Shown: positions 1-64,000 of the stretch, one piece after another
Numbering within the stretch: the first letter of the stretch is position 1
Layout: the number at the start of each line of letters is the position of its first letter
DNA from: a virus
DNA length: 64,000 nucleotides
Strand: one strand, 5' to 3'
IMG/VR virus record: IMGVR_UViG_3300032893_000005
Coordinates: 32,001-96,000 of that record
The notes under the pieces: model-generated
Database searches by the model: none
What the model was told of the DNA's origin: nothing
The model's input: only the letters and a program-made list of their open reading frames with translations
Program-made: the position numbers and the translations under genes

Positions 1-351
1 ATCGTTGACGGTCGCCACTGTTATGTTTGACGTATCGCGGCGTACGAACTCACCGTTCTTGTTCTGCGCCGGGATCATATCTAAGATCAGGCGCTCAAGC
101 CAACCAGCAAACTCACGCGACTTGTACTCGCCCCAAGTATCAAGATTTTCGCTCATCTCTTCAGGAACAGTGTCATAAGTGAACTGCCACACGAAAACCT
201 TAGTGATTTTTCTATTCCAGGGCCTGCAGTATGACAACATGCGTTCAGGACTTGAGAACTTGCCAACCTTAAAACCATCGACACCTTCAAAGGTGATGAT
301 GTAGAATCCGGGTAACTTTGGAAGTTCTCTAAACCAGCGAGTAGGTCTCAT
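1..351 (-). CDS. T5orf172/GIY-YIG-like endonuclease (runs off the window start)
   Basis: Manual translation from the ATG at 351 is open to position 1: MRPTRWFRELPKLPGFYIITFEGVDGFKVGKFSSPERM...NGEFV. It carries the Y..KVG.S.P.R and GE(W/F) motifs and is AT-richer than flanking genes. Confidence 0.55.
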   Translation of the reverse strand, partial: MRPTRWFRELPKLPGFYIITFEGVDGFKVGKFSSPERMLSYCRPWNRKITKVFVWQFTYDTVPEEMSENLDTWGEYKSREFAGWLERLILDMIPAQNKNGEFVRRDTSNITVATVND

Positions 352-373
352 AGCCAAGAATATAATTCATGTA

Positions 374-402
374 TTGACCACTCGTCAAGCTACTGCTAAC
401 CT
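374..402 (+). promoter_or_regulatory. sigma70-like promoter upstream of groEL
   Basis: TTGACC-17 nt-TAACCT with a TG extension; GAAGGAG RBS before the ATG at 427. Confidence 0.55.
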
Positions 403-426
403 CAGAAGAGGCAATGAAGGAGAAGT

Positions 427-2232
427 ATGTACCAGAGAGAACTAACGAAAGCGAAGACTGCAGCCAAGACGATGACGTCCGACAAGGACAAACTTAAAGA
501 AATCGTCTTAAGCACCGTTGGACGAGCCGCACGCATGGTCGGCGATACTCTTGGTCCGAACGGAAAAGTTGTCTTGATCGAGAGGCAGGAAAACTTGCCG
601 CCGTTCACCACCAAAGACGGCATCACCGTCTTCAACTCGATGGCGTTCTCGGACCCAACTGCTCAGGCAGTGCTAGAAGTTGCTCGCGACTCGAGTTCCA
701 AGACTAACTCTGAGGCTGGCGACGGTACCACGACCGCAACGATCTTGGCTGAGGCCCTGATTCGACGCGGGTTCGAGTACATCGAGAAGAATCCCCACAC
801 GTCTCCGCAGAAGATCATGCGAGACCTAGAGTTCGCGTTCAAGCAGGTCGTAGAGCCTTTCATTAAGGAGAAGTCTCTCAAGATCCCAGCAAAGGACAGC
901 GACAACCTTCTTCGCAAAGTCTCGACGATCGCAACTAACAACGACGTTGAGATGACCGACGCCGTTCTCGAAGCGTTCGACCTCGTCGGACACAACGGGA
1001 ACATCACCGTGGCGGAGTCTCCCGGATCTTCCGGCTTCGCAGTGGAGCGCGTCGAAGGCTTCCCGATCGCAGTCGGCTTCGAAGAAACTGCCGGTCGCTA
1101 CATCGAAGAGTTCATCAACGACAAGGGCAACTACCGCATCCAGCTCGAGCGTCCGTGGTTCATCCTGTACAACGGAAAGCTCAACGAGCTTGGGCACCTC
1201 CTACCGATCATCGGCATCCTTGGTCAAGGATACGAGGACTCGATCAAGAAGAAGGAGAAGTTCAGCCCGAACGTGGTCGTAGTAGCTCACCAGTTCTCTG
1301 ACCAAGTCCTCTCTGCCTTCGCGTCGAACTTCGCTGACCCTGGCACGCTTAACATCGTACCCCTTCGTACTATGATGACTCAGCAGGCGAACAGCCCGTA
1401 CCACTTCCTGGTGGACCTGTCAGCCTTCACCGGTGCGACCGTGTTCGACCCGCTCACTAAACCGCTCGAGACGGCAAAGCTTGCAGACCTCGGCTTGGAG
1501 ACTATGGACTTGTTCGAGTCATACCGCTACCGCTCCGTCGTGTTTGGAAAACCGCACGAGGTGAACATCTTGGGTAGGGTAGAAGAACTCGAGCAGCAAG
1601 CGAAGCAGGCCGAGAGCATTCTGGACGGAGAGATCCTCCAGGAACGCATGGCACTCCTGACCGGAGGCATCGCTCGCCTGAAAGTACTCGGAAGTTCAGA
1701 AGCTGAGTTGAAGGAGAAGCGTCACCGCGTCGAAGATGCGGTCGCCTCCATCAAGGGAGCGCTCAAGTACGGCGCTCTGCCCGGCGGCGGCAAGACACTG
1801 CTTGCACTTCGCTCTAAGCTGCTCAGCTCTGACGTGTCAGACGCAGTGAAGCAGATCCTCGCTGAGTCCCTCGCAACTCCGTTCGTTCGCTTGCTCGACA
1901 ACGGCGGGTATAACCCCGACGAGATCGGCCAAGTTCTCGGCGGCATGGGAGTAGACCAAGAAGACTCGTTCATGACCACGTACGACGCCCTCAACCACAA
2001 GTTCGGAAACGCCGTATCAATCGGCGTGCTGGACTCCGCTTCTGCCGTCTTGATGGCGATCAAGAACAGCTTGGCCGTCGCCAAGATGCTCATGACCTTG
2101 TCAGGCATCGTAGTGTTCAAGCGCGATCATGCCTTGGAAGACAGCGTCAGCAAGAGTTACGCAGCCGAGCAAGAAGTTATGGAAGCCGCAGTTCAGCGAG
2201 CCTACAAAGAGAAGTTCGAGCCGCCGAACTAA
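427..2232 (+). CDS. groEL: GroEL-like chaperonin
   Basis: Motifs TLGPNGK, TKDGITV, GDGTTTAT, ERMALLTGGIA, ELKEKRHRVEDAV and PGGG. Confidence 0.95.
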   Translation: MYQRELTKAKTAAKTMTSDKDKLKEIVLSTVGRAARMVGDTLGPNGKVVLIERQENLPPFTTKDGITVFNSMAFSDPTAQAVLEVARDSSSKTNSEAGDGTTTATILAEALIRRGFEYIEKNPHTSPQKIMRDLEFAFKQVVEPFIKEKSLKIPAKDSDNLLRKVSTIATNNDVEMTDAVLEAFDLVGHNGNITVAESPGSSGFAVERVEGFPIAVGFEETAGRYIEEFINDKGNYRIQLERPWFILYNGKLNELGHLLPIIGILGQGYEDSIKKKEKFSPNVVVVAHQFSDQVLSAFASNFADPGTLNIVPLRTMMTQQANSPYHFLVDLSAFTGATVFDPLTKPLETAKLADLGLETMDLFESYRYRSVVFGKPHEVNILGRVEELEQQAKQAESILDGEILQERMALLTGGIARLKVLGSSEAELKEKRHRVEDAVASIKGALKYGALPGGGKTLLALRSKLLSSDVSDAVKQILAESLATPFVRLLDNGGYNPDEIGQVLGGMGVDQEDSFMTTYDALNHKFGNAVSIGVLDSASAVLMAIKNSLAVAKMLMTLSGIVVFKRDHALEDSVSKSYAAEQEVMEAAVQRAYKEKFEPPN

Positions 2233-2241
2233 GGAGACACC

Positions 2242-2523
2242 GTGCCACTGTTCCTGTTCAAGTGCAACTTATGCTCTAACGAGATCAAGAAGCTCCTCGA
2301 CAAGCGCCCTGGCTTCCTCCAGTGCGAGTGCGGCGGTGCGATGGAAGTTCAGCAGCCCGACGTTAGCACCACCAGCGTTGAGGTCGTCGACAACGGTGCC
2401 ATGATCAAGAAGGTCGAGCTTCGCCGCGACGCCGTAGCTAAGGCGAAGGAGAAGGGCGATCGGTACATCCAGACTATGGAAACCAGGGATAAGATCTTGA
2501 GGAAAAATGAAGATAACACTTGA
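2242..2523 (+). CDS. FmdB-like zinc ribbon protein
   Basis: MPLFLFKCNLC...CECGG; GTG start after AAGGAG. Confidence 0.65.
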   Translation: MPLFLFKCNLCSNEIKKLLDKRPGFLQCECGGAMEVQQPDVSTTSVEVVDNGAMIKKVELRRDAVAKAKEKGDRYIQTMETRDKILRKNEDNT

Positions 2524-4639
2524 TAGCTGGACCGTCGATGACTTTCAGAGCATCGGCCCCAACCAGACAGTCGAGCTGAGCCCAGGCCTTTGGGCTGTTC
2601 GCGGAGAGAACCAGGACGACGGCGGATCTAACGGGTCCGGCAAGTCCAGCCTCACTCGCGCAATCAAGGTCGGCACGTTCGGCCCCAAGTTCTGCGACGT
2701 CAACGTCGACGAGCTTAGGAACTGGAACGGTAAGGGCAAGGCTAGGATTCGACTCAACTACACAGTCGACGGCCTGTCACTCGCGATCGACCGTACGCTC
2801 GGCGGCAAGCTGAAGGCTTGGCATGACGGCAAGGAACTTGAGGGCACCAGCGAGCAGGTCCAAGAGAAGATAAACGGTATCCTGAAGCTGACTCCAGAGC
2901 AGATCCTCTATCTGACCGACAAGGCTCAGGGATCGTTCGGTGGGTTCCTCCTGAAGAAGGACAAGGATAAGAAGGAGTTCCTGGGCTCGTTCTTCGAGAT
3001 GGAGAAGCTGGAGAGCGCCGCTGAAGAAGTCTCGGAAGACCTCAAGGACAAGCTGTCCGAGGCCGAGTCCACGATGTCCTGGATCAAGCAGCTTCGCACT
3101 AAGGTCGCCGAGATCGAACCATACATCAGCGACGTTACGTCTAAGATCGCCGAGCGCACGTCGCCCGAGTACACAGCACAGCTCGTCCTAACTCAGACTC
3201 AGATCCAAGAGTTGAAGAGTGAGAAGGAAGCTATTAAGACTGGACTAGAGAAGGCTGCCGCCGATCCGTCTCTCCTGAAGAAGGATTGCCCCACTTATGA
3301 TCAGATGGTTCAGGCTGCCGAGAGGTTAAAGTCTGTCGCTGGGAGTACCGGCGAATCGATGGCGGCCATCAATGCTCGACTTACCGAGCTGACTACTAAG
3401 CTAAACAGTAAGGTCGAAGTTCCCAAGGAGATGACGGACTCCCTTGCCATGATCGACCAGGCCATATCGAACTTTCACCAGGTCATGAGTAACAAGGCTA
3501 GCCTCTCTACTCGGGTCACCACTGCGACAGAGGCCATCAGTAAGTCTAGGGCATCCATAGATGCTATGAAGCCAGACACCTGCTATACCTGCGGTCAGTC
3601 GATCTCCTCTCACATATTCGAGGACCTGCGCTCCAAGGCTATGGGCGAGCATGAGAAGTTGGTCATAGCCCATCAGGAAGCTCAGGCCAAGCTAGAAGAG
3701 CTGAACAAGTTCTGCAGCGGCAGCGAGATCGCCGGTCTAACCAGTGCCAGAGACGGCGCCGTCAAGCAGATCGAGGAGTTCAACAAGTCACAGGACTCAT
3801 CCACGCTCAAGGCTGAGGCTGAGGAGCTGAAGGCAAAGCTTACGAACCTGAACTCTCTGGTGGACTCTGCCAAGAGAGAGCTATCGTTCCACGAGCAGAC
3901 CGTCAACACGTACGCAAACAACGCCTTGAGAGAGGCCAGAACTCGAGATGCTGAGATCGACAAGAGCTTGGCATCTCTGAACTTGCTTGTTAAAGAGCGT
4001 GAAGGCCAAGTGGCGTCCTTGAAGGCGTCCCTTACCTCCCTTGAAGCTCAACGCTCAAAGACGGTAGAGGAAGTAAACCGGTCCGAGAAGCAGCATGAAG
4101 AACTCCTGGCCGAGATAAACGTCTTGACGAAGGCAGCCGAAGTTCTGTCGCACAACGGGTTCCTCGGCTACATCTTTGACACCATCCTTGACGAGCTGAA
4201 CGCCAACCTGAACGAGAACCTTAAGTCTATACCGGTCGCGGCTAAGTTCAGCCTGTACTTTACGCCTGACACAGTAGTAAAGACGACCAAGTCGATCAGC
4301 AAGACCATATCTTACAAGCTGTTCTCTGGTACCCAAGAAGTGTCGTTCGCGACCTTGTCCGGCGGTGAGCAACTGTCAGTCATCCTGTCAGTCGACGAAG
4401 CTCTGGAAACTGTACTGAGCAAGCGACTTGGCGTATCCCTGTCCTGGAAGGTGTTTGACGAGCAGTTCTTCTGGATCGACGAGCACAGTAAAGAGTGCAT
4501 CTTGGACTTCCTTAGACTTAAGGCACAAGATAAAGCCTACCTGATCATCGATCACGCTGGTGAGTTCAACGCGGCCATCGACAACAGGATCAACGTCATC
4601 AAGAAGAACGGTATAGCAACGGTCGAGATATGCCAGTGA
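2507..4639 (+). CDS. SbcC/Rad50/gp46-like recombination ATPase
   Basis: Walker A NGSGKSS, long coiled coil with a CYTC zinc hook, signature LSGGEQ, Walker B VFDE, H-loop IIDH. Confidence 0.92.
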   Translation: MKITLDSWTVDDFQSIGPNQTVELSPGLWAVRGENQDDGGSNGSGKSSLTRAIKVGTFGPKFCDVNVDELRNWNGKGKARIRLNYTVDGLSLAIDRTLGGKLKAWHDGKELEGTSEQVQEKINGILKLTPEQILYLTDKAQGSFGGFLLKKDKDKKEFLGSFFEMEKLESAAEEVSEDLKDKLSEAESTMSWIKQLRTKVAEIEPYISDVTSKIAERTSPEYTAQLVLTQTQIQELKSEKEAIKTGLEKAAADPSLLKKDCPTYDQMVQAAERLKSVAGSTGESMAAINARLTELTTKLNSKVEVPKEMTDSLAMIDQAISNFHQVMSNKASLSTRVTTATEAISKSRASIDAMKPDTCYTCGQSISSHIFEDLRSKAMGEHEKLVIAHQEAQAKLEELNKFCSGSEIAGLTSARDGAVKQIEEFNKSQDSSTLKAEAEELKAKLTNLNSLVDSAKRELSFHEQTVNTYANNALREARTRDAEIDKSLASLNLLVKEREGQVASLKASLTSLEAQRSKTVEEVNRSEKQHEELLAEINVLTKAAEVLSHNGFLGYIFDTILDELNANLNENLKSIPVAAKFSLYFTPDTVVKTTKSISKTISYKLFSGTQEVSFATLSGGEQLSVILSVDEALETVLSKRLGVSLSWKVFDEQFFWIDEHSKECILDFLRLKAQDKAYLIIDHAGEFNAAIDNRINVIKKNGIATVEICQ

Positions 4640-5004
4640 TGAAGCGGGTACAGAAGAAGACAGACACGCCTGATAACGTGTGGAGAGAGATCTCGATGGA
4701 AGACCTCGTCTTCGTCTGCTACGGTCCGATGGGCGACTCTCGGGCCGTCATGATCGACCGCGATGACAAGGCCAAGGTAAAGACTCTGTACGTATTCCAG
4801 TCAAAGGATGCCGCAGTGCACTACGTGAAGGAGATGGGATCAAACTTCTTCAGCGGAGAAGTGAAGCTTGGCTTCCTGATCGAGAAGCTTCGGTCAGTGT
4901 ACGAAGAGGAAAAGGATCACCAAGTCAAGTGTGTATTGACAGGCCTGGAGCAAGACGGTATCCTGTACGAACTTGACGTTCTATGGCAATTATTCACTCA
5001 TTAA
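4630..5004 (+). CDS. hypothetical protein
   Basis: Collinear ORF overlapping the previous stop. Confidence 0.6.
   Translation: MPVMKRVQKKTDTPDNVWREISMEDLVFVCYGPMGDSRAVMIDRDDKAKVKTLYVFQSKDAAVHYVKEMGSNFFSGEVKLGFLIEKLRSVYEEEKDHQVKCVLTGLEQDGILYELDVLWQLFTH
4936..4964 (+). promoter_or_regulatory. sigma70-like promoter
   Basis: TTGACA-17 nt-TATCCT, about 50 nt upstream of the ORF at 5014. Confidence 0.6.
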
Positions 5005-5013
5005 GGAGTCACG

Positions 5014-5298
5014 ATGGACGAAGCTAAAGAGAACAAGCTGCAGAAGCTGATGAAGAAGGTCGAGGAGACTTTCGTCGATTCAGTTCGTGCTGCGAGCAAC
5101 GAGAAGTTACGTGACGAGATCATCAAGTTGACCGGCGAGATCGACGAGCAGATGGAGTCGAAGAAGAACAACACCGTACTTGCAGAGCACCGCGCCAACG
5201 CGAAGGCTTTGGCTGACGGATACAACAACGTGATCAAGGATCGCAAAGACCGCATCTCATTGATCATGCTTCTGCTGGAGAGTCGGGGAAACCTGTGA
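5014..5298 (+). CDS. small coiled-coil protein
   Basis: AAGGAG RBS; helical charged sequence. Confidence 0.65.
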   Translation: MDEAKENKLQKLMKKVEETFVDSVRAASNEKLRDEIIKLTGEIDEQMESKKNNTVLAEHRANAKALADGYNNVIKDRKDRISLIMLLLESRGNL

Positions 5299-6218
5299 AA
5301 CTTTTCGCCCCGGTCCTTATGTTCCTCGCACTTCCCTCGCTGGCGATCGCCGAGCAGAACATCATTCAGAGAGTTGCTCCGAGCATCCACAAGGTCATTA
5401 CCTTCAAGAACCGTAAGGAAGACGACGTTAGTGGGTACGCCACTGCGTTCTTCGCAAAGCTACCTGACGGAAAAGTTCTCGGCATCACCAACAACCACGT
5501 CTGCGCCGTGATGATCGGAAAAGGTCGCGAGACGTTTCTTCGACTCGTCGACAGTAAGGAGAAGATCAACTACGACAAGGAAGCCTTGAAGGTCGACAAG
5601 ATCTCCATGGCCATGGGCGAAGACATCTGCTTCTTCTCCGTGAAGGGAGAGCCCGGCTCTTACCTCGAACTAGGCAACGACGTCACGAAGCTGGACAAGA
5701 TCTCTGTGGTCGGCTATCCCGGCATGCAGTTTAACATCATAGCCGAAGACGGTTACTCGTCCGACTCCATCACCCTGAACGAGGCCGCTGATTTAGTTAA
5801 ATGCCTTGGACCAGTCAACAACGAGTTCGACTACCTGATGTGCAACTCATTCAAAGGCGTGACCTTAAGTTTTCACGACGTTAGTCAGTTCCAGATCACT
5901 CCGAACATTGGGCCAGGATTTTCTGGTTCTCCAGTGATCGATCCACAAGGTAAAGTCATAGGTCTTATCGCAAGGTACGTTGAGCCTACTGAGGAGTACA
6001 CGAACGGACACGGCCTGTTCATACCAGTAAGTAAGATCAAGAAGTACGCCGAGAAGGTCGAACTCTTGAGTCCTGATGATAACCGTGTCATACTGTTCAA
6101 CTTCACTAGAAACGTAGGCATCGGCATCCATGAGTTCCTGGAGTACCAGCAGCGCGAGCGAGAGCAGTTCATCAAAGAATTACCGAAGAGGTTGATGCGT
6201 GAAAGTAATGGCCCTTGA
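5295..6218 (+). CDS. secreted trypsin-like serine protease
   Basis: N-terminal signal peptide; catalytic triad contexts TNNHVC, EDIC and GFSGSP. Confidence 0.88.
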   Translation: MKLFAPVLMFLALPSLAIAEQNIIQRVAPSIHKVITFKNRKEDDVSGYATAFFAKLPDGKVLGITNNHVCAVMIGKGRETFLRLVDSKEKINYDKEALKVDKISMAMGEDICFFSVKGEPGSYLELGNDVTKLDKISVVGYPGMQFNIIAEDGYSSDSITLNEAADLVKCLGPVNNEFDYLMCNSFKGVTLSFHDVSQFQITPNIGPGFSGSPVIDPQGKVIGLIARYVEPTEEYTNGHGLFIPVSKIKKYAEKVELLSPDDNRVILFNFTRNVGIGIHEFLEYQQREREQFIKELPKRLMRESNGP

Positions 6219-6780
6219 TCCAGCAGGCGAGTCGTTCGGAGTAGTGGTCTTAGAACCCACTCCGTCCGGCATGCTAGGCATCTCCTGGAGTCACCTCCTC
6301 TCTGCCCCTTCAGAGTGGGGCATCTCCCAGAAGAACTGCTACATGGCACACGCCGTTGCCGCGATGATCGCCCTAGAAAAGCCTGATCACGTAGTAAGCG
6401 AGAAGCCTTGGGGCATGGGGTTCTCGAAGCAGTCTCTAACCGAGCTGATCGGCGCGATAAAGGCTGAGATCTGGGATGACATATCGTGGCAAAGCATCTC
6501 CGAGGCACGACGCTCTGTGCTGGGAGACGGATGGGGAGACTCCACGAAGCAGATGTCTGCCGAGTGGATCGAGCAATACCCCTGGTCACCCGGAGCTAAG
6601 AAGTTCATCCGCGCACAGCTTGAGAAGGCCAACCCGGAAACCAAGGATGGGTACGACATCCTAGATGCAATTCTACATGGCTTGTGTTTTATGGTGAGCA
6701 AGGGTATTATAGCTCCTAAGCACAAGGAGCCTAAGGCTAAGAAGGAAAGAAAGAAGAAGGTGAAAGATGCAGTCGTTTGA
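6199..6780 (+). CDS. RuvC-like Holliday junction resolvase
   Basis: ALDPAGESFG, VSEKP and DILDAI acidic motifs of the RNase H fold. Confidence 0.75.
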   Translation: MKVMALDPAGESFGVVVLEPTPSGMLGISWSHLLSAPSEWGISQKNCYMAHAVAAMIALEKPDHVVSEKPWGMGFSKQSLTELIGAIKAEIWDDISWQSISEARRSVLGDGWGDSTKQMSAEWIEQYPWSPGAKKFIRAQLEKANPETKDGYDILDAILHGLCFMVSKGIIAPKHKEPKAKKERKKKVKDAVV

Positions 6781-7588
6781 TCCAGATGAGTATAACATGG
6801 GAGATCAAGCTGACCAGCTCATCCAAGAAGTTCAGCAGACCGAGGCTGAAGAGGCACAGGTAGAAGCTGAGACTGACGAGGCCCTCGCCGCCGCCATGAT
6901 GCGGATGGAAGAGGCAAACCTTTGGAAGATCCTCATCAAACAAGACGTGTTCGAGCAAGGTTCTGCCCGTCCCGAGATCCTTACCGCAGCTAACAAGAAG
7001 TTGAAGAAGTTTGCACTTACGCAGCTCAACCAACTCTTAAACATTGGCCAGCAAGAGCAAGAGAAGAAGCAGGAGTTCCCCCTCTCTAGGGAAGAGATCT
7101 TCGCACTGAAGGTACTCGCCTCCCGCCTTCTCAAGACAGAGACTCCGTCTGTGCCAGTCCCGACCGATACCGAGCGCGTTCCGAGCGTTAGGACCGTTGC
7201 CGCGCCTGAGCCGTCTGTTCGTACGGTATCTGCCGCCGAGCCGTCAGTGCGTAAGGTAGCTCCTGCTCAGCCGCAGCAGAGACAGGCTCCTCCAAAGCAG
7301 CCTGGAAGGGTAGCTCCTAAGGTTCCAGGTCGTACTCCTAAGAAGGGTGCCGACGCTGGATATGCCTTACCTAAGAATCGACGCCCTATGCCGACAGCAG
7401 ACCAGCTGATCGGAACCATGCAGCAGCCTAAGGTCGCGGTTACCGCTGAAAACATCTCTCAGCGAGACATGAACGTCGTAAACCCGCAAGACCTTGTGAG
7501 TAATTTAGTTCAGCAGTTGACCGGCGGTAACGTAGTAGCGAACGACACGTCGACCACTGATGCAGATGACGTTAACTCAAGAATGTAA
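6767..7588 (+). CDS. hypothetical protein with internal 10-aa repeats and a Pro/Gln-rich linker
   Basis: Collinear ORF; PSVRTVAAPE/PSVRTVSAAE/PSVRKVAPAQ. Confidence 0.7.
   Translation: MQSFDPDEYNMGDQADQLIQEVQQTEAEEAQVEAETDEALAAAMMRMEEANLWKILIKQDVFEQGSARPEILTAANKKLKKFALTQLNQLLNIGQQEQEKKQEFPLSREEIFALKVLASRLLKTETPSVPVPTDTERVPSVRTVAAPEPSVRTVSAAEPSVRKVAPAQPQQRQAPPKQPGRVAPKVPGRTPKKGADAGYALPKNRRPMPTADQLIGTMQQPKVAVTAENISQRDMNVVNPQDLVSNLVQQLTGGNVVANDTSTTDADDVNSRM
7181..7270 (+). repeat. three degenerate 30-bp tandem coding repeats
   Basis: ccgagcgttaggaccgttgccgcgcctgag / ccgtctgttcgtacggtatctgccgccgag / ccgtcagtgcgtaaggtagctcctgctcag. Confidence 0.8.
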
Positions 7589-7611
7589 GTAAACACGAAC
7601 AGGAGAAAACA

Positions 7612-8322
7612 ATGTCCGACTCTACCCAAGAACAGCCACTCGCAGCGCCCAACGATCCAACCTCGGCACCACCTCAGGCACCGGCGCAAGATGCCGCTCC
7701 TGCTCAGTCGCCAGAACAGCCTCCTCAGGCACCGGCGGCACCGGTAGCTCCTCCTGCTCCCAAGCAAGAGGCTCCAAAGACCTTCTTGCAGCAGTTCAAC
7801 GACCTGCAGGCTGCAGTTGCCCACCACGGACGACTCTTGCAAGAAGTTGAGATGGCGTTCTCGATCACCGGCGCTACGATGAACGAGAGCATCAACGAGC
7901 AGCAGCTCATCACTGACCAACTTCAGGCCATCTACCTCCTCTCAGAGGAAGGAAAACCTCTGACTCGCGTCAACGTCGCGAACAAGGTCAACGACCTGCG
8001 CATCCTGGAAGTGCAAGCTCGCCTGAAGAAGGACGAGGAAGAAAACATCATCCGTAAGATTGACACCGTCAGCCTGCGATCGATCATCGTATACGACGAC
8101 TCTCAGAAGAACGAGGCCTACGCTGTGAAGCCGGTCTCGAAGCTTCCCAAAGAGTTGTCTGACCAGTTGGTCGGCAAGAAGGCTGGTGATACCGTCGGAA
8201 CGATGAAGATCACGGCCATCTACGAGATGGTACCGCAGACTGAACGCCAAGCGGCTCAAGAAGCCAAGGCCGCAGCACTTGCTGCCGCACAATCAGCAGC
8301 TCCGACTGCTCCCCAGGGGTAA
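7612..8322 (+). CDS. hypothetical protein with Pro/Ala-rich N-terminus
   Basis: AGGAG RBS; collinear ORF. Confidence 0.7.
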   Translation: MSDSTQEQPLAAPNDPTSAPPQAPAQDAAPAQSPEQPPQAPAAPVAPPAPKQEAPKTFLQQFNDLQAAVAHHGRLLQEVEMAFSITGATMNESINEQQLITDQLQAIYLLSEEGKPLTRVNVANKVNDLRILEVQARLKKDEEENIIRKIDTVSLRSIIVYDDSQKNEAYAVKPVSKLPKELSDQLVGKKAGDTVGTMKITAIYEMVPQTERQAAQEAKAAALAAAQSAAPTAPQG

Positions 8323-9578
8323 TGATGAGTAAATCTAAGGCCGAGAAGTCTGTAGCTGACTCAGTCGCTGCAGACATTCGCCTGGTAGCCAAGGCTGCAG
8401 GCGTAGAACCCTGGACTCTGACGAAGGCGCAGTACAACAAGTTCGGAGGTAAGTTCTCCGAGTGGGACGTACGTAAGATTGGCGGCTTCAACAGCGTTCG
8501 CAACTCCTACTTCGCTCCGCAAGAGCCCAAGGATCACGCAATCATATCCGACATGAGCGAGATCCGCCGGGAGTACAACAAGCTCCTGAAAGACTTTGGC
8601 GACGTCGAGAGACTTCACAAGCGAGTCAGAGAGTCTTTGGTTAAGATGCCGAAGATGTCTGGCCCGATGTACAAGCCTAAGAAGGCCACGGCCAAGATCG
8701 AGCGTACCGTAAACGCGGTATGGTCAGATCACCACGTAGGATCTGACATCGTGGCTAAGGAGACCAACATCAACTACGGCAAGGTCGAGGAAGCTCGTGC
8801 CTTGGCAGCCTTAACCCTCAACATCGCAGAGTATAAGACTCAGTACCGGGACAACACCCGACTGAACCTCTTGATCCTCGGCGACTTGATCGAGAACGAG
8901 CTGCACGATCGGACGTCCGCTGACCTCCTGCATATCCAAACGTGCCGTGCGATCTTCATATATCCTCAGGCCATACGGTTCTTAGCATCTCAGTTCCGTA
9001 GGATCGACGTATCGTTCGCAGTTGGTAACCACGGTCGCGATACTGCTGTTCATCACAGTCGTGCCACGGCCCTCAAGTACAACGCGATCGAGACCACGAT
9101 CTACTACGCTATCCGCATCGCCATGTCTGAGTACAAGAACGTGTTCTTCCATCAGCCGATGACTCCTTGGGTTGAGTTCGATGCGTCTGGGTATCGCGGG
9201 TATGCGACTCACGGCGATACCAACTTGAATCCAGGCAATCCTGGCAAGAAGGTGAACATCGAGAGCCTGGAGAACCAGACCAACAAGATCAACGCTTCCT
9301 TGAAGGACACCGACGAGTACAAGATCTTCGTCTGCGGCCACATCCACCAAGCATTGCATACTAGGCTGTCAAACGGAGCACACCTCTTCCTGAACGGAGC
9401 ACTGACGCCGCCGAACACCTTCGCTCAGACCCTAAACATCATGGAAGCACCTCAGGTGCAGGTCATGTGGGAGTCTGTTCCGGGGTACCCCGTCGGCGAC
9501 GTCCGGTTCGTCGATGCATCTGACTCAGCGGGAAAAACAAAACTTGATCAGATCATCACGCCGTTCAAGGAGTTATGA
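8322..9578 (+). CDS. calcineurin-like metallophosphoesterase/exonuclease with N-terminal helical domain
   Basis: Motifs SDHHVG, GDLIE, GNHG, HGD and GHIH. Confidence 0.85.
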   Translation: MMSKSKAEKSVADSVAADIRLVAKAAGVEPWTLTKAQYNKFGGKFSEWDVRKIGGFNSVRNSYFAPQEPKDHAIISDMSEIRREYNKLLKDFGDVERLHKRVRESLVKMPKMSGPMYKPKKATAKIERTVNAVWSDHHVGSDIVAKETNINYGKVEEARALAALTLNIAEYKTQYRDNTRLNLLILGDLIENELHDRTSADLLHIQTCRAIFIYPQAIRFLASQFRRIDVSFAVGNHGRDTAVHHSRATALKYNAIETTIYYAIRIAMSEYKNVFFHQPMTPWVEFDASGYRGYATHGDTNLNPGNPGKKVNIESLENQTNKINASLKDTDEYKIFVCGHIHQALHTRLSNGAHLFLNGALTPPNTFAQTLNIMEAPQVQVMWESVPGYPVGDVRFVDASDSAGKTKLDQIITPFKEL

Positions 9579-9594
9579 TCGTAAGAGAGGCGGC

Positions 9595-9903
9595 ATGGGC
9601 CGAAACTCTAGGAGAAGCGAAGAACCTCGGGATGAGACTCTTCGCGGTAAGCTACGTGAGATGCACAAGGAGCTTAGACGTAAAGACCAAGAGATCCACC
9701 ATCTCCGAGCGGAGATAGACAGGCTCAAGGGACGGTCTAAGGTCAAGGAAAAGGAACCCGTTCGATCCCCAGAGAACCTTTGTCCTAACTGTGGCAGAGG
9801 TCACCTGGACATGGTAGAGATCCCGCGCAGAGGGATGGCGCCACTTAACTTCTTGTCCTGTGACTTCTGCGAGTACAAGGTCAAGAAAAATGACGGAAGA
9901 TGA
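9595..9903 (+). CDS. coiled-coil plus zinc ribbon protein
   Basis: CPNC...CDFC; start adjusted to the ATG after GAGG. Confidence 0.6.
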   Translation: MGRNSRRSEEPRDETLRGKLREMHKELRRKDQEIHHLRAEIDRLKGRSKVKEKEPVRSPENLCPNCGRGHLDMVEIPRRGMAPLNFLSCDFCEYKVKKNDGR

Positions 9904-10279
9904 GGCAAGATTCTACCAAGCCCTGATGCAGAACCTCCACAACGCCGTGAGCGGCAGGAGAGTCGCGCTGGAAGGATTAGAGCAAGAGAGTGCAATGCTT
10001 GAGATCTACAGGTCTAAGCATGCTTCTCTGCTAGAGATAAAGCGAGCGGCTAGGCGAGAGTACCAGCTACTGAGCATCCAGGACCTTCGCCGCTTGAAGG
10101 CAGAGATGGACGGAGTACGCGGTGCCATCCGACAGTCCAGCGAGATAGTCTCTAGGCTGGAGACTCTGGTTAAGGACCACGACATCGAGATCAGACACCT
10201 GGGAGAACGTATCGACTACTTCGTGATCAAGACGCGACGCGGCGTAGTCCTAGACTTCAAAGGTAGGACGAGTGGATAA
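9890..10279 (+). CDS. hypothetical coiled-coil protein
   Basis: Collinear ORF. Confidence 0.6.
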   Translation: MTEDEARFYQALMQNLHNAVSGRRVALEGLEQESAMLEIYRSKHASLLEIKRAARREYQLLSIQDLRRLKAEMDGVRGAIRQSSEIVSRLETLVKDHDIEIRHLGERIDYFVIKTRRGVVLDFKGRTSG

Positions 10280-10496
10280 AGACGAACTAAGGAAAAAAGT
10301 CGAGTCTGAGACTGACTTCATCAACTCCAAGAAGTATAACAATAGTTTCAGCGAGTTCGTCGAAAACAACTCGAGTAACCGCAACAACGACAAGCTCATA
10401 TGCACGCTGCTAGTCCTGGAGCCCGACGAACTCGTCAAGCTCTGGAAGGGCATCATAGAGAAGGGTAGACGGTACTTTCGTTTTAAGGTAGATTAG
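10272..10496 (+). CDS. hypothetical protein
   Basis: Collinear ORF directly before dnaE. Confidence 0.6.
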   Translation: MDKDELRKKVESETDFINSKKYNNSFSEFVENNSSNRNNDKLICTLLVLEPDELVKLWKGIIEKGRRYFRFKVD

Positions 10497-10501
10497 AGGG
10501 G

Positions 10502-13500
10502 ATGTCATACTTTAAGCAACTCATAAATCCACACAGTCACACGCACTATTCATTGGATGGCGCTGCGACAGTTGAGGACGTAGTCAAGCGAACCAAAGAG
10601 CTTGGTGCTACTCACGTCGCCGTGACGGAGCATGGAAACATGAACTCCGCGCTCGAGCTGTTCGAGAAGGCGGGTAAGTCAGGCCTTAAGCCCATCTGTG
10701 GGATCGAACTCTACGTTCAGTCGCCGTTCTTGGAAGAGCTTCGCAAGATCGTTACGTTTGAAGTTCAGCAGTCAGGAAAGATAAAGGATGCCGAAGACCT
10801 CGAGAAGAAGGTCGAGAAGGCTATGAAGAACGAGTACGTTCACCTCACCGTCCATTTCAAGGACGAGTGGGCCTACCAGTACTTCTGCAAGCTTACTCCT
10901 GCGATGGAAGAGCGAGCCGTGGTCAAGTGGGGAGAGCGCAAGCCGATCGCTACCCTCGAAGAGATCCGAGGAGCTGCCGGTCACATAACTATCTGCTCGT
11001 CATGCCTGATCGGGATGACTCAGAAGTTCATCCTCCCTCGCAAGAAGTCTGGCATCGCCACTCCAGAGCTGGCCGAGAAGGCTTACAGGATCATACGCGA
11101 GATAGCAGGGAAGGATGACTTCTACGTAGAGATCTTTCCTCACGAGATTACCCACGAGTGGTCTCGTCCCGACAAGGACAAGCCTGGTACCGGCAAGTTC
11201 GTTCCGCACGAGTGCACGCAGTACGCACCAGACGGCGACATCCAGAAGCCAGCCAACGAGTTCATGATCCACCTAGCCAACAAGTACAACGACCCGATCA
11301 TAGTATCACTGGACTCTCACTTCGCTTACCCAGAACAGAAGATCGTTCAAGATGCCCGGCTCGGTAACGGTGACGAGAACTGGAAGTTCTACAACTCGTA
11401 CCACATCCTTACGTCTCAAGAGGCATTCCAGTCACTCAACAAGACGCTGAAGGTCGACAAGAAGACATTCGAGGGATGGATCGATAACTCGTACAAGTTC
11501 GGCAGCCGGTTCGACAACTTCAAGCTGGTGACCTCGAAGCAGCGCTGGGTTCTCCAGCCGCTCCCTCCAAACTGGCAAGAACTTCTCCTCAAGTACATCG
11601 AAGCCTTCGGTCGAATGGACTGGAATAACCAAGCCATGCTCGAGCGTCTCAAGTACGAGATCGACGTTCTGGCAAACAACGGCAAGCTCAACCTAATGTC
11701 ATACTTCTTCACCGTGATGGACATAGCAGAGTTCTGCCGTAACAACGACGTCCTTATGAACGTGAGGGGATCTGCTGGCGGCGTACTCCTGCTCTACCTC
11801 GTAGGCGTGAGCGCCGTAAATCCTCTGAAGCATAACCTGTCGTTCGAGCGCTTCCTGACTACTGGCCGCATCAAGGCAAACACCCTGCCAGACGTGGACA
11901 TGGACATCTCCGACCAAGACAAGGTATTCGAGTATCTGACGAACAAGTACGGAGACGCCTTCTGCAGGATCTCAGTAGATTCACAGCTCAAGCTCAAGTC
12001 ATCGATCCAAGACGCTGAGCGCGTTAAGTTTGGCAAAGTTCGACCTGAAACTATGAAGCTGTGCAAGTCAATCAAGGCAGCTCCGACCGGCATGGACGAC
12101 TACTTATACGTCTTTGGCGGCGTCGACCAGCAGGGAAACCCGGTCATAGGCTTACTCGAGACCCATAAAGGCCTCAAAGATTACGCAGAGAACAATCCTG
12201 AAGTCTGGAAGCAAGTAGTGGAGATGTTGGGCATCATTCGACAGAAGAGCCAGCACGCTTGTGGCGTGGTTATCGCTGACAGGCCAGTCCAGGACTACGT
12301 TCCTGTGACCAAGGTTGGCGGAGTCCGAGTAACCGGCTTCTCCCCGAAGCAGCTCGAGGCTGCAGGCCTTGTGAAGCTGGACCTACTAGGCCTAAACACC
12401 CTTCGAGACATGAACTTATGCCTGAAGCTGATCAAGGAGCGCCACGGCGTTACCCTGGACTGGAGCAATCTGCCGTACGACGAGGAGTGCTTCAGGTGGT
12501 TCGCTGAAGGAAAGGTCGCTGGCGTATTCCAGTTCGACTCCTTCACGGCAATCCCCCTCCTCAAGGGAATAAAGCCGAGGGACATAGACGGGCTCTCTGC
12601 TACCACGGCTCTTGGCCGACCAGGTACGACCGACGCTCCTGAGAGCGCAACTTCCAGCCGTACCTTAGCCGACGTGTTCGTTGCTCGAGCGCAGGGCGAG
12701 AAGATTCGGTACGTCAACGATGACCTTGAGCCAATCTTGAAAGAAACATATGGCATCGCACTCTACCAAGAGCAGACGATCCAGATCTTCCGTGACCTGG
12801 CGAACTACACCGCAGAAGACGGTGAAGGTGTTCGTCGCGGTATCGGTAAGAAGGATGCTGACCTACTCGCCAAGTATACCAAGGACCTCAAGGACAAGGT
12901 TCTGGCGCGTGGCTGGACCGAGGAGCAGGTTCAACTTCTCATGGACCAGATCATGGCGAGTTCCCGGTACTCGTTCAACAAGTCTCACTCGACCAGCTAC
13001 GCTTACGTCGCATACGCTGGCATGTACCTGAAGATTCACTACCCTCTTGAGTTCTGGACATCGATCTTGACCTTTGCTTCTAAGAAAGACCTCAAAGACT
13101 ACTGGACGCACGTAGAAGACTTCGTGAAGTATCCTGACGTCAACAGGTCGAAGGAGACTTTCCAGATCGCCAAGAGGGAAGACGGCACTGAGTACATCCA
13201 GTCTCCGATCAACTTGATCGATGGAGTTGGACCGGCCACAGCCAAGGAGATCATCAACAAGGCACCATACGCCTCGCTCGAAGACTTCGTTAAGCGCATC
13301 AATCGACGCATCGTTAACAAGAAGATCGTAACTCGACTGGTGTTCTCTGGAACTATGGACTGCCTGATGCCAGCAGGCCTTAACGACGCTGAGAAGCTCG
13401 ACCTCTACCTTCAGACGAAGGCCCTGGTGGACAACGAGAAGAAGGAAGCTGTCCCAGCCCAGTACCTCTCGTTCACTCCGCTCATGAACTTCCTATTCAA

Positions 13501-13951
13501 GAAGGCCATCTTCAAGGTCTTCAAGGAAGACGTAACACCGCTTACGCTACCGATCTTGGCAGACCGTAGGCTCATCGCGCAGCGCGGCAACTACCTGGTA
13601 TACAAGGACCCAAACAGTAAGAAGCTTGATAACGCACCGCTCATAACGCCTAGCGACTACGAAGTATATGCAGAGGACGAAGACCTCACTGCTACCGTTG
13701 CAATGGTCGCGTACGTGACTGAGTGCGAGGAGAAGTCGTTCGCTGAAGGTTCAAAGACCATGATGAAGCTTACCCTTGAAGCCGGAGACTCGACCATCGA
13801 AACGGTAAAGTTCCCATCATGGGGAGAGACTGAACATGGGGTTGACAAAGACATAGATGGAAGCGTAGCATTGATTGTGATGACGAAGAAGTTCCAGAAG
13901 AACTTCGTAATCGATAAGATCATGAAGCTCGAGAAGATCGAAAACTTCTAA
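10502..13951 (+). CDS. dnaE: DNA polymerase III alpha subunit (family C)
   Basis: PHP domain HSHTHYSLDG; RGSAGG, FERFL, PDVDMD, HACGVVI, KLDLLGL and FNKSHS. Confidence 0.97.
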   Translation: MSYFKQLINPHSHTHYSLDGAATVEDVVKRTKELGATHVAVTEHGNMNSALELFEKAGKSGLKPICGIELYVQSPFLEELRKIVTFEVQQSGKIKDAEDLEKKVEKAMKNEYVHLTVHFKDEWAYQYFCKLTPAMEERAVVKWGERKPIATLEEIRGAAGHITICSSCLIGMTQKFILPRKKSGIATPELAEKAYRIIREIAGKDDFYVEIFPHEITHEWSRPDKDKPGTGKFVPHECTQYAPDGDIQKPANEFMIHLANKYNDPIIVSLDSHFAYPEQKIVQDARLGNGDENWKFYNSYHILTSQEAFQSLNKTLKVDKKTFEGWIDNSYKFGSRFDNFKLVTSKQRWVLQPLPPNWQELLLKYIEAFGRMDWNNQAMLERLKYEIDVLANNGKLNLMSYFFTVMDIAEFCRNNDVLMNVRGSAGGVLLLYLVGVSAVNPLKHNLSFERFLTTGRIKANTLPDVDMDISDQDKVFEYLTNKYGDAFCRISVDSQLKLKSSIQDAERVKFGKVRPETMKLCKSIKAAPTGMDDYLYVFGGVDQQGNPVIGLLETHKGLKDYAENNPEVWKQVVEMLGIIRQKSQHACGVVIADRPVQDYVPVTKVGGVRVTGFSPKQLEAAGLVKLDLLGLNTLRDMNLCLKLIKERHGVTLDWSNLPYDEECFRWFAEGKVAGVFQFDSFTAIPLLKGIKPRDIDGLSATTALGRPGTTDAPESATSSRTLADVFVARAQGEKIRYVNDDLEPILKETYGIALYQEQTIQIFRDLANYTAEDGEGVRRGIGKKDADLLAKYTKDLKDKVLARGWTEEQVQLLMDQIMASSRYSFNKSHSTSYAYVAYAGMYLKIHYPLEFWTSILTFASKKDLKDYWTHVEDFVKYPDVNRSKETFQIAKREDGTEYIQSPINLIDGVGPATAKEIINKAPYASLEDFVKRINRRIVNKKIVTRLVFSGTMDCLMPAGLNDAEKLDLYLQTKALVDNEKKEAVPAQYLSFTPLMNFLFKKAIFKVFKEDVTPLTLPILADRRLIAQRGNYLVYKDPNSKKLDNAPLITPSDYEVYAEDEDLTATVAMVAYVTECEEKSFAEGSKTMMKLTLEAGDSTIETVKFPSWGETEHGVDKDIDGSVALIVMTKKFQKNFVIDKIMKLEKIENF

Positions 13952-13960
13952 GGAGAAAAG

Positions 13961-14740
13961 ATGCCAGAACAAACTACCAAGACTCTTCGCGAAGAGTACT
14001 TGAAGGCCAAGCAACTCTCGAAGATGAACATCCAGGACGGAAGTCCAGAGACGAAGTTCCAGCGCGAAGGCGCAAAGAACAGAGCCGTGAGCACTCTTCC
14101 CAACATAGAGAGAGACCTGCTTGCGCGGATCACCCGCGACTCCGTAACCGTAGTGGTTACCGAAGACGCAGACGCCTTAGCCTTGGCTAGCCAGCTCGCG
14201 ACTGAGAACGACAACGTCGTGTGCTTGGGCTACAAGGACATCGATCGTCTGATTGCTCAGACCCTTTACCCGAAGGACCTCGCCGCCGGTTACCCGATCA
14301 ACGCTGAGTTCGTCTCGCGGCTGAACTCCCTCCTGGCCGGAGACGTATCTTACCAGATCGGAGCTGACTACATGCCAGCGGTGAAGCCAGCAGCTACCCT
14401 CTACGGAGTTGCCAAGACTCGTGAGGAACTTACCAAGAAGATCACGATCATGCTCCGTGGGGCCTATGGTACCGAGCTGAACCGGATCTACCTCACGAAG
14501 CGCCTCAACGAAGAGATCTTTAAGCGAATCGACAACGACAAGATCATCGCGATCTTGGTCGAAGTTCCTCTCGAGTTAGTCAAGGAGATCGGTAAAGCTA
14601 CCGGTCGCTCGGTGGTTCTCACCACCTCCAACTACCCCGGCGCCATCCAGTATGACCCGGCTATGACAGCGACACAACTGCGCTCGGCTATTGCCAAGGC
14701 CGTGACCGCAGCAAACAAAGGCACGAAAACCAAAAACTAA
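13961..14740 (+). CDS. hypothetical replication-cluster protein
   Basis: AAGGAG RBS; lies between dnaE and the SSB gene. Confidence 0.7.
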   Translation: MPEQTTKTLREEYLKAKQLSKMNIQDGSPETKFQREGAKNRAVSTLPNIERDLLARITRDSVTVVVTEDADALALASQLATENDNVVCLGYKDIDRLIAQTLYPKDLAAGYPINAEFVSRLNSLLAGDVSYQIGADYMPAVKPAATLYGVAKTREELTKKITIMLRGAYGTELNRIYLTKRLNEEIFKRIDNDKIIAILVEVPLELVKEIGKATGRSVVLTTSNYPGAIQYDPAMTATQLRSAIAKAVTAANKGTKTKN

Positions 14741-14751
14741 GGAGAAAACAT

Positions 14752-15876
14752 ATGTCAGTTGGCTCATACGATCCCAACAAACCCCGCCAAGGCGGATACG
14801 GTCCCAAGAAAGTTCGCCTGGGGTTCAACCGTCAAACGAACCTGATCGTCGCTCGTCCCCTACCCCCGTTCGGGTCTCTCAAGGACAGCAACTCGATCAT
14901 GTTCTTCTGGTCAGTGATCTGGCTGGAAGGTTCCGGCGGCAAGAAGTTCCCGACCGCTTCCATCCAACGGAAGAAGAACAAGCAGATCGTTCAGGCCGAT
15001 CCTATCCTCGAGAAGGCCGCAGCGATGAAGACTATGATCGAGAACGCCCAGAAAGCGGGCGAGAATCCTCAGGTCATCGCTCAGATGCTCGAGAAGGTGA
15101 ACTCCCTGGCGCCTGACAACAAGTGCTACTTAAACGTGCTGACCCCCGACGGTCAGATCGCGATCCTGAAGATCCCATGGACTGCATGGACTCAGTTAGA
15201 AGAGAAGCTGAAGAAGCTCTCCTCCCAAGGTCTGGACGCAGTAGGAACCGGCCCCAACAGCGGACTCTTCTTCGAGTTCAAGCGCTGGAAGGACGACAAG
15301 GGAAAGACTCAGTTCTCCGTGGAGCCCGTTACCGAGCTGAAGCGTGATCCCGTCACCGGCATCATCAACCCGAGCTACAAGTTCGCGCCCCTGGACGAGA
15401 TCGTCCTGAAGCGCATCGAAGCCGAGGCTTCTGACCTCACGAAGCTCTACGAGACCCGCTCTGTAGAAGAGCAGGCCCAGCTCGCTACCCTGGACCCGGC
15501 TGTGATCAGCCGCGTGATGATGAAGTCGCGACAGGCACAGGACGACGGTGACAACGATGAGCCGGATGATACTCCGACTCAGACCCTCACCGGATACCAG
15601 ATGCCGACTACGCCCGCTGCACCTACTACACCGGCTGCTCCTGTTGGAGCCCTAGGTGCTCTGGGGGTTCAGTCGCAGATGCCCAGTACGCCAGTCCAGC
15701 CCGTTGCACCTCCTCCTCCCGCTCCGGCAGCTCCGGCAGCTCCAGCAGCCGCAGCTCCTGCTCAGACACCGACTGCTCCCACGGCACCAGCGTTCCCGGC
15801 AGCGCCAGGCATCCCTGACGACGTGAGGAAGTTCCTGTTCAATAACCAAGCCGCTCAGTCAGGAGCTAAAACCTAA
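14752..15876 (+). CDS. probable single-stranded DNA-binding protein (gp32-like) with Pro/Ala-rich tail
   Basis: RPLPPFG and CYLNV..ILKIP patterns; disordered acidic/Pro-rich C-terminus; synteny with UvsY/RecA. Confidence 0.65.
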   Translation: MSVGSYDPNKPRQGGYGPKKVRLGFNRQTNLIVARPLPPFGSLKDSNSIMFFWSVIWLEGSGGKKFPTASIQRKKNKQIVQADPILEKAAAMKTMIENAQKAGENPQVIAQMLEKVNSLAPDNKCYLNVLTPDGQIAILKIPWTAWTQLEEKLKKLSSQGLDAVGTGPNSGLFFEFKRWKDDKGKTQFSVEPVTELKRDPVTGIINPSYKFAPLDEIVLKRIEAEASDLTKLYETRSVEEQAQLATLDPAVISRVMMKSRQAQDDGDNDEPDDTPTQTLTGYQMPTTPAAPTTPAAPVGALGALGVQSQMPSTPVQPVAPPPPAPAAPAAPAAAAPAQTPTAPTAPAFPAAPGIPDDVRKFLFNNQAAQSGAKT

Positions 15877-16382
15877 TGAGCGAACCAGTTGGAGTCCAGA
15901 ACTACTTGGAGTTGATTACCGGAGACGGTAAGAGCACCTTCAAGCTGGACTTCACTAAACTCAACCAAGTGGAGAGTCGAATCGAAGAGGTTCGGCTCGC
16001 CAATCCCCTCACCCTTCCAGACCTCATCGTTGACTTTACAGTAGCGATGAGTAAGGCCGCCGACTTGATCGGTCAAGTTGAGGTCGAGCTTAGGACAGCT
16101 CAGAGAGAGCTTGACATAACCGAGTCTATCGCCCTACTCGAGAGAGTCGAGATGGTGCTCAAGGATAAGAAGGTTAAGTCTAGCGCAGACACACGCAAGG
16201 CCGCAGTAGCCTTGGACAAAGAAGTTATGGCTGCCAGGGAGCGCGTCGACGTGTTGACTGCCGTGTCGAAGCTCCTGTCTAACAAGAGACTGGCGGTCGA
16301 GATGGCCTACTACAGCGCCAAGAAGGTGTGCGAGTACAACGCACTGCCCCTCTCAACACGAAACCTAGCAGGTGGAAGATAA
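15876..16382 (+). CDS. UvsY-like recombination mediator (helical)
   Basis: Helical protein with KSSADTRKAAVALD pattern, between SSB and RecA. Confidence 0.5.
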   Translation: MSEPVGVQNYLELITGDGKSTFKLDFTKLNQVESRIEEVRLANPLTLPDLIVDFTVAMSKAADLIGQVEVELRTAQRELDITESIALLERVEMVLKDKKVKSSADTRKAAVALDKEVMAARERVDVLTAVSKLLSNKRLAVEMAYYSAKKVCEYNALPLSTRNLAGGR

Positions 16383-17398
16383 TGGATTTCTTATCGAAGC
16401 TTAAGAAAGATGCAGCAAAGCTCGTAACTGGAGCCCGTGAGAGTTGGATTGCCAGGACTGCAAGCGGCGCCTTGAATTACCTGTACGGTAAGCTCATGGG
16501 CATGAAGTCTGGCTACACGCAGCTCCTGTACGGACCTCCGAAGTCTGGTAAGTCACTGATCGCGTTTGCCTACGCCGGTCAGCTTCATAAGGATGATCCA
16601 GAAGCGATCGTCCTTCACTTCGACACTGAGTTCCGTGACAACGTGGACACTTGGGTTGAAGCGTTCGGTATCGACAAGAACCGGTTCATATCGCGTCAGA
16701 CGAACAACCCGGTCGAGATCTTCGATTACATAGCGAACGAAGTTAAGGCCATGCTACAAGACGGTGCTCCGATCAAGATGATCATCATCGACTCGCTCGC
16801 CATGATCAACTACCCGAAGGAAGCCAACCGCGAGAAGACTACAGACTTCGTCATGGGCGATGCTGCCGCATACTTAGGTCCAGCAATGAAGCTGATCTTG
16901 CCAGTCATCAGAACCTTCAAGATCGCCCTCATCCTGTGCCAACACGTACGCGATAACATGGACCCCAACACGGCTAAGTATCGTCCGTACGTCATCCCTG
17001 GCGGCAAAGCACTCAAGCACTCTGTCGAGTACTGGGTTCTCTGCGAGAAGGTGAACTCTAAGGACTCGAAGACGTTCGACAGCGACAAGAAGGATGGAGC
17101 CGGTAATCCGATCCAGACAGGACATACGATCCGCGTAAGGATGGAAGAGAACTCGCTTGGACCTCAGAACAGGGCCGTAGAGATTGACCTGTCCTACACG
17201 CGTGGTATCATCAACCACGGCAAGGCCATCGCCGAGATAGCCATCAACATGGGCATCGTAGAGAGGCCGAACAACGTGCAGTACGTCTACGAAGGAAAGA
17301 AGTGGCAGGGCGCTGCGAACTTCGAGGAAGCTGTCGAGCAAGACACCGACCTCCAGCACAAGCTGGTCAACGCCATCAGAGACAACGACTTAACTTAA
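16382..17398 (+). CDS. recA: RecA/UvsX recombinase
   Basis: Walker A GPPKSGKS; FDTE, IIIDSLA and PGGKALKH. Start adjusted to the ATG at 16382. Confidence 0.93.
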   Translation: MDFLSKLKKDAAKLVTGARESWIARTASGALNYLYGKLMGMKSGYTQLLYGPPKSGKSLIAFAYAGQLHKDDPEAIVLHFDTEFRDNVDTWVEAFGIDKNRFISRQTNNPVEIFDYIANEVKAMLQDGAPIKMIIIDSLAMINYPKEANREKTTDFVMGDAAAYLGPAMKLILPVIRTFKIALILCQHVRDNMDPNTAKYRPYVIPGGKALKHSVEYWVLCEKVNSKDSKTFDSDKKDGAGNPIQTGHTIRVRMEENSLGPQNRAVEIDLSYTRGIINHGKAIAEIAINMGIVERPNNVQYVYEGKKWQGAANFEEAVEQDTDLQHKLVNAIRDNDLT

Positions 17399-17403
17399 AC
17401 TTA

Positions 17404-17469
17404 GGAGCCTTCGCGCTCCGCCTGGGCAGCTTGCGAACCCCCTCCATCGCGGCTGCCCAGTTCTTTCTT
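17404..17469 (+). terminator. two tandem hairpins followed by a U-rich tract (intrinsic terminator or structured RNA)
   Basis: ggagc-cttcgc-gctcc, then ctgggcagc...gctgcccag followed by ttctttctt. Confidence 0.55.
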
Positions 17470-17478
17470 ACGGTGACT

Positions 17479-18450
17479 ATGGAAGTTTCTGAGAAGATAG
17501 AGAAGTTCTTCAATAAGTACGGCATAGAAGCCAGGTACGAGACTTCCAGAAGCTACGTGTTTGACTGCCCTGCCTGCGGAGGCTCTGAGAAGTTATACGT
17601 CGAGAAGGCTACTGGCAAGACGATTTGCTTCAAGGGCGAAGATCACTCCTGTCCGAAGCCGTCCGATAAACTAGAGTTCTGCATGTCGATCGTGTCCGGG
17701 CTAGACCTGGACATGGTTAAGACTGAGTTTGAGCAGGGGCTCCTTCAGGTAGGCGACACGCTCGACATATCGTTTGACGATAAGCCGAAGGTCGCGGACG
17801 TAAAGACCATAGAACCGATCAGCCCCGGCGACCTCCCTCAAGACATCGCACCTATCTCTGCCGACATCTCAGCGCCTGGAAGGGCGTACTTGGAAGGTCG
17901 CGGGATAACCTTTGACATGATGAAGAAGTACGGGATCATGTACGCCTTCGGAGCCCGCCGAGTTATCTTCCCGGTCATCATGGACAACAAGATATACGGG
18001 TATCAGGGCCGAGCGATCGACCCGGTCGACAAGAAGGACCGGATGAGGAACCTTCCTGGTGAATGGAAGTCAAAGACTCTCATGTTTCGCGATAACTTGG
18101 TCGGGTCAGAGCACATCATCATCGCAGAAGGCCCTATCTCGGCACTGAAGTTCGAGCAGGTCGGAGGCTTCGTAGCCACGATGGGCAAGCTCGTAAGCCT
18201 AGATCAGATGCAGATGATCAAGAACTCTGGCGTGAAGAAGGTCTACATGGCCCTTGACCGTGACGCAGCGGACAACACTAAGAAGCTTCGCGACTACTTT
18301 CTCATAGAGAACAACATGCCCTGCTACTTGATCGAGGTCCCCGACCATCGGGATGACTTCGGTGACTGCACCTTCGAGGAGTGCGCTGCGGCATTTAAGG
18401 ACGCAAGGCTCGTTGCCAGAGATGAGCTTTTCCTGTACATTGAGGACTGA
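17479..18450 (+). CDS. DNA primase (zinc finger plus TOPRIM)
   Basis: CPACGG zinc finger; YQGRAI, AEGPIS and LDRDA. Start adjusted to the ATG at 17479. Confidence 0.9.
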   Translation: MEVSEKIEKFFNKYGIEARYETSRSYVFDCPACGGSEKLYVEKATGKTICFKGEDHSCPKPSDKLEFCMSIVSGLDLDMVKTEFEQGLLQVGDTLDISFDDKPKVADVKTIEPISPGDLPQDIAPISADISAPGRAYLEGRGITFDMMKKYGIMYAFGARRVIFPVIMDNKIYGYQGRAIDPVDKKDRMRNLPGEWKSKTLMFRDNLVGSEHIIIAEGPISALKFEQVGGFVATMGKLVSLDQMQMIKNSGVKKVYMALDRDAADNTKKLRDYFLIENNMPCYLIEVPDHRDDFGDCTFEECAAAFKDARLVARDELFLYIED

Positions 18451-20078
18451 TGAGCGATAAGAAAACCGACTACACATTTGAGTTTACTCCGGCTTACCAA
18501 GAAGCAATCGTCGGCTACTGCCTTACTGACGCCAAGTTCTTTCACCGCTGCATGAACAAGATCAAGGCTGAGTGGTTTACCTGCAGCCCTACCACGATCT
18601 CAATCTACACTCAGATGGTCGCATTCTACACTCGGCACGGATACGCTCCGAAGTGCATGGAAGTCGGAGGGATCGCCCTCCCTGAGGAGATGCTGAACGA
18701 GACGTGGTTCCTGCAGCAGTCGACCCAAGACCGCGAGAAGATCAAGACCGAGATCGTAAAGTGCATCGCTTCTCGGCAAGCAGTAAACTTCGAGACTCTG
18801 CAGAAGCAGATGACTGGCTGGCTTCGCAAGAAGATGCTGATGGAAACTCTCAGCATCGGTGCTAGCAAGCTCAACAAGAACGGGTACGACGACTCGTACG
18901 AGTGGACGTCCAAACGAGTGAAGGACATCATCGATGCATCCTTCTTCGATGAGTTTAAGACTGAGAGCTTCGAGGGCCTCCTCGAGTTCTTCCAGAAGAC
19001 TGACCCGAACAGTAGGTCGATCTCGACCGGAAGTAAGATCCTAGACAAGAGTCTAGGCGGTGGTCTATTCAAGGGTGAGACTTGCGCAGTCATGGCACCG
19101 ACGAACATGGGTAAGAGTAAGGCCCTCCTAACGATGGCAAGGCACGCTGCCGTTCAGGGATACAAGACCTTGCTGATTAGCCACGAGGATAACGCGAGCA
19201 AGATCAAGGAGCGCCTGACGGCATCGTTCGTCGGCCTTCCTCCCAAGTTCATCAGGTTTGCGCTTGCGAAGGATCACGTCAACTTCGGCGTACCGGCTGA
19301 CAAGATGGAAGCAGTTCACAGGTACGTCGTCCATCAGATCCAGCTTGCAGAAGAACTCATAGGAAGAAACCTTGTCTACTTGCCGTACATCAAGACTGGC
19401 AAGATGTTCGTTGAAGACCTGATCGTAGAGATCCAGCGCCTTCAAGAGAACGAGATCATCAAGACCGGCAAGGGCTTTGACATGATCGTGGACGACTATC
19501 CGAAGAAGCTCCGCCTGAAGAGCCGAGCTGGTGGTAAGGAAAGCCTCTACCGAGCTGAGCTGGCTGATATCTACGACATCTTTAACCAGCTAGCGGTCGA
19601 ACTTGACGCACACTGTCTAGTAGCCATCCAGGTCAACCGGGTCGGTGCCCAGATGAACAAGGGTAAGGTTGAGAACGACCGCTTCCTCGGCAACGAGGAG
19701 ATAGACGAGTCCTACGGCATCGCTCAGAACATGGGGCAAATCATCACCCTTAACAGGTCTGACGACGACAAGGGTATGAACATCCTCCACTACAACATTC
19801 CTAAGTCCAGGAACGAGAGCAACGACATCTCCGTCACGACCAGATCCGACTACGGAGCTAACCTGCTCCACGGCGACTGGGAGATGTTCCAGAAGTACGG
19901 CTCCCTTATCCTCAACAAGCCTCTCGGGTCTAACGGCTACAGCAACAACCTGAAGAGACCAGCGATAGTTTCAGATAAGGACTTGAACGAAGCTGAGGCC
20001 AATGCTAAGATTGCAATTAACCACTACCTTCAAACGAATCAGGAGCTGGCATGTTACCTACAAACTCTTGGAAGATAA
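18450..20078 (+). CDS. DnaB-like replicative helicase
   Basis: Walker A APTNMGKS; SHED, IVDDY, QVNR and KSRN. Confidence 0.9.
   Translation: MSDKKTDYTFEFTPAYQEAIVGYCLTDAKFFHRCMNKIKAEWFTCSPTTISIYTQMVAFYTRHGYAPKCMEVGGIALPEEMLNETWFLQQSTQDREKIKTEIVKCIASRQAVNFETLQKQMTGWLRKKMLMETLSIGASKLNKNGYDDSYEWTSKRVKDIIDASFFDEFKTESFEGLLEFFQKTDPNSRSISTGSKILDKSLGGGLFKGETCAVMAPTNMGKSKALLTMARHAAVQGYKTLLISHEDNASKIKERLTASFVGLPPKFIRFALAKDHVNFGVPADKMEAVHRYVVHQIQLAEELIGRNLVYLPYIKTGKMFVEDLIVEIQRLQENEIIKTGKGFDMIVDDYPKKLRLKSRAGGKESLYRAELADIYDIFNQLAVELDAHCLVAIQVNRVGAQMNKGKVENDRFLGNEEIDESYGIAQNMGQIITLNRSDDDKGMNILHYNIPKSRNESNDISVTTRSDYGANLLHGDWEMFQKYGSLILNKPLGSNGYSNNLKRPAIVSDKDLNEAEANAKIAINHYLQTNQELACYLQTLGR
19983..20011 (+). 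promoter_or_regulatory. sigma70-like promoter
   Basis: TTGAAC-17 nt-TAAGAT with a TG extension, upstream of the ORF at 20051. Confidence 0.45.
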
Positions 20079-20512
20079 CCGCGATCGTGGGCATAGTCGC
20101 CCTTGTCGTCGGTTACGGAACCGCACGCATGACCGTGCCTACGAAGGTCGTCACTAAGACCCAGGAAGTCATCAGGACCGTAACGGTCGAGAACAAGGAT
20201 CAAGTTACGACAGAGACTACGATCAAGAAGCCCGACGGCACCGTGATCACTCAAGAAAGAACAGAGGACAAAGACCTCATCACCACGCACGAAGATGAGT
20301 CCATCAAGGTAGATAAGACCGTGACAAACGAGAAGCCGAGCTGGATGATCTCCGGCGGTTACGGATACGACTTCGGCGGCGGTACTCCCACTCCTACTTA
20401 CATGTTCCAAGCTCAGAAGCGAATAATTGGGAACATCTTTGCCGGTGGTATGGTCAACACCAACCTCGGGAACAGAACTAGCGGCCTGCTGACTGTAGGG
20501 TTCGAGTTCTGA
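20051..20512 (+). CDS. membrane-anchored protein with C-terminal amphipathic beta strands ending in Phe (spanin-like candidate)
   Basis: N-terminal TM helix, Thr-rich stalk, C-terminus GLLTVGFEF. Confidence 0.6.
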   Translation: MLPTNSWKITAIVGIVALVVGYGTARMTVPTKVVTKTQEVIRTVTVENKDQVTTETTIKKPDGTVITQERTEDKDLITTHEDESIKVDKTVTNEKPSWMISGGYGYDFGGGTPTPTYMFQAQKRIIGNIFAGGMVNTNLGNRTSGLLTVGFEF

Positions 20513-20724
20513 TGAAGAAGGAAGGGGTCTCACCACATGACCTCGAGAAGTCTCTCAACCAGAGAGACTTTAGCCAGGTAAAAGACCTGGCACTGGCTAG
20601 GTTTAGGGAGACGATGCCCGACAGGCACAGTCCAGACAACCACATGGCGAGCTGCTACACGCATGGGGTCCTGATACTACTTGCGTCCAAAGGATACGAA
20701 CTTGTCAAGAAGGAGACAAAGTGA
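20512..20724 (+). CDS. hypothetical protein
   Basis: Translationally coupled ORF. Confidence 0.55.
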   Translation: MKKEGVSPHDLEKSLNQRDFSQVKDLALARFRETMPDRHSPDNHMASCYTHGVLILLASKGYELVKKETK

Positions 20725-21731
20725 GCACCACAAGTAAGAGTAAGTTTAAGATCAAGAAAGTCACCAAGTTTGATGACCTGCTCGGCGAAGCAGGAAGCAA
20801 GGTTGAGCTTCCTACCTCAGACCTATGCCTCACTTCTGACACAGTGATCGCCCAGTTCGACTACGAAGAGGGCGACGAACAAGAGGAGCAGAAGAAGATC
20901 AAGGTTCATCCTGGCATCTACACGATGACCATGACTATGGCTGGTATGCGGCTGGATCAGACTGAGCTTCGCACTGACGAGCTGCTTGCTGGGGTTGCAA
21001 ACACGACAACGATCGTCAACCAGGGAAAACACTTCTTCAAGAAGCTCCACGTCTACCAGAAGCGCAAGCGCCCGGCAAAGCGCTCGATCTTGTTCTACAG
21101 CGGACCCGGCATGGGCAAGAGCGCAGCCATCCGCTTCTCGATCAAGGAGCTGGTCGCAGAAGATCCTGGAACCGTTGCCTTGATCTGGCCGTCTTCTGAA
21201 GTAAAGCCTGAGCACGTTGGGCGCTTCTTCACCTTCAACGCTGAATATGTCCAGGGATGTACCCGAGTCATCCTGGTCGTAGAAGAGATCGGCGGCAGCG
21301 AGGAAGATGGGGCACACGCAAGGCGTGAGGTTAGCGCTGGACTACTCAACTTCCTGGACGGCATCAACGTGACCTTCAAGCTCCCTACCTTCATCGTAGC
21401 TACCACGAACTACCCGCAGAACCTCCTGAAGGAACTCGCGGATCGCCCTGGTCGCTTCGACCGACTCATCGAGCTGGACCCGCCGTCACTGGCCGAGAAG
21501 ATCAAGCTTCTTGAGTTCTTCGAAGGTCGACCTTTGAACGAGTCCGAGCAAGCTGCGCTCGCCGCTAACGACGCCAAGGACCTCAGCATAGCGCATATCC
21601 AAGAGATCGGCATACGCGCCGAGATCGAGGACCTATCCTTCGAGGAAGTCATCAGGCAGATGGTCGAACATCGTGCTCGCTTCGCCAAAGGATTCGACAA
21701 GAAAGGATCGCTGGGCTTACACCGTGACTGA
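20721..21731 (+). CDS. AAA+ ATPase (classic AAA clade)
   Basis: Walker A GPGMGKS, Walker B VVEEI, SRH ATTNYP...DRPGRFDR. Confidence 0.9.
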   Translation: MSTTSKSKFKIKKVTKFDDLLGEAGSKVELPTSDLCLTSDTVIAQFDYEEGDEQEEQKKIKVHPGIYTMTMTMAGMRLDQTELRTDELLAGVANTTTIVNQGKHFFKKLHVYQKRKRPAKRSILFYSGPGMGKSAAIRFSIKELVAEDPGTVALIWPSSEVKPEHVGRFFTFNAEYVQGCTRVILVVEEIGGSEEDGAHARREVSAGLLNFLDGINVTFKLPTFIVATTNYPQNLLKELADRPGRFDRLIELDPPSLAEKIKLLEFFEGRPLNESEQAALAANDAKDLSIAHIQEIGIRAEIEDLSFEEVIRQMVEHRARFAKGFDKKGSLGLHRD

Positions 21732-21954
21732 AGTCTGGTCGATCATCTTCACCTACCAAGACCGGGAGGGACAGTACGTCCAGCGGGAAGTCTTTAGGTC
21801 GGAAGAGATCGCGGCCCTCAAGGTCTCAGCCGAGATCAGAACGCGCATAGAACGACTTGGCATGAAGTTCTACTGGAGCCAGGTCAAGAAGCTCGATGAC
21901 GCAGAGCTTCAAACACTCGAGGATTACGTTTACGAAGACGTCATGGTACACTAG
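21724..21954 (+). CDS. hypothetical protein
   Basis: GTG-start ORF between the AAA ATPase and ClpP. Confidence 0.5.
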   Translation: MTEVWSIIFTYQDREGQYVQREVFRSEEIAALKVSAEIRTRIERLGMKFYWSQVKKLDDAELQTLEDYVYEDVMVH

Positions 21955-21960
21955 GGGCAT

Positions 21961-22548
21961 ATGTCAGCGAACAAACTTGACAGCATCAAGACAATCCATG
22001 AAGCCGACGTCGACGTTAAGAACCGTCGCGTCTACCTGTTTACCGACGTATCCCCTGACTCCGCTAGGAAGACGGTTCAGAGCCTTCACTTTCTTGACAA
22101 GACCGAAGGTGAGATCTACGTCTACTTTAACACTCCTGGCGGCGAGTGGGACGATGGGATCGCCATCTACAACGCCATATTACACTGTAAAAACACTATC
22201 ATAGGCGTAGTCATCGGGCAATGCTCGAGCATGGGCTCAGTCATCCTGCAGGCATGTGACCGTCGCGTAATTCATCAATACTGCTGCATGCTAGTCCACC
22301 CTGGAAGTGCCAGACACAGCTCAGTCGTTCCTGACTTCATCGAGCGGGCCGAGTTTGAGAAGAAGACGTTGGAGATTATGAACAGGATCTACTACGACCG
22401 CATGAAGCAGACGATCACTGATCCAGAAAACTTGCCATCGTTCAAAAAATTTGTTAGCTTTATATCGCGAGATCGCTACATCTTTGCCGAGGAAGCAGTT
22501 GAGCTTGGCTTGGTTGATGAGATGACGATTCTCGAACAGGAGGAGTAG
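21961..22548 (+). CDS. clpP: ClpP-like protease
   Basis: NTPGG, CSSMGS (catalytic Ser), LVHP (His), RDRYIFAEEAVELGLVD (Asp). Confidence 0.92.
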   Translation: MSANKLDSIKTIHEADVDVKNRRVYLFTDVSPDSARKTVQSLHFLDKTEGEIYVYFNTPGGEWDDGIAIYNAILHCKNTIIGVVIGQCSSMGSVILQACDRRVIHQYCCMLVHPGSARHSSVVPDFIERAEFEKKTLEIMNRIYYDRMKQTITDPENLPSFKKFVSFISRDRYIFAEEAVELGLVDEMTILEQEE

Positions 22549-23099
22549 TGATGGAGGAGCAGAAGGGTACGATCGACGAAGGACTGGTGGAAGCCATCGC
22601 TGAAGCCGATGCCAATGCTGACGAGGCAAAGCCAGAAGAGAAGAAGGCTGCCCCGCTCTCTAAGAAGGTTGAGAAGCAGCGCAAGGCTCAGGAAAAGCAG
22701 TTTAAGAAGATGATGGATAACTTTCGCGCAAACCGCGTGAAGGCAAACCAGACTCTGAAGTTCCGGCTAGACCTCCTAAAGCGCCAGCTTGGAAAAGATG
22801 ACTTCAACGCACTCAAGTCGATCTGCACCGTCGAAGTTCCAGAGCAGAAGGATGCTGACGGAAAGGTTATCCAAGAGGCAAAGACCGTCGTCAACAAGCA
22901 AGCCCTGCTCGTCGAAGCTAGTCACTTACTGGTCTTGATGCGCGAAGAGCGCATGAAGAAGGGGCTTCGCAAGCGCACTACCGGTCGCTCCAGCGATCGC
23001 AAGGCACACAAGTCGATGCTTGCGTTCTTGACTAAGCGCAACAAGCAGAGTGCTGCCGAGAACGTCACCGCGAAGGTGATCGCAGGCAAGCAGGGGTAG
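22548..23099 (+). CDS. basic hypothetical protein
   Basis: Collinear ORF. Confidence 0.65.
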   Translation: MMEEQKGTIDEGLVEAIAEADANADEAKPEEKKAAPLSKKVEKQRKAQEKQFKKMMDNFRANRVKANQTLKFRLDLLKRQLGKDDFNALKSICTVEVPEQKDADGKVIQEAKTVVNKQALLVEASHLLVLMREERMKKGLRKRTTGRSSDRKAHKSMLAFLTKRNKQSAAENVTAKVIAGKQG

Positions 23100-23330
23100 A
23101 TGTTCTTCCTAGTCATCGTCGGGTTCTTACTGATGCTGTCCGGTCAAGGAGAGGTGGGTTTCCTACTCATGCTCCTTGGCCTGATCTTCTTAGTAGTCGA
23201 GCATCAGAGCCTGTCTGAGAACCCGCCGTCCAAGTGTCCGCCGCACAGGTGGACTCGCCGCGAGAACGGCGACATGTGGTGCCCCGAGTGCAAGCGTACT
23301 CCGCAAGGGAGAAGGTTCAGTGGAGATTGA
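23100..23330 (+). CDS. small membrane protein with C-terminal Zn finger
   Basis: Two hydrophobic segments; CPPH...CPEC. Confidence 0.6.
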   Translation: MFFLVIVGFLLMLSGQGEVGFLLMLLGLIFLVVEHQSLSENPPSKCPPHRWTRRENGDMWCPECKRTPQGRRFSGD

Positions 23331-23649
23331 GATCCCCAACGACTTCATCGAGGCGCTTATCGGAAGGCTTGGCATCTTAAGGCCTAGGGTCGAGATCAAC
23401 CCGAAGAACCAGACCGTTGGCTATCGGTTCAAGAACGATGACATAAACATAGAAGCCATCGTCGGAGCAGTAATCGTAGCGAACCAGTCACCGCGACCTC
23501 CAGGCATCCCTATCTTGCCAAATGCCATTGGCTTGAACTTCCAGCAGGTTGAGATCCTCAGCGGTCGATACGACTCTTTGATCTGTACTACCCTATACAA
23601 CATGTCCGTCCTGGACTACGTCGGGGAGCACAGGATTGACTTCAACTGA
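23320..23649 (+). CDS. hypothetical protein
   Basis: Collinear ORF. Confidence 0.55.
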   Translation: MEIEIPNDFIEALIGRLGILRPRVEINPKNQTVGYRFKNDDINIEAIVGAVIVANQSPRPPGIPILPNAIGLNFQQVEILSGRYDSLICTTLYNMSVLDYVGEHRIDFN

Positions 23650-23664
23650 GACTTCCCTTATCCT
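23636..23664 (+). promoter_or_regulatory. sigma70-like promoter
   Basis: TTGACT-17 nt-TATCCT, then AGGAGG and the ATG at 23681. Confidence 0.6.
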
Positions 23665-23680
23665 GAGATCAGGAGGGAAG

Positions 23681-24502
23681 ATGCTCGTTAAGTCTCTGGT
23701 AGCCGCTAACGTAGCCGCTATGATGTTCGTCTTCGTGATACTTTCAGGAGCCACGTCGTGCTCTATCGAGAAAGTCAAGGAAACTTTTCCCGCACCGTCG
23801 TCTGGCGACATCTTAGTGATGATGATCGATACCGGCATCGACGCCGATCATAAGCTTCTAAAAGACTACGTCGACCGCAGCAGAAGCGTCGACCTCGAAG
23901 ACGGAGATGACCAGGGCGACGCGCACGGAACCCACGTCGCCGGACTCATAGTCTACGGCAGGACCATAGACGAAGGTCACCCTGTTGGCCTATGCCACAG
24001 AGTCAGGATCATCTCCTGCAACAAGCTGCACAGAGACAACAGTGACATACCAGCATGCCTAGACCTTGCCCTGAAGATGGGAGTTCAGTACATAAACATC
24101 TCCGGCGGAGGCGATAAGGCCATGCCTCTCGAGAGGACTCTCATGCAAGAGCTTGACTCTAAGGGCGTCGTGATAGTGATGGCTGCTGGCAACGAGAATA
24201 ACGACCTCGCGGAGAAGCCGTACTACCCAGCATCCTACAAGCTCAAGCACAGCATCGTCGTAGCAAATGGAACCGACAGAGAGCACAAGGCTCTAACCTC
24301 CAACTACGGAACTGATGTGGTATGGGAATGGGGTAGCGATGTACTGTCGACAGCTCCCATGGACAGATTCGACCGCATGACTGGAACCTCCCAGGCAGCG
24401 CCCATACGCCTGCACAAGATCTTGATGTCTCTTTGTGAGACAGGAGTAAACTATAAACTTTACAACGCGCCTTTCCGTGATACGATGGTGCGATACAAAT
24501 AG
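23681..24502 (+). CDS. subtilisin-family (S8) serine protease, exported or lipoprotein
   Basis: IDTGI (Asp), HGTHVAG (His), AAGN and GTSQAAP (Ser); hydrophobic leader ending ATSC. Confidence 0.92.
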   Translation: MLVKSLVAANVAAMMFVFVILSGATSCSIEKVKETFPAPSSGDILVMMIDTGIDADHKLLKDYVDRSRSVDLEDGDDQGDAHGTHVAGLIVYGRTIDEGHPVGLCHRVRIISCNKLHRDNSDIPACLDLALKMGVQYINISGGGDKAMPLERTLMQELDSKGVVIVMAAGNENNDLAEKPYYPASYKLKHSIVVANGTDREHKALTSNYGTDVVWEWGSDVLSTAPMDRFDRMTGTSQAAPIRLHKILMSLCETGVNYKLYNAPFRDTMVRYK

Positions 24503-24510
24503 GAGAGGAC

Positions 24511-24849
24511 ATGGAAGCAGCTATGGACCAAAACGAACAGTCTGTGATGACTCCCGAACAGAAGACAGATCGCATGCTCAAGATCATAGAGCGCCTTGCG
24601 ACCATCGAGATGACGCTCAACGCTGTCAAGAGCTTGTACAACGAGAAGGACAGCTTGACCCTTGAGTTGAAAGACCTGATGGGCGTCGGCGTCGAGCTGA
24701 CCCACGGCGACGCGATCATAAAGGTGGTCGACAACTTCGCCGAGAAGAACACCGTGTTTCGAACCGCTGGCGTGAAGCGCTTCGAGCTTGAGATCGACTC
24801 GGTCTCAGCTCGCGTGGAGAAGCTCCTCAAGAAGGAGAAGAAGAAGTGA
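24511..24849 (+). CDS. hypothetical protein
   Basis: AGGAGAGG RBS. Confidence 0.65.
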   Translation: MEAAMDQNEQSVMTPEQKTDRMLKIIERLATIEMTLNAVKSLYNEKDSLTLELKDLMGVGVELTHGDAIIKVVDNFAEKNTVFRTAGVKRFELEIDSVSARVEKLLKKEKKK

Positions 24850-25166
24850 TGGACCTTAACCAGTCTGAAAACTTATGCCGTAAGCTCGGTAACGTGATCG
24901 ACTTGGTTAAGCCAACCGCGAGCCAGGACTTTGGTCAAGTTACGGAAGACATCGAAGGGTTCACCGTCCTAAGCAGCATCAACTGCCTCAAGGCTGGTCT
25001 CTTCCAGTGTCGCCTGTCTGTGGCCGGTGACTACGTGAAGACCAAGAGTGGATTGAAGCAGGTGTCTGGCATCTCGCAGACTGGGACCAAGCAAGAAGTG
25101 ATCGACTGGGTCAAGTACACTCTGCCCATGTTCATCAGCAGCCTCAAGAAGTCGGCGGATGCATGA
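24846..25166 (+). CDS. hypothetical protein
   Basis: Translationally coupled ORF. Confidence 0.55.
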   Translation: MMDLNQSENLCRKLGNVIDLVKPTASQDFGQVTEDIEGFTVLSSINCLKAGLFQCRLSVAGDYVKTKSGLKQVSGISQTGTKQEVIDWVKYTLPMFISSLKKSADA

Positions 25167-25642
25167 GCTTAGTCGTCCTGACTGACGACCACCCAGTCCT
25201 GAAGATGAAGAGTGAGAAGGTTGAAGCTGCAGCCTTAGCAGCCTTGGATACTTTCATGAAGGAGTTGGTCGAAGTGATGAAGGCCAACAACGGTATCGGC
25301 ATAGCAGCACCTCAAGTTGGAGTACTGAAGCAGATCATCGTGATAAACACCAAGCTGGTCGGCGGCACTCTTGAGAACGAGATCATGATCAACCCAGTAA
25401 TCGTAAAGCAGAGTCATGAGAAAAGTACAGACAGCGAGGGATGCCTCAGCTTGCCTGGTAAGCACTACCTAGTTCAGAGAAGGGACGAAGTCTTCGTCTC
25501 GTACATGACTCCGGCGGGAAAGACCAGGTCCCAGAACCTGTCGGAGATCGATGCCCGGTGCGTACAACATGAGGTGGACCATCTTCGCGGTATATTGATG
25601 AGTGATGTTGGAGTTCCAGTTGAAGATCCTAAGACTACGTGA
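25163..25642 (+). CDS. def: peptide deformylase
   Basis: GIGIAAPQVG, EGCLS and HEVDH motifs. Confidence 0.96.
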   Translation: MSLVVLTDDHPVLKMKSEKVEAAALAALDTFMKELVEVMKANNGIGIAAPQVGVLKQIIVINTKLVGGTLENEIMINPVIVKQSHEKSTDSEGCLSLPGKHYLVQRRDEVFVSYMTPAGKTRSQNLSEIDARCVQHEVDHLRGILMSDVGVPVEDPKTT

Positions 25643-25685
25643 TCGCTTACTATTACTGCTCCTCATCGTGGTCGCCACTGTAGCC

Positions 25686-25715
25686 TTGACTATCAACTTT
25701 GCATGGTGTTATCTT
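25686..25715 (+). promoter_or_regulatory. sigma70-like promoter
   Basis: TTGACT-18 nt-TATCTT with a TG extension, upstream of GGAGG and the ATG at 25741. Confidence 0.45.
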
Positions 25716-25740
25716 AGTGACATGTATCACCGGAGGAAAG

Positions 25741-26052
25741 ATGACTCGAAAAGATCGTGAAGAGCTGAACGCCATGTCCCTTGACGTGTACGGCAACAGG
25801 AATGCCTGGGCAAAGCAAGTTCGCAAAGGTGAGTATCGCTCGGAAGCCTCTATGACTAACAGTGGTCAGCCGATCAACGTCAAGCGTTGGTACCCGATCA
25901 CGCCGGAAGAAGCGAAGAAGCGCATGGAGAAGATGTTGGCCGATCGTGCGTTGGCAAAGATTGAAGCACAGAAGAAGCCACTTGAACTTAAAGGAGGGCC
26001 AGATGGCTCGGAAAAGCAAGAAAGCAAAGAAATCGCGCAGCCCGCGCAGTAA
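25741..26052 (+). CDS. hypothetical protein
   Basis: GGAGG RBS. Confidence 0.6.
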   Translation: MTRKDREELNAMSLDVYGNRNAWAKQVRKGEYRSEASMTNSGQPINVKRWYPITPEEAKKRMEKMLADRALAKIEAQKKPLELKGGPDGSEKQESKEIAQPAQ

Positions 26053-26560
26053 TCCCGTCGTCGAGGCTCTTACCGCTGTCAGCGGCGAGCTGAACGGCAT
26101 CAACGAGCGCCTGAACACAGTTCAGGAAAACGTCGAGACGCTTCGCGGAGAAGTGTCGGAAGTGAAGACTACGACGTCTTCGCTGAAGACCGATGCTGCT
26201 CCTGCGGCACCAGCAAACACCGATGCGCTGGACGCCCTGGTCAAGACACAACAAGTTGAGGCTGCTAAGCGCTTGCGTGAGGAAGTCCTCCCTGAGGCAC
26301 GCCGCGCTCAGCGCTTCTACGGATACTTGACCCTGTCGGTTAACGGCGGTGAGTTCAAGATGGAGAAGATCGAGAGTGTATCGCGCCTTGAAGAAGTTCT
26401 TAAGGGCGTCGAGGACGGCACGATTCGCATCTTGATGAACCCCTTCGCAGCTCAGCCGACTGCTCACGTCGAGAAGGTGTCTGAAGTAACGCAGGCTCTG
26501 AAAGCCACGGAGACTCCTAAGCGGGGCCTCTTGCAACGCCTGCTCGACCTAGGGAAGTAA
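26003..26560 (+). CDS. hypothetical coiled-coil protein
   Basis: AAGGAGG RBS before the ATG at 26003. Confidence 0.65.
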   Translation: MARKSKKAKKSRSPRSNPVVEALTAVSGELNGINERLNTVQENVETLRGEVSEVKTTTSSLKTDAAPAAPANTDALDALVKTQQVEAAKRLREEVLPEARRAQRFYGYLTLSVNGGEFKMEKIESVSRLEEVLKGVEDGTIRILMNPFAAQPTAHVEKVSEVTQALKATETPKRGLLQRLLDLGK

Positions 26561-27229
26561 GTGAAGATAACCTGCCTCTCAGACACACACATGCGCCTCG
26601 ACAAGGTCCCTGCCCTTCCGGGTGGGGACACGATCGTTCACTCTGGTGACTTGACCGGTCGCGGTGAGATCTGGGAGATGGAGCGAGAACTGAAGAAGTT
26701 AGGGGACCTTAAGAAGCGGTACCAGTATGTTCACTGCATATACGTGGCCGGTAACCACGACTGGCTTGCCTTCCGTGATCAGACTAGGGTACGAGAACTT
26801 TGTAAGAAGAACGGCATCATCTACCTCCAAGACGAAGAAGTGACCCTCGACGGGGTAAGGTTCTACGGCTCTCCGTGGCAGCCTGCCTTCTGCGGATGGG
26901 CATTTAACCTCCCACGCGGCGAAGCCTTAAGGAAGGTATGGGATCAGATCCCCACCAATGGCATAGATTACCTTATCACTCACGGCCCACCTTATGGTAT
27001 CCTGGACGAGGTCGTTAAGGTTGATGGAACCTCTTACCACCCGCCGGAGCTTGTCGGATGTGCTGACCTACTGAACAGACTGCTTCACGTTAAGCCGAAG
27101 GTTCACCAGTTTGGTCACATCCACTGCGCTTCTGGCGAGAAGACGTTCATGGACATAAAGTTCATCAACGCGAGCATGTGTGATGAGATGTATATGGTAA
27201 CCAATCCGGTAAGGGAAGTAGAGATCTAA
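26561..27229 (+). CDS. metallophosphoesterase (MPPED/239FB-like)
   Basis: SDTH, HSGDL, AGNHD, THGPP and FGHIH. Confidence 0.9.
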   Translation: MKITCLSDTHMRLDKVPALPGGDTIVHSGDLTGRGEIWEMERELKKLGDLKKRYQYVHCIYVAGNHDWLAFRDQTRVRELCKKNGIIYLQDEEVTLDGVRFYGSPWQPAFCGWAFNLPRGEALRKVWDQIPTNGIDYLITHGPPYGILDEVVKVDGTSYHPPELVGCADLLNRLLHVKPKVHQFGHIHCASGEKTFMDIKFINASMCDEMYMVTNPVREVEI

Positions 27230-27232
27230 TCC

Positions 27233-27736
27233 ATGAGTAAGACGATACCGCTCACGAAAGGATACGTGACTGTCGTTGACGATGAAGATTACGATATGCT
27301 CATGCAGTGGAAGTGGCAAGCGCGGCCAACCAGAAGTAGTGGAAAGTACATCAGAAACAAGACTGATGTTTATGCTGCCAGAACCGGTAAAGATAAAGGC
27401 CGGTCGTATCCAATCCTCCTACATCGACTGATTATGGGCTTCCCAGCCTGCCAGGTAGACCATAAAAACGGCAATACTCTCGATAATCAAAAAACCAACT
27501 TAAGACTGTGTACAAACTCTAGTAACCGGGCCAACAGCGCGAAGATGTCTGGCAGATCGTCTAGCTATAAAGGTGTCACTTGGGACAAAAATCGATCAAA
27601 GTGGAAGACTGCTATTAAAGTAAATGGTAAGATGATTAACGCAGGTCGGTTCGACGACGAGATCTTAGCAGCTAAAACATATGACGAACTTGCATTAAAG
27701 TACTTTGGAGAGTTTGCTAAAACAAACTTTAAGTAA
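27233..27736 (+). mobile_element. free-standing HNH-AP2 homing endonuclease
   Basis: LHRLIM..VDHKNGNTLDNQKTNLR plus AP2 domain YKGVTW...AAKTYD; AT-richer than flanks. Confidence 0.9.
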
Positions 27737-28519
27737 ATGACGAAGCCGGTCGCTCTAATAGGAGATGTTCATGCGATACCTGACGAGTTTCAGGAACTCC
27801 TGGCATGGATCAACGATCAGGGCATCCCAAATAACAGGATCTGGGTCCTCGGGGACTTGTGGGATCGCGGTCCTGACTCGGGAGCGATCAGCCGCATCTG
27901 TCGTCAGCGCGGGATCAACTCGATCTTGGGAAACCATGAGCAGTCGATCATCAACCGCTGGTCTGCCAAGGTCAAGGGTAACAAGATGCGTCATCCGAAC
28001 CCCGACAAAGAGCGCACGATCGCATCAGTTACCCAGGAAGACATCGACTGGGCTTCAAAGCTACCGCCTATCCACATCTTCGACGACTTGAAGCTAGTCA
28101 TAGCCCACGGCGGCGTCTGGCCCCGCATACCGTTCTACAAGCAGCCCAAGAACGTCATCAGGGCTCAGATGATCCAGGCATGGAACCCTGGACCGTCGAG
28201 GTGGTGGGGTCCGCAGGCTAAGGCGGGCAGCGGATACTCAGAAGAGGAGTCCTACGCTCAGGGCTGGAGGCGATGGTACGAGGTCTACGATCACCAGTAC
28301 GACATCGCGTTTGGCCACAGCGTCTTCCAGCAGCCTCTTATCTATAAGAATCCAGGCGCCGGGACCGTGTTCGGCTTGGATACCGGCGGAGTATTTGGTG
28401 GTTGTCTGACCGGCATGATATACTACGGAAAAGGCGAGTACCACATCAAGCAGGTGACGGCGAAGAAGGTGTACTGCCAAGACATGAACAAGCAGTTTGG
28501 GGTCGACGATGAAGGATAA
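27737..28519 (+). CDS. PPP-family phosphatase / Ap4A hydrolase (PrpE/ApaH-like)
   Basis: GDVH, GDLWDRGPDS, GNHE, HGG, FGH and LDTGGVFGG. Confidence 0.88.
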   Translation: MTKPVALIGDVHAIPDEFQELLAWINDQGIPNNRIWVLGDLWDRGPDSGAISRICRQRGINSILGNHEQSIINRWSAKVKGNKMRHPNPDKERTIASVTQEDIDWASKLPPIHIFDDLKLVIAHGGVWPRIPFYKQPKNVIRAQMIQAWNPGPSRWWGPQAKAGSGYSEEESYAQGWRRWYEVYDHQYDIAFGHSVFQQPLIYKNPGAGTVFGLDTGGVFGGCLTGMIYYGKGEYHIKQVTAKKVYCQDMNKQFGVDDEG

Positions 28520-28967
28520 GATACACGTAGACATCAACACCCAAGAGCGCATAGTCCTGTGGAACGACCAGGCGGTCTTCGTAGACTGCGACGACACTAT
28601 GATCTTATGGTCTTACCCGGAAGGCATCGACACGCGGCACTTAACCCATGCCAAGGATGTTCATGGAAACGATACGTTAGTATTCTTGAATCATCAACGC
28701 CACATAGACTTCGTAAAGCGCCTGTACAGGCAGGGCGTAATGGTCATCGTATGGAGCGCAGCCGGAACACGCTGGGCAGACCATACCGCCGACATCCTAG
28801 GACTTGATGGCTTCGTGACGGTGACCATGTGCAAGCCGAAGTTCATGCTGGACGATCTGTCAGCCGACAAGTTCATGCCTAAGAACACGTTCCTTGATCC
28901 TTTTAATCCTATGAAGGACAAGGACGAGGACAACCGCTTCCACACGGATGGCAAAGATGAGCCGTAA
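28509..28967 (+). CDS. HAD-family phosphatase
   Basis: VDCDDT, WSAAG, KP and DD motifs. Confidence 0.75.
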   Translation: MKDKIHVDINTQERIVLWNDQAVFVDCDDTMILWSYPEGIDTRHLTHAKDVHGNDTLVFLNHQRHIDFVKRLYRQGVMVIVWSAAGTRWADHTADILGLDGFVTVTMCKPKFMLDDLSADKFMPKNTFLDPFNPMKDKDEDNRFHTDGKDEP

Positions 28968-29193
28968 GCTCCGACCGCTTGGTCAGGTAACCCAGGACAT
29001 GGAACCCCTCCTGTTCGAGATGTGCGACGATCATGACCTTCAGCACGGGGAGATCCTTGGCCTGGTCAAGGCTTGGCTGGACATCCACTACCCGGCTGGA
29101 CGCGAAGAGTACGTTGACGGCAGTGGACATCCTGTGGTAAAGATCGTAGAGTATAGGCCTGTAACACAAACTCCTAAGGAGAAGAAAAAATGA
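28948..29193 (+). CDS. hypothetical protein
   Basis: Collinear ORF. Confidence 0.6.
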   Translation: MAKMSRKLRPLGQVTQDMEPLLFEMCDDHDLQHGEILGLVKAWLDIHYPAGREEYVDGSGHPVVKIVEYRPVTQTPKEKKK

Positions 29194-29618
29194 AGAAGTT
29201 GCTCTTAGCGGCCATCGCCGCCGCAGTCGTCCTCGCAGGTACGGTGCAGTATGCCGCGTACCAAGTTGCTCACCAGTCGTACGTCACCCAGCTCACCTCG
29301 AAGGAGCAGTTGACGAAGAGCCTTCAGGATCTTCAGACTAGCAAGCTCACTACGGCTCTAATTCTTGTCACCAGCGGCGACAAGGAGATGGAAGCTATGT
29401 TCAAGGCATCGGCTAAGAAGTACCACGGCAAGATCTTGTTCTTGGAAGTCGATCCTTCTAAAGTTCAGGAAGCCTCCGTTGGCGAAGACCCCGCAGTGGT
29501 GGTCGTCGACAAGGTCGTCGGCCTGCAAGTTCTGCGCGGTAAGGCGCCGAGCCAGCAAGCCCTCGACAACGTGATCGAGCAGCTACTCGCCATCAACGGA
29601 CAGTTCCAGCGTAAGTAG
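29190..29618 (+). CDS. exported thioredoxin-fold protein lacking CXXC
   Basis: Signal peptide; KYHGKILFLEVD...PAVVVV thioredoxin-like pattern; no Cys. Confidence 0.5.
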   Translation: MKKLLLAAIAAAVVLAGTVQYAAYQVAHQSYVTQLTSKEQLTKSLQDLQTSKLTTALILVTSGDKEMEAMFKASAKKYHGKILFLEVDPSKVQEASVGEDPAVVVVDKVVGLQVLRGKAPSQQALDNVIEQLLAINGQFQRK

Positions 29619-30056
29619 ATGAAGATCATCTTCGTCGGCTGCAATCCTTCTCCGAAGAACGCGGACAGTCGGGTACCCTTCGTAGGTACCCGTTCTGGCT
29701 CCATCTTCTTTCGGTGGACGGAAGAGCTTGGTCTGAGCCGGGACCAGTACGAGATCATCAACGTGTCGAGCAAGGTGACCAAGTCGTCGGCTCAAGTCAA
29801 GAAGTCAGACATCTCTCTGGAGCAGGTCGCGAAGGCGATCTTGCTCTTGTCTGGCAAGAAGACGAAGATCATCACTCTAGGAACTATGGCCGCCTGGGCT
29901 CTCGAGCAGCTCAAGATCGACCACTTCTCGCTACCTCACCCGTCGGGGCTTAACCGCAAGCTCAACGACAAGAACTTCGCGAAGGAACAGTTACGCCTAT
30001 GCAAGAAGTACCTAAGAAGCGATTCGACTTCGGATTCGGCGAAGCCGTCTGCGTAA
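29619..30056 (+). CDS. uracil-DNA glycosylase superfamily protein
   Basis: FVGCNPS, PFVGTRSG and LPHPSGLNR. Confidence 0.85.
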   Translation: MKIIFVGCNPSPKNADSRVPFVGTRSGSIFFRWTEELGLSRDQYEIINVSSKVTKSSAQVKKSDISLEQVAKAILLLSGKKTKIITLGTMAAWALEQLKIDHFSLPHPSGLNRKLNDKNFAKEQLRLCKKYLRSDSTSDSAKPSA

Positions 30057-30985
30057 GAGAAGTCCTCGCTAACTTCTATACTCCGCACATGGGAGAGCAC
30101 AACACGATCCTCTCGGTTCGTGACATGGGTTATCCGGGCACAGGCCCCGGACTCCCAGAGCTGATCGAAGACACCCGCAGCGTCATACGTGACGAGACGG
30201 GCTACAACTACAAGCATGTCCTGATTACGGCTGGAGCTGCTCAAGCAATCATCGTTGCCGTCAAAGCACTGTCTCTGAGCGACTGCACGTTTGTCAGGTA
30301 CCACGAGCCGTACTTCTCTCACTACCCGTCATTGATAGAGATGGCCGGGGCCAACCCGGTCCCGTTCGCGGACGACGCAATCGAGTACAGGGACGAGGTC
30401 CGTCTGGTTGACTCTCCGTCAAACCCTGAGGGGAAAACACGACTCGACGACTGCGACATCTGGGATGCTACGTACGCGAACCGAATCTACAGCAAGCTCC
30501 ATGCTGCTAATCCTAAGCATAAGATCATGATCGGCAGCTTCGGGAAGCTGCTTGGACTCAACGGCGTTCGCCTTGGGTGGATCGCAACAGATGACTCGTA
30601 CTTGTTTGATAAGATGGTTGACATAAACTACCACATGACCCTAGGCGTGAGCGTTCCCTCTCAGCGGCTCGTCTCGAGCATCATAGAGAACGTAGAGATG
30701 GGTCAGTTCACTCAAGAAGCGGCCTTACAGATCGACTGTAACCGCGAGGAGATGTCAAAGCTCGAGTACTTGTCTGGAGACGATGAAGTACCATCAAGCG
30801 GCATGTTCTACTGGGCTTCCATGGACTCGAAGGCTCGCGGCCTACTGAAGATCGCGGGAGTTAAGTGGATAGAAGGGACTGACTGCGGCGGGACAGAATA
30901 TCACTTAAGGTTAAACCTTGCTCAGTCAAGAAAGCTCACTCAAGAGATGGTGAGGGCGGTCAGGAAGCTCGATGGAAAGAAGTAG
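29999..30985 (+). CDS. fold-type I PLP enzyme, alliinase/tryptophan aminotransferase (TAA1)-like
   Basis: GAAQA, SPSNPEG, WDATY, SFGKLLGLNGVRLGW (PLP Lys), LGVSVPSQ and LRLN. Confidence 0.8.
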   Translation: MQEVPKKRFDFGFGEAVCVREVLANFYTPHMGEHNTILSVRDMGYPGTGPGLPELIEDTRSVIRDETGYNYKHVLITAGAAQAIIVAVKALSLSDCTFVRYHEPYFSHYPSLIEMAGANPVPFADDAIEYRDEVRLVDSPSNPEGKTRLDDCDIWDATYANRIYSKLHAANPKHKIMIGSFGKLLGLNGVRLGWIATDDSYLFDKMVDINYHMTLGVSVPSQRLVSSIIENVEMGQFTQEAALQIDCNREEMSKLEYLSGDDEVPSSGMFYWASMDSKARGLLKIAGVKWIEGTDCGGTEYHLRLNLAQSRKLTQEMVRAVRKLDGKK

Positions 30986-31493
30986 TCACAAGTACGTACT
31001 AGCAAGCGCTATCGCCCATGCGCTGATCTTCCTGTCGATGTCTCCGATGCATGGATGTGTGACCGGCAGTAAGGGCGCTGCGATGAAGATGGCGAACGGT
31101 GCCCAGTCAGGCGTTAAGCACGTAGAACATGTAACCGTTGACCTGATCACCGAGGAGATCAAGGATAAGAAGACTGACGAGGGGAAGACTAAAGACAAGA
31201 AGCCAGGCCTTGTCACTGAGCCCGCAAAGATGGTTCACGAGAACGACGACTGCAAGCGCTGGTTTGGCGGCATAGGCATCACAGTGACCAACCTTAATGC
31301 CCTAGGCGTCGAGATCTTGAAAGTTCACCATGGGTATCCTGCCGAGAGAGCAGGTCTCATGGCCGGAGACGTGATCATCCACGTGAGTGACAGGGAGATT
31401 CGCGGAGAGGTTGGAACTGAGGTTACACTGACGGTACTCCGAAGCGGAGCGCCTATCATGTTTACGATGCTTAGGGACAAGATCTGTTATTAA
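30972..31493 (+). CDS. TonB-like TM anchor plus C-terminal PDZ domain
   Basis: LASAIAHALIF TM segment; FGGIGI...PAERAGLMAGDVI...GTEVTLTVLR PDZ. Confidence 0.75.
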   Translation: MERSSHKYVLASAIAHALIFLSMSPMHGCVTGSKGAAMKMANGAQSGVKHVEHVTVDLITEEIKDKKTDEGKTKDKKPGLVTEPAKMVHENDDCKRWFGGIGITVTNLNALGVEILKVHHGYPAERAGLMAGDVIIHVSDREIRGEVGTEVTLTVLRSGAPIMFTMLRDKICY

Positions 31494-31495
31494 AT

Positions 31496-31924
31496 ATGGC
31501 ATATAACCCTGAAAGCAGTAGAAAGTGGTATCAGAAAAATCGCGAAAAACGACTCGCAGCGATGCTGGAGAGGTATCAAGACCCTGAAGTAAAGAAACGA
31601 AAACAGGAATATGACCGTCAAAGGCGACAGCGCCTGAAGGATGCAGGAGAAAAACAGTTTTCAGAAGCTCAGAGGCAGACCCACTACCGAAAACGGTACG
31701 GTATAGATATAAATATTTACGAAAAAATGTTAGAAAGTCAAAACGGCTGTTGTGCTATATGCGGGACGGCTCAAGCAGAATTAAAGAAAACTTTAGCCGT
31801 AGACCATTGTCATGTGACAGGCAGGGTGCGCGGTCTTTTATGTGATCCATGCAATAAAGGTTTAGGTTACTTCAGAGATAGTTTAGAGATTATGAGTAGG
31901 GCCATAGATTATCTTAAGGATTAA
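31496..31924 (+). mobile_element. endonuclease VII-family homing endonuclease
   Basis: QNGCCAIC, VDHCHVTGRVRGLLCDPCNKGLG; AT-rich. Confidence 0.9.
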
Positions 31925-32369
31925 ACCATCGCGTACCGCCAGGTTTATATGATCCAAATGGTTTATTTTGGAAATGTACCCAGTTTTGATTGCCATTCTC
32001 ACAATAAAGCCCGGCGTCTTCAAGGATGGACGGATTCTCTTTAAGCCACTTAGTGATCTCAAGGCCTGGATCGGCGATGTCTACGGCAGCACAGTCGGTC
32101 ACAGTTTCTAAGTGCTTCGACTGCTTCGGAACCTTACTCTCGTCAAACACTCCGTCTAAGAACGGCTTCTGGTGGTTCGCAGCCTTTGCTCGGTAGATGT
32201 CGAGGTGGTGCTCCCACGTCCTGACTCCGCTCGTGACAGTCATAGGCTTGTTCCAGGCCGTCCGAACCTTGTTGGCTCGATCGAGCAGGTCTTGCTCTTG
32301 AGCCAGCTTGTCGGGGTCAAGCTCGCTAGCTTGTTTTTCATTTCCGATGATCTCTTGTAAACCTAGCAT
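31914..32369 (-). CDS. peptidase M15-family Zn peptidoglycan peptidase (endolysin-like)
   Basis: TSGVR, SKHL, AVDI and WVHFQ; GGAGA RBS before the ATG at 32369. Confidence 0.82.
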   Translation of the reverse strand: MLGLQEIIGNEKQASELDPDKLAQEQDLLDRANKVRTAWNKPMTVTSGVRTWEHHLDIYRAKAANHQKPFLDGVFDESKVPKQSKHLETVTDCAAVDIADPGLEITKWLKENPSILEDAGLYCENGNQNWVHFQNKPFGSYKPGGTRWFNP

Positions 32370-32436
32370 TGTAGTTCTCCTTTTCGAGCTACATCTTAGC
32401 ACACAGTCTCGGTTTGATACAAGGTTCACGAAAAAT

Positions 32437-32466
32437 TTGCACTCCTGCGATGCGTCGCAGTAAGAT
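32437..32466 (+). promoter_or_regulatory. sigma70-like promoter with a palindrome in the spacer
   Basis: TTGCAC-18 nt-TAAGAT; the spacer contains CTGCGA-tgcg-TCGCAG. Confidence 0.55.
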
Positions 32467-32484
32467 CTAAGAGTGGAGGTAATC

Positions 32485-32769
32485 ATGGATAACCAAACCG
32501 CTACTCAGATCGAATCGAAGCCGGGCATCATGTTGGCCGGTGAGTTTCCCCTTTCCCAGTCACCAACCGCCTACGTCATCAACCTTCACATGCGCAACAT
32601 CATAGAGTGCTACGAGGTCGTCGAGAAGCGCCGCATACCTAAGAGCATCTACGAGCGCCACTTCGACAACTGGGTCGGCACGTTCGGCCTCGCGACCGTG
32701 GAAGAAGCCCTTAATCTGATGGGCCGTGGCCTTGATGGTCGCAAGTTCAAGAAAGAGAAGGCTGCGTAA
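32485..32769 (+). CDS. hypothetical protein
   Basis: GGAGGT RBS before the ATG at 32485. Confidence 0.65.
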   Translation: MDNQTATQIESKPGIMLAGEFPLSQSPTAYVINLHMRNIIECYEVVEKRRIPKSIYERHFDNWVGTFGLATVEEALNLMGRGLDGRKFKKEKAA

Positions 32770-33155
32770 TGGACGCAAACGAGGTCAGCAACATCTTAGG
32801 GGTTAACGCAGGCGGTCTCAACATCAAGAAGATCCGCACGCTCGCTGGTCAGAACATCGAGTTCTTGACTGGGCGAAGGTTCTCGCTTGTCCAGTGGCTC
32901 AAGAGCGTTGGTCGGCAGTACCCGTACCACGACGAGCCTCAAGACTACTACTGGGACTTCAGCCTAAGTCTGGGATACTACGAAGTTTATACGCCACGGT
33001 TCATGGAGTACGATGACTTCTACTACATGCTCGAGCTGGCTGTCACGACTACGACTAAGTACATGATCCTGTCTCGACACAGGGACTTCAGACATCCGAG
33101 GAAGGTCAGAGTTAGATACCAACAACCCAACTTCAAGTACGTGGAGGTACCATGA
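32769..33155 (+). CDS. hypothetical protein
   Basis: Translationally coupled ORF. Confidence 0.6.
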   Translation: MDANEVSNILGVNAGGLNIKKIRTLAGQNIEFLTGRRFSLVQWLKSVGRQYPYHDEPQDYYWDFSLSLGYYEVYTPRFMEYDDFYYMLELAVTTTTKYMILSRHRDFRHPRKVRVRYQQPNFKYVEVP

Positions 33156-33373
33156 AGACTAGAACGCCCGCAAATAATCGCAAGAACTTTCGTCGCGCCC
33201 GCGCAATCAAGCGCTTAGAGGCTCGACTTAAGCTCTCTGACTCGGAGATCTTTAAGATCGCCAAGTCGCTCAAGCCCGGAACAAACGACGGCATCGTCGA
33301 CTATCGTAAGAGGATGAACGACGAGCTGGAGCGTACGAAGAAGATTCAAATTACAAAGGGAGGAAACCTATGA
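33152..33373 (+). CDS. small basic protein
   Basis: Translationally coupled ORF. Confidence 0.55.
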   Translation: MKTRTPANNRKNFRRARAIKRLEARLKLSDSEIFKIAKSLKPGTNDGIVDYRKRMNDELERTKKIQITKGGNL

Positions 33374-34077
33374 AAACAGTAACTTACCTATCACTTCTGA
33401 TCGCCATGATGATGCTGGCCGCTTGCGGTCGCATGGAGAGTACCGACTACGTGGCTGGACCACAGGGACCAACTGGTCCGCAAGGGCCTCAGGGACCTGC
33501 TGCACCCGCTCCGACGCCGAGCGCTATCCAGCAGATCGTCGACTCTGAGAACGCTTACCGCGCTACTCTGGGCGAAGCTCCGCTTACTCCGGGTCTATCG
33601 TGCCAGGTCGTTGCCGTAGCTTCCGGCACGTACCTGTCCAGCTCGAGTCCGGGATACACTGCCGCACAAGCGATCGTCACGACAGGACCGACGTACTCGT
33701 ACCTCTTGTCGACCTCGATCAACCAGGCTAACGTGGCGGGAACTGCAGGCAACAGCCTCATCGATCCTGAGATTCGTCCACTGTTCTTGAACAACAACTA
33801 CCGCATCGTGTGCACGGGCCAACTGGTAGTGGCAGAAGACGGATACTACGGGTTCTCAACGTCTTCTGACGACGGGTCGCTCCTGTACATCGACGGAACA
33901 CTGGTCGTAGACAACGACGGAGCCCACGGCATCCAGACCGTTTCAGGAACCAAGCTGCTCGAGGCTGCCGTCACGCACTCCTTCACCTTATACTACGCGG
34001 AGAGCGCTGGCGGTAACATAGCGATGGTCTTGAACATGGACGGTTCTGTCTTGACTGCAGACCACCTCTACCACTAA
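33370..34077 (+). CDS. lipoprotein with short collagen-like repeat and PA14 domain
   Basis: Lipobox LAAC; GPQGPTGPQGPQGP; SDDGSLLYIDG..VVDNDGAH. Confidence 0.85.
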   Translation: MKTVTYLSLLIAMMMLAACGRMESTDYVAGPQGPTGPQGPQGPAAPAPTPSAIQQIVDSENAYRATLGEAPLTPGLSCQVVAVASGTYLSSSSPGYTAAQAIVTTGPTYSYLLSTSINQANVAGTAGNSLIDPEIRPLFLNNNYRIVCTGQLVVAEDGYYGFSTSSDDGSLLYIDGTLVVDNDGAHGIQTVSGTKLLEAAVTHSFTLYYAESAGGNIAMVLNMDGSVLTADHLYH

Positions 34078-34088
34078 GATAAACTGTG

Positions 34089-34110
34089 GCCCCGCTTCGT
34101 CGGGGCTTTT
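34089..34110 (+). terminator. intrinsic terminator
   Basis: GCCCCG-cttcgt-CGGGGC followed by TTTT. Confidence 0.75.
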
Positions 34111-34130
34111 AATCTAGGAGGTACATTTTT

Positions 34131-34973
34131 ATGCAAGTTGATAAGTATGGACTCCCCATATCAGAGGGTGATGGCGGAGACTCCCTTCACCACTACTTCA
34201 CAGGCGAACTTCGACTTAGGCTTGCGATGAACCCTATCAAGTGGTCTCTGAAGGATCAAAGTCCTCAGTTGAAGAACGCCGTAGACGGCATCTCCAAGCT
34301 GTGCTCTACAGACGATGCCTTCAAGAACTTGGAAGTTCAGCCTGGCATATACATTCGCAATCCAGACCCAACTCAGTGGGTTTCCGATCCAAGAAACGTA
34401 TCGCGCGATCAGCTTACTGCCGTCATCGCGTTCTTATCTTACACGACCGACAAGGTTAGGCTATGGAACTTGCTCAAGGCCTGCCTGAAGCGCTACATGT
34501 TCGCGCAGAACATATACCCTAACTGGGTCGATCCGCGCACTCAAGCGGTAACGGCGAAGACTCCCGACTTCATCACGCCTGACTTATGGACTTTGTTTGC
34601 CAGAGGACTCCTCGGGGCATGGTCATGGCCGATCAACTTCTTCCTGGACCTCTTCATACTCCTGTCAGTGATCTTCAAGCTATGGGCACCTCTGTCAGTT
34701 GACGGAACCCTCACGTTTAGGTGGCCGGGGCCGGGCGATACCGATGATGACAACATGCACAACGTCTTGATGGTGTCGCAGTATCGATACCCGACCCCTC
34801 TGTCCTGGTTTGCTCGAAAACTGTTCAAGAAGTACCGTAAGCCAAACTTCGGTAACACCCAGATGGGAGAGAAGGACCCGATGATGGGCGCCCTCGTTTG
34901 GTACTACCGCGCAAGCATCGGCGAAGATCCTGAGTTCGCAGAGATTGCGCGACCGATCGTGGAGAGGTATTAG
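34131..34973 (+). CDS. hypothetical protein (DGGDS...R.P...SRDQL motifs, hydrophobic segment)
   Basis: AGGAGG RBS; 280-aa ORF. Confidence 0.7.
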   Translation: MQVDKYGLPISEGDGGDSLHHYFTGELRLRLAMNPIKWSLKDQSPQLKNAVDGISKLCSTDDAFKNLEVQPGIYIRNPDPTQWVSDPRNVSRDQLTAVIAFLSYTTDKVRLWNLLKACLKRYMFAQNIYPNWVDPRTQAVTAKTPDFITPDLWTLFARGLLGAWSWPINFFLDLFILLSVIFKLWAPLSVDGTLTFRWPGPGDTDDDNMHNVLMVSQYRYPTPLSWFARKLFKKYRKPNFGNTQMGEKDPMMGALVWYYRASIGEDPEFAEIARPIVERY

Positions 34974-35438
34974 ATGTACCTTGAGCCTGCTTACTTAGCT
35001 GGAGTCCTTGACTCTGATGGTTCCATCTCCATAGTCAGGAGGAAGAAGCAGAAGACTATCAACGGCTTTCATTACAGAGCCGTGTTCCAGCTATCATGGA
35101 TCAAGAAAGATTTGACCATGGAAGTTTTGTCCGAGCTAGTTGTAAAATACGGAGGCAATCTTAATGAGATTGAAAGCAGGTGGAAGGGCCAGTTTCAATC
35201 TCATAACAGCGTCTTGAAGTATTCTCTTGAAGGTCACGGACTAGACCGCTTCTTGAGTGATGTACTTCCCTATGTTAAGTTGAAGAGAGAACAAGTATTC
35301 CTTGCTATAATGATGCGCACCAACAGGCGTGAGTGGCAGAGGATGAGGATCAGAACTAAGCCTGACTGGGCGTGGCAGAAGGAACACGACATCTATAAAA
35401 AATTTAAGGGGTTAAATACTAAAAATGGACACAATTAG
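34974..35438 (+). mobile_element. LAGLIDADG homing endonuclease (single motif)
   Basis: YLAGVLDSDGSI and LPYVKLKREQ; AT-richer. Confidence 0.88.
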
Positions 35439-35715
35439 CATTTGTTTCGACGTGGACGGAACTTTGATTCATCAAGTAGGCGAGCGAGAAGATACGCCTA
35501 AGTACGAAAACATTGAACTCTTTCATCATTTCCAGCGTATTGGATGTGACATGTATATCTGGTCCGGAGGCGGCACAAGTTATGCTGAACGCTGGGCTGA
35601 GAAACTTGGTCTCAAAGCTAAAGTCGTTGCCAAGGGTAGCTTCAAGCCCGACATCGCTGTCGACGACATGGACGTAAACCTCGGCAAAGTAAACTTACGG
35701 GTGAGCGGTGGATAA
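35425..35715 (+). CDS. minimal HAD-family protein
   Basis: FDVDGTL, WSGGG and VDD. Confidence 0.75.
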   Translation: MDTISICFDVDGTLIHQVGEREDTPKYENIELFHHFQRIGCDMYIWSGGGTSYAERWAEKLGLKAKVVAKGSFKPDIAVDDMDVNLGKVNLRVSGG

Positions 35716-37663
35716 CTTATCAACTGAGATCATAAAAGTTCAAAACCAGACCTTCTCGTTCAACCAGAAGTATCCGTTCCAGGTCGGCGAGCGAGAGAAG
35801 TTCACTGCCTTCGGTAACAAGAAGCGCTTGGTCATCATGTTCAGGGAGCCTTGGTACGTTCTTCCTAACGGCCAGTGGTACACCAGGACTGACGCATCAG
35901 GATTCTCGATAAGCAAGTCTAGGGTCAAGTCGGACGGCGCTGCGCTCAGTCAGCGCCTGATGCGCCACTCTGCAGAAGTCACGGGCGTATGCTTCGCGGT
36001 AGGCTGTGGCGTGCTCATGCGCGTCGGGAATGCCCATCACCCAGACGGCATCACGCAGAACTGGTGGGACCAAGATCCGTTCTCCCTCAAGTTCTGGAAC
36101 GAAGCATCACGCCGGAACATGGGCGAGGCCATCGAAGTACAGTTCAACCTCGGCGAGAGGAAGATCTGGGTCAAGAACCCGCTAGAGATCGAGCACTTCA
36201 TCTCCCGCAAGGAGAAGGGCGACAGCGACATCCAGCAACTCCTGGTTGAGTGGGGTATGTGGGCCGGGATGTGTGATTCGCAGCCCCAGTACGGCTCGTA
36301 CCGTAGAGAAGATGCCATATCTTACTCTGGCCTGTCTCGTCAGTTAGCTGGAGAAGCTCCAGCCGAGGACTCTGTTGTCAAGAACGACATGCGAATCTTG
36401 CACGTCATAAAGAAGGTCTTCTACCCCGGCGTCTCGCAGGTTCAGGGTAAGGCCGAGCACGGCGAGTGGGGAGCACAGGCTCTTCGCTACGTGGCTGACG
36501 TCTCAGACCTAAGGAAGCGGACCCTCTACAAGATCGCCAGCATTGGTTCCCTAGTCGAGAAGATAACTGGACGTCGTCCTAAGACGCTCGTAAATGCCTT
36601 CGGCGAGAATCTTCACACTGTCCTTGGTGACCCAGCCAGCAGTTACTCCTACGGGAGCCATAAGTCGGGCGTAATCGTCTACATCGATCAGTGGATCAAG
36701 CTCGCCAAAGATCTCATGGACGCCGAAGTACCAATGGAGTACATAGTCCAGATGATCCCATATTTCAAGACTTCGGTCAGCCGCGACGACATAGACTTCC
36801 GTGCGTTCTTCGTGGACATCGTCAAGGAGTTCGGACACGTCAAGGTTCTGGGATGGCTCGAGAGAGATCCCAGCTTGGAAGCTAATACTGTGCCTGCAGA
36901 CGGCGCTGCTGCCCTGGCGCAGGCCCTCGAAGCTGGCGTCTACGGAGGAAGATCCTCTACGCCGCTAGATCACTTAGTCGAAGCCTGTCGCATCTTAAGG
37001 GAGTCTCGCGACAAGCTGACCAAGGCTACTCCGCGACAGCTCAAGGTGTTTCCGAACGGCGTTCAGGCTAGGAGGTACTACAAGACGGCCAAGGAGTTCC
37101 ACGACGACGTGTCCAAGCAGGCTGGTCGGTTCGACGAGCTTGGTCAGTCCATCGTCATCAAGTGGGACGACCGCTGGAAGCACTTGCATGGTATCAGGGC
37201 GGGCGAACTGAGGCTCCTCCTCCCGCGCAGCACTGGAACGGTCACTCGCTGGGGTAAGATGCAGGGGCACTGCATCTCGTCTTACTCTCGAGGGATGCTG
37301 CCTAAGCGCGGCGCTGGAACTAGCATGCCCGCTGGGTACGGAGACTCAAGCCCCGACAAGGAGCGCACCATCCTCGGCGGTGTGTTCAAGGGAACTGAGC
37401 TTCTGTACTGCCTTCGCATAGAGCCTGGACAGCATCCACCCATCAAGCTATCGCGATCGCACGAAGCCCTAGGTGCGGACCCTGACGTAACCGCAAGGGA
37501 AGTTCTCGAAACGAGGCAGGACTTAGACTGGAGTCTCGAAGAGTTACGAGGGAAGCAGAACTGTAACCCGGAAAAGTTGCACGCCCAGCTCATATGTAGT
37601 ATGCTTGAGAAAGCTGGAGTTTACGCCGAGAAGTGGCGTGGATATAACAAACTGGAGGAGTAG
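35708..37663 (+). CDS. PcfJ-like domain protein
   Basis: C-terminal FHDDVS...LLPRS...WGKMQGHCISSY pattern. Confidence 0.6.
   Translation: MDNLSTEIIKVQNQTFSFNQKYPFQVGEREKFTAFGNKKRLVIMFREPWYVLPNGQWYTRTDASGFSISKSRVKSDGAALSQRLMRHSAEVTGVCFAVGCGVLMRVGNAHHPDGITQNWWDQDPFSLKFWNEASRRNMGEAIEVQFNLGERKIWVKNPLEIEHFISRKEKGDSDIQQLLVEWGMWAGMCDSQPQYGSYRREDAISYSGLSRQLAGEAPAEDSVVKNDMRILHVIKKVFYPGVSQVQGKAEHGEWGAQALRYVADVSDLRKRTLYKIASIGSLVEKITGRRPKTLVNAFGENLHTVLGDPASSYSYGSHKSGVIVYIDQWIKLAKDLMDAEVPMEYIVQMIPYFKTSVSRDDIDFRAFFVDIVKEFGHVKVLGWLERDPSLEANTVPADGAAALAQALEAGVYGGRSSTPLDHLVEACRILRESRDKLTKATPRQLKVFPNGVQARRYYKTAKEFHDDVSKQAGRFDELGQSIVIKWDDRWKHLHGIRAGELRLLLPRSTGTVTRWGKMQGHCISSYSRGMLPKRGAGTSMPAGYGDSSPDKERTILGGVFKGTELLYCLRIEPGQHPPIKLSRSHEALGADPDVTAREVLETRQDLDWSLEELRGKQNCNPEKLHAQLICSMLEKAGVYAEKWRGYNKLEE
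37577..37605 (+). promoter_or_regulatory. sigma70-like promoter
   Basis: TTGCAC-17 nt-TATGCT, preceded by AAAAG. Confidence 0.55.
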
Positions 37664-37664
37664 C

Positions 37665-38183
37665 TTGGAAAAGATCGTTTTAACATCGCATATGTTGCTC
37701 TCAGGAGATGGCGGAGACGATGGCAGACGCCGTCGTCGTTCCCGCCCGAATCCGTACGACATCCACTACAATCAGGACCTTTACCCGAACCATGCTCGAC
37801 TTCTCCAGAACCGCTACAAGCACGTAAGAGAGCGCCTGTTCAAACGCGTAGGCGTGCAGGCTGGCATCGGCACCTACCTCAAGCTCACTGAGATGTGTGG
37901 CCGGTCGTTCGCCGAGCTTATCCGCCGAGACGAGAACTTCCGGTGGGCTCCGAACCGCGATTACCACCTTGGCTACAAGCGCAATCCGAAGTACCTCATG
38001 CGTGCCAAGGTTTGGGGAGAAGAAATCTTCTTGATCTACGACGCCTACGACATGATGGTCCTGACGGTGTTCGCCGACAGCGACGAGAACTTCCAAGACA
38101 GCTTCAACATCCACCCGGACACAGTTGAGACCCAGATCATCATCGACATGGACAAGCTCTACCCAAGGACAGGCAATGGCTAA
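37665..38183 (+). CDS. hypothetical protein, possible RelE/BECR-like RNase fold
   Basis: HVRERLFKR...LIYD...VLTVF pattern; start uncertain. Confidence 0.45.
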   Translation: MEKIVLTSHMLLSGDGGDDGRRRRRSRPNPYDIHYNQDLYPNHARLLQNRYKHVRERLFKRVGVQAGIGTYLKLTEMCGRSFAELIRRDENFRWAPNRDYHLGYKRNPKYLMRAKVWGEEIFLIYDAYDMMVLTVFADSDENFQDSFNIHPDTVETQIIIDMDKLYPRTGNG

Positions 38184-38406
38184 GGGTATACTTTCCTTCA
38201 ACCTTCCAGAAGAAGAGAGTGAGTTCAAGACTGCCCAACAAGGCGGCGACTGCAAGTGTGCCCTGGAGTCGATCGCGAACGACATCTTCCGTAAGCGTCT
38301 GAAGTACGGAGAGTTCCCGGAAGACCAGCGTAAGCTGATACAGGAGATGAGCGATGAGTTCTGGGAGACTTTGAGACAGTATGGAATAGACCCGTATGAA
38401 CCTTAA
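38176..38406 (+). CDS. hypothetical phage protein
   Basis: Begins MAKGILSFNLPEE. Confidence 0.6.
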   Translation: MAKGILSFNLPEEESEFKTAQQGGDCKCALESIANDIFRKRLKYGEFPEDQRKLIQEMSDEFWETLRQYGIDPYEP

Positions 38407-38677
38407 GTTCGAGACAGACGACTACGAGACCGCCCATGCCCTGTGGAACACGATGTACCATAACTTTGGTCGCATCGGTCCGTTCAAGTGCGATGGTATG
38501 GCAGTCAGTCAGCAGCATAAGAAGATAGACATCTTCGCGCTCGAGCCTTCTGAGATCGTACCTCGGAAGTACCAGGTAGAGATCCACAACTTTCGATACA
38601 GTCCGATTACGTGGACTGAGCGTAAAAATAGGTTTAAGAAAAGGATGAAGAGATGGATGTCGAAATTGCTTCGCTGA
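38396..38677 (+). CDS. hypothetical protein
   Basis: Collinear ORF. Confidence 0.55.
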   Translation: MNLKFETDDYETAHALWNTMYHNFGRIGPFKCDGMAVSQQHKKIDIFALEPSEIVPRKYQVEIHNFRYSPITWTERKNRFKKRMKRWMSKLLR

Positions 38678-39501
38678 CGTACCCAGGCTTCTCGAAGAAG
38701 TTCGTCGATAGCTTGAAGAACACCGGCTTCGCGGTCGTAACTGGTCATGAGATAGACCCGAGACAGCTCTCAGATGCGTACAAGCTCTGGGGCAAGTTCT
38801 TCGACCAGCCGCTCAAGAAGAAGATGGCGCTCCTTTACTCGAAGGAGACCCATGGCGGCTACTTCCCGATGAAGTCGGAGAAGGCAAAGGATGCGAAGGT
38901 CGGTGACCTGAAGGAGTTCTACCACTGGTATGACCACTTGGAGCATGGCGAGGATGACCTTAACTGCTCAACCTGGTCACTCCGATACGACTTGCTCAGT
39001 CTTGCCACGAACCTCTTAAACAAGATCGAGGATGAGCTGCGCCTGCGCAACGTGAAGATGAACTCGACTGAGGATCTCAGCAACATGATCTACGGAAGCA
39101 GGCAGACTCTGTTCAGGATCATACACTATCCACCGATCAAGGATGTCGAAGTCGAAGAAGGCGCTACTCGCGCTGCGGCTCACGAAGACATCAACCTGCT
39201 TACACTGCTTCCTGCTGCGACAAACTCGGGCTTGCAGGTTAAGGATTCGATGGGCGTCTGGCACGACATCCACGCAAACCCGGACATGATCATCGTGAAC
39301 GTCGGTGACATGCTGCAAGAGGTTACCGGCGGTTACCTCAAGAGCACGACCCACCGCGTGGTGGTCGACGTCAACTCGACCGCCGAGAGCCGATACTCTA
39401 TGCCCCTGTTCTTACATCCGCGCCCGGAAGTTCGCCTGAGCGATCGCTACACGGCCAAGGAGTACTTGGCTGAGCGCCTTAAGCAGTTAGGACTCGCCTG
39501 A
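38653..39501 (+). CDS. 2-oxoglutarate/Fe(II) dioxygenase (IPNS/PcbC family)
   Basis: HEDINLLTLL, GLQV, NVGDML, STTHRV and RYS motifs. Confidence 0.93.
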   Translation: MDVEIASLTYPGFSKKFVDSLKNTGFAVVTGHEIDPRQLSDAYKLWGKFFDQPLKKKMALLYSKETHGGYFPMKSEKAKDAKVGDLKEFYHWYDHLEHGEDDLNCSTWSLRYDLLSLATNLLNKIEDELRLRNVKMNSTEDLSNMIYGSRQTLFRIIHYPPIKDVEVEEGATRAAAHEDINLLTLLPAATNSGLQVKDSMGVWHDIHANPDMIIVNVGDMLQEVTGGYLKSTTHRVVVDVNSTAESRYSMPLFLHPRPEVRLSDRYTAKEYLAERLKQLGLA

Positions 39502-40571
39502 TGCGTACGTTGATCAAGGTCAAGTTTGGCTCTCACCTATATGGTACCAGTACGCCGGAGTCCGACCTGGACTTCAAGTCTGTGTTTGTTCCATCAGGCC
39601 GCGACATCTTACTCGGCAGATACCCTAAGACCAGCATCAACGAGTCGACCAAGAAGGACAACGACGTCAAGAACACGTCTTCTGACGTCGACAGCGAGGA
39701 CTTCTCCCTGAACGGGTTCATCCGGCTCTTATCTGAAGGTCAGACGGCAGCCTTGGAGATCCTGTTTGCTCCTGACGACATGATCGTCGAGATGGACCGT
39801 GAGTGGGCACTCTTTCGCGACAACGCTCATAGGCTAGTCCACAAAGACGTGACCGCGTTCTTCGGGTATGCTCGCCAGCAGGCCGCGAAGTACGGCCTAA
39901 AGGGGTCCAGGATCAGCGCTATCCGTCGCGTGATGGAGTACCTTGACCAGTTCAGCGAAGATACTAAGCTGCAAGTACTGTACGACGCTGAGAGCGTAGT
40001 TCCACGGGACAAAGGCCTAAGGTCTTTCGTAGAGAAGAACTCAGACTTGAAGCTCGACGAGAGCGAACCGTTGATAAAGTTCACGACGAACAACTACGTT
40101 CGCAACGGTCAGCAGTGCGAAGAGACGTACTTCGAAGTTTGTAACCGCAAGATCCCGCTCCACAACAACGTCAAGCATACGAAGCAGGTCTTCCAGCGCG
40201 TCTGGGACGAATACGGCAAGCGTGCACGTCAGGCTGAGACCAACGAAGGAGTCGACTGGAAGGCCTTGTCACATGCCGTCCGTGTTGGGAAGCAAGCTTT
40301 AGAGCTTCTGACTACCGGTAGAATCACGTTACCACGCCCGGAAGCCGCAACTCTCCTTGCGATCAAGAAAGGTGAGCTTCCTTACAAGGAAGTTGCCAGC
40401 CTAATCGAAAGCTTGCTTGAGGAACTCAAGATCGTTCAGAAGGAGTCTACGCTTCCAGCCAAGTTTGACTCTGCGCTGGGCGAAGACCTTCTACTTCACT
40501 TCTACGAGATGGCCGTCTTGGACGCCGGTGAAGCCGACCAGCTTGCAAACATGAGGAACGTGTACCCGTGA
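39501..40571 (+). CDS. Pol-beta superfamily nucleotidyltransferase (RlaP-like)
   Basis: FGSHLYGTSTPESDLD; DWKALSHAVR...LLAIKKG. Confidence 0.85.
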   Translation: MRTLIKVKFGSHLYGTSTPESDLDFKSVFVPSGRDILLGRYPKTSINESTKKDNDVKNTSSDVDSEDFSLNGFIRLLSEGQTAALEILFAPDDMIVEMDREWALFRDNAHRLVHKDVTAFFGYARQQAAKYGLKGSRISAIRRVMEYLDQFSEDTKLQVLYDAESVVPRDKGLRSFVEKNSDLKLDESEPLIKFTTNNYVRNGQQCEETYFEVCNRKIPLHNNVKHTKQVFQRVWDEYGKRARQAETNEGVDWKALSHAVRVGKQALELLTTGRITLPRPEAATLLAIKKGELPYKEVASLIESLLEELKIVQKESTLPAKFDSALGEDLLLHFYEMAVLDAGEADQLANMRNVYP

Positions 40572-40723
40572 CCAAAGACGACGTCCGTTTTCTAATCTTG
40601 ATGATGGCGCTCGCGTTTGCGATCATGATGGTCGCTTGCACCAAGAAGACGACTAAGGTCGATGACTTTGGCATGTGCATGATCCCGCACACAGACGTGA
40701 AGCCGCCTGAGGAGATGATGTGA
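40568..40723 (+). CDS. small lipoprotein
   Basis: Manual translation; hydrophobic leader ending MVAC. Confidence 0.5.
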   Translation: MTKDDVRFLILMMALAFAIMMVACTKKTTKVDDFGMCMIPHTDVKPPEEMM

Positions 40724-41313
40724 AGTACGTGATTTTTCTTGATATTGATGGTGTCCTTAACAGTCGCGGGTACTTCTACACCGACCTCAAGTACCGCGAG
40801 TACGAGAAGGCGATGCCGGACATGGCGCACCGCGTTGACACCAAGCGGTTCATGCGACTTAACCTGGACCCGTCTGCCGTCAGGAACCTAAGGTTCCTCC
40901 TTGAGAAGTTACCAGAAGACAAGGAGATCTGGATCTCCTCTAGCTGGGGAATGGCGTTCTCTCTGGCCGAGATCAAGTCTGCCTTGAAAGTTCGCGGCCT
41001 CGGAGAGTTCGTCAAGTACGTGAGAGACGTTACCCCGCGCAAGATGTCATCGTGGAGGTGTAACGAGATCGGGTGGGCTCTGGAAGAGGTCGCCGAGACG
41101 TACAAGGGACCTGTACGGTGGGTATCGATCGACGATAACCCGCCGCTCCCGCAGAACTACCTTGAAACCGTCATCTACCGCAACAAGATGTTCAAGGTCG
41201 AGTACAACCCCGAGTTCACGACTAGCAAGCAGAACGGCTTGACCTATACTGATACGCTCGATATACTGACCATGCTTGTTCCAGGATTCAAACCTAAGAT
41301 GGAGCCGTTATGA
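40720..41313 (+). CDS. HAD domain protein (Swiss-army-knife RNA-repair-like)
   Basis: FLDIDGVLN, ISSSW, R..EI, SIDD and GLT. Confidence 0.8.
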   Translation: MKYVIFLDIDGVLNSRGYFYTDLKYREYEKAMPDMAHRVDTKRFMRLNLDPSAVRNLRFLLEKLPEDKEIWISSSWGMAFSLAEIKSALKVRGLGEFVKYVRDVTPRKMSSWRCNEIGWALEEVAETYKGPVRWVSIDDNPPLPQNYLETVIYRNKMFKVEYNPEFTTSKQNGLTYTDTLDILTMLVPGFKPKMEPL

Positions 41314-41564
41314 AGTACATCACTGCCTCAGAGCTTAACAAGGTTGAGCAGAAGCTGATCGATGACCCAGTAGAAGCGCTTGCCGTCGTTCGCATGGCGA
41401 AGGTCCGCTTCGGGTTCTGCAACACGTTCCTCGACTTCACGAGCGAGAAGATCGCGACTACTTCGTTTGACTTCCTGAAGTCCCTCGGCTTCAAGGTTCG
41501 CTACTACGCCGAAGGCGGTAAGAAGGCGTACCGGGCAACAAAGACGTTAGAAGTTCAGTGGTAA
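41310..41564 (+). CDS. small hypothetical protein (L..LGF.V...W family)
   Basis: Translationally coupled ORF. Confidence 0.6.
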   Translation: MKYITASELNKVEQKLIDDPVEALAVVRMAKVRFGFCNTFLDFTSEKIATTSFDFLKSLGFKVRYYAEGGKKAYRATKTLEVQW

Positions 41565-41574
41565 GGAGAATCAT

Positions 41575-41847
41575 ATGAAGCGCGGTTACGAGATTGGATC
41601 TGGCCGGGTGATCTACCAGATTACTCGCACGAAGACTGAAGACGGTAAGCTCATCATCACTGAGATGCCTGTGTTTCGCGGCAGCCCCGAGAAGCAGGCA
41701 CGCGGCATGATGAAGGCTCATACGCCCGCCGGTGCGCTGGCGATCGTCGACAAGCTCTTGTCGAAGGACACGTTCTGGCTCAACGTCCGAAACTACATCA
41801 TGAACCGAATCAAGGAAGCTGGCGAGAAGAAGGTATCGAATAAATGA
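41575..41847 (+). CDS. hypothetical protein
   Basis: AAGGAG RBS. Confidence 0.6.
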   Translation: MKRGYEIGSGRVIYQITRTKTEDGKLIITEMPVFRGSPEKQARGMMKAHTPAGALAIVDKLLSKDTFWLNVRNYIMNRIKEAGEKKVSNK

Positions 41848-42587
41848 AGAAGTGGAGAAAGTGGACTTCAGAAGAAGTTTCTTTCTTAACTGAAAATTAT
41901 GGTAAGGTGACGACTCAAAGCATAGCATCTGCTCTTGGCAGATGCTGGAGTTCAACTTATGCCAAAGCCGTACTTCTTAAACTTACTAAGCCTAAAGCTC
42001 CTGTTCAGATAGGAGAAAAATTAGGTAGACTTCTTGTCTTGAAAGTTTCTGATAAAAAATCTACGTCTCATGCCTTATTTTTCACTTGTCAGTGTGATTG
42101 CGGGTCTATTGTTGATGTAAGGGCGGCGCAATTAAGGAACGGACGCACAAAATCTTGCGGTTGTTACACTGTCGAACAAACCCAAAGGGCGCTTAGGATG
42201 GCTCCAGGGCAGACTTCATATAGAAGCCTGGAGCGAAGAACTAAAGTGTCTGCACGAAAGAGGAACCTGGAATATAATTTAACTACAGAACAGTTCATGA
42301 GTTTGGTCTGCTTGAGCTGTCACTGGTGCGGTCAAGAACCGGCCCCGTACAATGTATATATGAAGCACGATGGCACCTTCAGGCCAACGAATAGTGTCAC
42401 TATTGGATGGGCTCGACAGCAAACAGTATTTGTGAACGGAATAGACAGAATAGACAGTAGCGTCGGATATACGATAGAAAACTGCGTACCGTGCTGTTCC
42501 ATGTGCAATTTAATGAAACTAGATTATAGCCCAGAGCAATTTTTGAATCAAGTTAAGAAGATCGCTGAACATAAAGGCATTGTATGA
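41844..42587 (+). mobile_element. HNH homing endonuclease
   Basis: CQCDCG..TKSCGC; CHWC; GIDRIDSSVGYTIENCVPCCSMCN; AT-rich. Confidence 0.88.
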
Positions 42588-43141
42588 CCCATGTTATGAT
42601 AGACCTAGAAACATTCGGTAACTCGCCCGGCTGCGCCTTCGCCTCCCTTGGAGCCATAGAGTTTGACCCAGAGACCCGCAAGAAGGGGCGATCGCTGTAC
42701 CTCGTCATCAACAAGGCGAGCTGCGTCGCCAAGGGCCTCACTCTTGACCAAGACACAATCAACTGGTGGGCTACTCAGCCCGAGGAAGCCCGGTCTGTGC
42801 TTGCCAAGTCTGAGTCTGAGAAGGTCGGAGAAGACAACGTCACCCTAGAAGGCGCACTGATAGCTCTCACTTACTTCCTCAAGGAGTGTGGGGATAACGT
42901 GAAGGTGTTTAGCTGCGGGGCAGACTTCGATTTACCCCTCATGGTGTACGCCTTCAAAGCCTGCGGCCTAGAAGTGCCGTGGAAGTTCTGGAACAGCCGC
43001 TGCTTTCGTACCTGGAAGAGCCTGGCCCCATGGGTGAAGGCACCCGCCGGTGCCGTCGCACATAACGCCTTGCAAGACGCATCAGACCAAGTCGATCACC
43101 TCTTTGCCATTGCAACTAACCTGAGACTTAAGATAAGATAG
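42584..43141 (+). CDS. DEDDh 3'-5' exonuclease (RNase AS/ExoVIII-like)
   Basis: MIDLET, GADFD and HNALQDA. Confidence 0.88.
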   Translation: MTHVMIDLETFGNSPGCAFASLGAIEFDPETRKKGRSLYLVINKASCVAKGLTLDQDTINWWATQPEEARSVLAKSESEKVGEDNVTLEGALIALTYFLKECGDNVKVFSCGADFDLPLMVYAFKACGLEVPWKFWNSRCFRTWKSLAPWVKAPAGAVAHNALQDASDQVDHLFAIATNLRLKIR

Positions 43142-43164
43142 TGTGTCAAACCTTGGAGGGTTTA

Positions 43165-43482
43165 ATGAAGCTCAAGGCTGGTGATCGAGTATACTACGCT
43201 CGCAGGAGCTGGAGAGACCCCGAGCCCTCTACGGTCGTCAAGGCTACTGACAAACAGGTAGTCATCCAAGAGGACCCTGCACCGGATGATAGCTATCAGG
43301 GGACCAAGTGGACTATCAGGGGTAATGAGATAGATCATATATTCCACACGCTGCCTGAAGCATTCGAGCATCTTGCTCAGCAGGAAGACGCAGAAGCCGC
43401 GCGTGCCGAAGAGCGGGCCGCAGAGCACCGCAACAACGCGGCAGAGTTCAGGAGGAAAGCCCGTGAGCCGAAGACAAACTAA
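43165..43482 (+). CDS. hypothetical protein (SH3-like beta barrel plus helix)
   Basis: LKAGDRVY; GGAGG RBS. Confidence 0.55.
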   Translation: MKLKAGDRVYYARRSWRDPEPSTVVKATDKQVVIQEDPAPDDSYQGTKWTIRGNEIDHIFHTLPEAFEHLAQQEDAEAARAEERAAEHRNNAAEFRRKAREPKTN

Positions 43483-43660
43483 CGTCTGGGACTTCTTGAC
43501 TAAGCTCTTGGATGCGATCACGACTGCTGGCGGAGCTATCCTGGGTACCATTGCCATGTTCTTAGTTGTCCTACTGTTCACACCGATCGGATGGATGGGC
43601 ATCATGATCATGGGCGTCCTGTACATGTTGTTCACGGGTGATCGTGGAACGTATCCATGA
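43463..43660 (+). CDS. small membrane protein
   Basis: Two TM segments; GGAGG RBS. Confidence 0.6.
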   Translation: MSRRQTNVWDFLTKLLDAITTAGGAILGTIAMFLVVLLFTPIGWMGIMIMGVLYMLFTGDRGTYP

Positions 43661-44220
43661 GCAAAGATCTACTGGACAAGCTCCAGGAAGTCATGGAAGA
43701 GCTGTTCGTTCTCTGCGTCCAGTCGGGCGTCAGCGCTCCCGATCCAGTGCTTTACATGCCACGCCGGACAGTAGCGGAGCTGTACAAGTCAAGGCAGAGT
43801 AAGCAGAGCAGCATGCGACAGTTCGAGATGTTCAGCCAGCAGCCCATAGGAGATAGGGATACCCACTTCGACATGGAACTGAACTACGGCAGCCTTGGAT
43901 CTTGCAAGCTACGCATGTTGGAAGAGTGGAACTCGATCAAGCGCAATGATGCATGGGACCTCTTGGCCGTAACAAGCCAGTCCGTATCCTTTCTCCTATC
44001 GATGAAGGAGGCTATGAGGGCTCCTGCTGGCTTGCAAAGGATGGTTAACCCCGCTATCATAGACTACAAGGTTGAAGAGATCGTAAAGCAGTTTAAACGA
44101 ATCAAAGAAAGTATGGCAAATGATGAACAAGCTTATCCTGGTATTCAGCAGTATCCTGATTTCAGCAATGGCATCGGCGAAGGTGGTAGAGCTTTCGACC
44201 CCGGAGCAGCTCAAGACTGA
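43657..44220 (+). CDS. hypothetical protein; N-half resembles an HK97-fold capsid A-domain segment
   Basis: Helix-PDPVLYMPRRTVAEL-...-YGSLG pattern. Confidence 0.4.
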   Translation: MSKDLLDKLQEVMEELFVLCVQSGVSAPDPVLYMPRRTVAELYKSRQSKQSSMRQFEMFSQQPIGDRDTHFDMELNYGSLGSCKLRMLEEWNSIKRNDAWDLLAVTSQSVSFLLSMKEAMRAPAGLQRMVNPAIIDYKVEEIVKQFKRIKESMANDEQAYPGIQQYPDFSNGIGEGGRAFDPGAAQD

Positions 44221-44527
44221 GCTTGCGAAGCCTGGACCTGGCATCGTCCTCCTCTACTCCGCACCGTGGTGTCCCGGATGTCAGTTGTTTCATCCGGTCT
44301 ACGAGAAGTTGTCTGAGAAGATGAAGCCGATCCGCTTCTACGACATCAACATAGACGTAACTGCTCCACTCAAGGAGCATGAAGGTATGGTGCCTTACAT
44401 CCCGACCGCCTTCGTCGGCCACAGCGAAGATCAGCTCCGCAACAGACCGTGCAGGATCTTGAACGATGACCGAGACTTCGACACTGTGAGAGAAGAGATC
44501 GAAGAGTGTCTGAGAAGTACTAAGTAG
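44120..44527 (+). CDS. exported thioredoxin
   Basis: Signal peptide; APWCPGC; IPT cis-Pro motif. Confidence 0.85.
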   Translation: MMNKLILVFSSILISAMASAKVVELSTPEQLKTELAKPGPGIVLLYSAPWCPGCQLFHPVYEKLSEKMKPIRFYDINIDVTAPLKEHEGMVPYIPTAFVGHSEDQLRNRPCRILNDDRDFDTVREEIEECLRSTK

Positions 44528-44535
44528 GAGGAGAC

Positions 44536-44826
44536 ATGGAAGCAGGAAAGATGGTTGGTTACAAGTTCTCGTTCGGCACTAAGAACGGCGTAATCACCAC
44601 GTCGGTAGACGAGCTTCGCAAGACTCTGTCGCAGTCACCGTACTTCGACAGCGTGGCCATGCGCCCAAACGCGTACGTGGGTGGGTACGACTCGCTGGAA
44701 GTCACCATGACCACGACGCATAACTCTCTCATCGAAGTCATCAACCTGCTCGACGAAGTCAAGGCGATGCTGTCCCTGGCCGACAAGGACTTACTGAGCT
44801 ACTCTGCCTTCATAATGGAGGAGTGA
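44536..44826 (+). CDS. hypothetical protein
   Basis: AGGAGG RBS. Confidence 0.6.
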   Translation: MEAGKMVGYKFSFGTKNGVITTSVDELRKTLSQSPYFDSVAMRPNAYVGGYDSLEVTMTTTHNSLIEVINLLDEVKAMLSLADKDLLSYSAFIMEE

Positions 44827-45248
44827 TGCCTAACTCGATCACCGTTCATACTTCTAAAAGCCCTATCGACCCCTTAGCAGATGGAGTGAAGCTAGACGTC
44901 CTGGTCGCGACACACTTCATGGGCGAAGAAGTCTACGAGGAGCGCTGGGGAAAGCAGAAGCAGTACGGCGCCTTCAGCCTGGGGAAGCCTGACTACTACG
45001 ACAGCGCTGGCGAGATGATCCTGTTCAACCCGCTCCCCTCGTACTCGTACGACATGGCCGATGCGTGGAAGGTCGTCGAGAAGCTGCACGAAGTATCTGG
45101 CGTCTGCGGGTTCACTCTTATGTTCGACGACGACCAGTGGATCTGTAAGCTGGGATGGTCCAACGAAGGCGAAGCGTGTAACGGCATGGGAGTTGCCGAC
45201 ACTGCTCCACTGGCGATCTGCAGAGCAGCACTAGACGCGGTGAAGTGA
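44823..45248 (+). CDS. phage ABA-sandwich (BC1872-like) domain protein
   Basis: LDVLVA..., YSYDMADAWKVVEKL and TAPLAICRAAL. Confidence 0.75.
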   Translation: MMPNSITVHTSKSPIDPLADGVKLDVLVATHFMGEEVYEERWGKQKQYGAFSLGKPDYYDSAGEMILFNPLPSYSYDMADAWKVVEKLHEVSGVCGFTLMFDDDQWICKLGWSNEGEACNGMGVADTAPLAICRAALDAVK

Positions 45249-47329
45249 TGAAGAGGCTTGAGGGCGAGGTCAGGATAGAGGATGGACGCCTCTTGGTTGA
45301 CGCAGAGCCCCACGTCATGTCCAGACTTCGGCCAATCTTCGACAACGCGACCAACTGGTCCAACCGGGGCAAGTACACCCATCGTCCGATCACGTTCCCG
45401 TTCAACATGACTTCGGCCAAGGACATCCTCTGGATCATGCAGAGGTACAACCTGGCCTGCGATCCCCTGACAGCAAGCAAGATCCAAGAGAAGTCTGACG
45501 AGTATGACCGAGTACTCGAGTCTGTGGTCAACGCGGACAAGGATACGACGTACCGCGTTAGTCCAGAAGCCCTTCAGCTCGCTTTAAGCCTCAGAACCCA
45601 CCAAGTTACCTTCAAGAACGCCATCTGGCAGCTCAAGCGCATGCTCCTGTCCGACAAGATGGGCCTCGGGAAAACCCCGTCCGGCATCTCGATGCTTCAG
45701 GAGCCTGAGTCGCGCCCGGCGCTGATCGTGGTACCGCCGCACCTGTGCTCTCAGTGGGAGCGCGAGGTAAATCGGTTCCTACCCGGCGCCAGCACACACG
45801 TCATACGAGGCTTCAAGAACTACGAGCTGCCCCAAGTCGACGTCTTGATCACAGGATACAACCGGCTCCAGCCGTGGCAGGACACACTCCTGGCCGACAA
45901 GAGTCACTTCAAGACCCTGATAGGCGACGAGATCCAGGAACTGAGGCACACCGGCACCGGAAAGCGCGAGATCTTTCGCATCTTGTCAGAGCGCGTCAAG
46001 TTCTGCGCGGGTCTGAGCGGTACGCCGATCTACAACCACGGTGACGAGATCTGGAGTGTCCTGGACGCCATATCCCCTGAGTGCCTAGGAAGCCGCGACG
46101 AGTTCGTGGAAGAGTGGTGCGGCTGGTCCGGCGTAGTCCGGGAGCCTAGCGTCCTCAACCACTACCTGAAGACACGCGGTCTGATGATGCGGAGGACCCC
46201 GGAAGAAGTTGGGCTCCACTTCGGAGAAGCCTCGAAGCACGTCTACACGCTCGACGCCGACATGAAGCAGCTCGAAGCCGTCCAGAACGTCATGAAGATG
46301 CTGGCCTTGAGCGTGCTGAATGGCAACGTGAACGAGCAGAGCGAGTCTTCCCGCGAGTTCGACTGGAAGCTCCGTCACGCCACTGGAGTGGCTAAGGCTA
46401 GGCCTGTGGCCGAGTTCGTAAAGATGATCTGCGACCAGGGCGACAAGGTTCTCCTGGCCGGTTGGCACCGCGACGTCTACGACATCTGGATGAAGGAGCT
46501 GAAGGCCTACAATCCCGTCATGTACACCGGCACCGAGTCTCCCAAGGAGAAGGACAAGGCCGTCAAGGAGTTCGTCGAGGGGAATGCGAAGGTGTTCATC
46601 ATCAGTCTCAGGTCTGGATCTGGCCTCGATGGGCTTCAGAGAGCCTGCGCGACCGCTGTGTTCGGCGAGCTTGACTGGAGCCCACACGTAATGGATCAAG
46701 TCGTAGCCCGCCTTGACCGCGACGGCCAGACGAAGCACGTCCAGGCGTTCTACCTGACGATCGCCGACGGAGCCGACCCGTTCATGATCGAACTCGTAGC
46801 GAAGAAGCGTGACCAGCACGATGGCGTAGTGGAAGGCAAAGACAGCGCCGGTGAGATCTTGGCGTTCGACAGCGGCGGCAAGGAGCGAATCCGAGAGCTT
46901 GCGAAGTCGTACCTCAAGTCGATCGGCGAAGAGGCAGTAGAAGCTATCCAGGAAGTTGGCCTTCAGGCCGACGTAGCCAATGCCCTGAGGTCAGTCCGAG
47001 TCCCGGTAAACACCGAGGAAGAGATGCAGGCTGCACTCCACGACGTTCTTCCTAAGGTTCTGCCGCAAGACGTCAAGATCGAGCGCGAGGTCAAGATCTC
47101 GAAGCGAAGCCGCCTAGACTTCATGGTCACTCGCGGCGAAGAGCGCGTCGCTATCGAGTGTAAGATCGCATCGACCAAGCGGGCCGAGGTCTACCGGCAA
47201 GTTCGCAAGTACGTGGAAGAAGGCAAGGTCACGTCCGTGGTCTTGTTCGCGCCTTGGTTCGGGATACCAACTTTTAAGGTTGACGAGGTGGTCGTGACTG
47301 TGGTTGACACAGCGGCGGCGTCGCTGTAA
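45245..47329 (+). CDS. SNF2-family helicase fused to a C-terminal PD-(D/E)XK nuclease-like domain
   Basis: DKMGLGKT, DEIQ, SGTP, GLDGLQ and QVVARLDRDGQ; C-terminal E..RLDF..IECK..QVRKY. Confidence 0.88.
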   Translation: MMKRLEGEVRIEDGRLLVDAEPHVMSRLRPIFDNATNWSNRGKYTHRPITFPFNMTSAKDILWIMQRYNLACDPLTASKIQEKSDEYDRVLESVVNADKDTTYRVSPEALQLALSLRTHQVTFKNAIWQLKRMLLSDKMGLGKTPSGISMLQEPESRPALIVVPPHLCSQWEREVNRFLPGASTHVIRGFKNYELPQVDVLITGYNRLQPWQDTLLADKSHFKTLIGDEIQELRHTGTGKREIFRILSERVKFCAGLSGTPIYNHGDEIWSVLDAISPECLGSRDEFVEEWCGWSGVVREPSVLNHYLKTRGLMMRRTPEEVGLHFGEASKHVYTLDADMKQLEAVQNVMKMLALSVLNGNVNEQSESSREFDWKLRHATGVAKARPVAEFVKMICDQGDKVLLAGWHRDVYDIWMKELKAYNPVMYTGTESPKEKDKAVKEFVEGNAKVFIISLRSGSGLDGLQRACATAVFGELDWSPHVMDQVVARLDRDGQTKHVQAFYLTIADGADPFMIELVAKKRDQHDGVVEGKDSAGEILAFDSGGKERIRELAKSYLKSIGEEAVEAIQEVGLQADVANALRSVRVPVNTEEEMQAALHDVLPKVLPQDVKIEREVKISKRSRLDFMVTRGEERVAIECKIASTKRAEVYRQVRKYVEEGKVTSVVLFAPWFGIPTFKVDEVVVTVVDTAAASL

Positions 47330-47338
47330 AATCTTCTC

Positions 47339-47827
47339 ATGTATTGGCAAACTCACGGTCACTGTAAAAACTATCACCGCTCAAGAACGTACAACGTCTG
47401 GCACAAGATGCGCCAGCGGTGCTTCAATCCCAAAGATCCCAAGTATCCTAACTATGGCGGCAGAGGTATAACTATTGACCCAAGATGGATGGTATTTGAA
47501 ACTTTCTTAGAAGATATGGGAGTGTGCCCCGACAAACACTCTATAGATCGTATCGATAATAATGCCAACTACTGTAAGGCAAACTGCAAGTGGTCCACTA
47601 ACAAAGAACAGTGCAATAATAGAAGATCTTGTAGATACCTAGAGTTCAACGGTAAGAAGATGACTCACCAACAATGGGCAGAATCTTTAGGTTTTAAGGA
47701 AGGATCTGCCATCGCGTTTAGGTTAAAATCTGGATGGACTATAGAAGAAGCACTCACAACTCGCAAAGGCCAATCGAGAACGTCTCGTTCTGAGACTTGC
47801 GTTGACACAATGTCACAGGCCCTGTAA
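47339..47827 (+). mobile_element. HNH-like homing endonuclease
   Basis: MRQRCFNP..YGGRGI..SIDRIDNNANYCKANCKW; AT-rich. Confidence 0.85.
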
Positions 47828-47830
47828 TCT
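47802..47830 (+). promoter_or_regulatory. sigma70-like promoter opening the small-ORF region
   Basis: TTGACA-17 nt-TAATCT. Confidence 0.55.
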
Positions 47831-47858
47831 AACCTTGAAACTTTCTTGGAGGGAAGGC

Positions 47859-48161
47859 ATGAAGAAGGGGCAAGGTAACGACTTAGTCGGATGGACGGCC
47901 CGTGCGCTGCAAGACGTCAAGACGCACAACGGGTTCACGATCGTCAAAGACTCTAAGGTGAAGGTCGTAGACTATCTACACCTCGACAAGCACTACTGTG
48001 TCACCTTGATCGACTCGATCTGGGCGTCGTCGCTCATAGTGAGCGAGAACGACATGATGCTCTGCTTCGACTTTATCTCGTCCGGCCAGCCCGAACGAGT
48101 TCCTGTTCCAAAGTCACTAGCGAAGTGGTATAACGAAACCAAGAAGTACACGGGGTATTAA
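47859..48161 (+). CDS. hypothetical protein
   Basis: GGAGG RBS. Confidence 0.55.
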   Translation: MKKGQGNDLVGWTARALQDVKTHNGFTIVKDSKVKVVDYLHLDKHYCVTLIDSIWASSLIVSENDMMLCFDFISSGQPERVPVPKSLAKWYNETKKYTGY

Positions 48162-48162
48162 G

Positions 48163-48414
48163 ATGAAGAAACCGCAGCTATGGTTAGAAGAACAGCGATG
48201 GGGCGAGAAGGATGGTGTCCATACCATGCTGCGCATCTTTTATCCTGACGGATCGTCCGAGTACCTGAACTTAAACAAGTACTATGATAACGGCAACGTG
48301 CTATTCAACACAACTGGTGACTGGGAGCGGTCCCACGGTAACGACTGGAGCCCCGATGACTACGATGGTCAGTACGGCAACGATACTGAAGCACACTTCC
48401 TGGGGTACCTGTGA
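48163..48414 (+). CDS. hypothetical protein
   Basis: Collinear ORF. Confidence 0.55.
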   Translation: MKKPQLWLEEQRWGEKDGVHTMLRIFYPDGSSEYLNLNKYYDNGNVLFNTTGDWERSHGNDWSPDDYDGQYGNDTEAHFLGYL

Positions 48415-48791
48415 AGTACGTCGCAGTCGTCGTGAACATCAACGGCTCGATAGACTCACAAGGTGAGGTCATCATGGGAGACGTGACGTTTCCAGATCAT
48501 CCGGTGCAGTTCTTCCGTGACAGTGACATAGGTAAGAGTATCAGTGAAGGTGAACCTTTAGGCGTAGCCAAGCTTAGGAAGGAAGGTAACCAAGTCTTCG
48601 CGGACATCGATACCTTCAGTCCCATAGACATATCCGGCATGTACGCGGTTCCCACAGGATCGATAAAGACCAGGAGAGGGAACGTGATCACGGAGTGCAG
48701 CATATCAGGCATCATGTTGACCCCTTCCCCTGCCGACAAAAATCTGTTACCACTTACTAAAGTGGAGGATGACGATGGGCAAGCACGTTAG
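48411..48791 (+). CDS. degenerate prohead protease (HK97/S78-like) paralog
   Basis: IDSQGEVI...RRGNVITECSISGIMLTPSPADK; catalytic His/Ser motifs not evident. Confidence 0.6.
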   Translation: MKYVAVVVNINGSIDSQGEVIMGDVTFPDHPVQFFRDSDIGKSISEGEPLGVAKLRKEGNQVFADIDTFSPIDISGMYAVPTGSIKTRRGNVITECSISGIMLTPSPADKNLLPLTKVEDDDGQAR

Positions 48792-49113
48792 CTTCGGAAG
48801 CTCGAGTAGTGGCATCAAGGAACACGTCAAGGGACTCGTGACCTTCGAGTACTACCGCGACGGGAACCTGTTCTACAAGACAGAGTCAGGCCTTCGCTTC
48901 CCGGTGCCGGTCTCAGACATCGGCAACGCCACGTTCATGGCCTCAGACCGCGCCATGCTGTTCATGCGTTGGATCAGGCAGCACCTCGAGATCAACAAAG
49001 GCGTAGCAGTCATGGTCGACGTATCTATAAAGCCCAACGAGGCCAAGCTGGTCGATCCATCGAACCCGGCAAACTCTGTCCTCATCAAGAACATAGGAGA
49101 CGGCAATGGTTAG
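48769..49113 (+). CDS. conserved phage hypothetical protein
   Basis: FEYYRDGNLFY..FPVPVSDIGNATF..AMLFMRWIR. Confidence 0.65.
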   Translation: MTMGKHVSFGSSSSGIKEHVKGLVTFEYYRDGNLFYKTESGLRFPVPVSDIGNATFMASDRAMLFMRWIRQHLEINKGVAVMVDVSIKPNEAKLVDPSNPANSVLIKNIGDGNG

Positions 49114-49681
49114 GATAGGCAGGCCTCCTCACGTTTACCTGATCGAAGGCCATAATGACATGAGCCACTTTACTCCGAGCGAGTACGTGTGCAACGAGTT
49201 CGTATACGTCACCGACGAACTTTACATGAAGCTCCTCCAGTTCACGGACCCGACGCTCATCGAGGGAACGCAGACCGAGAAGGAAGAGATGAAGTCTGCC
49301 TTGGAGTCATCAGCGGTTAAGTCTCTCGGACCAGGTGAAAGTTCTGCTGATAACTTGATGACTTTCTTGTCCGGCACGTCGCTTGCGCAGCGCATCAAGC
49401 GCGCGATAGACATGAACCCTGGCAAGAGCATGCTCTGGCAGTTCAACGGACTTGGTCCGAACATGAAGGATCAGTACCGTCACGTAGTCGCTATGGGAGA
49501 CCCGAGCCTGCTGCACGTCTGGACTGACTTTGAAGCCTACGTCATCCTGCCCTTGCACCGCATGAGGGTTAAGGCACTGAACAGGATGATCCGCAGACGG
49601 CAGCAGCGTGAGATCGCAAGCTGGGAAGCGTACCTTAAAGAAGTCTACTCAAGGAGAGAAAATGAAACTGCTAACCCTTAG
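49106..49681 (+). CDS. hypothetical protein
   Basis: Collinear ORF. Confidence 0.6.
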   Translation: MVRIGRPPHVYLIEGHNDMSHFTPSEYVCNEFVYVTDELYMKLLQFTDPTLIEGTQTEKEEMKSALESSAVKSLGPGESSADNLMTFLSGTSLAQRIKRAIDMNPGKSMLWQFNGLGPNMKDQYRHVVAMGDPSLLHVWTDFEAYVILPLHRMRVKALNRMIRRRQQREIASWEAYLKEVYSRRENETANP

Positions 49682-49886
49682 CCTGATTGCCATGTCGCTG
49701 GCGGCCTGCGCGAGCAAGCCTGTCAAGCAGGAGCCGTCTGAGTACGTGATCGGATGCGCCACTGGCATGTTCATGGTAGCGAAGATGAACAACAGCGTAA
49801 CCGAGGACAACCGAGAAGGACTAACTCAGTTATTTGCTCAGATCTGCATGTCACTTGAACACAGCTACCGGGAGAGGACCAAGTGA
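49662..49886 (+). CDS. small lipoprotein
   Basis: Lipobox LAAC; two further Cys. Confidence 0.7.
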   Translation: MKLLTLSLIAMSLAACASKPVKQEPSEYVIGCATGMFMVAKMNNSVTEDNREGLTQLFAQICMSLEHSYRERTK

Positions 49887-50164
49887 GGTTCAAGAGTAAG
49901 GTCGTCCACATCGACGCGAAGCAGTGGGACGGCGACTGGCGCGTGCTGTGCGACTGGGCATCGTCCATCAGCGTAGGCAGCGGTACCGGCTTGTCGTACA
50001 ACGGTAAGAGCTTGCAGATCCACACCCTGGAAGGTACCATGTCGGTCGGCATCGGTGATTGGGTGATTTGCGGAACCGAGGGCGAGTTTTATCCGTGCAA
50101 AAATACGGTCTTTCAACGTAAATACGAACCGGCCCCTGAGCCGGAGAGGAGTGGTGCAGTATGA
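49883..50164 (+). CDS. TLEG...GDW..G..GEFYPCK family protein (PGDYG-like; candidate signal-sponge anti-defence protein)
   Basis: IHTLEGTMSVGIGDWVICGTEGEFYPCKNTVFQRKYE. Confidence 0.65.
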   Translation: MRFKSKVVHIDAKQWDGDWRVLCDWASSISVGSGTGLSYNGKSLQIHTLEGTMSVGIGDWVICGTEGEFYPCKNTVFQRKYEPAPEPERSGAV

Positions 50165-50532
50165 TTACATCGAACGGAACATTTGTACAGGTGGTGACGG
50201 CTGCAGAAGCTGCGGCTGCCTACAAAGCCAACCCGTACAACAAGATGGAGACGCTCAAGGCAGACCTCATGGACGGCATCACCCGCGCAATGCTCTGCGG
50301 TAGCCCTAGCTACTCGTACTTCGGGTACAGGAATAAGCTGGAGCAGCCTGTCATAGACTGGCTCGTCAGCCTGGGATACTTGGTGTGGCACCATAGTCCA
50401 TACGATGGCTCAGGTCGCAAGCAGTACACCTACAGCATCTACTGGGCATTCCCAGACGACGCAACGGTCGCACCGTTTGCCCCTGGCGAGCGATTCGACG
50501 AGGGCTACAGCGACGCGGAGAGTACGGTATGA
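50161..50532 (+). CDS. small hypothetical protein (L..LGY.V...W family)
   Basis: TAAEA...WLVSLGYLV...IYW. Confidence 0.6.
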   Translation: MITSNGTFVQVVTAAEAAAAYKANPYNKMETLKADLMDGITRAMLCGSPSYSYFGYRNKLEQPVIDWLVSLGYLVWHHSPYDGSGRKQYTYSIYWAFPDDATVAPFAPGERFDEGYSDAESTV

Positions 50533-50909
50533 AGAAGCTGTTTCGGTTTCAGTACGAGAAGTGCAGCGGCACTTGCTACCACCCGTCTCCAGAGTTCTTC
50601 GAGGAGCTTCGGTGCCTGGACAAGACAGTCCTGAAGCGCGTGGTGGATAAGGTAGTCGCATCGCACGACAGGGTGTGCAACGATCCAGAGATGCGATTCG
50701 GCGTAGACTACGACGAGAAGAGCAAGCACTACATCGCCAGCTTCGTTAACCACGGCAAGCTTGACTTGTTCACGTCCAGAGTGTTCATGGGAGCCGTCGA
50801 GGAGATGTGCGAGTTCATCCTGTCCGAGGTCCAAGGAGGTGCGTCTGGCGACTGCGAGTACGATCACACTACTGAAAAGTTGCACGAAGCCATCATGAGG
50901 GCCGTATGA
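50529..50909 (+). CDS. hypothetical protein
   Basis: Translationally coupled ORF. Confidence 0.55.
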   Translation: MKKLFRFQYEKCSGTCYHPSPEFFEELRCLDKTVLKRVVDKVVASHDRVCNDPEMRFGVDYDEKSKHYIASFVNHGKLDLFTSRVFMGAVEEMCEFILSEVQGGASGDCEYDHTTEKLHEAIMRAV

Positions 50910-51061
50910 TCATCTCTCAGGTAATGCGTACGGTAGCGATCTTCGTATGGATACTGCTTGGCCTACACCTGATCGCCGTCGATCGTATCGCAGCGACCTG
51001 TACGCTGATCAGCGGTACTCTGTTCATGGCCGCTTTGATATACGACGAGGCTTCATCATGA
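50906..51061 (+). CDS. small membrane protein
   Basis: Manual translation; two hydrophobic segments; coupled ATGA junctions. Confidence 0.5.
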   Translation: MIISQVMRTVAIFVWILLGLHLIAVDRIAATCTLISGTLFMAALIYDEASS

Positions 51062-51212
51062 AGAAGGAAGAACTGCAGAAGCACTTAGACTCTCTGCTAG
51101 AGAAGCGCCGCAAGATCTTGACCAGCAAGAGTGCGAAGCCGAGCGAGATCACCGACAAGTTAAACAAGGTCGCCAAGGAGATCGAGTCGACCAGAAACAA
51201 GATGGAGAAGTT

Positions 51213-51440
51213 ATGAAACTGTACGCTACCAAGTTCCGAGAGAAGGGTGACAAGGAGTATAAGACTGTCCTGATCATGGCGAAGGACTTCGACGAGTATC
51301 GCGAGAAGTTCGCAGACTTCTTGAAGGTCGGCGAGTACGACGTCGACAAGCGTACCATATCATGGGCAGGAAACTCTGTTCCGTTCATGTCCGAGGGTAG
51401 AGCTGAAGTCCTGTGCACAAACTTGGACGAAGTGAACTAA
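51213..51440 (+). CDS. hypothetical protein
   Basis: Translationally coupled ORF. Confidence 0.55.
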   Translation: MKLYATKFREKGDKEYKTVLIMAKDFDEYREKFADFLKVGEYDVDKRTISWAGNSVPFMSEGRAEVLCTNLDEVN

Positions 51441-51441
51441 C

Positions 51442-51663
51442 ATGAGGTACCTAGTCAAGCAGCCGGAGAAGTACAGGAAGGCGAAGTCTAAGAGCAAGCG
51501 CCTTAACCCGTCCTGGCACTTCGACACCGAGCAGGAAGCCAAGGCCTTCGCAGACTCCTTCAAGGAGTGCTGGGTCGACGTGTGGTTTGAGGGTAAGATC
51601 GTCCACAGCAACTACAGTAAGGCAGTGCCGGACTGGTTCAGGAAGATCAAGGAAGTAGCATGA
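51442..51663 (+). CDS. hypothetical protein
   Basis: Collinear ORF. Confidence 0.55.
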   Translation: MRYLVKQPEKYRKAKSKSKRLNPSWHFDTEQEAKAFADSFKECWVDVWFEGKIVHSNYSKAVPDWFRKIKEVA

Positions 51664-51856
51664 CGGAAGTCTACGAGCTTGAGTTCAGCCATCAGATAGA
51701 GCCTCAGAACTACGGCCTCTTCAAGAGCATCTTTCACGCAGAGCAGTACATGAAAGAGTACTTGAAGGGTGTAGACTTAACCAAGAAGACGTCGTATCAT
51801 GACGGTCAGACGATCATCTACGACGGTGATTATATCTTAAGACGGAGGATTGTGCG

Positions 51857-52462
51857 ATGAGTGACGAAGGATACGACGCAGGACCTTGGGACAAGGATCA
51901 TCCGGCTCCCACGAGCAGCCCAGCAACTGACGACATCAAGGACCAGCCGATAACGCTTAACGGCATGAAGCTGGCGGACGACGAGATCTTGGTCCTCAAC
52001 ATCCAAGGCCCAGACATCGACGCTGACATGATCCAGAACATCCGCACCTCCCTCCGCAGGGAGCTTGGCGAAGGCCGCGTGCTCATCCTTGGAAGCGACG
52101 ACGAGACGACAGTCCAGATGGCTACCATCAAGCAGCCGCCGTCCACTCTCGCGGTGAAGGTCTCAGGTGCTGAAATTTACAAGGCCGTCAAGAACTACAT
52201 CAAGTCGAACGAGGTCATCCACGCCAAGGTCAAGGAAGCCGTCGAGGAGACGATCAAGAAGGGCGCGGTGCAGAACCAGCTCGACCAGATCGTGAAGCAG
52301 CACTTCACCGGCTGGGGATCTGAGAAGAAGCTGACCGAACTCATGAAGCAGGTCATCAGCGACGACTTCAGGAAGCGCGTCGACGCCGAGATCGCAAGTG
52401 CCGTCGAGAAGGTGCTGGAGCGTGCGGTGTTCGTGATGCCTCCGAAGGACAAGCAGACGTGA
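51857..52462 (+). CDS. two-part protein; N-half resembles a portal clip segment, C-half is helical
   Basis: ILVLNIQGPDIDADMIQNIRTSLRRELGEGRVLILGSDDETTVQM. Confidence 0.45.
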   Translation: MSDEGYDAGPWDKDHPAPTSSPATDDIKDQPITLNGMKLADDEILVLNIQGPDIDADMIQNIRTSLRRELGEGRVLILGSDDETTVQMATIKQPPSTLAVKVSGAEIYKAVKNYIKSNEVIHAKVKEAVEETIKKGAVQNQLDQIVKQHFTGWGSEKKLTELMKQVISDDFRKRVDAEIASAVEKVLERAVFVMPPKDKQT

Positions 52463-52689
52463 AGACCTTAGTCCTCCTGGCACTGTTCATCTCTGGCTGC
52501 TCGATCGAGATCGGGTCTAACACCAGCATCGAAGAGCAGATGCAGAACTACTGCAAGAAGTGCGGTGGAGTAAGCGCCGGGTTCGTGAACGACTACGGCC
52601 TCGAGCTTACCTGCGTCGATGGAACACACCTGTCGCAGAAGTACGTCGGCCTCAAGGGGACGAAGACCGTACTGGGGAGCTGCAAGTGA
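52459..52689 (+). CDS. small Cys-rich lipoprotein
   Basis: Lipobox ISGC; CKKC..C..C. Confidence 0.65.
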   Translation: MKTLVLLALFISGCSIEIGSNTSIEEQMQNYCKKCGGVSAGFVNDYGLELTCVDGTHLSQKYVGLKGTKTVLGSCK

Positions 52690-53186
52690 TCGACTTCAAC
52701 AACTGCATCATGGAGTTCGAGGTTGGACACTACGCGATCGCCGAGGTCGGCGGTGTCCTGACGAAGTACAGGGCATACGAGATCTTAGAGCGACGTCCCG
52801 AAGAAAACCAGCTCCTACTGAGAGATGACAGTAAGGATTCTCCCGTAGAGTTCTGGGTCGACTCTCGATGTTTTCGATACTTCCCGTACAGCGCAGTCGT
52901 CTTCGCTGAGGGTGAGCATAAGACCATCGACGAGCTTCTGCACGAGATCGCCTACTCCTGGGACCACACCTACTGGCCATCGACACTACATAAGGACGAA
53001 GATGGCTTGTTCCACGTCAACAAGCTAACGATCAGCCCGTTCTGGACTGAGTACAAGGGTCAGTACGAGAAGGTCGCGCCGGGGCTCTACGAGTACCTGT
53101 GCCGCATATACGAGGTGATCGAGGAAGCCCGCGAGAAGTTCGGGAAGCCTAAGATGTTCGACGGGACGGAGGTTCAGGATGAGTAA
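52686..53186 (+). CDS. hypothetical protein
   Basis: GTG start coupled to the previous stop. Confidence 0.55.
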   Translation: MIDFNNCIMEFEVGHYAIAEVGGVLTKYRAYEILERRPEENQLLLRDDSKDSPVEFWVDSRCFRYFPYSAVVFAEGEHKTIDELLHEIAYSWDHTYWPSTLHKDEDGLFHVNKLTISPFWTEYKGQYEKVAPGLYEYLCRIYEVIEEAREKFGKPKMFDGTEVQDE

Positions 53187-53418
53187 CTTTCTGCAGATGC
53201 TTAAGAAGGCCCGCAAAGACCTCATCGACGCAGGCATGAGCTACAGGGACGTGAGCGAGCTGATCACGAACGGCCAAGTCTCCTTCGACACTTCGCTAGA
53301 CGACCAAGCAGAGCAGATGAAGTGGAAGCTGAAGAAGCTTGGACTTAAGGTTGACATAACGACGACCGAGTCGAGTCACTACAACAGAGAGTCACACAAG
53401 ATGTGGGTCCGCCTGTGA
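53179..53418 (+). CDS. small hypothetical protein
   Basis: LKKLGLKV...MWV. Confidence 0.55.
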   Translation: MSNFLQMLKKARKDLIDAGMSYRDVSELITNGQVSFDTSLDDQAEQMKWKLKKLGLKVDITTTESSHYNRESHKMWVRL

Positions 53419-54865
53419 AGACGGTTGACATCTACGAGCCTGGCGACAAGATCAGCCTCTACTCGTGCCCGCGCTGCGGTCGCAACGTCTACAACGAGGT
53501 GACAGGTGTCGACTGCTACGGAGCCAACGACATCACCACCTACATCAAGTGCCTAGGCTGTAACTTGCTCTACTGGTTCAGCTCGTTTACTGGCAGAACA
53601 AACACTAACGGGAACGATGCCGCATGAAAACTCTGAAGTACGTCTTAGGATCTGCTGCCATCCTCTACGCGATGGGGAGCCTAGTCATGCTAGTGTCTGG
53701 GCTTCAGGATAGTCAGTGGGGTCCGATGTTCTCAGACTGCAGGACTGACAAGAACCACCTTGAGCAGATCTTCTTACCGGCATACTCAGCCGGATGCTGG
53801 CTGGGGCACAAGTGAGCGCCGCAGACAAGAGGCACGCCAACCACGGAGAAGTATTCAGCGGGTCGATAATGATCCAGCAGGGCTACGCCATAGCCACGAT
53901 GAACACCTGCGCGATGTTCCAAGACCGTGGACTACACGGCTCATCAGGGGACGTCAACGGTAGAGCCATCATGATCAACAGGAGCAACTCTATAATGGGG
54001 TCGGAGGAAGCCTGGGAGAGGAACAAAGCTCTCTTGGAGTCCAACGATGACTAGGCAGCAGAAGATCAACTTGATCAAGGTCCTTCGATGTTCGCTCAAG
54101 TCAGAGAACATCACTGATTACTGTGACGGCGACGGAATAGGTTACTCCAGCACTGCAAGCTACTCCAGAGATGTAGCGGTGAAGCATAACGACGAGCTGA
54201 GGGCGTTCATAGCCATCTTGACTCGGGAAGTGAAGAAGAGTAAGATCTAGGTAGCTCTAGGAGGGACTTATGAGCGATCTGGCTGCATACCTTATCGGTT
54301 TCATCGGATTCTTGATCTTCGTCTACAAGATCATACGCGTTCTGACGCCTCAGAACGACCTCATGGACGCCATCGACACCTCCCTCCGCTTCGCTTACTG
54401 CGAACTCCGAGACGCTGAGGACGAGGTTGGCAAGCGCTTCTACATGAACCAGATTGAGACGCTCAACCGAGCACTCTCTGACGCCGCTCGAGGCGGTGTG
54501 CCGGAGGACTTCGCATGACCTGGGACAAGGCGCAACGCTTCTTCAACGGTGCGATCGTCGGCGCAGGCGCAGCCCTGATCATCGCCTTCGCTATCGGACA
54601 GGTAACTGCCTGGATGTTCTTCTGGTTCGGAACCTGGACCGGGCTAGCGATCGGAACTAAGATCGTCCGGTACTGGAGGAGTCGATGAAGACCACTAACC
54701 AGCCACTCATCCTACCAGCTCCGCGCAAGGAGAAGAACGGCGTCTTCTTTGACCCCTACAACTGGAAGTGCAACACCGACAACGGCAGGAAGAACTCCGC
54801 CGACTCACGCCGCAAGACGAAGTTCAAGCCACGAACGATCGCTGACGTCATCGCAGAGCGTGAGA

Positions 54866-55183
54866 ATGGCGAGCGATAACCACGTCCACATCTTCGTCAA
54901 GCCTTTCCAGATCTGGCCCTTCAAGAAGGTCTGGTATCGATCGCTCTGCGGTCGCGAGAAGTCAGAGTACCCGCACCTAGACCAGGCCGACCTGTCCTGC
55001 AAGCACTGCGCTGCTAGGCTCGAAGATCGCGGGGTCTGGAAGGAGTATCGCAGGTCCCAGATGAAGTTCTCAGCCCTCAAGTCTTTCAGAGAGGCTTTCG
55101 GCGAAGAGAAGTTTGAGAACAGGGCCTTCGCCCTTGAGAACCATGTCACCAGCCTCGACTACTTCACGGAGGATGAGGCATGA
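54866..55183 (+). CDS. Zn-finger protein, paralog A
   Basis: HIFVKPFQIWPFKKVWYRSLCG...CKHC. Confidence 0.6.
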   Translation: MASDNHVHIFVKPFQIWPFKKVWYRSLCGREKSEYPHLDQADLSCKHCAARLEDRGVWKEYRRSQMKFSALKSFREAFGEEKFENRAFALENHVTSLDYFTEDEA

Positions 55184-55404
55184 CTCACATCTTCCTGATG
55201 CCATTTCGCATCTACCCGTCCAAGAAGATATGGTACAAGTCCTTGTGCGGCGCTGAGAAGTCCGAGTCTCAGCAGGTCGGTTACACCAACTGTCACGTGT
55301 GCGATCACCTCAAGGAGCACAACCAAGTGCACATCATCAGGGCTCAGTTTGACCAGCACGTCACGAGTGCTCCGGTCAGCTTCAGGGTTCCGGTGATAGG
55401 ATGA
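55180..55404 (+). CDS. Zn-finger protein, paralog B
   Basis: HIFLMPFRIYPSKKIWYKSLCG...CHVC. Confidence 0.6.
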   Translation: MTHIFLMPFRIYPSKKIWYKSLCGAEKSESQQVGYTNCHVCDHLKEHNQVHIIRAQFDQHVTSAPVSFRVPVIG

Positions 55405-55868
55405 AGTGCGACTTCTGCGGAGGCACCGGCTTCCACCTGTCCCCTGACGTAGTAGAGCCGATCTTGATCCCCTGCACCAAGAAGGGCTGCAAGGCTGGCA
55501 AGAAGCCGCCGAAGCCGCCTAAGAAGACCACCACGATGAGCGGCGTCAAGTACGAGTGGGTCGTGATCGAGTGGCACGGCCCGGCGGGATGGGAAGTTGT
55601 GTCGAAGAAGACTGGCGACTTCAAAGAACACATGGCCCAAGTTGCCGAGCGTCGAAAGAACTCACCGCCTGGTCACGTTAAGTCAATCCATGTCTGCTGG
55701 CTCGACGACGTCAGGAACTGGGATGGTCCAGAAGATGTAGTTCTGTCTCTGCACGATCGTCTCGAAGTGAAACACTTCAAGAAGTTTTTGGAGCTTAAGG
55801 AAAAGTATGGTATGGAAGTACTTGAGAAGCGCCCTTACTGGCGCAAATACTTAGGACTGGAGGACTAA
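55401..55868 (+). CDS. hypothetical protein with N-terminal Zn ribbon
   Basis: CDFCGGTG...CTKKGC. Confidence 0.55.
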   Translation: MKCDFCGGTGFHLSPDVVEPILIPCTKKGCKAGKKPPKPPKKTTTMSGVKYEWVVIEWHGPAGWEVVSKKTGDFKEHMAQVAERRKNSPPGHVKSIHVCWLDDVRNWDGPEDVVLSLHDRLEVKHFKKFLELKEKYGMEVLEKRPYWRKYLGLED

Positions 55869-56315
55869 ATGGACAACTATCAGCAAGAGCGTGCTAAGGA
55901 AGCTGGTCGGATGATCGGCTTCACCGTCGGTGGAACGATCTCGTTCGTGATCCTGCTCCTGTTCTACATGATCGGCTGCCCGCAGTACAACGTGTACCAG
56001 CAGCGCATGGAAGGTGAAGCGCAGCTCGCTCACGCCGAGTACTCGAAGAAGGTTCAGGTCCAAGACGCCCTCGGTAAGCTCGAGGCTTCAAAGTCTCTGG
56101 CCGAAGTCGAGGTCACCCGCGCTGGCGGCGTGGCCCGAGCAAACAACATCATCGGCGACTCGCTCAAGAACAACGAAGCCTACCTCCGCTGGCTCTACAT
56201 CGAGGGCTTGAAGGAGAAGCAGGGCACTGAGGTCATCTACGTGCCGACGGAAGCCGGTCTTCCTATCCTCGAGGCTGGTAAGCGCGTGATGAAGCTCCAA
56301 GAGGAGAAGAAGTAA
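55869..56315 (+). CDS. membrane protein with SPFH/prohibitin-like coiled-coil C-terminus
   Basis: TM helix, then AGGVARANNIIGDSL..YLRWL..VIYVPTEAGLPILEAG. Confidence 0.7.
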   Translation: MDNYQQERAKEAGRMIGFTVGGTISFVILLLFYMIGCPQYNVYQQRMEGEAQLAHAEYSKKVQVQDALGKLEASKSLAEVEVTRAGGVARANNIIGDSLKNNEAYLRWLYIEGLKEKQGTEVIYVPTEAGLPILEAGKRVMKLQEEKK

Positions 56316-56677
56316 TGACCACCCGGAAGCAGTTTGAAGAAGCAGTCGAAGTAATCCAAGCAGCGCTCCGAGAGAAGCTGGTGATCGATGACCTCTATCA
56401 GCCCACAGGAGTGGACCAGGTTTACATCAACAGTCACACTGCTTGCCCCATAAATTACAGCAGCGACATCGACTTCGGTGGATGGACCGTCTGCGATAGC
56501 CGCAAGCTGTGCATTCGCACGGAAGCTGATGTTCTGAAAGAGCAGCTCGATCAAGCTGAGAAAGAACATAAGGAAAACTTGAGCAAAGTATCTACGGCAA
56601 ACATCCTGTCATCTCACTCTGCTACCAAGGTGGAAGAGCTGAAGATGAAGCTCGCTCAGCTCGGGAAGTATCCATGA
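56315..56677 (+). CDS. hypothetical protein
   Basis: Translationally coupled ORF. Confidence 0.55.
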   Translation: MTTRKQFEEAVEVIQAALREKLVIDDLYQPTGVDQVYINSHTACPINYSSDIDFGGWTVCDSRKLCIRTEADVLKEQLDQAEKEHKENLSKVSTANILSSHSATKVEELKMKLAQLGKYP

Positions 56678-57039
56678 ACCGTCGTGGCTTCATCCGTGGC
56701 ATGCTTGCGGCAGCAGCGCTCGCCGCTGTTCCGTTCAAGTGGGCGTTCAAGCAGACGTCCAAGGTCTTCACTGGCGCAAGGGCTAGGATCTTCATTAACG
56801 GTAAGTTAATCGCTTACACAGGCGAAGTTACCGTATCCTACGATCCCAAAGATTTATCCATGCATACTATTGGACAGTACAAACCTGAAGAAGTTAATCT
56901 AGGACCAGTTGAGTTCACTGCTACTGTCACGCGTGTAGTAAAGGGTTCTGAGTGGGACAAGCTCATGAGCCTTTCTGACGAAGACCGCGAAGCTCTCTTG
57001 AACGAGAATCCGCCAGTTCGTCGCGAGGACATCACATGA
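56674..57039 (+). CDS. twin-arginine signal fused to a tail-tube-like N-terminal segment
   Basis: MNRRGFIRGMLAAAALAA followed by KVFTGARARIFINGKLIAY...HTIGQYKPEEV...RVVKG. Confidence 0.6.
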   Translation: MNRRGFIRGMLAAAALAAVPFKWAFKQTSKVFTGARARIFINGKLIAYTGEVTVSYDPKDLSMHTIGQYKPEEVNLGPVEFTATVTRVVKGSEWDKLMSLSDEDREALLNENPPVRREDIT

Positions 57040-57486
57040 GTCAGCATGACCTTGGCATCATATACGAGAACGAAGTCGCAACTGTGCAAGAGTTCGAGAT
57101 CGAGAACAAGCCGTACGGCTGCCACTCTGAGTACGTCGTCAAGCACAAGACCTTGCCGTGCGTTCCTAAGTGGTTCAACGAGCAAGACGGTTGGGACGCT
57201 CGCAAGAAGGCGATAGCCTACTGCGACAACTACGATAGGCAGATGGTCATATGAAGAAGCCTAAGATCTTAGTCGGATTCTTCAACCAGGCTGGAGGCTT
57301 CACGAAGGGAAGCGTAACGGCTTCGTCCATGACTGACGTCATCATAGAGAAGTGGGCTTACGACAAGCTCGTCGTTGGCCTCAGAGAGCTTCACAAGGAG
57401 CTTATCCTCTCTCCAGACGACGGTATCCGCCCGATAGTAGTTGCCAAGGTAGTGAAGACTCTGCTTGAGGAAGTTGGGGAGAAGCC

Positions 57487-57816
57487 GTGACTAACGGAAG
57501 CTGGATCGGCGTAGACCTTGACGGGACGCTCGCCCACTACGATGGCTGGAAGGGTCCTGAGCATATCGGTGAACCTGTTCCTATAATGATGGCCCGCGTT
57601 AAAACTTGGCTTGCTCAAGGCCGTCGTGTTAAGATCATGACAGCTCGAGCTAGTGATCCCGCACAGGTCGTCCACGTCAAAAAGTGGCTGGTCAAGCATG
57701 TCGGGATCGAGCTTGAGGTTACGAACGTAAAGGACTTCCAGATGGTTGAGCTTTGGGACGATCGGGCAGTGCAAGTGATCCCGAACACAGGCCGAAGAGT
57801 GGACGGTATGCCATGA
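57487..57816 (+). CDS. HAD-family (PNK-phosphatase-like) protein
   Basis: VDLDGTL, MTAR, TNVK and WDDRA. Confidence 0.8.
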   Translation: MTNGSWIGVDLDGTLAHYDGWKGPEHIGEPVPIMMARVKTWLAQGRRVKIMTARASDPAQVVHVKKWLVKHVGIELEVTNVKDFQMVELWDDRAVQVIPNTGRRVDGMP

Positions 57817-58167
57817 ACACGATCGACATCGTGAGCATGCACGTAGAAGTCCTCGAGATCGCCGAGCAGGTAAGGAATGCTCCTGCTGGCGTTAGCCTCG
57901 ACCTACTTGATGCCCGCCTAGAGGCCATGAAGAGAAAGCTCCTGGCTGACATAGACGAGCGCTTAGAAGAGATTGCGCGAGAGGAGATGGGCTGATGGAG
58001 ACCTACACGACTGAGCCGTTACAGATCCCAGACAACGCCATGAGGCACCTAAGGACGATGTACCCCGGCCACTTCGACGATCAGGAGATCGTTGAGAAGT
58101 TTGTGACTGAGTGCATAATGAAGTTGCTCGATCCCCAGGAAGAGATCAACAAGTTGGAGGAAACCCC

Positions 58168-58353
58168 GTGAAGTACCTTATCCTTGCCCTTGTCCTGATG
58201 GCTGGATGCTCGAAGGGGCCGGACCCGATCGAAGTCTGCCGCGACTACTGCACTGGTTACCTTGACACCATAGTAAGGATCGGGACCGAGCGCAGCGACA
58301 ACCTTTACCACTGCCGCTGCAGCAACAGCGGGAAGAGGAACGGCGATGAGTAA
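58168..58353 (+). CDS. small Cys-rich lipoprotein
   Basis: GTG start after GGAGG; lipobox MAGC; CRDYC...CRC. Confidence 0.6.
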   Translation: MKYLILALVLMAGCSKGPDPIEVCRDYCTGYLDTIVRIGTERSDNLYHCRCSNSGKRNGDE

Positions 58354-58843
58354 GGTTAAGATGACCGTAGCCAAGCTGAAGACGATCAAGGAGATGCGGG
58401 ACCTAGCCCTCAAGCGCTTCAACAAGCTGGACGCGCAGCTCCGTAAGGCCTGCACGCATCCCAAGCGCATGTGCTACACTACCGAGAGCTACCATACCGA
58501 TACCCTTGGGAACAACGGATACGGTGAGTACCAAGACCACTGCGGCTGCTGCGAAGCTTATCTTGGAGAGTCTTATAGAGCTGACGACCGTCGCTACGGT
58601 GGTACCATGAACGAGCCAAACTACGAACTGAGAGAGGACTAACGTGAGGTACCTGGTCAAGATAACCTTGCCTGACGGCGAGCAGGTCGAAGGTCAAGTA
58701 GTCCATCCCGACGGCCCGGACGGGCCAAAGCCTAAGGATCTTCGGCAGGCTCGCGAGATCGCTAAGAACATGCAGTGGCTGGACCAGAATGACGGTGAGT
58801 CTGTCAACGTCGTGAACAAGAAGAAGATAAAGGTGTGGGAAGC

Positions 58844-59167
58844 ATGAGATCGATAGACTTCGGAGAATATGGACAGGGCGCTCGCTGGGTAACGCTGGAG
58901 CAGGCTGACGAGGCCAGAGAACTTCGACTAAGCTGTCAAAGCGGCATAGGTCAAGTATTCATGCACAAGGAGTACGGCGACATCATCATAGCGTGGCCTG
59001 TGAGCTTTGACTCGCACTACCAGCCCGGCCAACCCACCAAGCACACTATCCATTACAAGATCGAGGGTGAACATTCACCTGGTTCCTACTACGCCGACAT
59101 GAGGGGTAATCCGTTCCTGTACAACTTCGAGTACCTAGGGGAGTTCGGAGACATGCATGAAGATTAA
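58844..59167 (+). CDS. hypothetical protein
   Basis: Translationally coupled ORF. Confidence 0.5.
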   Translation: MRSIDFGEYGQGARWVTLEQADEARELRLSCQSGIGQVFMHKEYGDIIIAWPVSFDSHYQPGQPTKHTIHYKIEGEHSPGSYYADMRGNPFLYNFEYLGEFGDMHED

Positions 59168-59501
59168 CGCTGGGTTCGAGCAGAAGGATAAGACGCGCAT
59201 AGTCTGGATCATTGACCAGAACCTCAACGTAGTGAGGGTTCGCGCCAGGTACAGAGCTGCGTTCTCGAGCTGGTCGTACACGTCCGTCGACGGTAAGTCA
59301 GGCGGTTCCCACCTGTTCCCGTACTATCCGACCGTCGGCATGGGACGTCGCTCCTACTACGGAGACGGCCCGCACTACACGACTCGCAGCGAAGCCGTCG
59401 AAGACCTGCGCCCCATCGTACTGAAGGTCATGCGAGAACTCAGGAAGAGCATGCGAAAGGCCTTGAACTCACAGCTCGAAGAGTTGCGGAGTAAGCTCTG
59501 A
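59157..59501 (+). CDS. hypothetical protein
   Basis: Collinear ORF. Confidence 0.55.
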   Translation: MKINAGFEQKDKTRIVWIIDQNLNVVRVRARYRAAFSSWSYTSVDGKSGGSHLFPYYPTVGMGRRSYYGDGPHYTTRSEAVEDLRPIVLKVMRELRKSMRKALNSQLEELRSKL

Positions 59502-59845
59502 TGGAGACCGTGGAGGAACTCAAGGCTGAGGTCAGTCGCTTATCCACCGAACTGCTCGAGTGGGAGACTTCCTACACGGTAAAGCGCTTCAACAAGAGCA
59601 TCGCCCAGTCGATCCAGGACCTCGTGATGACGATCGGCTATCGCCACGATCCGAAGCAGTTTAAGATCATGCTGCCCCAGACTGTCATAGACATCTTCAA
59701 CGAAGAGCGCGACGAGTTCAACGACCGCGATACGAAGGTTACCTGGGACGCAGAGACTAGATCTCTGCAGCGCTTTCCTGTTAAGATAAGGAAAAACTTC
59801 CTAGAGTACATGGGAGTCGAAGTGGAGCTGGTGCCTTATGAGTAG
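59501..59845 (+). CDS. hypothetical protein; C-part resembles an HK97-fold capsid A-domain
   Basis: IQDLVMTI...FKIMLPQTVIDIF...LEYMGVEVELVP. Confidence 0.45.
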   Translation: METVEELKAEVSRLSTELLEWETSYTVKRFNKSIAQSIQDLVMTIGYRHDPKQFKIMLPQTVIDIFNEERDEFNDRDTKVTWDAETRSLQRFPVKIRKNFLEYMGVEVELVPYE

Positions 59846-60012
59846 GGAAGATATGATCGACGACCTAATAACGGCTGACGTTAAAGAGATCGTAGACGCT
59901 GTCAAAGCAGGCAACGAGTACACGCCAGGCGACATCCGCCACATCCTCGCTTACGGTCGTGGGTACGATACCTGGACCGACGAGGAAGTCTTGAAAGAGT
60001 GGAAGGAACGGC

Positions 60013-60531
60013 ATGAGTGACGAGATGTTCTCAAACTTTGGCTCTGACCAGTCTGCGGTCCTTGACACAAGCGCTGTCCTGACTCAGGAGATCATCGAAG
60101 AGGCCGCGCAGCGTTGCCTGGACAACTTTGGCCAGTACGATCCGCCTTACATGGTCAGTCCTGAGACCTACGCCCACCTTGAGCTGCACCATAACCCCGT
60201 CTTCTACGACATCGTAGTCGAAGCGTACGTCACGCACCGTGGCCGGGTATCCAAGCGCCGGTTTAAGAACATCCTAAAGATGCGCAAGAAGCTCTTCGCA
60301 AAGATCATGATGGAGCACCTGTCCAACGAGAACGCCCATACCGTAGGCCGCCAGATCTACATGGCGATGGGAGCCAAGGCTGCGTGCGAGGAACTCGAGA
60401 AGTACCAGGACTCACCGGCCAAGGAAGCGGCACTCGCCCTGGTTACCTCCAAGGACCCTATCCGCTTCACGACAGACCACGTCCCTACCGGCTTCAAGCT
60501 CTACCGAGGCGAAGATGGTACAGACACCTAA
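60013..60531 (+). CDS. protein whose N-terminus resembles an internal segment of a large-myophage major capsid protein
   Basis: DEMFSNFGSDQSAVL...LTQEIIEEAAQRCLDNFG...MVSPETY. Confidence 0.55.
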   Translation: MSDEMFSNFGSDQSAVLDTSAVLTQEIIEEAAQRCLDNFGQYDPPYMVSPETYAHLELHHNPVFYDIVVEAYVTHRGRVSKRRFKNILKMRKKLFAKIMMEHLSNENAHTVGRQIYMAMGAKAACEELEKYQDSPAKEAALALVTSKDPIRFTTDHVPTGFKLYRGEDGTDT

Positions 60532-60817
60532 GGCCCAGACGTTCGAGCAGCAGGTCGAGGAGTTCTACTACTCCGTCATCGGAAGCCCGTACACACCCGG
60601 CATAGAGGACAGCGTGATGAACATGCTTATCTTCTGGCAAAGATGCTACGACTCTGGTACTATCACCCATCAGCAGTTCGAACTGGCGAAGCCTTACGGT
60701 TTTAAGCTAATAAAGGCCATAAGGAATGTAGCGCACCGAGGATATGCCGGTCAGATAGAAGAAGCCGTGTGGATAGATGCACCGAACTACGATGCGAAGT
60801 TTAAGTACAGAACATAA
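60515..60817 (+). CDS. hypothetical protein
   Basis: Collinear ORF. Confidence 0.5.
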   Translation: MVQTPKAQTFEQQVEEFYYSVIGSPYTPGIEDSVMNMLIFWQRCYDSGTITHQQFELAKPYGFKLIKAIRNVAHRGYAGQIEEAVWIDAPNYDAKFKYRT

Positions 60818-60830
60818 AAGGAGAACTAAC

Positions 60831-62039
60831 ATGAAGACCAAGAACCAAGAAGATAAGCCTGCGACCCCAGTCCCATCGCTGCTGACGTACTCTGCACTGA
60901 AGCGTCAGACACGCCTGACGGATGAAGAGATGATGCTCATCGTCCGTAAGTACTTTGCCTGCGAAGGATTCTTGAGCGAGAAGACTGAGGCTGCAATTAA
61001 CAGCCCTCTGTTTAACGACTATAACTTCAAGTCAAGACTCTTCATCGAAATACTTAAAGTCGAGGCTTCGTCTATGAAGCTGTACAATAGTGAGGACATA
61101 TACGACTACATGGTCGACACCAAGCTCATCAACAAGAGCGCAGAGTCCCGGCTTGCTGTCATAAGCACCGTGAGTAACCTCGTGAACGACGGCAAGCTTC
61201 GCGGCCTAGACTACGCACTCGTGAACTTCGACAACGGCAAGCGAGAGAGTAGGCTCTACCGCTTCGAAGACGTGCAAGGCCGGATCATCAAGAAGTTGCT
61301 CAAGCATGTGACCGTGAAGTCGCACCGCGTGGTGAAGGCTGAGCCCGTGATCAAGGCTGGCGAAGGGAAGAAGACCATCATCAGGAAGAGTACTACGGTT
61401 ACCCAGCCAACTTCGAAGGAAGTGTCCGAGCTTAAGGCTCAGCTCGCGTCTGCCAACGAAACGATCGTGCGCATGACTGCGGAGAACGAGTCTCTGAAGG
61501 AAGAGCTGAGGACGCTCAGGAACTTGGAGCGGAGCAGTATCCAGAAGATCTTGGAAGCTACGACCAGCATCGAGGAGAAGCTGTCCAAGTCCGCGCCGCA
61601 GCCGACGCCAAGACCAACCGCAGAAGTCGCCCAGCCCTTGCCCATAGACCAAGTTTTGGACATACCCGTATCGATCACCGATGCTCGGCTGACGACGCCA
61701 GACAACCACCTGTGCCTGGTGCTACTCAACTACCTAACGCGGACGAGGGGTCCGTACACCACCAAGGTTGAGACCTTGAACTTGTGGGAAAAGTGGCTCG
61801 ACGACGCCACTGACGGAAACCTCCTGCCGGGCCAGATGTACTGCGTAGTTCACAACTACGTCCTCGGTGTCTTGAACAACTACACGTTCCTGCAGTCTCA
61901 GTTCTCCAACCTGTACGACACTACCAAGACGTACCTGACGGCGAACGCTGAGGGTAAGAAGAACTACGTGAACTTGCTTGGGCAGTGGCAGGCAAACACC
62001 AACCGTACCGTTCCAGTTACTGGTAACATCGTCGTATGA
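60831..62039 (+). CDS. large hypothetical protein with central coiled coil
   Basis: AAGGAG RBS before the ATG at 60831; about 400 aa. Confidence 0.7.
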   Translation: MKTKNQEDKPATPVPSLLTYSALKRQTRLTDEEMMLIVRKYFACEGFLSEKTEAAINSPLFNDYNFKSRLFIEILKVEASSMKLYNSEDIYDYMVDTKLINKSAESRLAVISTVSNLVNDGKLRGLDYALVNFDNGKRESRLYRFEDVQGRIIKKLLKHVTVKSHRVVKAEPVIKAGEGKKTIIRKSTTVTQPTSKEVSELKAQLASANETIVRMTAENESLKEELRTLRNLERSSIQKILEATTSIEEKLSKSAPQPTPRPTAEVAQPLPIDQVLDIPVSITDARLTTPDNHLCLVLLNYLTRTRGPYTTKVETLNLWEKWLDDATDGNLLPGQMYCVVHNYVLGVLNNYTFLQSQFSNLYDTTKTYLTANAEGKKNYVNLLGQWQANTNRTVPVTGNIVV

Positions 62040-62204
62040 ACAAGGGCGACGTCGTCAACCTCACAGAAGACTTCGAGTACCTGGGCGTCGGGCGCACGAG
62101 CCTCGGCGTCATAGTGAGCATAGCAGACACCGATGTAGAGGTGAAGTTCGTCGGTCGTCGTGGTACGATCATATGTCAACTGGATGAGTTAAAGGTGGTG
62201 CAAG

Positions 62205-62483
62205 ATGGAGAAGAACGTAATGGCTAAGGTGTACGTAATTGCGTACCTGATCTTACTGGGAACGCTGCTCGGCTTCGTGGCAGGCGGCATCGTCCAGAAG
62301 CACGAGATGAAGCCGATCGTACTGCACGACTTCAACGTGGGCCGGAACCAGGGCTTCGTGATCGGCTGCCAGTTCGCAGCCTCGAGCATGCGCGGGGTCG
62401 ATCCAGGTGATCCGTTAGTTGAGATGTACAAGGAGTGGTGCACGAAGAACGCGATGGCCTTCAGCAAGATGGCGGATAAATGA
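62205..62483 (+). CDS. small membrane or exported protein
   Basis: N-terminal TM helix; two Cys. Confidence 0.55.
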   Translation: MEKNVMAKVYVIAYLILLGTLLGFVAGGIVQKHEMKPIVLHDFNVGRNQGFVIGCQFAASSMRGVDPGDPLVEMYKEWCTKNAMAFSKMADK

Positions 62484-62948
62484 AGATGATCAACGAGGTC
62501 AGGATAAAGGCTCCCATGCGCCAGGTGATCGAGGTTCCAGACGCTCGGTACGACCGCGAGTGGAAGACCTACTTCTTGCCGATCACCGTCACGGAAGAGC
62601 ATCCTAAGGACAGTAATCCCATATCAGAGCTTGTCACGATCTGCCTCAACGACAAGGCAGACGCAGAGAGGCTCATCAGCCTGATCAGGAAGGCGACGAG
62701 GAAGATCAAGTGAGCGAGTACGGCTATCACTACAACGTGATTCAGACCAACGGCGAAGGCTGGCACGTCCTGACCTTGATGGAGGACTACCAGCAGCATG
62801 GGTATGAGTCGTTCGGAACGATGGTCGACGCGAAGACTGGCGTCCTCTGCATACTGATGCGCAAGCCGATGACCGCCGAAGAAGCTAGGCAGAAGCGCAT
62901 GAAGTGGGCCATTGACCAAGAGCGTCGTGAGAAGAAGGCTAGGTCAAA

Positions 62949-63602
62949 GTGAAGGTCTCGTTCGACGAGAAGATCAACCTGCTGCACGTCACTTACCCGA
63001 CCCAGGTCGAGCTGGCTCAGGCACTCGCTCGCTTCCAGGAACACTACGAGAACCCAGAACTTCGCGGCAAGGTCTTTACCCTAGGAGAACTCCGCGAGTG
63101 GTACACCAATTTCCACGGAGCTTGGACGTACTACGTGGACTGGAGCGGTTTTAACTTCCCATCGCACGTCCTCGAATACTTCAAGGACGGATCGTTTGAT
63201 CCCCTGACTGCACTGGAAGAGGAGTTCCTGGAAGCCGTCCGCTACCGGCGCGGCAAGTTCTACATCATCGGAACCTACGATGGCGACGACTCCACGGTCA
63301 AGCACGAGAAGCTGCACGCACTCTGGTACTCAAACGAGGCCTACAAGGAAGAAGTGCAGAAGTACTTCTCGATATGCTTTCACCTGAGCCCGCTGGCCGC
63401 TCACCTCCGCAAGAAGGGCTACCACGAAGAAGTCATCGAGGATGAGATGCAGGCGTACCTTGGAGCTTCGCACGAGTACCTGCAGGACCAAGGGCTGATC
63501 ACGACGAACTGCGACATGAGCCCAGAAGCTCACTTATTTACTCACGCCTTGAAGATCGAAGAGATCGCTAACAAGTACCTGGAAGCGCAGAGGGGAAGAT
63601 AA
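62949..63602 (+). CDS. HExxH zinc-metalloprotease-like phage protein
   Basis: RFQEHYENP, DWSGFNFP and HEKLH...DEMQAY. Confidence 0.6.
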   Translation: MKVSFDEKINLLHVTYPTQVELAQALARFQEHYENPELRGKVFTLGELREWYTNFHGAWTYYVDWSGFNFPSHVLEYFKDGSFDPLTALEEEFLEAVRYRRGKFYIIGTYDGDDSTVKHEKLHALWYSNEAYKEEVQKYFSICFHLSPLAAHLRKKGYHEEVIEDEMQAYLGASHEYLQDQGLITTNCDMSPEAHLFTHALKIEEIANKYLEAQRGR

Positions 63603-64000
63603 GTGAACGGCAGCCTACTCCACTTCGAGAAGACGGACAAGGTCGTCGTTCACTACGCGAAGCTCAACTCCGTGGACCTGGGGGTCGAATTCTTCACGAT
63701 GATCATGAGGCCGATCGCGTTCGCGACGCCAAGCCACGAGTACGTGAGGGTAGGTTACCAGGAGATGATGGCTGATCCGCGCGGGGCCTTGGGATGCCTG
63801 AAGCGGGCCGTGCTGAAGCGCTACGTGGGCATGCTGAACGCATCTGTCAACTCTTCAGACGAAGAGAGGCTGATGCAGGAGGCTGGCTTAGGATGGATGT
63901 GGGAGATCAACGACGTCGAGCTTGTCGAGTGTCGCCTGCTTGTCCCGAAGATGCCTGTCTACGACGTGCCGCACGCTCTGCTCGTCTCTCACGTAGCCGA
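63603..64000 (+). CDS. hypothetical protein (runs off the window end)
   Basis: GTG start after the previous stop; open to the end of the window. Confidence 0.45.
   Translation, partial: MNGSLLHFEKTDKVVVHYAKLNSVDLGVEFFTMIMRPIAFATPSHEYVRVGYQEMMADPRGALGCLKRAVLKRYVGMLNASVNSSDEERLMQEAGLGWMWEINDVELVECRLLVPKMPVYDVPHALLVSHVA

Follow-up and report, generated by a model that had tools for sequence, protein, structure and literature searches.

We suggest that the DNA analysed here, a window of 64,000 nucleotides from an IMG/VR virus record, carries the gene of a functional stand-alone homodimeric PLP enzyme of the class-I aminotransferase fold. The enzyme belongs to a phage clade nearest to solved TAA1, and with moderate confidence we read it as an accessory amino-acid aminotransferase. 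It would transaminate a free amino acid/2-oxo-acid pair in the infected cell, and its gene would be expressed as an accessory metabolic gene alongside the genes of replication and of proteostasis (ClpP, deformylase, GroEL). The features discussed below are collected in Table 1.

Table 1. Features of the PLP-enzyme locus (window positions)
Feature	Positions	Strand	Evidence or remark
UDG-superfamily gene, 145 aa, upstream	29619..30056	+	PF03167 at E 4.8e-13, 49.8 bits
Compact PLP-enzyme gene, fold-type I, 328 aa, ATG start	29999..30985	+	ORF, Pfam, model, TAA1 profile ranking
Overlap of the PLP and UDG reading frames, 58 nt, offset 2	29999..30056	+	
Codon of Ala81	30239..30241	+	Equivalent to Thr in TAA1 (GSTQ) and Lys109 of class-Ib AspATs
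Codon of Lys183, predicted PLP Schiff-base lysine (S180-F-G-K183)	30545..30547	+	Invariant in 142/142 representatives
Codon of Arg304, predicted alpha-carboxylate-binding arginine (RLNLAQ)	30908..30910	+	Kept in 141/142 representatives
Membrane-anchored PDZ-domain gene, downstream, 14-nt overlap with the PLP gene	30972..31493	+	PDZ_2 at 3.1e-9
DIOX_N-type (ACC-oxidase-type) 2OG oxygenase	38653-39501		

The initial annotation placed the PLP frame at these positions, overlapping a UDG-superfamily gene, and both the frame and the overlap are real; the UDG frame matches its Pfam family, with a weak match to the family-4 UDG model TIGR00758 (1.1e-4). All of the motifs quoted there (DMGYPGTGPGLPEL, GAAQAIIVAVKALS, PYFSHY, LVDSPSNPEGKTR, HKIMIGSFGKLLGLNGVRLGW and DKMVDINYHMTLGVSVPSQ) were found in the translation. 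The overlap is not the artefact of a wrong start, as the conserved N-terminal family motif FDFGFGE, with its nearly invariant G14, starts at nucleotide 30026 within the UDG frame. The PLP frame has no alternative start upstream of Met31, and AAGGA lies 11-15 nt 5' of its ATG. Promoter and terminator consensus scans gave nothing above shuffled expectation. The PLP gene is identical between contigs of two wetland samples.

The gene is intact and keeps the full catalytic set for alpha-amino-acid chemistry. Lys183 aligns with the PLP-lysine region of TAA1 (TFSKITG), and Arg304 with VRVS of TAA1 and the R-x-S motif of AspATs. The window protein has K183, D156, N142, Y159, S180, R191, R304 and Y45, each of these eight positions being kept in at least 95% of 142 family representatives. 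Asp156 and Tyr159 are predicted to act at the pyridine N and O3', together with Asn142, and Ser180 and Arg191 at the phosphate; Tyr45 is predicted to reach into the site of the partner subunit and Arg304 to hold the alpha-carboxylate. The AlphaFold model (pLDDT 91.9, pTM 0.91) matched TAA1, alliinase, AspATs and ACC synthases over ~310-320 residues with Z of 29-32, among ~50 aminotransferase-fold entries, the highest being TAA1 3bwo (VIA Z 32.1). Modelled as a homodimer with PLP, the protein reached an ipSAE of 0.90, the best control staying at 0.00, with 100% agreement of contacts between runs and a partner pLDDT of 91; of proteins with solved structures, 20 of 30 pairs of one chain and 1 of 23 single chains pass at this level, and the pass may reflect likeness to solved aminotransferase dimers. 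The predicted interface includes residues 43-46, 78-82, 185-191 and 212-221. A canonical homodimer with two-domain fold-type I architecture is predicted with confidence.

TAA1 was the nearest solved enzyme in each sequence comparison with the PDB. The window protein alone, searched against 177,635 distinct PDB sequences, found TAA1 (3bwn) first at 1.4e-7. The profile of the window's own clade (A1) gave TAA1 84.3 bits (E 9.6e-23) and the next best entry 62, and the profile of the sister clade (A3) gave 144 vs 106 bits, nearly full length and including the C-terminal GxxCG...R.S; the best cellular match to the sister-clade profile among 131 genomes of one bacterial phylum reached 82 bits. The phage protein has in common with TAA1/TAR (3bwn, 3bwo; PF04864) the motifs S-x-x-K-x-x-G...R-x-G-W and GVSxxSQ, and both are without the EGF domain; TAA1, TAR1 and TAR2 are described as lacking the EGF-like domain (PMC10015382), which within the family belongs to the alliinase/TAR3-4 subclade. 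In the phage protein no N-terminal EGF-like domain and no further Pfam match at E <=0.1 was detected, the catalytic domain beginning at about residue 10. The differences are an identity of ~19-20%, a length ~60 residues shorter, and the viral origin with no auxin-pathway partner identified nearby.

The Pfam comparison was less clear. The window protein matched Aminotran_1_2 (PF00155, clan PLP_aminotran) at 4e-16 and 59.6 bits (cutoff 19.7) and Alliinase_C (PF04864) at 3.8e-15 and 56.1 bits (cutoff 22; profile positions 65-250 of 363), and the 10 other members examined all scored 50-96 bits against PF00155. No clear preference for Alliinase_C emerged: PF00155 was the better family in 7 of 11 members and PF04864 in 4. 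Since the two Pfam scores are about equal and the structural Z-scores tied, the protein is best called TAA1-like, with Alliinase_C membership not proven. The proposal of TAA1/alliinase features beyond those of fold type I in general is supported by the first rank of TAA1 with the family profiles and weakened by the tied Pfam and Z-scores. The protein does not group with HisC or CobD, a grouping that the initial annotation, together with missing alliinase-family similarity, would have taken as a refutation: it scored 44.9 bits against CobD TIGR01140 (cutoff 290.55) and 19.4 against HisC NF002878 (cutoff 374), and the HisC and CobD entries of the PDB gave 8e-5 to 1.4e-4 with profile A1.

It is possible, if on the unlikely side, that the TAA1 likeness is superficial and that the family, without any particular tie to the eukaryotic alliinase class, arose by reduction from ordinary class-Ib aspartate/aromatic aminotransferases. 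Several of the TAA1 motifs, SPNNPxG and PYWxSYP among them, are shared by class-Ib AspATs in general, and the sister-clade consensus (GEPxF, NGAKQAL, PYWPSYP, SPNNPDG) resembles the Thermus AspAT sequence. The class-Ib enzymes, which include aspartate, aromatic and prephenate aminotransferases (Thermus thermophilus AspAT 1bjw, Thermotoga TM1255 1o4s, Pyrococcus ArAT 1dju; PF00155) share the fold (Z ~30-31, tied with TAA1) and the catalytic residues, and align with the phage family over the full length. Such an origin is also suggested by the PF00155 scores, equal or better in 7 of 11 members, by matches of the PF04864 model in Methanocaldococcus and Sulfolobus as well, two archaeal genomes taken as controls, and by a FastTree of the viral family, rooted on 17 bacterial aminotransferases as its only outgroups, in which the viral clades that diverge first have the AspAT-type Lys as residue 81. 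The profile ranking argues the other way, TAA1 standing above every solved bacterial or archaeal aminotransferase by 22 bits (A1) and 38 bits (A3). The class-Ib enzymes, unlike the phage proteins, are cellular and 370-400 aa long, and their dicarboxylate-binding Lys is kept in the sister viral clade but missing in the window's clade.

We consider it rather unlikely that the same fold and clade catalyses a non-transaminase reaction on a free amino acid. A C-S beta-lyase of alliinase/MalY type would set free pyruvate, ammonia and a reactive sulfur compound; SAM cleavage as by ACC synthase would suit anti-restriction by the phage through SAM depletion; cyclodehydration and decarboxylation are further candidates. 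Alliinase as a C-S lyase, ACC synthase, the decarboxylase CobD and the cyclodehydratase GntC all work with this fold and these residues, so transamination is no more than the commonest outcome. Garlic alliinase (1lk9, 2hor), of the same Pfam family as TAA1, reached Z 31.4 and 55-98 bits with the family profiles, the ACC synthases Z 30.5-31.1, both structurally tied with the aminotransferases, and the best NCBIfam match was the cyclodehydratase GntC (65 bits, 5.1e-18). All NCBIfam matches are, however, far below their cutoffs, and with both profiles TAA1, a true aminotransferase, and AspATs outrank alliinase, which scores under TAA1 and, with A3, also under one AspAT. They stand far above ACC synthase as well (25-26 bits with A1, 41-49 bits with A3). 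Garlic alliinase is a C-S lyase with an N-terminal EGF-like domain, which the phage protein does not have. The pairing of an ACC synthase with an ACC oxidase was considered and rejected; the DIOX_N-type 2OG oxygenase accompanies the PLP gene in just 2 of 25 records.

A role in DNA base hypermodification, in which the PLP enzyme and the overlapping UDG protein would for example trim or transaminate an amino acid attached to a base of the DNA, appears very improbable to us. The 58-nt overlap implies co-transcription, two relatives (G004 and G021) have a UDG-superfamily gene ~2-7 kb away from their PLP gene, and PLP enzymes do participate in thymidine hypermodification (PMC8989533). Against this, the linkage with UDG, which the initial annotation proposed to follow in relatives, proved not to be conserved: of the 25 phage records bearing the PLP gene, only 4 have a UDG-superfamily gene, and in one of these, G011, the two are distant. 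The phage M6 gp52 and ViI gp226 proteins, PLP decarboxylases of thymidine hypermodification and likewise phage-encoded, have a tryptophan-synthase-beta-like fold, whereas the window protein is of fold type I. They act on amino-acid-decorated DNA and invariably occur and work with a P-loop 5-hmdU DNA kinase and helix-hairpin-helix aGPT-Pplases, without a UDG (PMC8989533); no such gene context was seen for the window protein. No match to a ThyA-type dUMP/dCMP hydroxymethylase (PF00303) was detected in the 94%-complete phage genome, and the conserved Arg304 would point to a free alpha-carboxylate. The base-modification role suggested earlier is therefore unsupported, given the unconserved UDG link, the lack of a ThyA-type hydroxymethylase match and the other fold of the known enzymes. 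We read the UDG overlap as compact phage gene packing, a local accident without functional coupling. Between the two functional readings of the initial annotation, we infer that the amino-acid metabolic role is the better one.

Position 81 may bear on the substrate of the proposed aminotransferase. By alignment it corresponds to Lys109 of the Thermus AspAT, which serves dicarboxylate recognition. The sister clade has Lys here in 32 of 38 members; in the window's clade Thr is the most frequent residue (63/104), as at the GSTQ position of TAA1, and in the window protein it is replaced by Ala. In the dimer model this residue belongs to the interface, adjoining the active site. As the class-Ib dicarboxylate Lys has been lost in the window's clade, these enzymes, like TAA1, probably favour amino acids that are neutral or aromatic.

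The family is a large clade, almost confined to phage and metagenome contigs. It counts 328 representatives at 50% identity with E <1e-30 and no fewer than 3472 clusters at 90% identity with E <=1e-5, and its atlas clusters are 83-99% viral. A pattern scan of the contigs of 185,579 species genomes, for which alignment A1 was used, A2 being too diverse, returned only 3 loci in 2 MAGs, all with phage-type neighbours. A search with the core-domain alignment for longer relatives of 428-2000 aa found none. The contigs carrying the family span ~100-480 kb, with Mx1-like phages of 100-180 kb and jumbo phages of 270-480 kb. The family is a widespread phage accessory enzyme. Our literature search on phage or viral aminotransferases and alliinases yielded nothing relevant, and no paper describing the family was found; a search for the residues of the TAA1 substrate pocket was likewise fruitless. 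With ~320-345 aa, vs 370-420 aa for typical cellular enzymes of the class-I aminotransferase fold, its members may interest enzyme engineers.

The alliinase/TAA class is found mainly in plants and plastid-bearing protists according to a 90-species survey, in which no prokaryotic counterpart was present (PMC11214133), and how TAA-dependent auxin synthesis arose is a matter of dispute (PMC5611494, PMC4754409, PMC4667067). A virus-restricted family with thousands of members, compact, apparently active and nearest to TAA1 among solved proteins, would give this debate the non-eukaryotic reference point that it lacks. A bolder idea, which we regard as quite improbable, is that the phage clade is the sister group of the eukaryotic TAA/alliinase class, or a relic of its ancestor or vector in the prokaryote world, and that the members of the window's clade, with Thr or Ala at position 81, act as aromatic aminotransferases in infected bacteria of soils and wetlands, converting for instance tryptophan to indole-3-pyruvate.

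The proposal that the enzyme is phage-encoded was confirmed by the source record, a 154,091-bp genome of an uncultured wetland phage syntenic with Myxococcus phage Mx1. Compared at the nucleotide level with the phages of GenBank, the region gave no match, and a protein search gave matches at 23-25% identity only. No PLP-enzyme homologue was detected in the Mx1 record, and the gene, apparently absent from Mx1 itself, is probably accessory.

In relatives, RecA, primase, DnaB and ClpP recur around the PLP gene, while its adjacent genes differ in almost every relative and the neighbourhoods compared revealed no fixed partner. The small ORFs 3' of the gene are mutually unrelated, and a homologue of the PDZ-domain gene lies beside it in none of the other 60 loci compared. 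A class-II aaRS, found directly upstream in jumbo relatives, is missing from the window and from L064, a close relative, and is therefore not a fixed partner. No metabolic partner gene favours any particular pathway for the PLP enzyme. Another recurrent neighbour (c5) was rejected as a partner, lying ~79 kb from the PLP gene here (genome positions 140629-141360). One member of c5 had no Pfam match, and our reading of the alignment places an N-terminal ExExK motif in this group, like that of CYTH enzymes.

The PLP gene is intact and its product is very probably an active PLP enzyme acting on an alpha-amino acid, because the catalytic residues, the fold model and the predicted dimer all point in this direction. 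We detected the complete catalytic set (Lys183, Asp156, Tyr159, Asn142, Ser180, Arg191, Arg304, and Tyr45), each residue being kept in at least 95% of the 142 family representatives. The AlphaFold model from 29 homologues (pLDDT 91.9, pTM 0.91) has the class-I aminotransferase fold according to Foldseek and VIA-align. The homodimer model with PLP gave an ipSAE of 0.90, whereas none of its three controls exceeded 0.00, with 100% contact agreement in the homodimer runs and a partner pLDDT of 91, and its predicted interface includes the Tyr45 loop, residues 78-82 and 185-191, and the GVSVPSQ helix, as in canonical aminotransferase dimers. The same mark was reached in 20 of 30 cases where the solved structure is a pair of one chain and in 1 of 23 where it is a single chain; resemblance to dimers of solved structure may underlie the pass.

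All motifs quoted in the initial annotation are present in the 328-aa translation, and the claimed 58-nt overlap with a UDG-superfamily gene (29999-30056) was confirmed. The overlap of the two frames is genuine, since the family-conserved N-terminal motif FDFGFGE starts at nt 30026, inside the UDG ORF, the next possible start after the ATG is Met31, and AAGGA is found 11-15 nt upstream of the ATG. Successive genes abut or overlap over ~28497-31924, which looks like a single tightly packed accessory operon.

Coordinates of the PLP gene and other features in the window (bases 32001-96000 of the 154,091-bp IMG/VR virus record, completeness estimate 94%)
Feature	Position	Strand	Details
Region syntenic with Mx1	427-28519	+	GroEL, SbcC-like ATPase, DnaE polymerase, RecA, primase, DnaB, AAA ATPase, ClpP, then subtilase, peptide deformylase
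Calcineurin-like phosphoesterase gene	26561-27229		
HNH/AP2-like ORF	27233-27736	+	between the phosphoesterase genes
Calcineurin-like phosphoesterase gene	27737-28519		
UDG-superfamily ORF	29619-30056	+	145 aa, Pfam UDG match 4.8e-13
PLP enzyme ORF	29999-30985	+	ATG start, 328 aa
Membrane-anchored PDZ-domain protein	30972-31493	+	without protease domain; 14-nt overlap with PLP gene 3' end
Probable lipoprotein	33370-34077	+	PA14 domain (7.3e-12)
2OG oxygenase region	38653-43141	+	plant/IPNS-type 2OG-Fe(II) oxygenase (DIOX_N + 2OG-FeII_Oxy), then RlaP-type nucleotidyltransferase, Rv2179c-like 3'-5' exoribonuclease

The proposed likeness to TAA1 and alliinase was supported in part: TAA1 is the top solved protein by sequence and profile, but Alliinase_C membership was not demonstrated. 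The single window sequence matched TAA1 best (3bwn, 1.4e-7). The profile of the window's clade gave 84.3 bits for TAA1, aligned over the PLP domain only, followed by an archaeal aminotransferase (62) and alliinase (55). The sister-clade profile gave 144 bits for TAA1 over nearly the full length, 106 for the Thermotoga AspAT, 97 for alliinase, and 93 for the Thermus AspAT; across 131 genomes from a single bacterial phylum, its best cellular match reached 82 bits. Both Aminotran_1_2 (PF00155; 4e-16, 59.6 bits) and Alliinase_C (PF04864; 3.8e-15, 56.1 bits, model positions 65-250 of 363) match the window protein. We describe the family as TAA1-like, with a possible relationship to the alliinase class, not as a proven member, because PF00155 beats PF04864 in 7 of 11 members, the PF04864 model also matches in two control archaeal genomes, and the Z-scores of the model (TAA1 32.1 and 31.8, garlic alliinase 31.4, ACC synthases and many AspATs 30-31) are tied, rows no more than 1 Z unit apart being counted as such. 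Nor is this an ordinary HisC/CobD-type enzyme devoid of alliinase likeness, the result that the initial annotation had set against its reading; the HisC, CobD, and GntC models score far under their cutoffs. The possible sisterhood of the viral clade to eukaryotic TAA/alliinase enzymes is the point of interest, and it concerns all members of the family, not the window in particular.

In the FastTree analysis of the 142 representatives, with 17 bacterial aminotransferases as outgroup, the viral family is monophyletic (support 0.92). The first to diverge are two Lys-81 lineages, and a large Thr-81 clade of 106 representatives includes the window protein, which itself has Ala at residue 81; given the small outgroup, this rooting is tentative. 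In the alignments, residue 81 falls at the Thr of TAA1 GSTQ and at the GGKQAL Lys of class-Ib AspATs, Lys109, which binds the substrate's distal carboxylate. The residues at this position suggest a putative substrate split between clades, with Asp/Glu-type substrates in the sister clade and neutral or aromatic ones in the window's clade.

When 1.84 billion representatives were searched exhaustively with a profile, 328 matched at E <1e-30 and 2775 at <1e-10, the best 150 matches being nearly all 300-346 aa; the second-clade profile picked up no fewer than 3472 clusters (90% identity), and a word-indexed search 15 close clusters, all ~320-340 aa and all metagenomic. Source names are automatic only (e.g., 'aspartate/methionine/tyrosine aminotransferase'). 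ESM-Atlas neighbours are clusters that are 83-99% viral, and IMG/VR contigs with the PLP gene span ~30-480 kb. The motif scan of 185,579 prokaryote species (one genome each) found three true members only, in two MAGs and flanked by the same phage genes. No close homologue was found in GenBank phages, Myxococcus phage Mx1, the nearest isolate, had no match for the PLP gene, the only PHROGs match, to a family that has no annotation, is weak and partial, and literature searches found no published description of this phage PLP family. Contigs from two wetland metagenomes carry the phage DNA, with zero differences over the PLP gene.

The most likely function, which we favour with some reserve from the sequence and the models, is that of a stand-alone homodimeric amino-acid aminotransferase encoded by an accessory metabolic gene. 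Its main functional rival, a different PLP reaction on a free amino acid, appears clearly less probable. No metabolic partner gene emerges from the loci compared. An ACC synthase/oxidase pair with the DIOX_N-type 2OG oxygenase ~8 kb downstream was rejected, the co-occurrence being limited to 2 of 25 records. The overlap had also hinted at DNA base modification, a role that we consider very unlikely and that is unsupported because PF03167 matches in only 4 of 25 PLP-bearing phage records, the 94%-complete virus record contains no ThyA-type hydroxymethylase, and the known thymidine-hypermodification PLP enzymes are tryptophan-synthase-beta-like and partnered by a P-loop DNA kinase and by transferases of the helix-hairpin-helix type (PMC8989533), whereas the window protein has the class-I aminotransferase fold. 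The UDG linkage is not conserved in relatives: UDG adjoins the PLP gene in the window only and is ~2 kb off in G004, ~7 kb off in G021, and remote in G011 (related PLP-bearing records). The overlap reflects compact packing.

Across 61 loci, the PLP gene closes a conserved replication/proteostasis block (RecA, primase, DnaB-type helicase, ClpP), the order of which is identical in Mx1; the DnaE polymerase is 32% identical to that of Mx1. The Mx1 ribonucleotide reductase genes were absent among the window ORFs scanned. The nearest neighbours of the PLP gene vary almost everywhere; recurrent but non-obligate are ClpP (31 loci), a CYTH-like ExExK protein (19 loci), and a class-II Asp/Asn/Lys-type aminoacyl-tRNA synthetase, encoded immediately upstream in jumbo phages.

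The ExExK protein, the commonest non-replication neighbour in relatives, has 190-245 aa and an N-terminal motif that is CYTH/triphosphate-tunnel-like by eye (L005:5222-5794 and 14 further loci); Pfam gave zero matches for one member. In the window's phage it is encoded at genome positions 140629-141360, outside the window and ~79 kb from the PLP gene. The synthetase (tRNA-synt_2 6.7e-82, anticodon OB domain) is found in jumbo relatives of 128-480 kb (loci L049:6133-7743, L051, L052, L053, L054-56, and L059), close to SpoU methylase, Amidohydro_2, DUF3228, LemA, and TPM phosphatase genes.

The UDG-superfamily protein has motif A V-G-C-N-P-S-P and motif B L-P-H-P-S-G and matches the family-4 UDG model weakly. 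The motif-A Asn and motif-B HPS presumably resemble the SMUG1 type (family 3), not family-4 GE(A/G)PG, the Pfam match being at superfamily level; SMUG1-type glycosylases also excise 5-hydroxymethyluracil. No homologue of the PDZ-domain protein was found beside the PLP gene in relatives. Homologues of the HNH/AP2-like ORF adjoin the PLP gene in loci L013, L018, and L021, a distribution that would fit a mobile homing endonuclease. Counterparts of the 2OG oxygenase, 51-52% identical, recur in just two related phages, and the probable lipoprotein carries a short collagen-like GPQGPTGPQGPQGP run.

Follow-up and report, generated by a model that had tools for sequence, protein, structure and literature searches.

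Pieces of virion-morphogenesis proteins appear, on our best reading, to have been recruited as small non-structural proteins on at least three separate occasions in the accessory region of a myophage (154 kb) that is related most closely, among named phages, to Myxococcus phage Mx1. We analysed a window of 64,000 nucleotides (bases 32001–96000 of this phage), in which three ORFs, designated here by their start positions, resemble parts of a prohead protease (48411), a tail tube (56674) and a major capsid protein or MCP (60013). We give a probability of about 0.5 to the overall reading that these pieces were recruited independently of one another as interaction mimics. What the analysis shows is the homology and fold, the truncation, the missing catalytic residues, the conservation of 48411 and 56674, and that the three do not occur together; where their products reside, what they bind, when they are made and all that they are proposed to do below are predictions. 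Shuffled query sets yielded 0.08 matches per set at E ≤ 1e-3 against three observed; the resemblances are real and above chance. As the earlier note had stated, the window holds no head/tail operon; the genuine genes for MCP, portal, protease, sheath and tube are found outside it on the minus strand, and 48411, 56674 and 60013 lie apart from them in the plus-strand replication/accessory arm. This accessory arm of the Mx1-like phage evolves fast, with almost no conservation among relatives. Codon usage is nevertheless best in the annotated frame for all ORFs named here, and we count this coding-like usage as a sign of selection rather than decay.

A stand-alone protein with a capsid-protease fold

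48411–48791, plus strand: stand-alone 126-aa protein with an assemblin/prohead-protease β-barrel, a pseudo-protease (AF2, VIA-align, BFVD)

We are highly confident that ORF 48411 adopts the capsid-protease fold. Its AF2 model (pLDDT 90) was aligned by VIA-align to the VZV protease (Z 8.4), T4 gp21 (Z 7.4), the HCMV protease (Z 6.1) and the KSHV protease (Z 5.1), with the next unrelated fold at Z 4.5. Foldseek searches against BFVD recovered 41 matches at E ≤ 1e-3, mostly HK97-type prohead proteases, and the ESM Atlas model compares with Peptidase_S78 clusters at TM 0.73–0.82. The prohead-protease likeness noticed earlier is thereby borne out at the level of structure; none of the Pfam and PHROG models recognises the protein. 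The β-barrel core is common to 48411, the HK97-type and T4 gp21-type prohead proteases and the herpesvirus assemblins (Peptidase_S78 and relatives). Unlike these, 48411 stands alone, its gene lies elsewhere than in the head module, and it has no C-terminal extension such as real proteases carry (126 aa versus 165–230 aa in the matched chains). In known proteases the C-terminal region serves dimer contacts or capsid targeting.

A representative search returned 19 stand-alone relatives at E ≤ 1e-3 (112–148 aa), 18 of which were aligned in family alignment A2, and the related genome G002 encodes an orthologue additional to these 19. No His is conserved in the family (at most 4 of 20 His in any A2 column) and no Ser except in an N-terminal DS motif; because of this, ORF 48411 is not a Ser/His protease and is classified as a pseudo-protease. 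When the A2 profile was run against the proteome, the best non-self match was the phage's own prohead protease (aa 142–172). The motif order is the same in both proteins, with the C-terminal block RxGxxI...LTxxPADK of ORF 48411 corresponding to protease aa 142–172, and the presumptive catalytic Ser of the protease (in GFSVEG) aligns to Val80 of ORF 48411. The family, which has no name as yet, comprises widespread stand-alone pseudo-proteases and is conserved, not decaying. On the recruitment reading, ORF 48411 would bind a prohead-protease partner without cutting it.

A tail-tube segment behind a predicted twin-arginine leader

56674–56754, plus strand: twin-arginine-type leader, aa 1–27 of ORF 56674–57039 (PF10518 and TIGR01409, near threshold)
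56755–56946, plus strand: tail-tube-like half domain, aa 28–91 of ORF 56674–57039 (hhalign, BLASTP, alignment A1)
55869–56315, plus strand: membrane-anchored protein, phrog_11227 (PHROG E 2.8e-48)
45245–47329, plus strand: SNF2-family helicase, a context gene (Pfam SNF2-rel_dom E 1.6e-24)

ORF 56674 very probably joins a Tat-type leader to a tail-tube segment, as had been suspected before. Its aa 28–91 are homologous to aa 4–70 of the 155-aa tail tube (hhalign 96.5%, E 9e-10 over 64 columns against the tube family; 94.1%, E 1.3e-7 against tube paralogue 2). It shares with the contractile-tail tubes L006:11462–11929 and L004:15326–15757 (the second paralogue) the N-terminal half, including the GARAxxxxNGK start. 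Compared with these tubes, ORF 56674 retains about 65 of 155 residues, lies among accessory genes, carries the twin-arginine leader and has, instead of the missing C-terminal half of the fold, a variable acidic tail reaching to 57039. The full tube and the full second paralogue are also kept in the tail modules of the same genome. L006:11462–11929 was identified as a tube by its position directly after the sheath and by 55% identity with the gene that follows the sheath in Mx1; its best PDB profile match is 8q01_A ('Tail tube protein'), full length at a weak E of 0.024.

The leader consists, in order, of an NRRGFIRG motif, a moderately hydrophobic stretch (hydropathy 1.32, under the values of at least 1.95 for neighbouring membrane anchors) and basic residues, with no clear AxA cleavage site. 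PF10518 gives ORF 56674 20.1 bits where its cut-off is 22.7, and TIGR01409 gives it 14.6 bits and its homologue P0002 17.9 bits against a cut-off of 16.7; over the three homologues the NCBIfam cut-off is passed by one (P0002) and the Pfam cut-off by none. The gene is found in three phage contigs, namely this phage, L012 and L038, and the RR motif, AVPF-W and GARARxFINGK are invariant in all its homologues. With these invariant motifs and 51% identity across the three contigs, as against only 33% for a baseplate J-like protein, the gene is conserved and not decaying. Neighbouring genes are not conserved among these contigs. The SNF2-family helicase at 45245–47329 is 65% identical to one in L038, where the Tat-tube homologue follows two genes further downstream. 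The phrog_11227 protein, with a hydrophobic stretch from aa 18 (hydropathy 2.05), is encoded two genes upstream of ORF 56674 and forms a local cluster with the membrane protein at 53624–54688, giving the Tat-tube gene an envelope context.

The product of ORF 56674 would end up, exported or anchored, on the periplasmic side of the inner membrane. Its most likely role there would be to bind the arriving tails of related phages at the exposed end of the tube or tip; such binding would stop DNA entry and amount to superinfection exclusion. We put forward this periplasmic block on tails tentatively. T4 Spackle, which resides in the periplasm and binds the tail-spike lysozyme (PMC7677548), and T4 Imm, for which the tape measure protein is the binding target (10.64898/2026.03.06.709160), are likewise small proteins, periplasmic or in the inner membrane, and bind an incoming tail component, the role we infer for the Tat-tube protein. 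However, neither has a sequence or fold relation to it or is virion-derived, and the location and activity of the Tat-tube protein are predicted. Tab of Pseudomonas prophages is similarly a small phage protein acting on another phage's tail components, in this case by blocking tail assembly (PMC10884400); unlike the Tat-tube protein, it is cytoplasmic, acts on assembly, is no fragment of a virion protein and is paired with a dedicated anti-Tab, for which no counterpart is evident in this phage.

Capsid-like and portal-like segments

60019–60153, plus strand: putative capsid-protein-like segment, aa 3–47 of the 172-aa orphan ORF 60013–60531 (BLASTP, MCP profile)
55321–55401, plus strand: possible portal-like tail, aa 48–74 of the 74-aa Cys-containing ORF 55180–55404 (BLASTP, profile)
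54749–55183, plus strand: paralogue adjoining ORF 55180, with a common 27-aa Cys-containing motif (BLASTP)
51857–52462, plus strand: 201-aa ORF, earlier called portal-clip-like, no resemblance found
59501–59845, plus strand: 114-aa ORF, earlier called weakly capsid-like, no resemblance found
43657–44220, plus strand: 187-aa ORF, earlier called weakly capsid-like, no resemblance found

The capsid likeness earlier ascribed to ORF 60013 is probably confined to residues 3–47, the rest being unrelated. This segment matches aa 191–235 of the phage's own MCP (38% identity), aa 193–233 of the Mx1 MCP (44% identity) and also the MCP of the related genome G001. The MCP profile detects it at E 5.2e-6, a score reached by 0 of 8815 non-self decoys. 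The match sits on columns conserved among capsid proteins, including those of Mx1 and G001, and the profile improves its significance. Aa 3–47 align with the HK97-fold MCPs of SPO1/Twort-like phages (own MCP; PDB 9vel, 5lii), and by eye the segment also resembles the equivalent segment of 5lii. Against these MCPs, the match covers 45 of about 460 residues, and for the remaining 125 aa no relatives were found among similar-length proteins in a 5.8-billion-protein database; the AF2 model of the whole ORF is unusable (pLDDT 50). The N-terminal 45-aa copy would be the module through which the 60013 protein interacts with a capsid-protein partner. A protease without catalytic residues, half a tube domain and a 45-aa capsid segment joined to unrelated sequence agree with the earlier description of these ORFs as assembly-incompetent virion derivatives.

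A further 27-aa tail, on ORF 55180, is suggestive of a portal: its aa 48–74 match portal aa 329–355 (41% identity, E 4e-4), including the portal motif WRxPVFG that is conserved in Mx1, and the portal profile gives E 2.6e-3, or about 0.17 after 64 profiles. The adjoining paralogue (70% identity over 27 aa, E 1e-11) has no portal-like part. Three of the six ORFs first listed as virion-like fell away: neither the supposed portal-clip ORF 51857 nor the supposedly capsid-like 59501 and 43657 gave a Pfam, PHROG, BLASTP or profile match to portal or MCP, and the Atlas model of 51857 is poor (pTM 0.27; TM 0.26 in its portal row).

Co-occurrence and competing explanations

The proposal that these ORFs make up one structural-decoy system is not supported, because the three confirmed genes are not found together in relatives and differ in phyletic pattern; 48411, 56674 and 60013 are unlinked. 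None of the three is present in complete Mx1, nor does complete G003 have a match to any of them. The L012 and L038 phages carry the Tat-tube gene, and no counterpart of 48411 or 60013 was found in the stretches covered (20 kb of L012; L038, a 10.5-kb contig). In G002 the 48411 homologue is present and counterparts of the Tat-tube gene and 60013 were not found, absences from G001 and G002 (74–76% complete) not being proof.

It is unlikely that the three genes are selectively neutral side products of illegitimate recombination in a region of rapid turnover, some short matches (to the portal and perhaps the capsid) being due to chance. The orphan status of 60013, the marginal portal match and the almost wholly unconserved surroundings are consistent with such an origin. 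Decay as pseudogenes is nonetheless contradicted by the conservation of the 48411 family (19 members) and the Tat-tube gene (three contigs) across distant phages with clear motif constraints, as it is by the coding-like codon usage, and the 60013 match falls on conserved capsid columns and strengthens with a profile.

Less probable again is dominant-negative poisoning of the cytoplasmic assembly of co-infecting or superinfecting relatives, whereby the inactive protease would be built into foreign procapsids or obstruct them, and foreign capsid protein would be capped by the capsid-like segment. Proteases of the herpesvirus type work as dimers, which a dead subunit could poison. The copies are indeed truncated or inactive assembly proteins, and Tab offers a precedent for a phage-encoded assembly blocker (PMC10884400). 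However, the phage's own assembly would need protection and no partner gene is evident, 48411 is without the C-terminal region (126 aa versus 165–230 aa), and the exported tube fragment is a misfit, since a leader that would send it out of the cytoplasm fits poorly with poisoning cytoplasmic assembly or with saturation of sensors in the cytoplasm such as DSR2.

This last point also tells against the tube fragment as a cytoplasmic sensor decoy, the core of the earlier proposal that early virion-protein mimics occupy defence sensors without activating them, which we rank lower still. In its sharpest version, the dead 48411 protein would bind the CD-NTase activation loops with which CBASS baits prohead proteases, and protect these loops against cleavage; CBASS CD-NTases are reportedly activated through prohead-protease cleavage (PMC12991175), which we count in its favour. 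Protease, tube and capsid are genuinely mimicked, 48411 is without catalytic residues as a non-activating competitor would need to be, and the three genes reside in the plus-strand arm rather than with the minus-strand virion genes. Set against this are the failure of 48411, 56674 and 60013 to co-occur, the removal of 56674 by its export leader from the compartment in which such sensors act, and the absence from 48411 of the C-terminal part of real proteases.

Least probable is that at least 60013, and perhaps 55180, is virion-associated, its segment being a procapsid address tag and the protein packaged and ejected like T4 internal proteins: the copied segment comes from the MCP interior (aa 191–236) and not from a propeptide, and 60013 is on the strand and arm of the replication/accessory genes, even though the capsid-like segment lies at the extreme N-terminus of 60013 (aa 3–47), in this phage group the protease and polyproteins already bear a reused N-terminal motif of the capsid protein, and an 84-aa ORF of a relative also starts with a capsid-protein-like stretch.

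Virion genes and the accessory region

The virus record (IMGVR_UViG_3300032893_000005, 154,091 bp) has an estimated completeness of 94%, and its closest named relative is Myxococcus phage Mx1 (51% identity between the major capsid proteins [MCPs]), which is organized in the same way and also has a long series of small hypothetical genes. On the plus strand, the window codes for a GroEL-like chaperonin, a DnaE-type polymerase, a DnaB-like helicase and an SNF2 helicase, and these genes are followed from ~43.6 kb by a dense series of small ORFs; a megablast search of this region against named phages recovered no match. The chaperonin (window 427-2232) and the polymerase III alpha subunit (10502-13951) are both common to Mx1. 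As the earlier note had held, the window contains no structural operon: the head and tail genes lie outside it on the minus strand, those with coordinates in other stretches (L002, L003 and L006) of the same genome.

Virion genes of the phage
L002:14003-15391, minus strand, major capsid protein
L002:17064-18014, minus strand, prohead protease
L003:1200-3281, minus strand, portal
L006:11947-14754, minus strand, sheath
L006:11462-11929, minus strand, 155-aa protein immediately after the sheath
Outside the window, minus strand, large terminase

We take the 155-aa post-sheath protein to be the tail tube: it is 55% identical to the product of the corresponding post-sheath gene of Mx1, and the best match of its profile among solved chains is 8q01_A, 'Tail tube protein', along the whole length (E 0.024). 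Sheath and tube together occupy positions 147462-150754 of the genome (minus strand). An N-terminal motif of ~35 aa in the MCP (aa 5-36) is repeated near the C-terminus of the prohead protease (aa 222-253; profile E 7e-12) and is also seen within the 1239-aa 'prohead protease' polyprotein of Mx1 and in the related genome G001; from its sequence it looks like a common propeptide or capsid-targeting motif. In a second relative, G002, an 89-aa 'small ORF' that begins like an MCP was discarded, being the C-terminal part of the protease ortholog there, cut at the contig end.

The earlier note had singled out six short ORFs of the accessory region as dispersed copies of virion proteins forming a candidate structural-decoy system. 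In Pfam and PHROGs none of the six matched a structural family, weak matches of ORF 56674 aside (a near-threshold Tat-signal match, and weak matches to a 'tail protein' and to an unknown family). We then compared all 44 ORFs of the region with the 216 predicted proteins of the phage by BLASTP. At E<=1e-3, with one adjacent paralog pair excluded, this returned three matches, all to virion proteins: ORF 60013 to the MCP, ORF 56674 to the tube and ORF 55180 to the portal. Under the same procedure shuffled query sets yielded 0.08 matches per set and reversed queries none.

The last of these matches is marginal. ORF 55180-55404 codes for a 74-aa Cys-containing protein whose final 27 residues are like those at 329-355 of the portal and share with them a WRxPVFG motif that is also conserved in Mx1; the portal profile finds it with E 2.6e-3, uncorrected, and the resemblance between the sequences is suggestive. 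The ORF and its neighbor at 54749-55183 are adjoining paralogs with a common 27-aa Cys-containing motif (70% identity) and possibly represent small zinc-binding proteins; the start of the latter is probably later than annotated here, since its long TTG-start N-terminus has poor codon usage. The portal-clip-like segment that had been proposed for ORF 51857 found no portal match in Pfam, PHROG, BLASTP or profile searches, and the portal row in the Atlas for this ORF has a TM of 0.26 on a poor model. A profile match of ORF 51857 to the protein upstream of the MCP (E 0.034) was dropped because about two such matches are expected over the 64 profiles tried. ORFs 59501 and 43657, which had been thought weakly capsid-like, matched nothing in any test run.

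Elsewhere in the region are an HNH endonuclease, a membrane-anchored phrog_11227 protein and several small membrane proteins, and none of the remaining ORFs matches a structural family. The HNH endonuclease gene (window 47339-47827; phrog_3377, E 6e-47) directly follows that of the SNF2 helicase and may be a mobile homing element. The small membrane proteins (hydropathy 1.95-2.25) are clustered at window 53624-54688 and 55869-56315, just upstream of ORF 56674, and the phrog_11227 'protease' homolog belongs to the same cluster.

A tail-tube fragment with a putative export leader

ORF 56674-57039 (hereinafter Tat-tube) had been described as a tail-tube-like segment behind a Tat signal; hhalign bears out the first half of this description, and for the second the Tat models score near their thresholds. 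In residues 1-27, an NRRGFIRG motif precedes a stretch of mild hydrophobicity (hydropathy 1.32, as against at least 1.95 in the neighboring membrane anchors) and then basic residues; we read them as a twin-arginine leader. The PF10518 model scores Tat-tube leaders at 20.1 and 21.9 bits, below its cut-off of 22.7, and TIGR01409 (cut-off 16.7) scores ORF 56674 at 14.6 and its homolog P0002, the only one to pass, at 17.9, with no match in the second homolog, P0003. On these sequence features, export of the product is probable.

Residues 28-91 align to residues 4-70 of the 155-residue tube. With hhalign, ORF 56674 matches the tube family at 96.5% (E 9e-10) and a second tube paralog at 94.1% (E 1.3e-7), and the tube profile in turn recovers all three Tat-tube homologs (E 2e-8 to 5e-6); ORF 56674 is homologous to the bona fide tube protein. 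It lacks the complete ring-forming domain: the C-terminal half is absent, with a short acidic tail in its place. Nor is it located in a tail module, lying among plus-strand accessory genes at genome position 88674. The second paralog is full length (~143 aa) and is encoded on the minus strand at L004:15326-15757 (genome 111326-111757) within the baseplate and fiber module, where it is also kept in Mx1, G001, G002 and a further relative, G003; it is perhaps a tube initiator or terminator. As the phage thus has a full tube and a full second paralog, ORF 56674 is a third copy of the tube family, truncated and leader-bearing.

Homologs of the truncated form are rare: 5.8 billion proteins contained two (99 and 104 aa), 51% identical, and the RR motif and a KVFTGARARxFINGK block are invariant across ORF 56674 and both of them. 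One is encoded on a 144-kb phage contig that also codes for a baseplate J-like protein 33% identical to that of this phage, and none of the ~35 small genes neighboring Tat-tube there is common to the two phages. The other is the second gene downstream of one for an SNF2 helicase 65% identical to this phage's. The Tat-tube gene is absent from the complete Mx1 genome; in the complete G003 genome, ORF 56674 matched only the tube and the second paralog, and a scan of IMG/VR for close relatives found none. Complex prediction for the tail tube and the mature form of the Tat-tube fragment gave no answer (score 0.00), the fold of the fragment itself being uncertain, and weighs neither for nor against binding. 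A literature search recovered no paper in which phage tail-tube proteins are linked to twin-arginine export. Two genes downstream of P0002, on phage contig L038, there is an 84-aa ORF (L038:10079-10333, plus strand) which opens with a stretch sharing 57% identity with aa 23-45 of the MCP (E 2e-3); going by this short match, it could be another ORF with a capsid fragment, here in a relative, or a chance resemblance.

A pseudo-protease family and a capsid-like segment

The prohead-protease-like character claimed for ORF 48411-48791 holds at the level of the predicted fold. Exhaustive HMMER searches with this ORF returned 22 matches at E<=1e-3, defining a family of stand-alone proteins of 112-148 aa with an ortholog in G002. 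The AlphaFold model computed with a 20-sequence family alignment (A2) has a pLDDT of 90 and a pTM of 0.81. The family profile produced only chance matches against the sequences of solved structures, and in Foldseek searches of the PDB with the model all matches were weak, herpesvirus proteases ranking first (E 0.1-1); an exhaustive aligner was needed, with which we compared the model with 48,161 solved chains. Capsid-maturation proteases took the first four places, and the next fold, an MCE domain, scored Z 4.5.

Best solved matches to the ORF 48411 model
VZV protease, Z 8.4, 102 aligned residues
T4 gp21, Z 7.4, 104 aligned residues
HCMV protease, Z 6.1, 103 aligned residues
KSHV protease, Z 5.1, 80 aligned residues

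The model has the assemblin-type beta-barrel fold of prohead serine proteases, and an ESM Atlas model of the ORF concurs with the protease fold. Foldseek against predicted viral structures (BFVD) gave 41 matches at E<=1e-3, mostly HK97-type prohead proteases and protease-capsid fusions, together with small uncharacterized phage proteins. The family has no conserved catalytic His (at most 4 of the 20 sequences have His in any column of A2), and its sole conserved Ser belongs to an N-terminal DS motif. Within the phage proteome, the best non-self match of the A2 profile is the phage's own prohead protease (aa 142-172), whose presumptive GFSVEG Ser aligns to Val80 of ORF 48411. Judged by this alignment and model, ORF 48411 is a predicted pseudo-protease from a conserved family, not a decaying copy. 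The family has no name in Pfam or PHROGs: ORF 48411 matches nothing in Pfam at E<=1 or in PHROGs, and none of the 20 family members matches Pfam at E<=0.1. A word-indexed search of IMG/VR returned only ORF 48411 itself, tblastn against named phages gave no match, and two family members (P0007 and P0012) are on contigs below 1 kb with uninformative genomic context. Separately, two giant proteins, P0006 (3722 aa) and P0021 (3446 aa), match aa 26-68 of ORF 48411 in part, each with 5-8 repeats of the match; a Pfam scan of P0006 and P0025, giant proteins that partially match the ORF, found no family.

For ORF 60013-60531, the proposed capsid likeness stands for residues 3-47 and fails for the rest of the ORF and for a complete capsid fold. 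These residues are 38% identical to residues 191-235 of the phage's own MCP and 44% identical to residues 193-233 of that of Mx1; they also match the 467-aa MCP frame of G001. The identities fall in columns conserved between MCPs, and by eye the segment is similar to the equivalent stretch in the solved structure 5lii, a Twort-like MCP. With the phage's MCP and its Mx1, G001 and G002 orthologs combined into a profile, the segment is found with E 5.2e-6 (~3e-4 allowing for the 64 profiles tried), and none of 8,815 decoys, block-shuffled or reversed from other proteins, came near this score. Pfam and PHROG searches gave no capsid match, and the likeness covers MCP aa 191-236 only, short of a whole capsid fold. 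Outside the segment no relatives of similar length were recovered, a scan of IMG/VR for close relatives of the ORF found none, and its single-sequence AF2 model (pLDDT 50) is unusable; its codon usage is typical for genes of this phage. At the level of sequence, the capsid resemblance is real but short.

Putative independent recruitments and their possible roles

The three confirmed genes neither co-occur nor are co-conserved in the related genomes compared, and the multi-gene 'structural decoy system' of the earlier note is not established. Almost nothing in the region is conserved: G002 has homologs of just four of its ORFs, Mx1 has none (the tube relationship aside) and G001 lacks the whole accessory stretch (G001 and G002 are 74-76% complete). 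ORF 48411 has a homolog in G002 only, Tat-tube in the phage contigs L012 and L038 only, and ORF 60013 in no other genome compared; the complete genomes of Mx1 and G003 yielded none of the three. With homologs ~50% identical or less, synonymous sites are saturated. All-against-all BLASTP within Mx1, G001 and G002 recovered only the second tube paralog and the shared propeptide motifs, with no comparable accessory copies. The three genes are best seen as independent recruitments.

Bacterial immunity detects late infection mainly through virion proteins, and these are also the first parts of a rival phage met by an infected cell. We would give a probability of roughly 0.15 to the reading in which this phage deploys cut-down virion proteins as mimics against immunity and competitors: ORF 48411 would protect the loops that CBASS CD-NTases offer as protease bait, the capsid-like peptide of ORF 60013 would blunt capsid-sensing defenses and the Tat-exported tube half would cap the tails of superinfecting relatives in the periplasm. 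One or more of them would then represent a new class of counter-defense or exclusion factor made from a piece of a virion protein.

The export leader on the tube fragment makes a cytoplasmic role, be it sensor saturation or assembly poisoning, unlikely, to the extent that the leader is correctly read from the sequence. By analogy, the most likely role, in our view, would be superinfection exclusion, with superinfecting relatives stopped at DNA entry; its gene neighbors include several membrane proteins, and we liken this putative role to that of T4 Spackle and Imm, which act in the envelope on the tails of incoming phages (PMC7677548; 10.64898/2026.03.06.709160). For the pseudo-protease, binding without cleavage is the natural inference, and candidate targets are head-assembly partners, of the phage itself or of a rival, and a host sensor. 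The last of these is directly testable, and the family timely, since CBASS enzymes were recently reported to be activated when the prohead protease cleaves an exposed loop (PMC12991175). The N-terminal capsid-like segment of ORF 60013 may, on its sequence, be an interaction or address module; the capsid N-terminal motif has already been reused in this phage group, on the protease and on polyproteins.

Two of these genes are clonable candidates: a conserved stand-alone family from many phages, absent from Pfam, with what appears to be a catalytically dead capsid-protease fold, and a tail-tube half-domain bearing an export leader. With both, one can examine whether phages make mimics out of fragments of their own particles. 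Pseudo-enzymes, paralog recruitment and exclusion proteins are known kinds, of which the candidates would be new versions; if the exclusion reading is true, Tat-tube would be a new kind among the few exclusion proteins known for contractile phages. Should the candidates prove inert, the region still records the birth of accessory genes from fragments of essential ones. In G001, the last 37 aa of a 396-aa protein (G001:36393-37583, minus strand), whose gene lies close to that of the tube, recur at 70-76% identity in two ORFs of ~45 aa (G001:20603-20740 and G001:35408-35551), which look from this identity like small duplicated gene ends.

Follow-up and report, generated by a model that had tools for sequence, protein, structure and literature searches.

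A conserved phage gene family that joins a Tat-type leader to a truncated tail tube paralogue

Tail tube proteins are cytoplasmic assembly parts. Why would a phage encode a fragment of such a protein behind a leader of the twin-arginine type? The question is raised by a small gene on the plus strand of the DNA analyzed here, a stretch of 64,000 nucleotides (hereafter termed the window) that comprises bases 32001-96000 of a 154,091-bp IMG/VR viral contig (G000; 54% GC, estimated completeness 94%). The first-pass annotation had placed an open reading frame (ORF) at 56674-57039 on the plus strand, and its coordinates proved exact, as did the quoted 121-aa translation. The gene and its parts are listed below; positions prefixed by G000:C1 refer to the contig, all others to the window.

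56674..57039, plus strand: whole gene, Tat-type leader and truncated tail-tube paralogue, 121 aa plus stop (from the ORF list and the sequence)
56674..56745, plus strand: leader, residues 1-24, with the n-region MNRRGFIR, the Ala-rich h-region GMLAAAALAAVPF, then K-W-A
56755..56943, plus strand: tube-homologous core, residues 28-90, with an N-terminal strand, a beta-hairpin (TGARARIFINGK...), the IGQYKPEE motif and a strand ending in RVV
56944..57036, plus strand: C-terminal tail, residues 91-121, acidic, with helices predicted at residues 92-98 and 102-111 (AF2 secondary structure)

The nearest named phage is Myxococcus phage Mx1. The DnaE-type (Pol III alpha-like) replicative polymerase of the contig, encoded at 10502-13951 on the plus strand, is 32% identical to that of Mx1, its closest named relative, and the 935-aa sheath homologue shares 39% identity, over the full length, with the protein annotated as tail sheath in Mx1. 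Judging by these sequence similarities, the contig is a large myophage distantly related to Mx1. The plus-strand block that holds the gene also encodes GroEL, an SbcC-like protein, a primase, a helicase and the DnaE-type polymerase; the GroEL-type chaperonin (427-2232, plus strand) matches phrog_5725 with an E-value of 2.5e-91. The opposite strand carries the genes for head, sheath, tube, baseplate and fibre. The position of the gene is in a block of small ORFs on the replication-gene strand, outside the late structural modules. The stop codon of the upstream ORF overlaps its ATG (ATGA), and its own stop codon overlaps the ATG of the next ORF; genes of phage operons are typically coupled as tightly as this. 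A scan for promoters and terminators yielded a signal at chance level, and no tRNAs were found on the contig outside the window.

The surrounding block includes several other small genes. No Pfam matches were found for ten small ORFs neighbouring the gene. Two genes upstream, a 148-aa protein with an N-terminal transmembrane segment (55869-56315, plus strand) matches phrog_11227 ('protease') with an E-value of 2.8e-48 and looks SPFH/band-7-like by eye. The adjacent ORFs at 54749-55183 and 55180-55404 (plus strand) share a Cys-containing module of ~40 residues (E 2e-12), which points to a tandem duplication. In an all-against-all comparison of 202 ORFs, residues 3-47 of a 172-aa ORF from the same block (60013-60531, plus strand) matched residues 191-235 of the major head protein (E 5e-4). 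The latter is encoded at G000:C1:14003-15391 and matches phrog_752 with an E-value of 3e-41. The 172-aa ORF may be a second small ORF that carries a piece of a virion protein.

Three genes of the genome are tube-like; they encode a 155-aa tube, a 146-aa paralogue and the leader-bearing protein of 121 aa. The first two are as follows.

G000:C1:147465-147929, minus strand: real tail tube, 155 aa, directly downstream of the 935-aa sheath homologue
G000:C1:111314-111754 (L002:1249-1686), minus strand, outside the window: second tube-like paralogue, 146 aa, full-length, in the baseplate and fibre module; matches phrog_985 (virion structural protein) with an E-value of 8.5e-6

The 155-aa protein matches the solved Staphylococcus phage 812 tail tube (PDB 8q01; PMC12886913) from one end to the other. 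Because of this match and of its position right after the sheath homologue, we consider it the real tube. The 146-aa paralogue, for which PF26461 is listed, is conserved in Mx1 (WNM70276, annotated as hypothetical), after baseplate-J-like and kelch-repeat genes. Possible identities for it are a tube-initiator-like protein and a baseplate tube protein. The Pfam models for the sheath (PF04984) and for gp19 (PF06841) miss the sheath and the tube of this lineage. Other paralogous pairs were observed on the contig. Two HNH-like endonucleases (E 2e-20) are encoded at 31496-31924 in the window (plus strand) and at G000:C1:110849-111301 (minus strand), one of them directly beside the 146-aa tube paralogue. 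Two adjacent genes of the structural module, G000:C1:133632-134852 and 134854-136530 (minus strand, outside the window), encode paralogues of 406 and 558 aa (E 1e-65).

The similarity between the leader-bearing protein and tail tubes was found at several levels. BLASTP aligned residues 28-90 with residues 4-69 of the 155-aa tube of the same phage (E 3e-6, 31% identity). The tube profile matches the ORF with an E-value of 2e-6 over tube positions 3-69, and in the alignment the match reaches position ~90. A comparison of the leader-bearing family with the tube family by hhalign gave 98.1% (E 1e-13), and with the family of the second tube paralogue 95.5%. The family profile also matches the phage 812 tube structure 8q01 with an E-value of 1.5e-3; its match to XkdM (E 0.68) is not significant. 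The IGQYKPEE motif of this protein corresponds to LGRYxPxE in the family and in tubes. By these measures the tube similarity of residues 28-90 is well beyond chance. The homology claimed earlier for a tail-tube-like fragment is thereby borne out, and its description as a partial tube is right, in that only tube positions ~3-90 are present.

In comparison with phage 812, XkdM and gp19-type tubes, the gene is homologous over tube positions ~3-90. Of the tube elements it keeps the N-terminal strand, the beta-hairpin of ring stacking and lumen (GARAxxxINGK), LGRYxPxE, the strand that ends in RVV and one helix. The first helix of the C-terminal tail aligns with the tube helix (PKLQDLLNHED), where it lines up with LxxLL, in the combined alignment only. 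The tail is longer here than in the homologues, which stop just after this helix. In contrast to tubes, whose fold spans ~140-160 aa, the gene does not encode the C-terminal ~55 residues, which form three strands, nor an internal loop, and it adds a 24-residue Tat-type leader. It also differs in its location, away from the sheath in a non-structural block on the opposite strand, in its faster evolution and in being dispensable in relatives.

We considered whether the gene could be one half of a split tube gene, with the missing C-terminal part encoded downstream or in another frame. The tube profile found no match to tube positions 70-155 near the gene in any frame, that is, nothing past position 69. 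A split gene is ruled out, because the C-terminal part of the tube is not encoded nearby.

Structure prediction did not yield a confident fold. Two AF2 runs on two alignments gave a pLDDT of 60 each, with only the strands of the N-terminal hairpin formed. A Foldseek search of PDB with this model, whose low confidence makes the search uninformative, gave no match below an E-value of 3.5. The ESM Atlas model has a pLDDT of 0.41 and leads to gp19 and tube clusters at sub-threshold scores only. The tube homology thus rests on sequence statistics. The predictions do not support independent folding of the passenger, so that a defined surface for binding has to be assumed. A complex prediction for the 155-aa tube and residues 25-121 of the fragment scored 0.00; run without controls, it speaks neither for nor against binding.

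The twin-arginine motif of this member is N2-R3-R4-G5-F6-I7-R8. The motif of the family, N/T/D-R-R-x-F-[ILVM]-[KRQ], agrees with the Tat consensus, and in the homologue alignment R3, R4, F6 and P20 are at least 90% conserved; one homologue, P0012, as called, does not have the RR motif. The Pfam model TAT_signal (PF10518) matches residues 1-20 with 20.1 bits (E 5.7e-4), under its cut-off of 22.7, and TIGR01409 matches the leader with 14.6 bits (E 0.031), under its cut-off of 16.7. Within the family, PF10518 matches six of 11 members and TIGR01409 five of 11 (E-values up to 0.1), with best E-values of 1.5e-4 and 2.9e-4, respectively. The combination of RRxF with an N-terminal hydrophobic stretch was found in one of the 202 ORFs of the genome, namely this one.

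The region that follows the motif has features of Tat signals as well. The h-region GMLAAAALAAVPF has a mean Kyte-Doolittle hydropathy of 1.95, and family members have two to four (mostly three to four) Lys or Arg residues among the 12 residues that start right after Pro20 or its equivalent. This order, an Ala-rich segment of weak hydrophobicity and then a region rich in Lys and Arg, is the Sec-avoidance pattern of Tat signals, and plain Sec or YidC insertion is therefore disfavoured in either orientation. The twin-arginine leader that the first-pass annotation had described is of the Tat type at the sequence level, with a nearly invariant RR-x-F and with Tat models scoring just below their cut-offs. 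With known Tat signals (PF10518, TIGR01409, and the E. coli CueO leader in PDB 9e04, chain H) it shares the motif at residues 2-8, an Ala/Gly-rich h-region, a Pro near the end and basic residues after it. It differs from them in being short (~24 residues), in its sub-cut-off scores and in the lack of a conserved AxA. It is also phage-encoded, and its passenger is a fragment of a virion protein, not a cofactor enzyme.

We also looked for this leader in front of other passengers. In IMG/VR, a degenerate DNA pattern for RRGFIRGM matched only the contig of a known homologue and one place outside the listed ORFs of at least 60 aa on that strand. No ORF joining this leader to another passenger was obtained.

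No conserved AxA cleavage site was found in the family alignment. Inspection of the alignment by eye suggested a possible cleavage site, P-F-[T/K/Q/V]-W-[A/T/S], in most homologues; the present member has Lys at position -3. Signal peptidase cleavage after W23-A24 is possible, though this candidate site is poor in this member. A cut after A24 would put the mature N-terminus at the native N-terminus of the tube, according to the combined alignment. The leader may instead be retained as an uncleaved anchor; at ~13 residues, its hydrophobic segment is short to hold the protein stably in a membrane. The host is assumed to have a Tat system. Given such a system, the RR leader probably targets the protein to the host Tat translocon, so that it would face the periplasm, either anchored or released.

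Other candidates for envelope targeting were observed in the same strand block, at 5295-6218, 29190-29618 and 33370-34077 (plus strand). Two of them have Sec-like signal peptides, and one combines a lipobox (LAAC) with collagen-like GPQ repeats. From these predicted signals, several proteins of the phage appear to be directed to the envelope.

Both parts of the leader-bearing protein are under constraint. For the leader, pN/pS is 0.34 (pN 0.26, pS ~0.77, saturated; five loci with DNA). Since pS is saturated while pN is only 0.26, the leader is translated and constrained. For the hairpin and the tube-specific motifs pN/pS is 0.43, again with pS saturated. Mean pairwise identity is 51% in the leader vs. 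37% in the passenger, and within the passenger of the family the hairpin is 44% identical vs. 31% for the rest. As read from these substitution patterns, purifying selection acts on both the leader and the tube part.

The leader being the best-conserved part would agree with interference with the host Tat pathway. A strong leader on a poorly folding passenger could occupy the TatBC receptor and, as a means of host takeover, cut Tat export of the host, and a truncated fold for which predictors give no confident structure would suit such a plug. However, low model confidence with a shallow alignment does not show misfolding, and the constraint on the tube-specific motifs (pN/pS 0.43) would be needless for a mere plug. 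No precedent was found for interference of this kind, and we regard it as highly improbable.

The databases contain ~12 homologues of the same architecture, from metagenomic and viral contigs, with lengths of 66-121 aa (most of them 97-109 aa). For the shared region, a maximum likelihood tree places the leader-bearing proteins in a single group (support 86/90, recovered in 84% of bootstrap trees), apart from both the tubes and the second paralogue. They have terminal branches 2-4 times longer than the tubes do. The tree is compatible with one origin of the fusion, followed by faster divergence. As far as can be told from the alignments, the family is a conserved chimaera, in which a leader of the Tat consensus meets, where the native tube would begin, a diverged copy of the first ~90 residues (~60%) of this lineage's tail tube.

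A truncated gene that evolves faster than the tube could also be a decaying tube duplicate, with a chance hydrophobic N-terminus and no function. This is scarcely credible in view of the family. The architecture of leader and fragment is kept in ~12 clusters at 29-57% identity, a divergence that excludes assembly duplicates of one sequence. Synonymous sites are saturated and nonsynonymous change is low. The frame is intact, translational coupling is tight and RR-x-F is nearly invariant.

The distribution of the gene is patchy. Contigs that have it include the present one, a 65-kb fragment from IMG/VR (G005) and a JGI contig of 144 kb. It is missing from Mx1 and from two relatives whose genomes are nearly complete, G003 (169.6 kb, 100% complete) and G004 (154.8 kb, 96%). 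These three gene-less relatives all have the tube and, where seen, the second paralogue. No conserved neighbour or partner gene was found across five loci, and neither the gene nor the 3 kb around it gave a match in tblastn and megablast searches of a GenBank phage collection. Such a distribution shows the habits of an accessory conflict gene and not those of a core morphogenesis gene.

The same distribution bears on a possible role at the envelope in the phage's own cycle, either as a periplasmic regulator of lysis timing or at a membrane site of tail or baseplate assembly. The model for the former is the T4 antiholin RI, which has a cleavable Sec-type signal and binds the holin. RI is small (~100 aa), is made early and exported to the periplasm, and is linked to the sensing of superinfection (PMC8385771). 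The leader-bearing proteins resemble it in their size of ~100 aa, in the putative export or anchor segment at the N-terminus and in the non-late position of the gene, and small membrane proteins are encoded nearby (54270-54518, 54515-54688 and 55869-56315). However, the likeness to RI stops at size and putative export. No sequence similarity to RI or to holins was found, no link to a holin was seen, and no holin or endolysin gene is adjacent. A core function would also be hard to square with the absence of the gene from near-complete relatives and from Mx1. We therefore consider a role in the phage's own cycle distinctly unlikely.

The reading that we prefer is that the protein is an envelope-located tube mimic, which excludes or senses superinfecting related phages. 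We put the probability of this whole chain at roughly 35%. The gene would be expressed together with the non-late genes, as gene order suggests. The host Tat pathway would carry the protein across the inner membrane, as suggested by the leader sequence, and the protein would either stay on the outer face as an uncleaved anchor or be released to the periplasm. There the tube fragment could display the subunit surfaces made for the next tube ring, for the tape measure protein, or for the hub or initiator. When a second, related phage pushes its tube through the envelope, the fragment would engage components of the tip or the lumen of this tube. As a result, DNA delivery would be blocked (superinfection exclusion) or the attack would be reported.

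The leader, the non-late position, the patchy distribution, the faster evolution in comparison with the tube and the lack of a conserved neighbour all fit an envelope decoy or exclusion protein. The step of exclusion or sensing we infer from these accessory traits and by analogy with the envelope proteins Imm, Sp, gp15 and Ltp. We tentatively speculate that a folded tube fragment, exported by Tat and either periplasmic or anchored in the membrane, could cap or capture the conduit of incoming related phages, i.e. the tube tip, the hub or the tape measure protein, and so represent a new structural class of exclusion or sensing proteins, made from a recycled part of the virion.

T4 Imm and Sp, P22 SieA, HK97 gp15 and Ltp of Streptococcus phage TP-J34 are superinfection exclusion proteins located in the envelope. 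Such proteins are thought to act on the incoming injection apparatus, and Ltp targets the tape measure protein. Like these, the present gene is a small accessory non-structural phage gene with a membrane or export signal, here a predicted one, at the N-terminus of its product. Unlike them in sequence, it has no similarity to any of the five. To our knowledge, none of the five derives from a tail tube or uses a Tat leader. A literature search for Tat leaders on phage exclusion or tube proteins revealed no relevant precedent, and no description of a tube-mimic exclusion protein was found. If our reading is true, this would be, as far as we found, the first case described of a phage using a Tat leader to this end.

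The passenger could, on the other hand, be directed at immunity of the host cell and not at another phage. A decoy in the cytoplasm or on the inner face of the membrane could use the hairpin epitope for titration or misplacement of tube sensors such as Avs16 or DSR2-type proteins early in infection. The leader would then keep the fragment and its bound sensor tethered at the membrane, or pull both of them to the Tat machinery for removal in a hitchhiker style. Avs16 is reported to contact the tube's conserved beta-hairpin (PMC13581612), and the hairpin is the best-conserved part of the passenger (44% vs. 31% identity). The early-looking position of the gene and its patchy accessory distribution agree with such a decoy. 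The second early ORF with a short match to the major head protein (60013-60531, E 5e-4) hints at a wider use of virion pieces, although this capsid-fragment match is weak. However, the conserved RR-x-F of the Tat consensus has no obvious role in the cytoplasm, and a trap fits poorly with an export leader. A fragment that keeps the recognized epitope could equally trigger the sensor, and no tube sensor is known for the host of this phage. A sensor decoy is therefore a conceivable but unlikely explanation.

A conserved family that sends a piece of the tail tube to the envelope would be a new reuse of virion components in phage-phage or phage-host conflict. The family is small (~100 aa), easy to clone and amenable to standard localization and plating assays. 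If the protein acts against tube-sensing immunity of the Avs16 or DSR2 type, it would represent a new anti-defence principle. If exclusion or sensing is true, it would provide a handle on the tube tip and the tape measure protein in the periplasm during DNA delivery by contractile phages, and the few known mechanisms of exclusion would gain one that depends on Tat.
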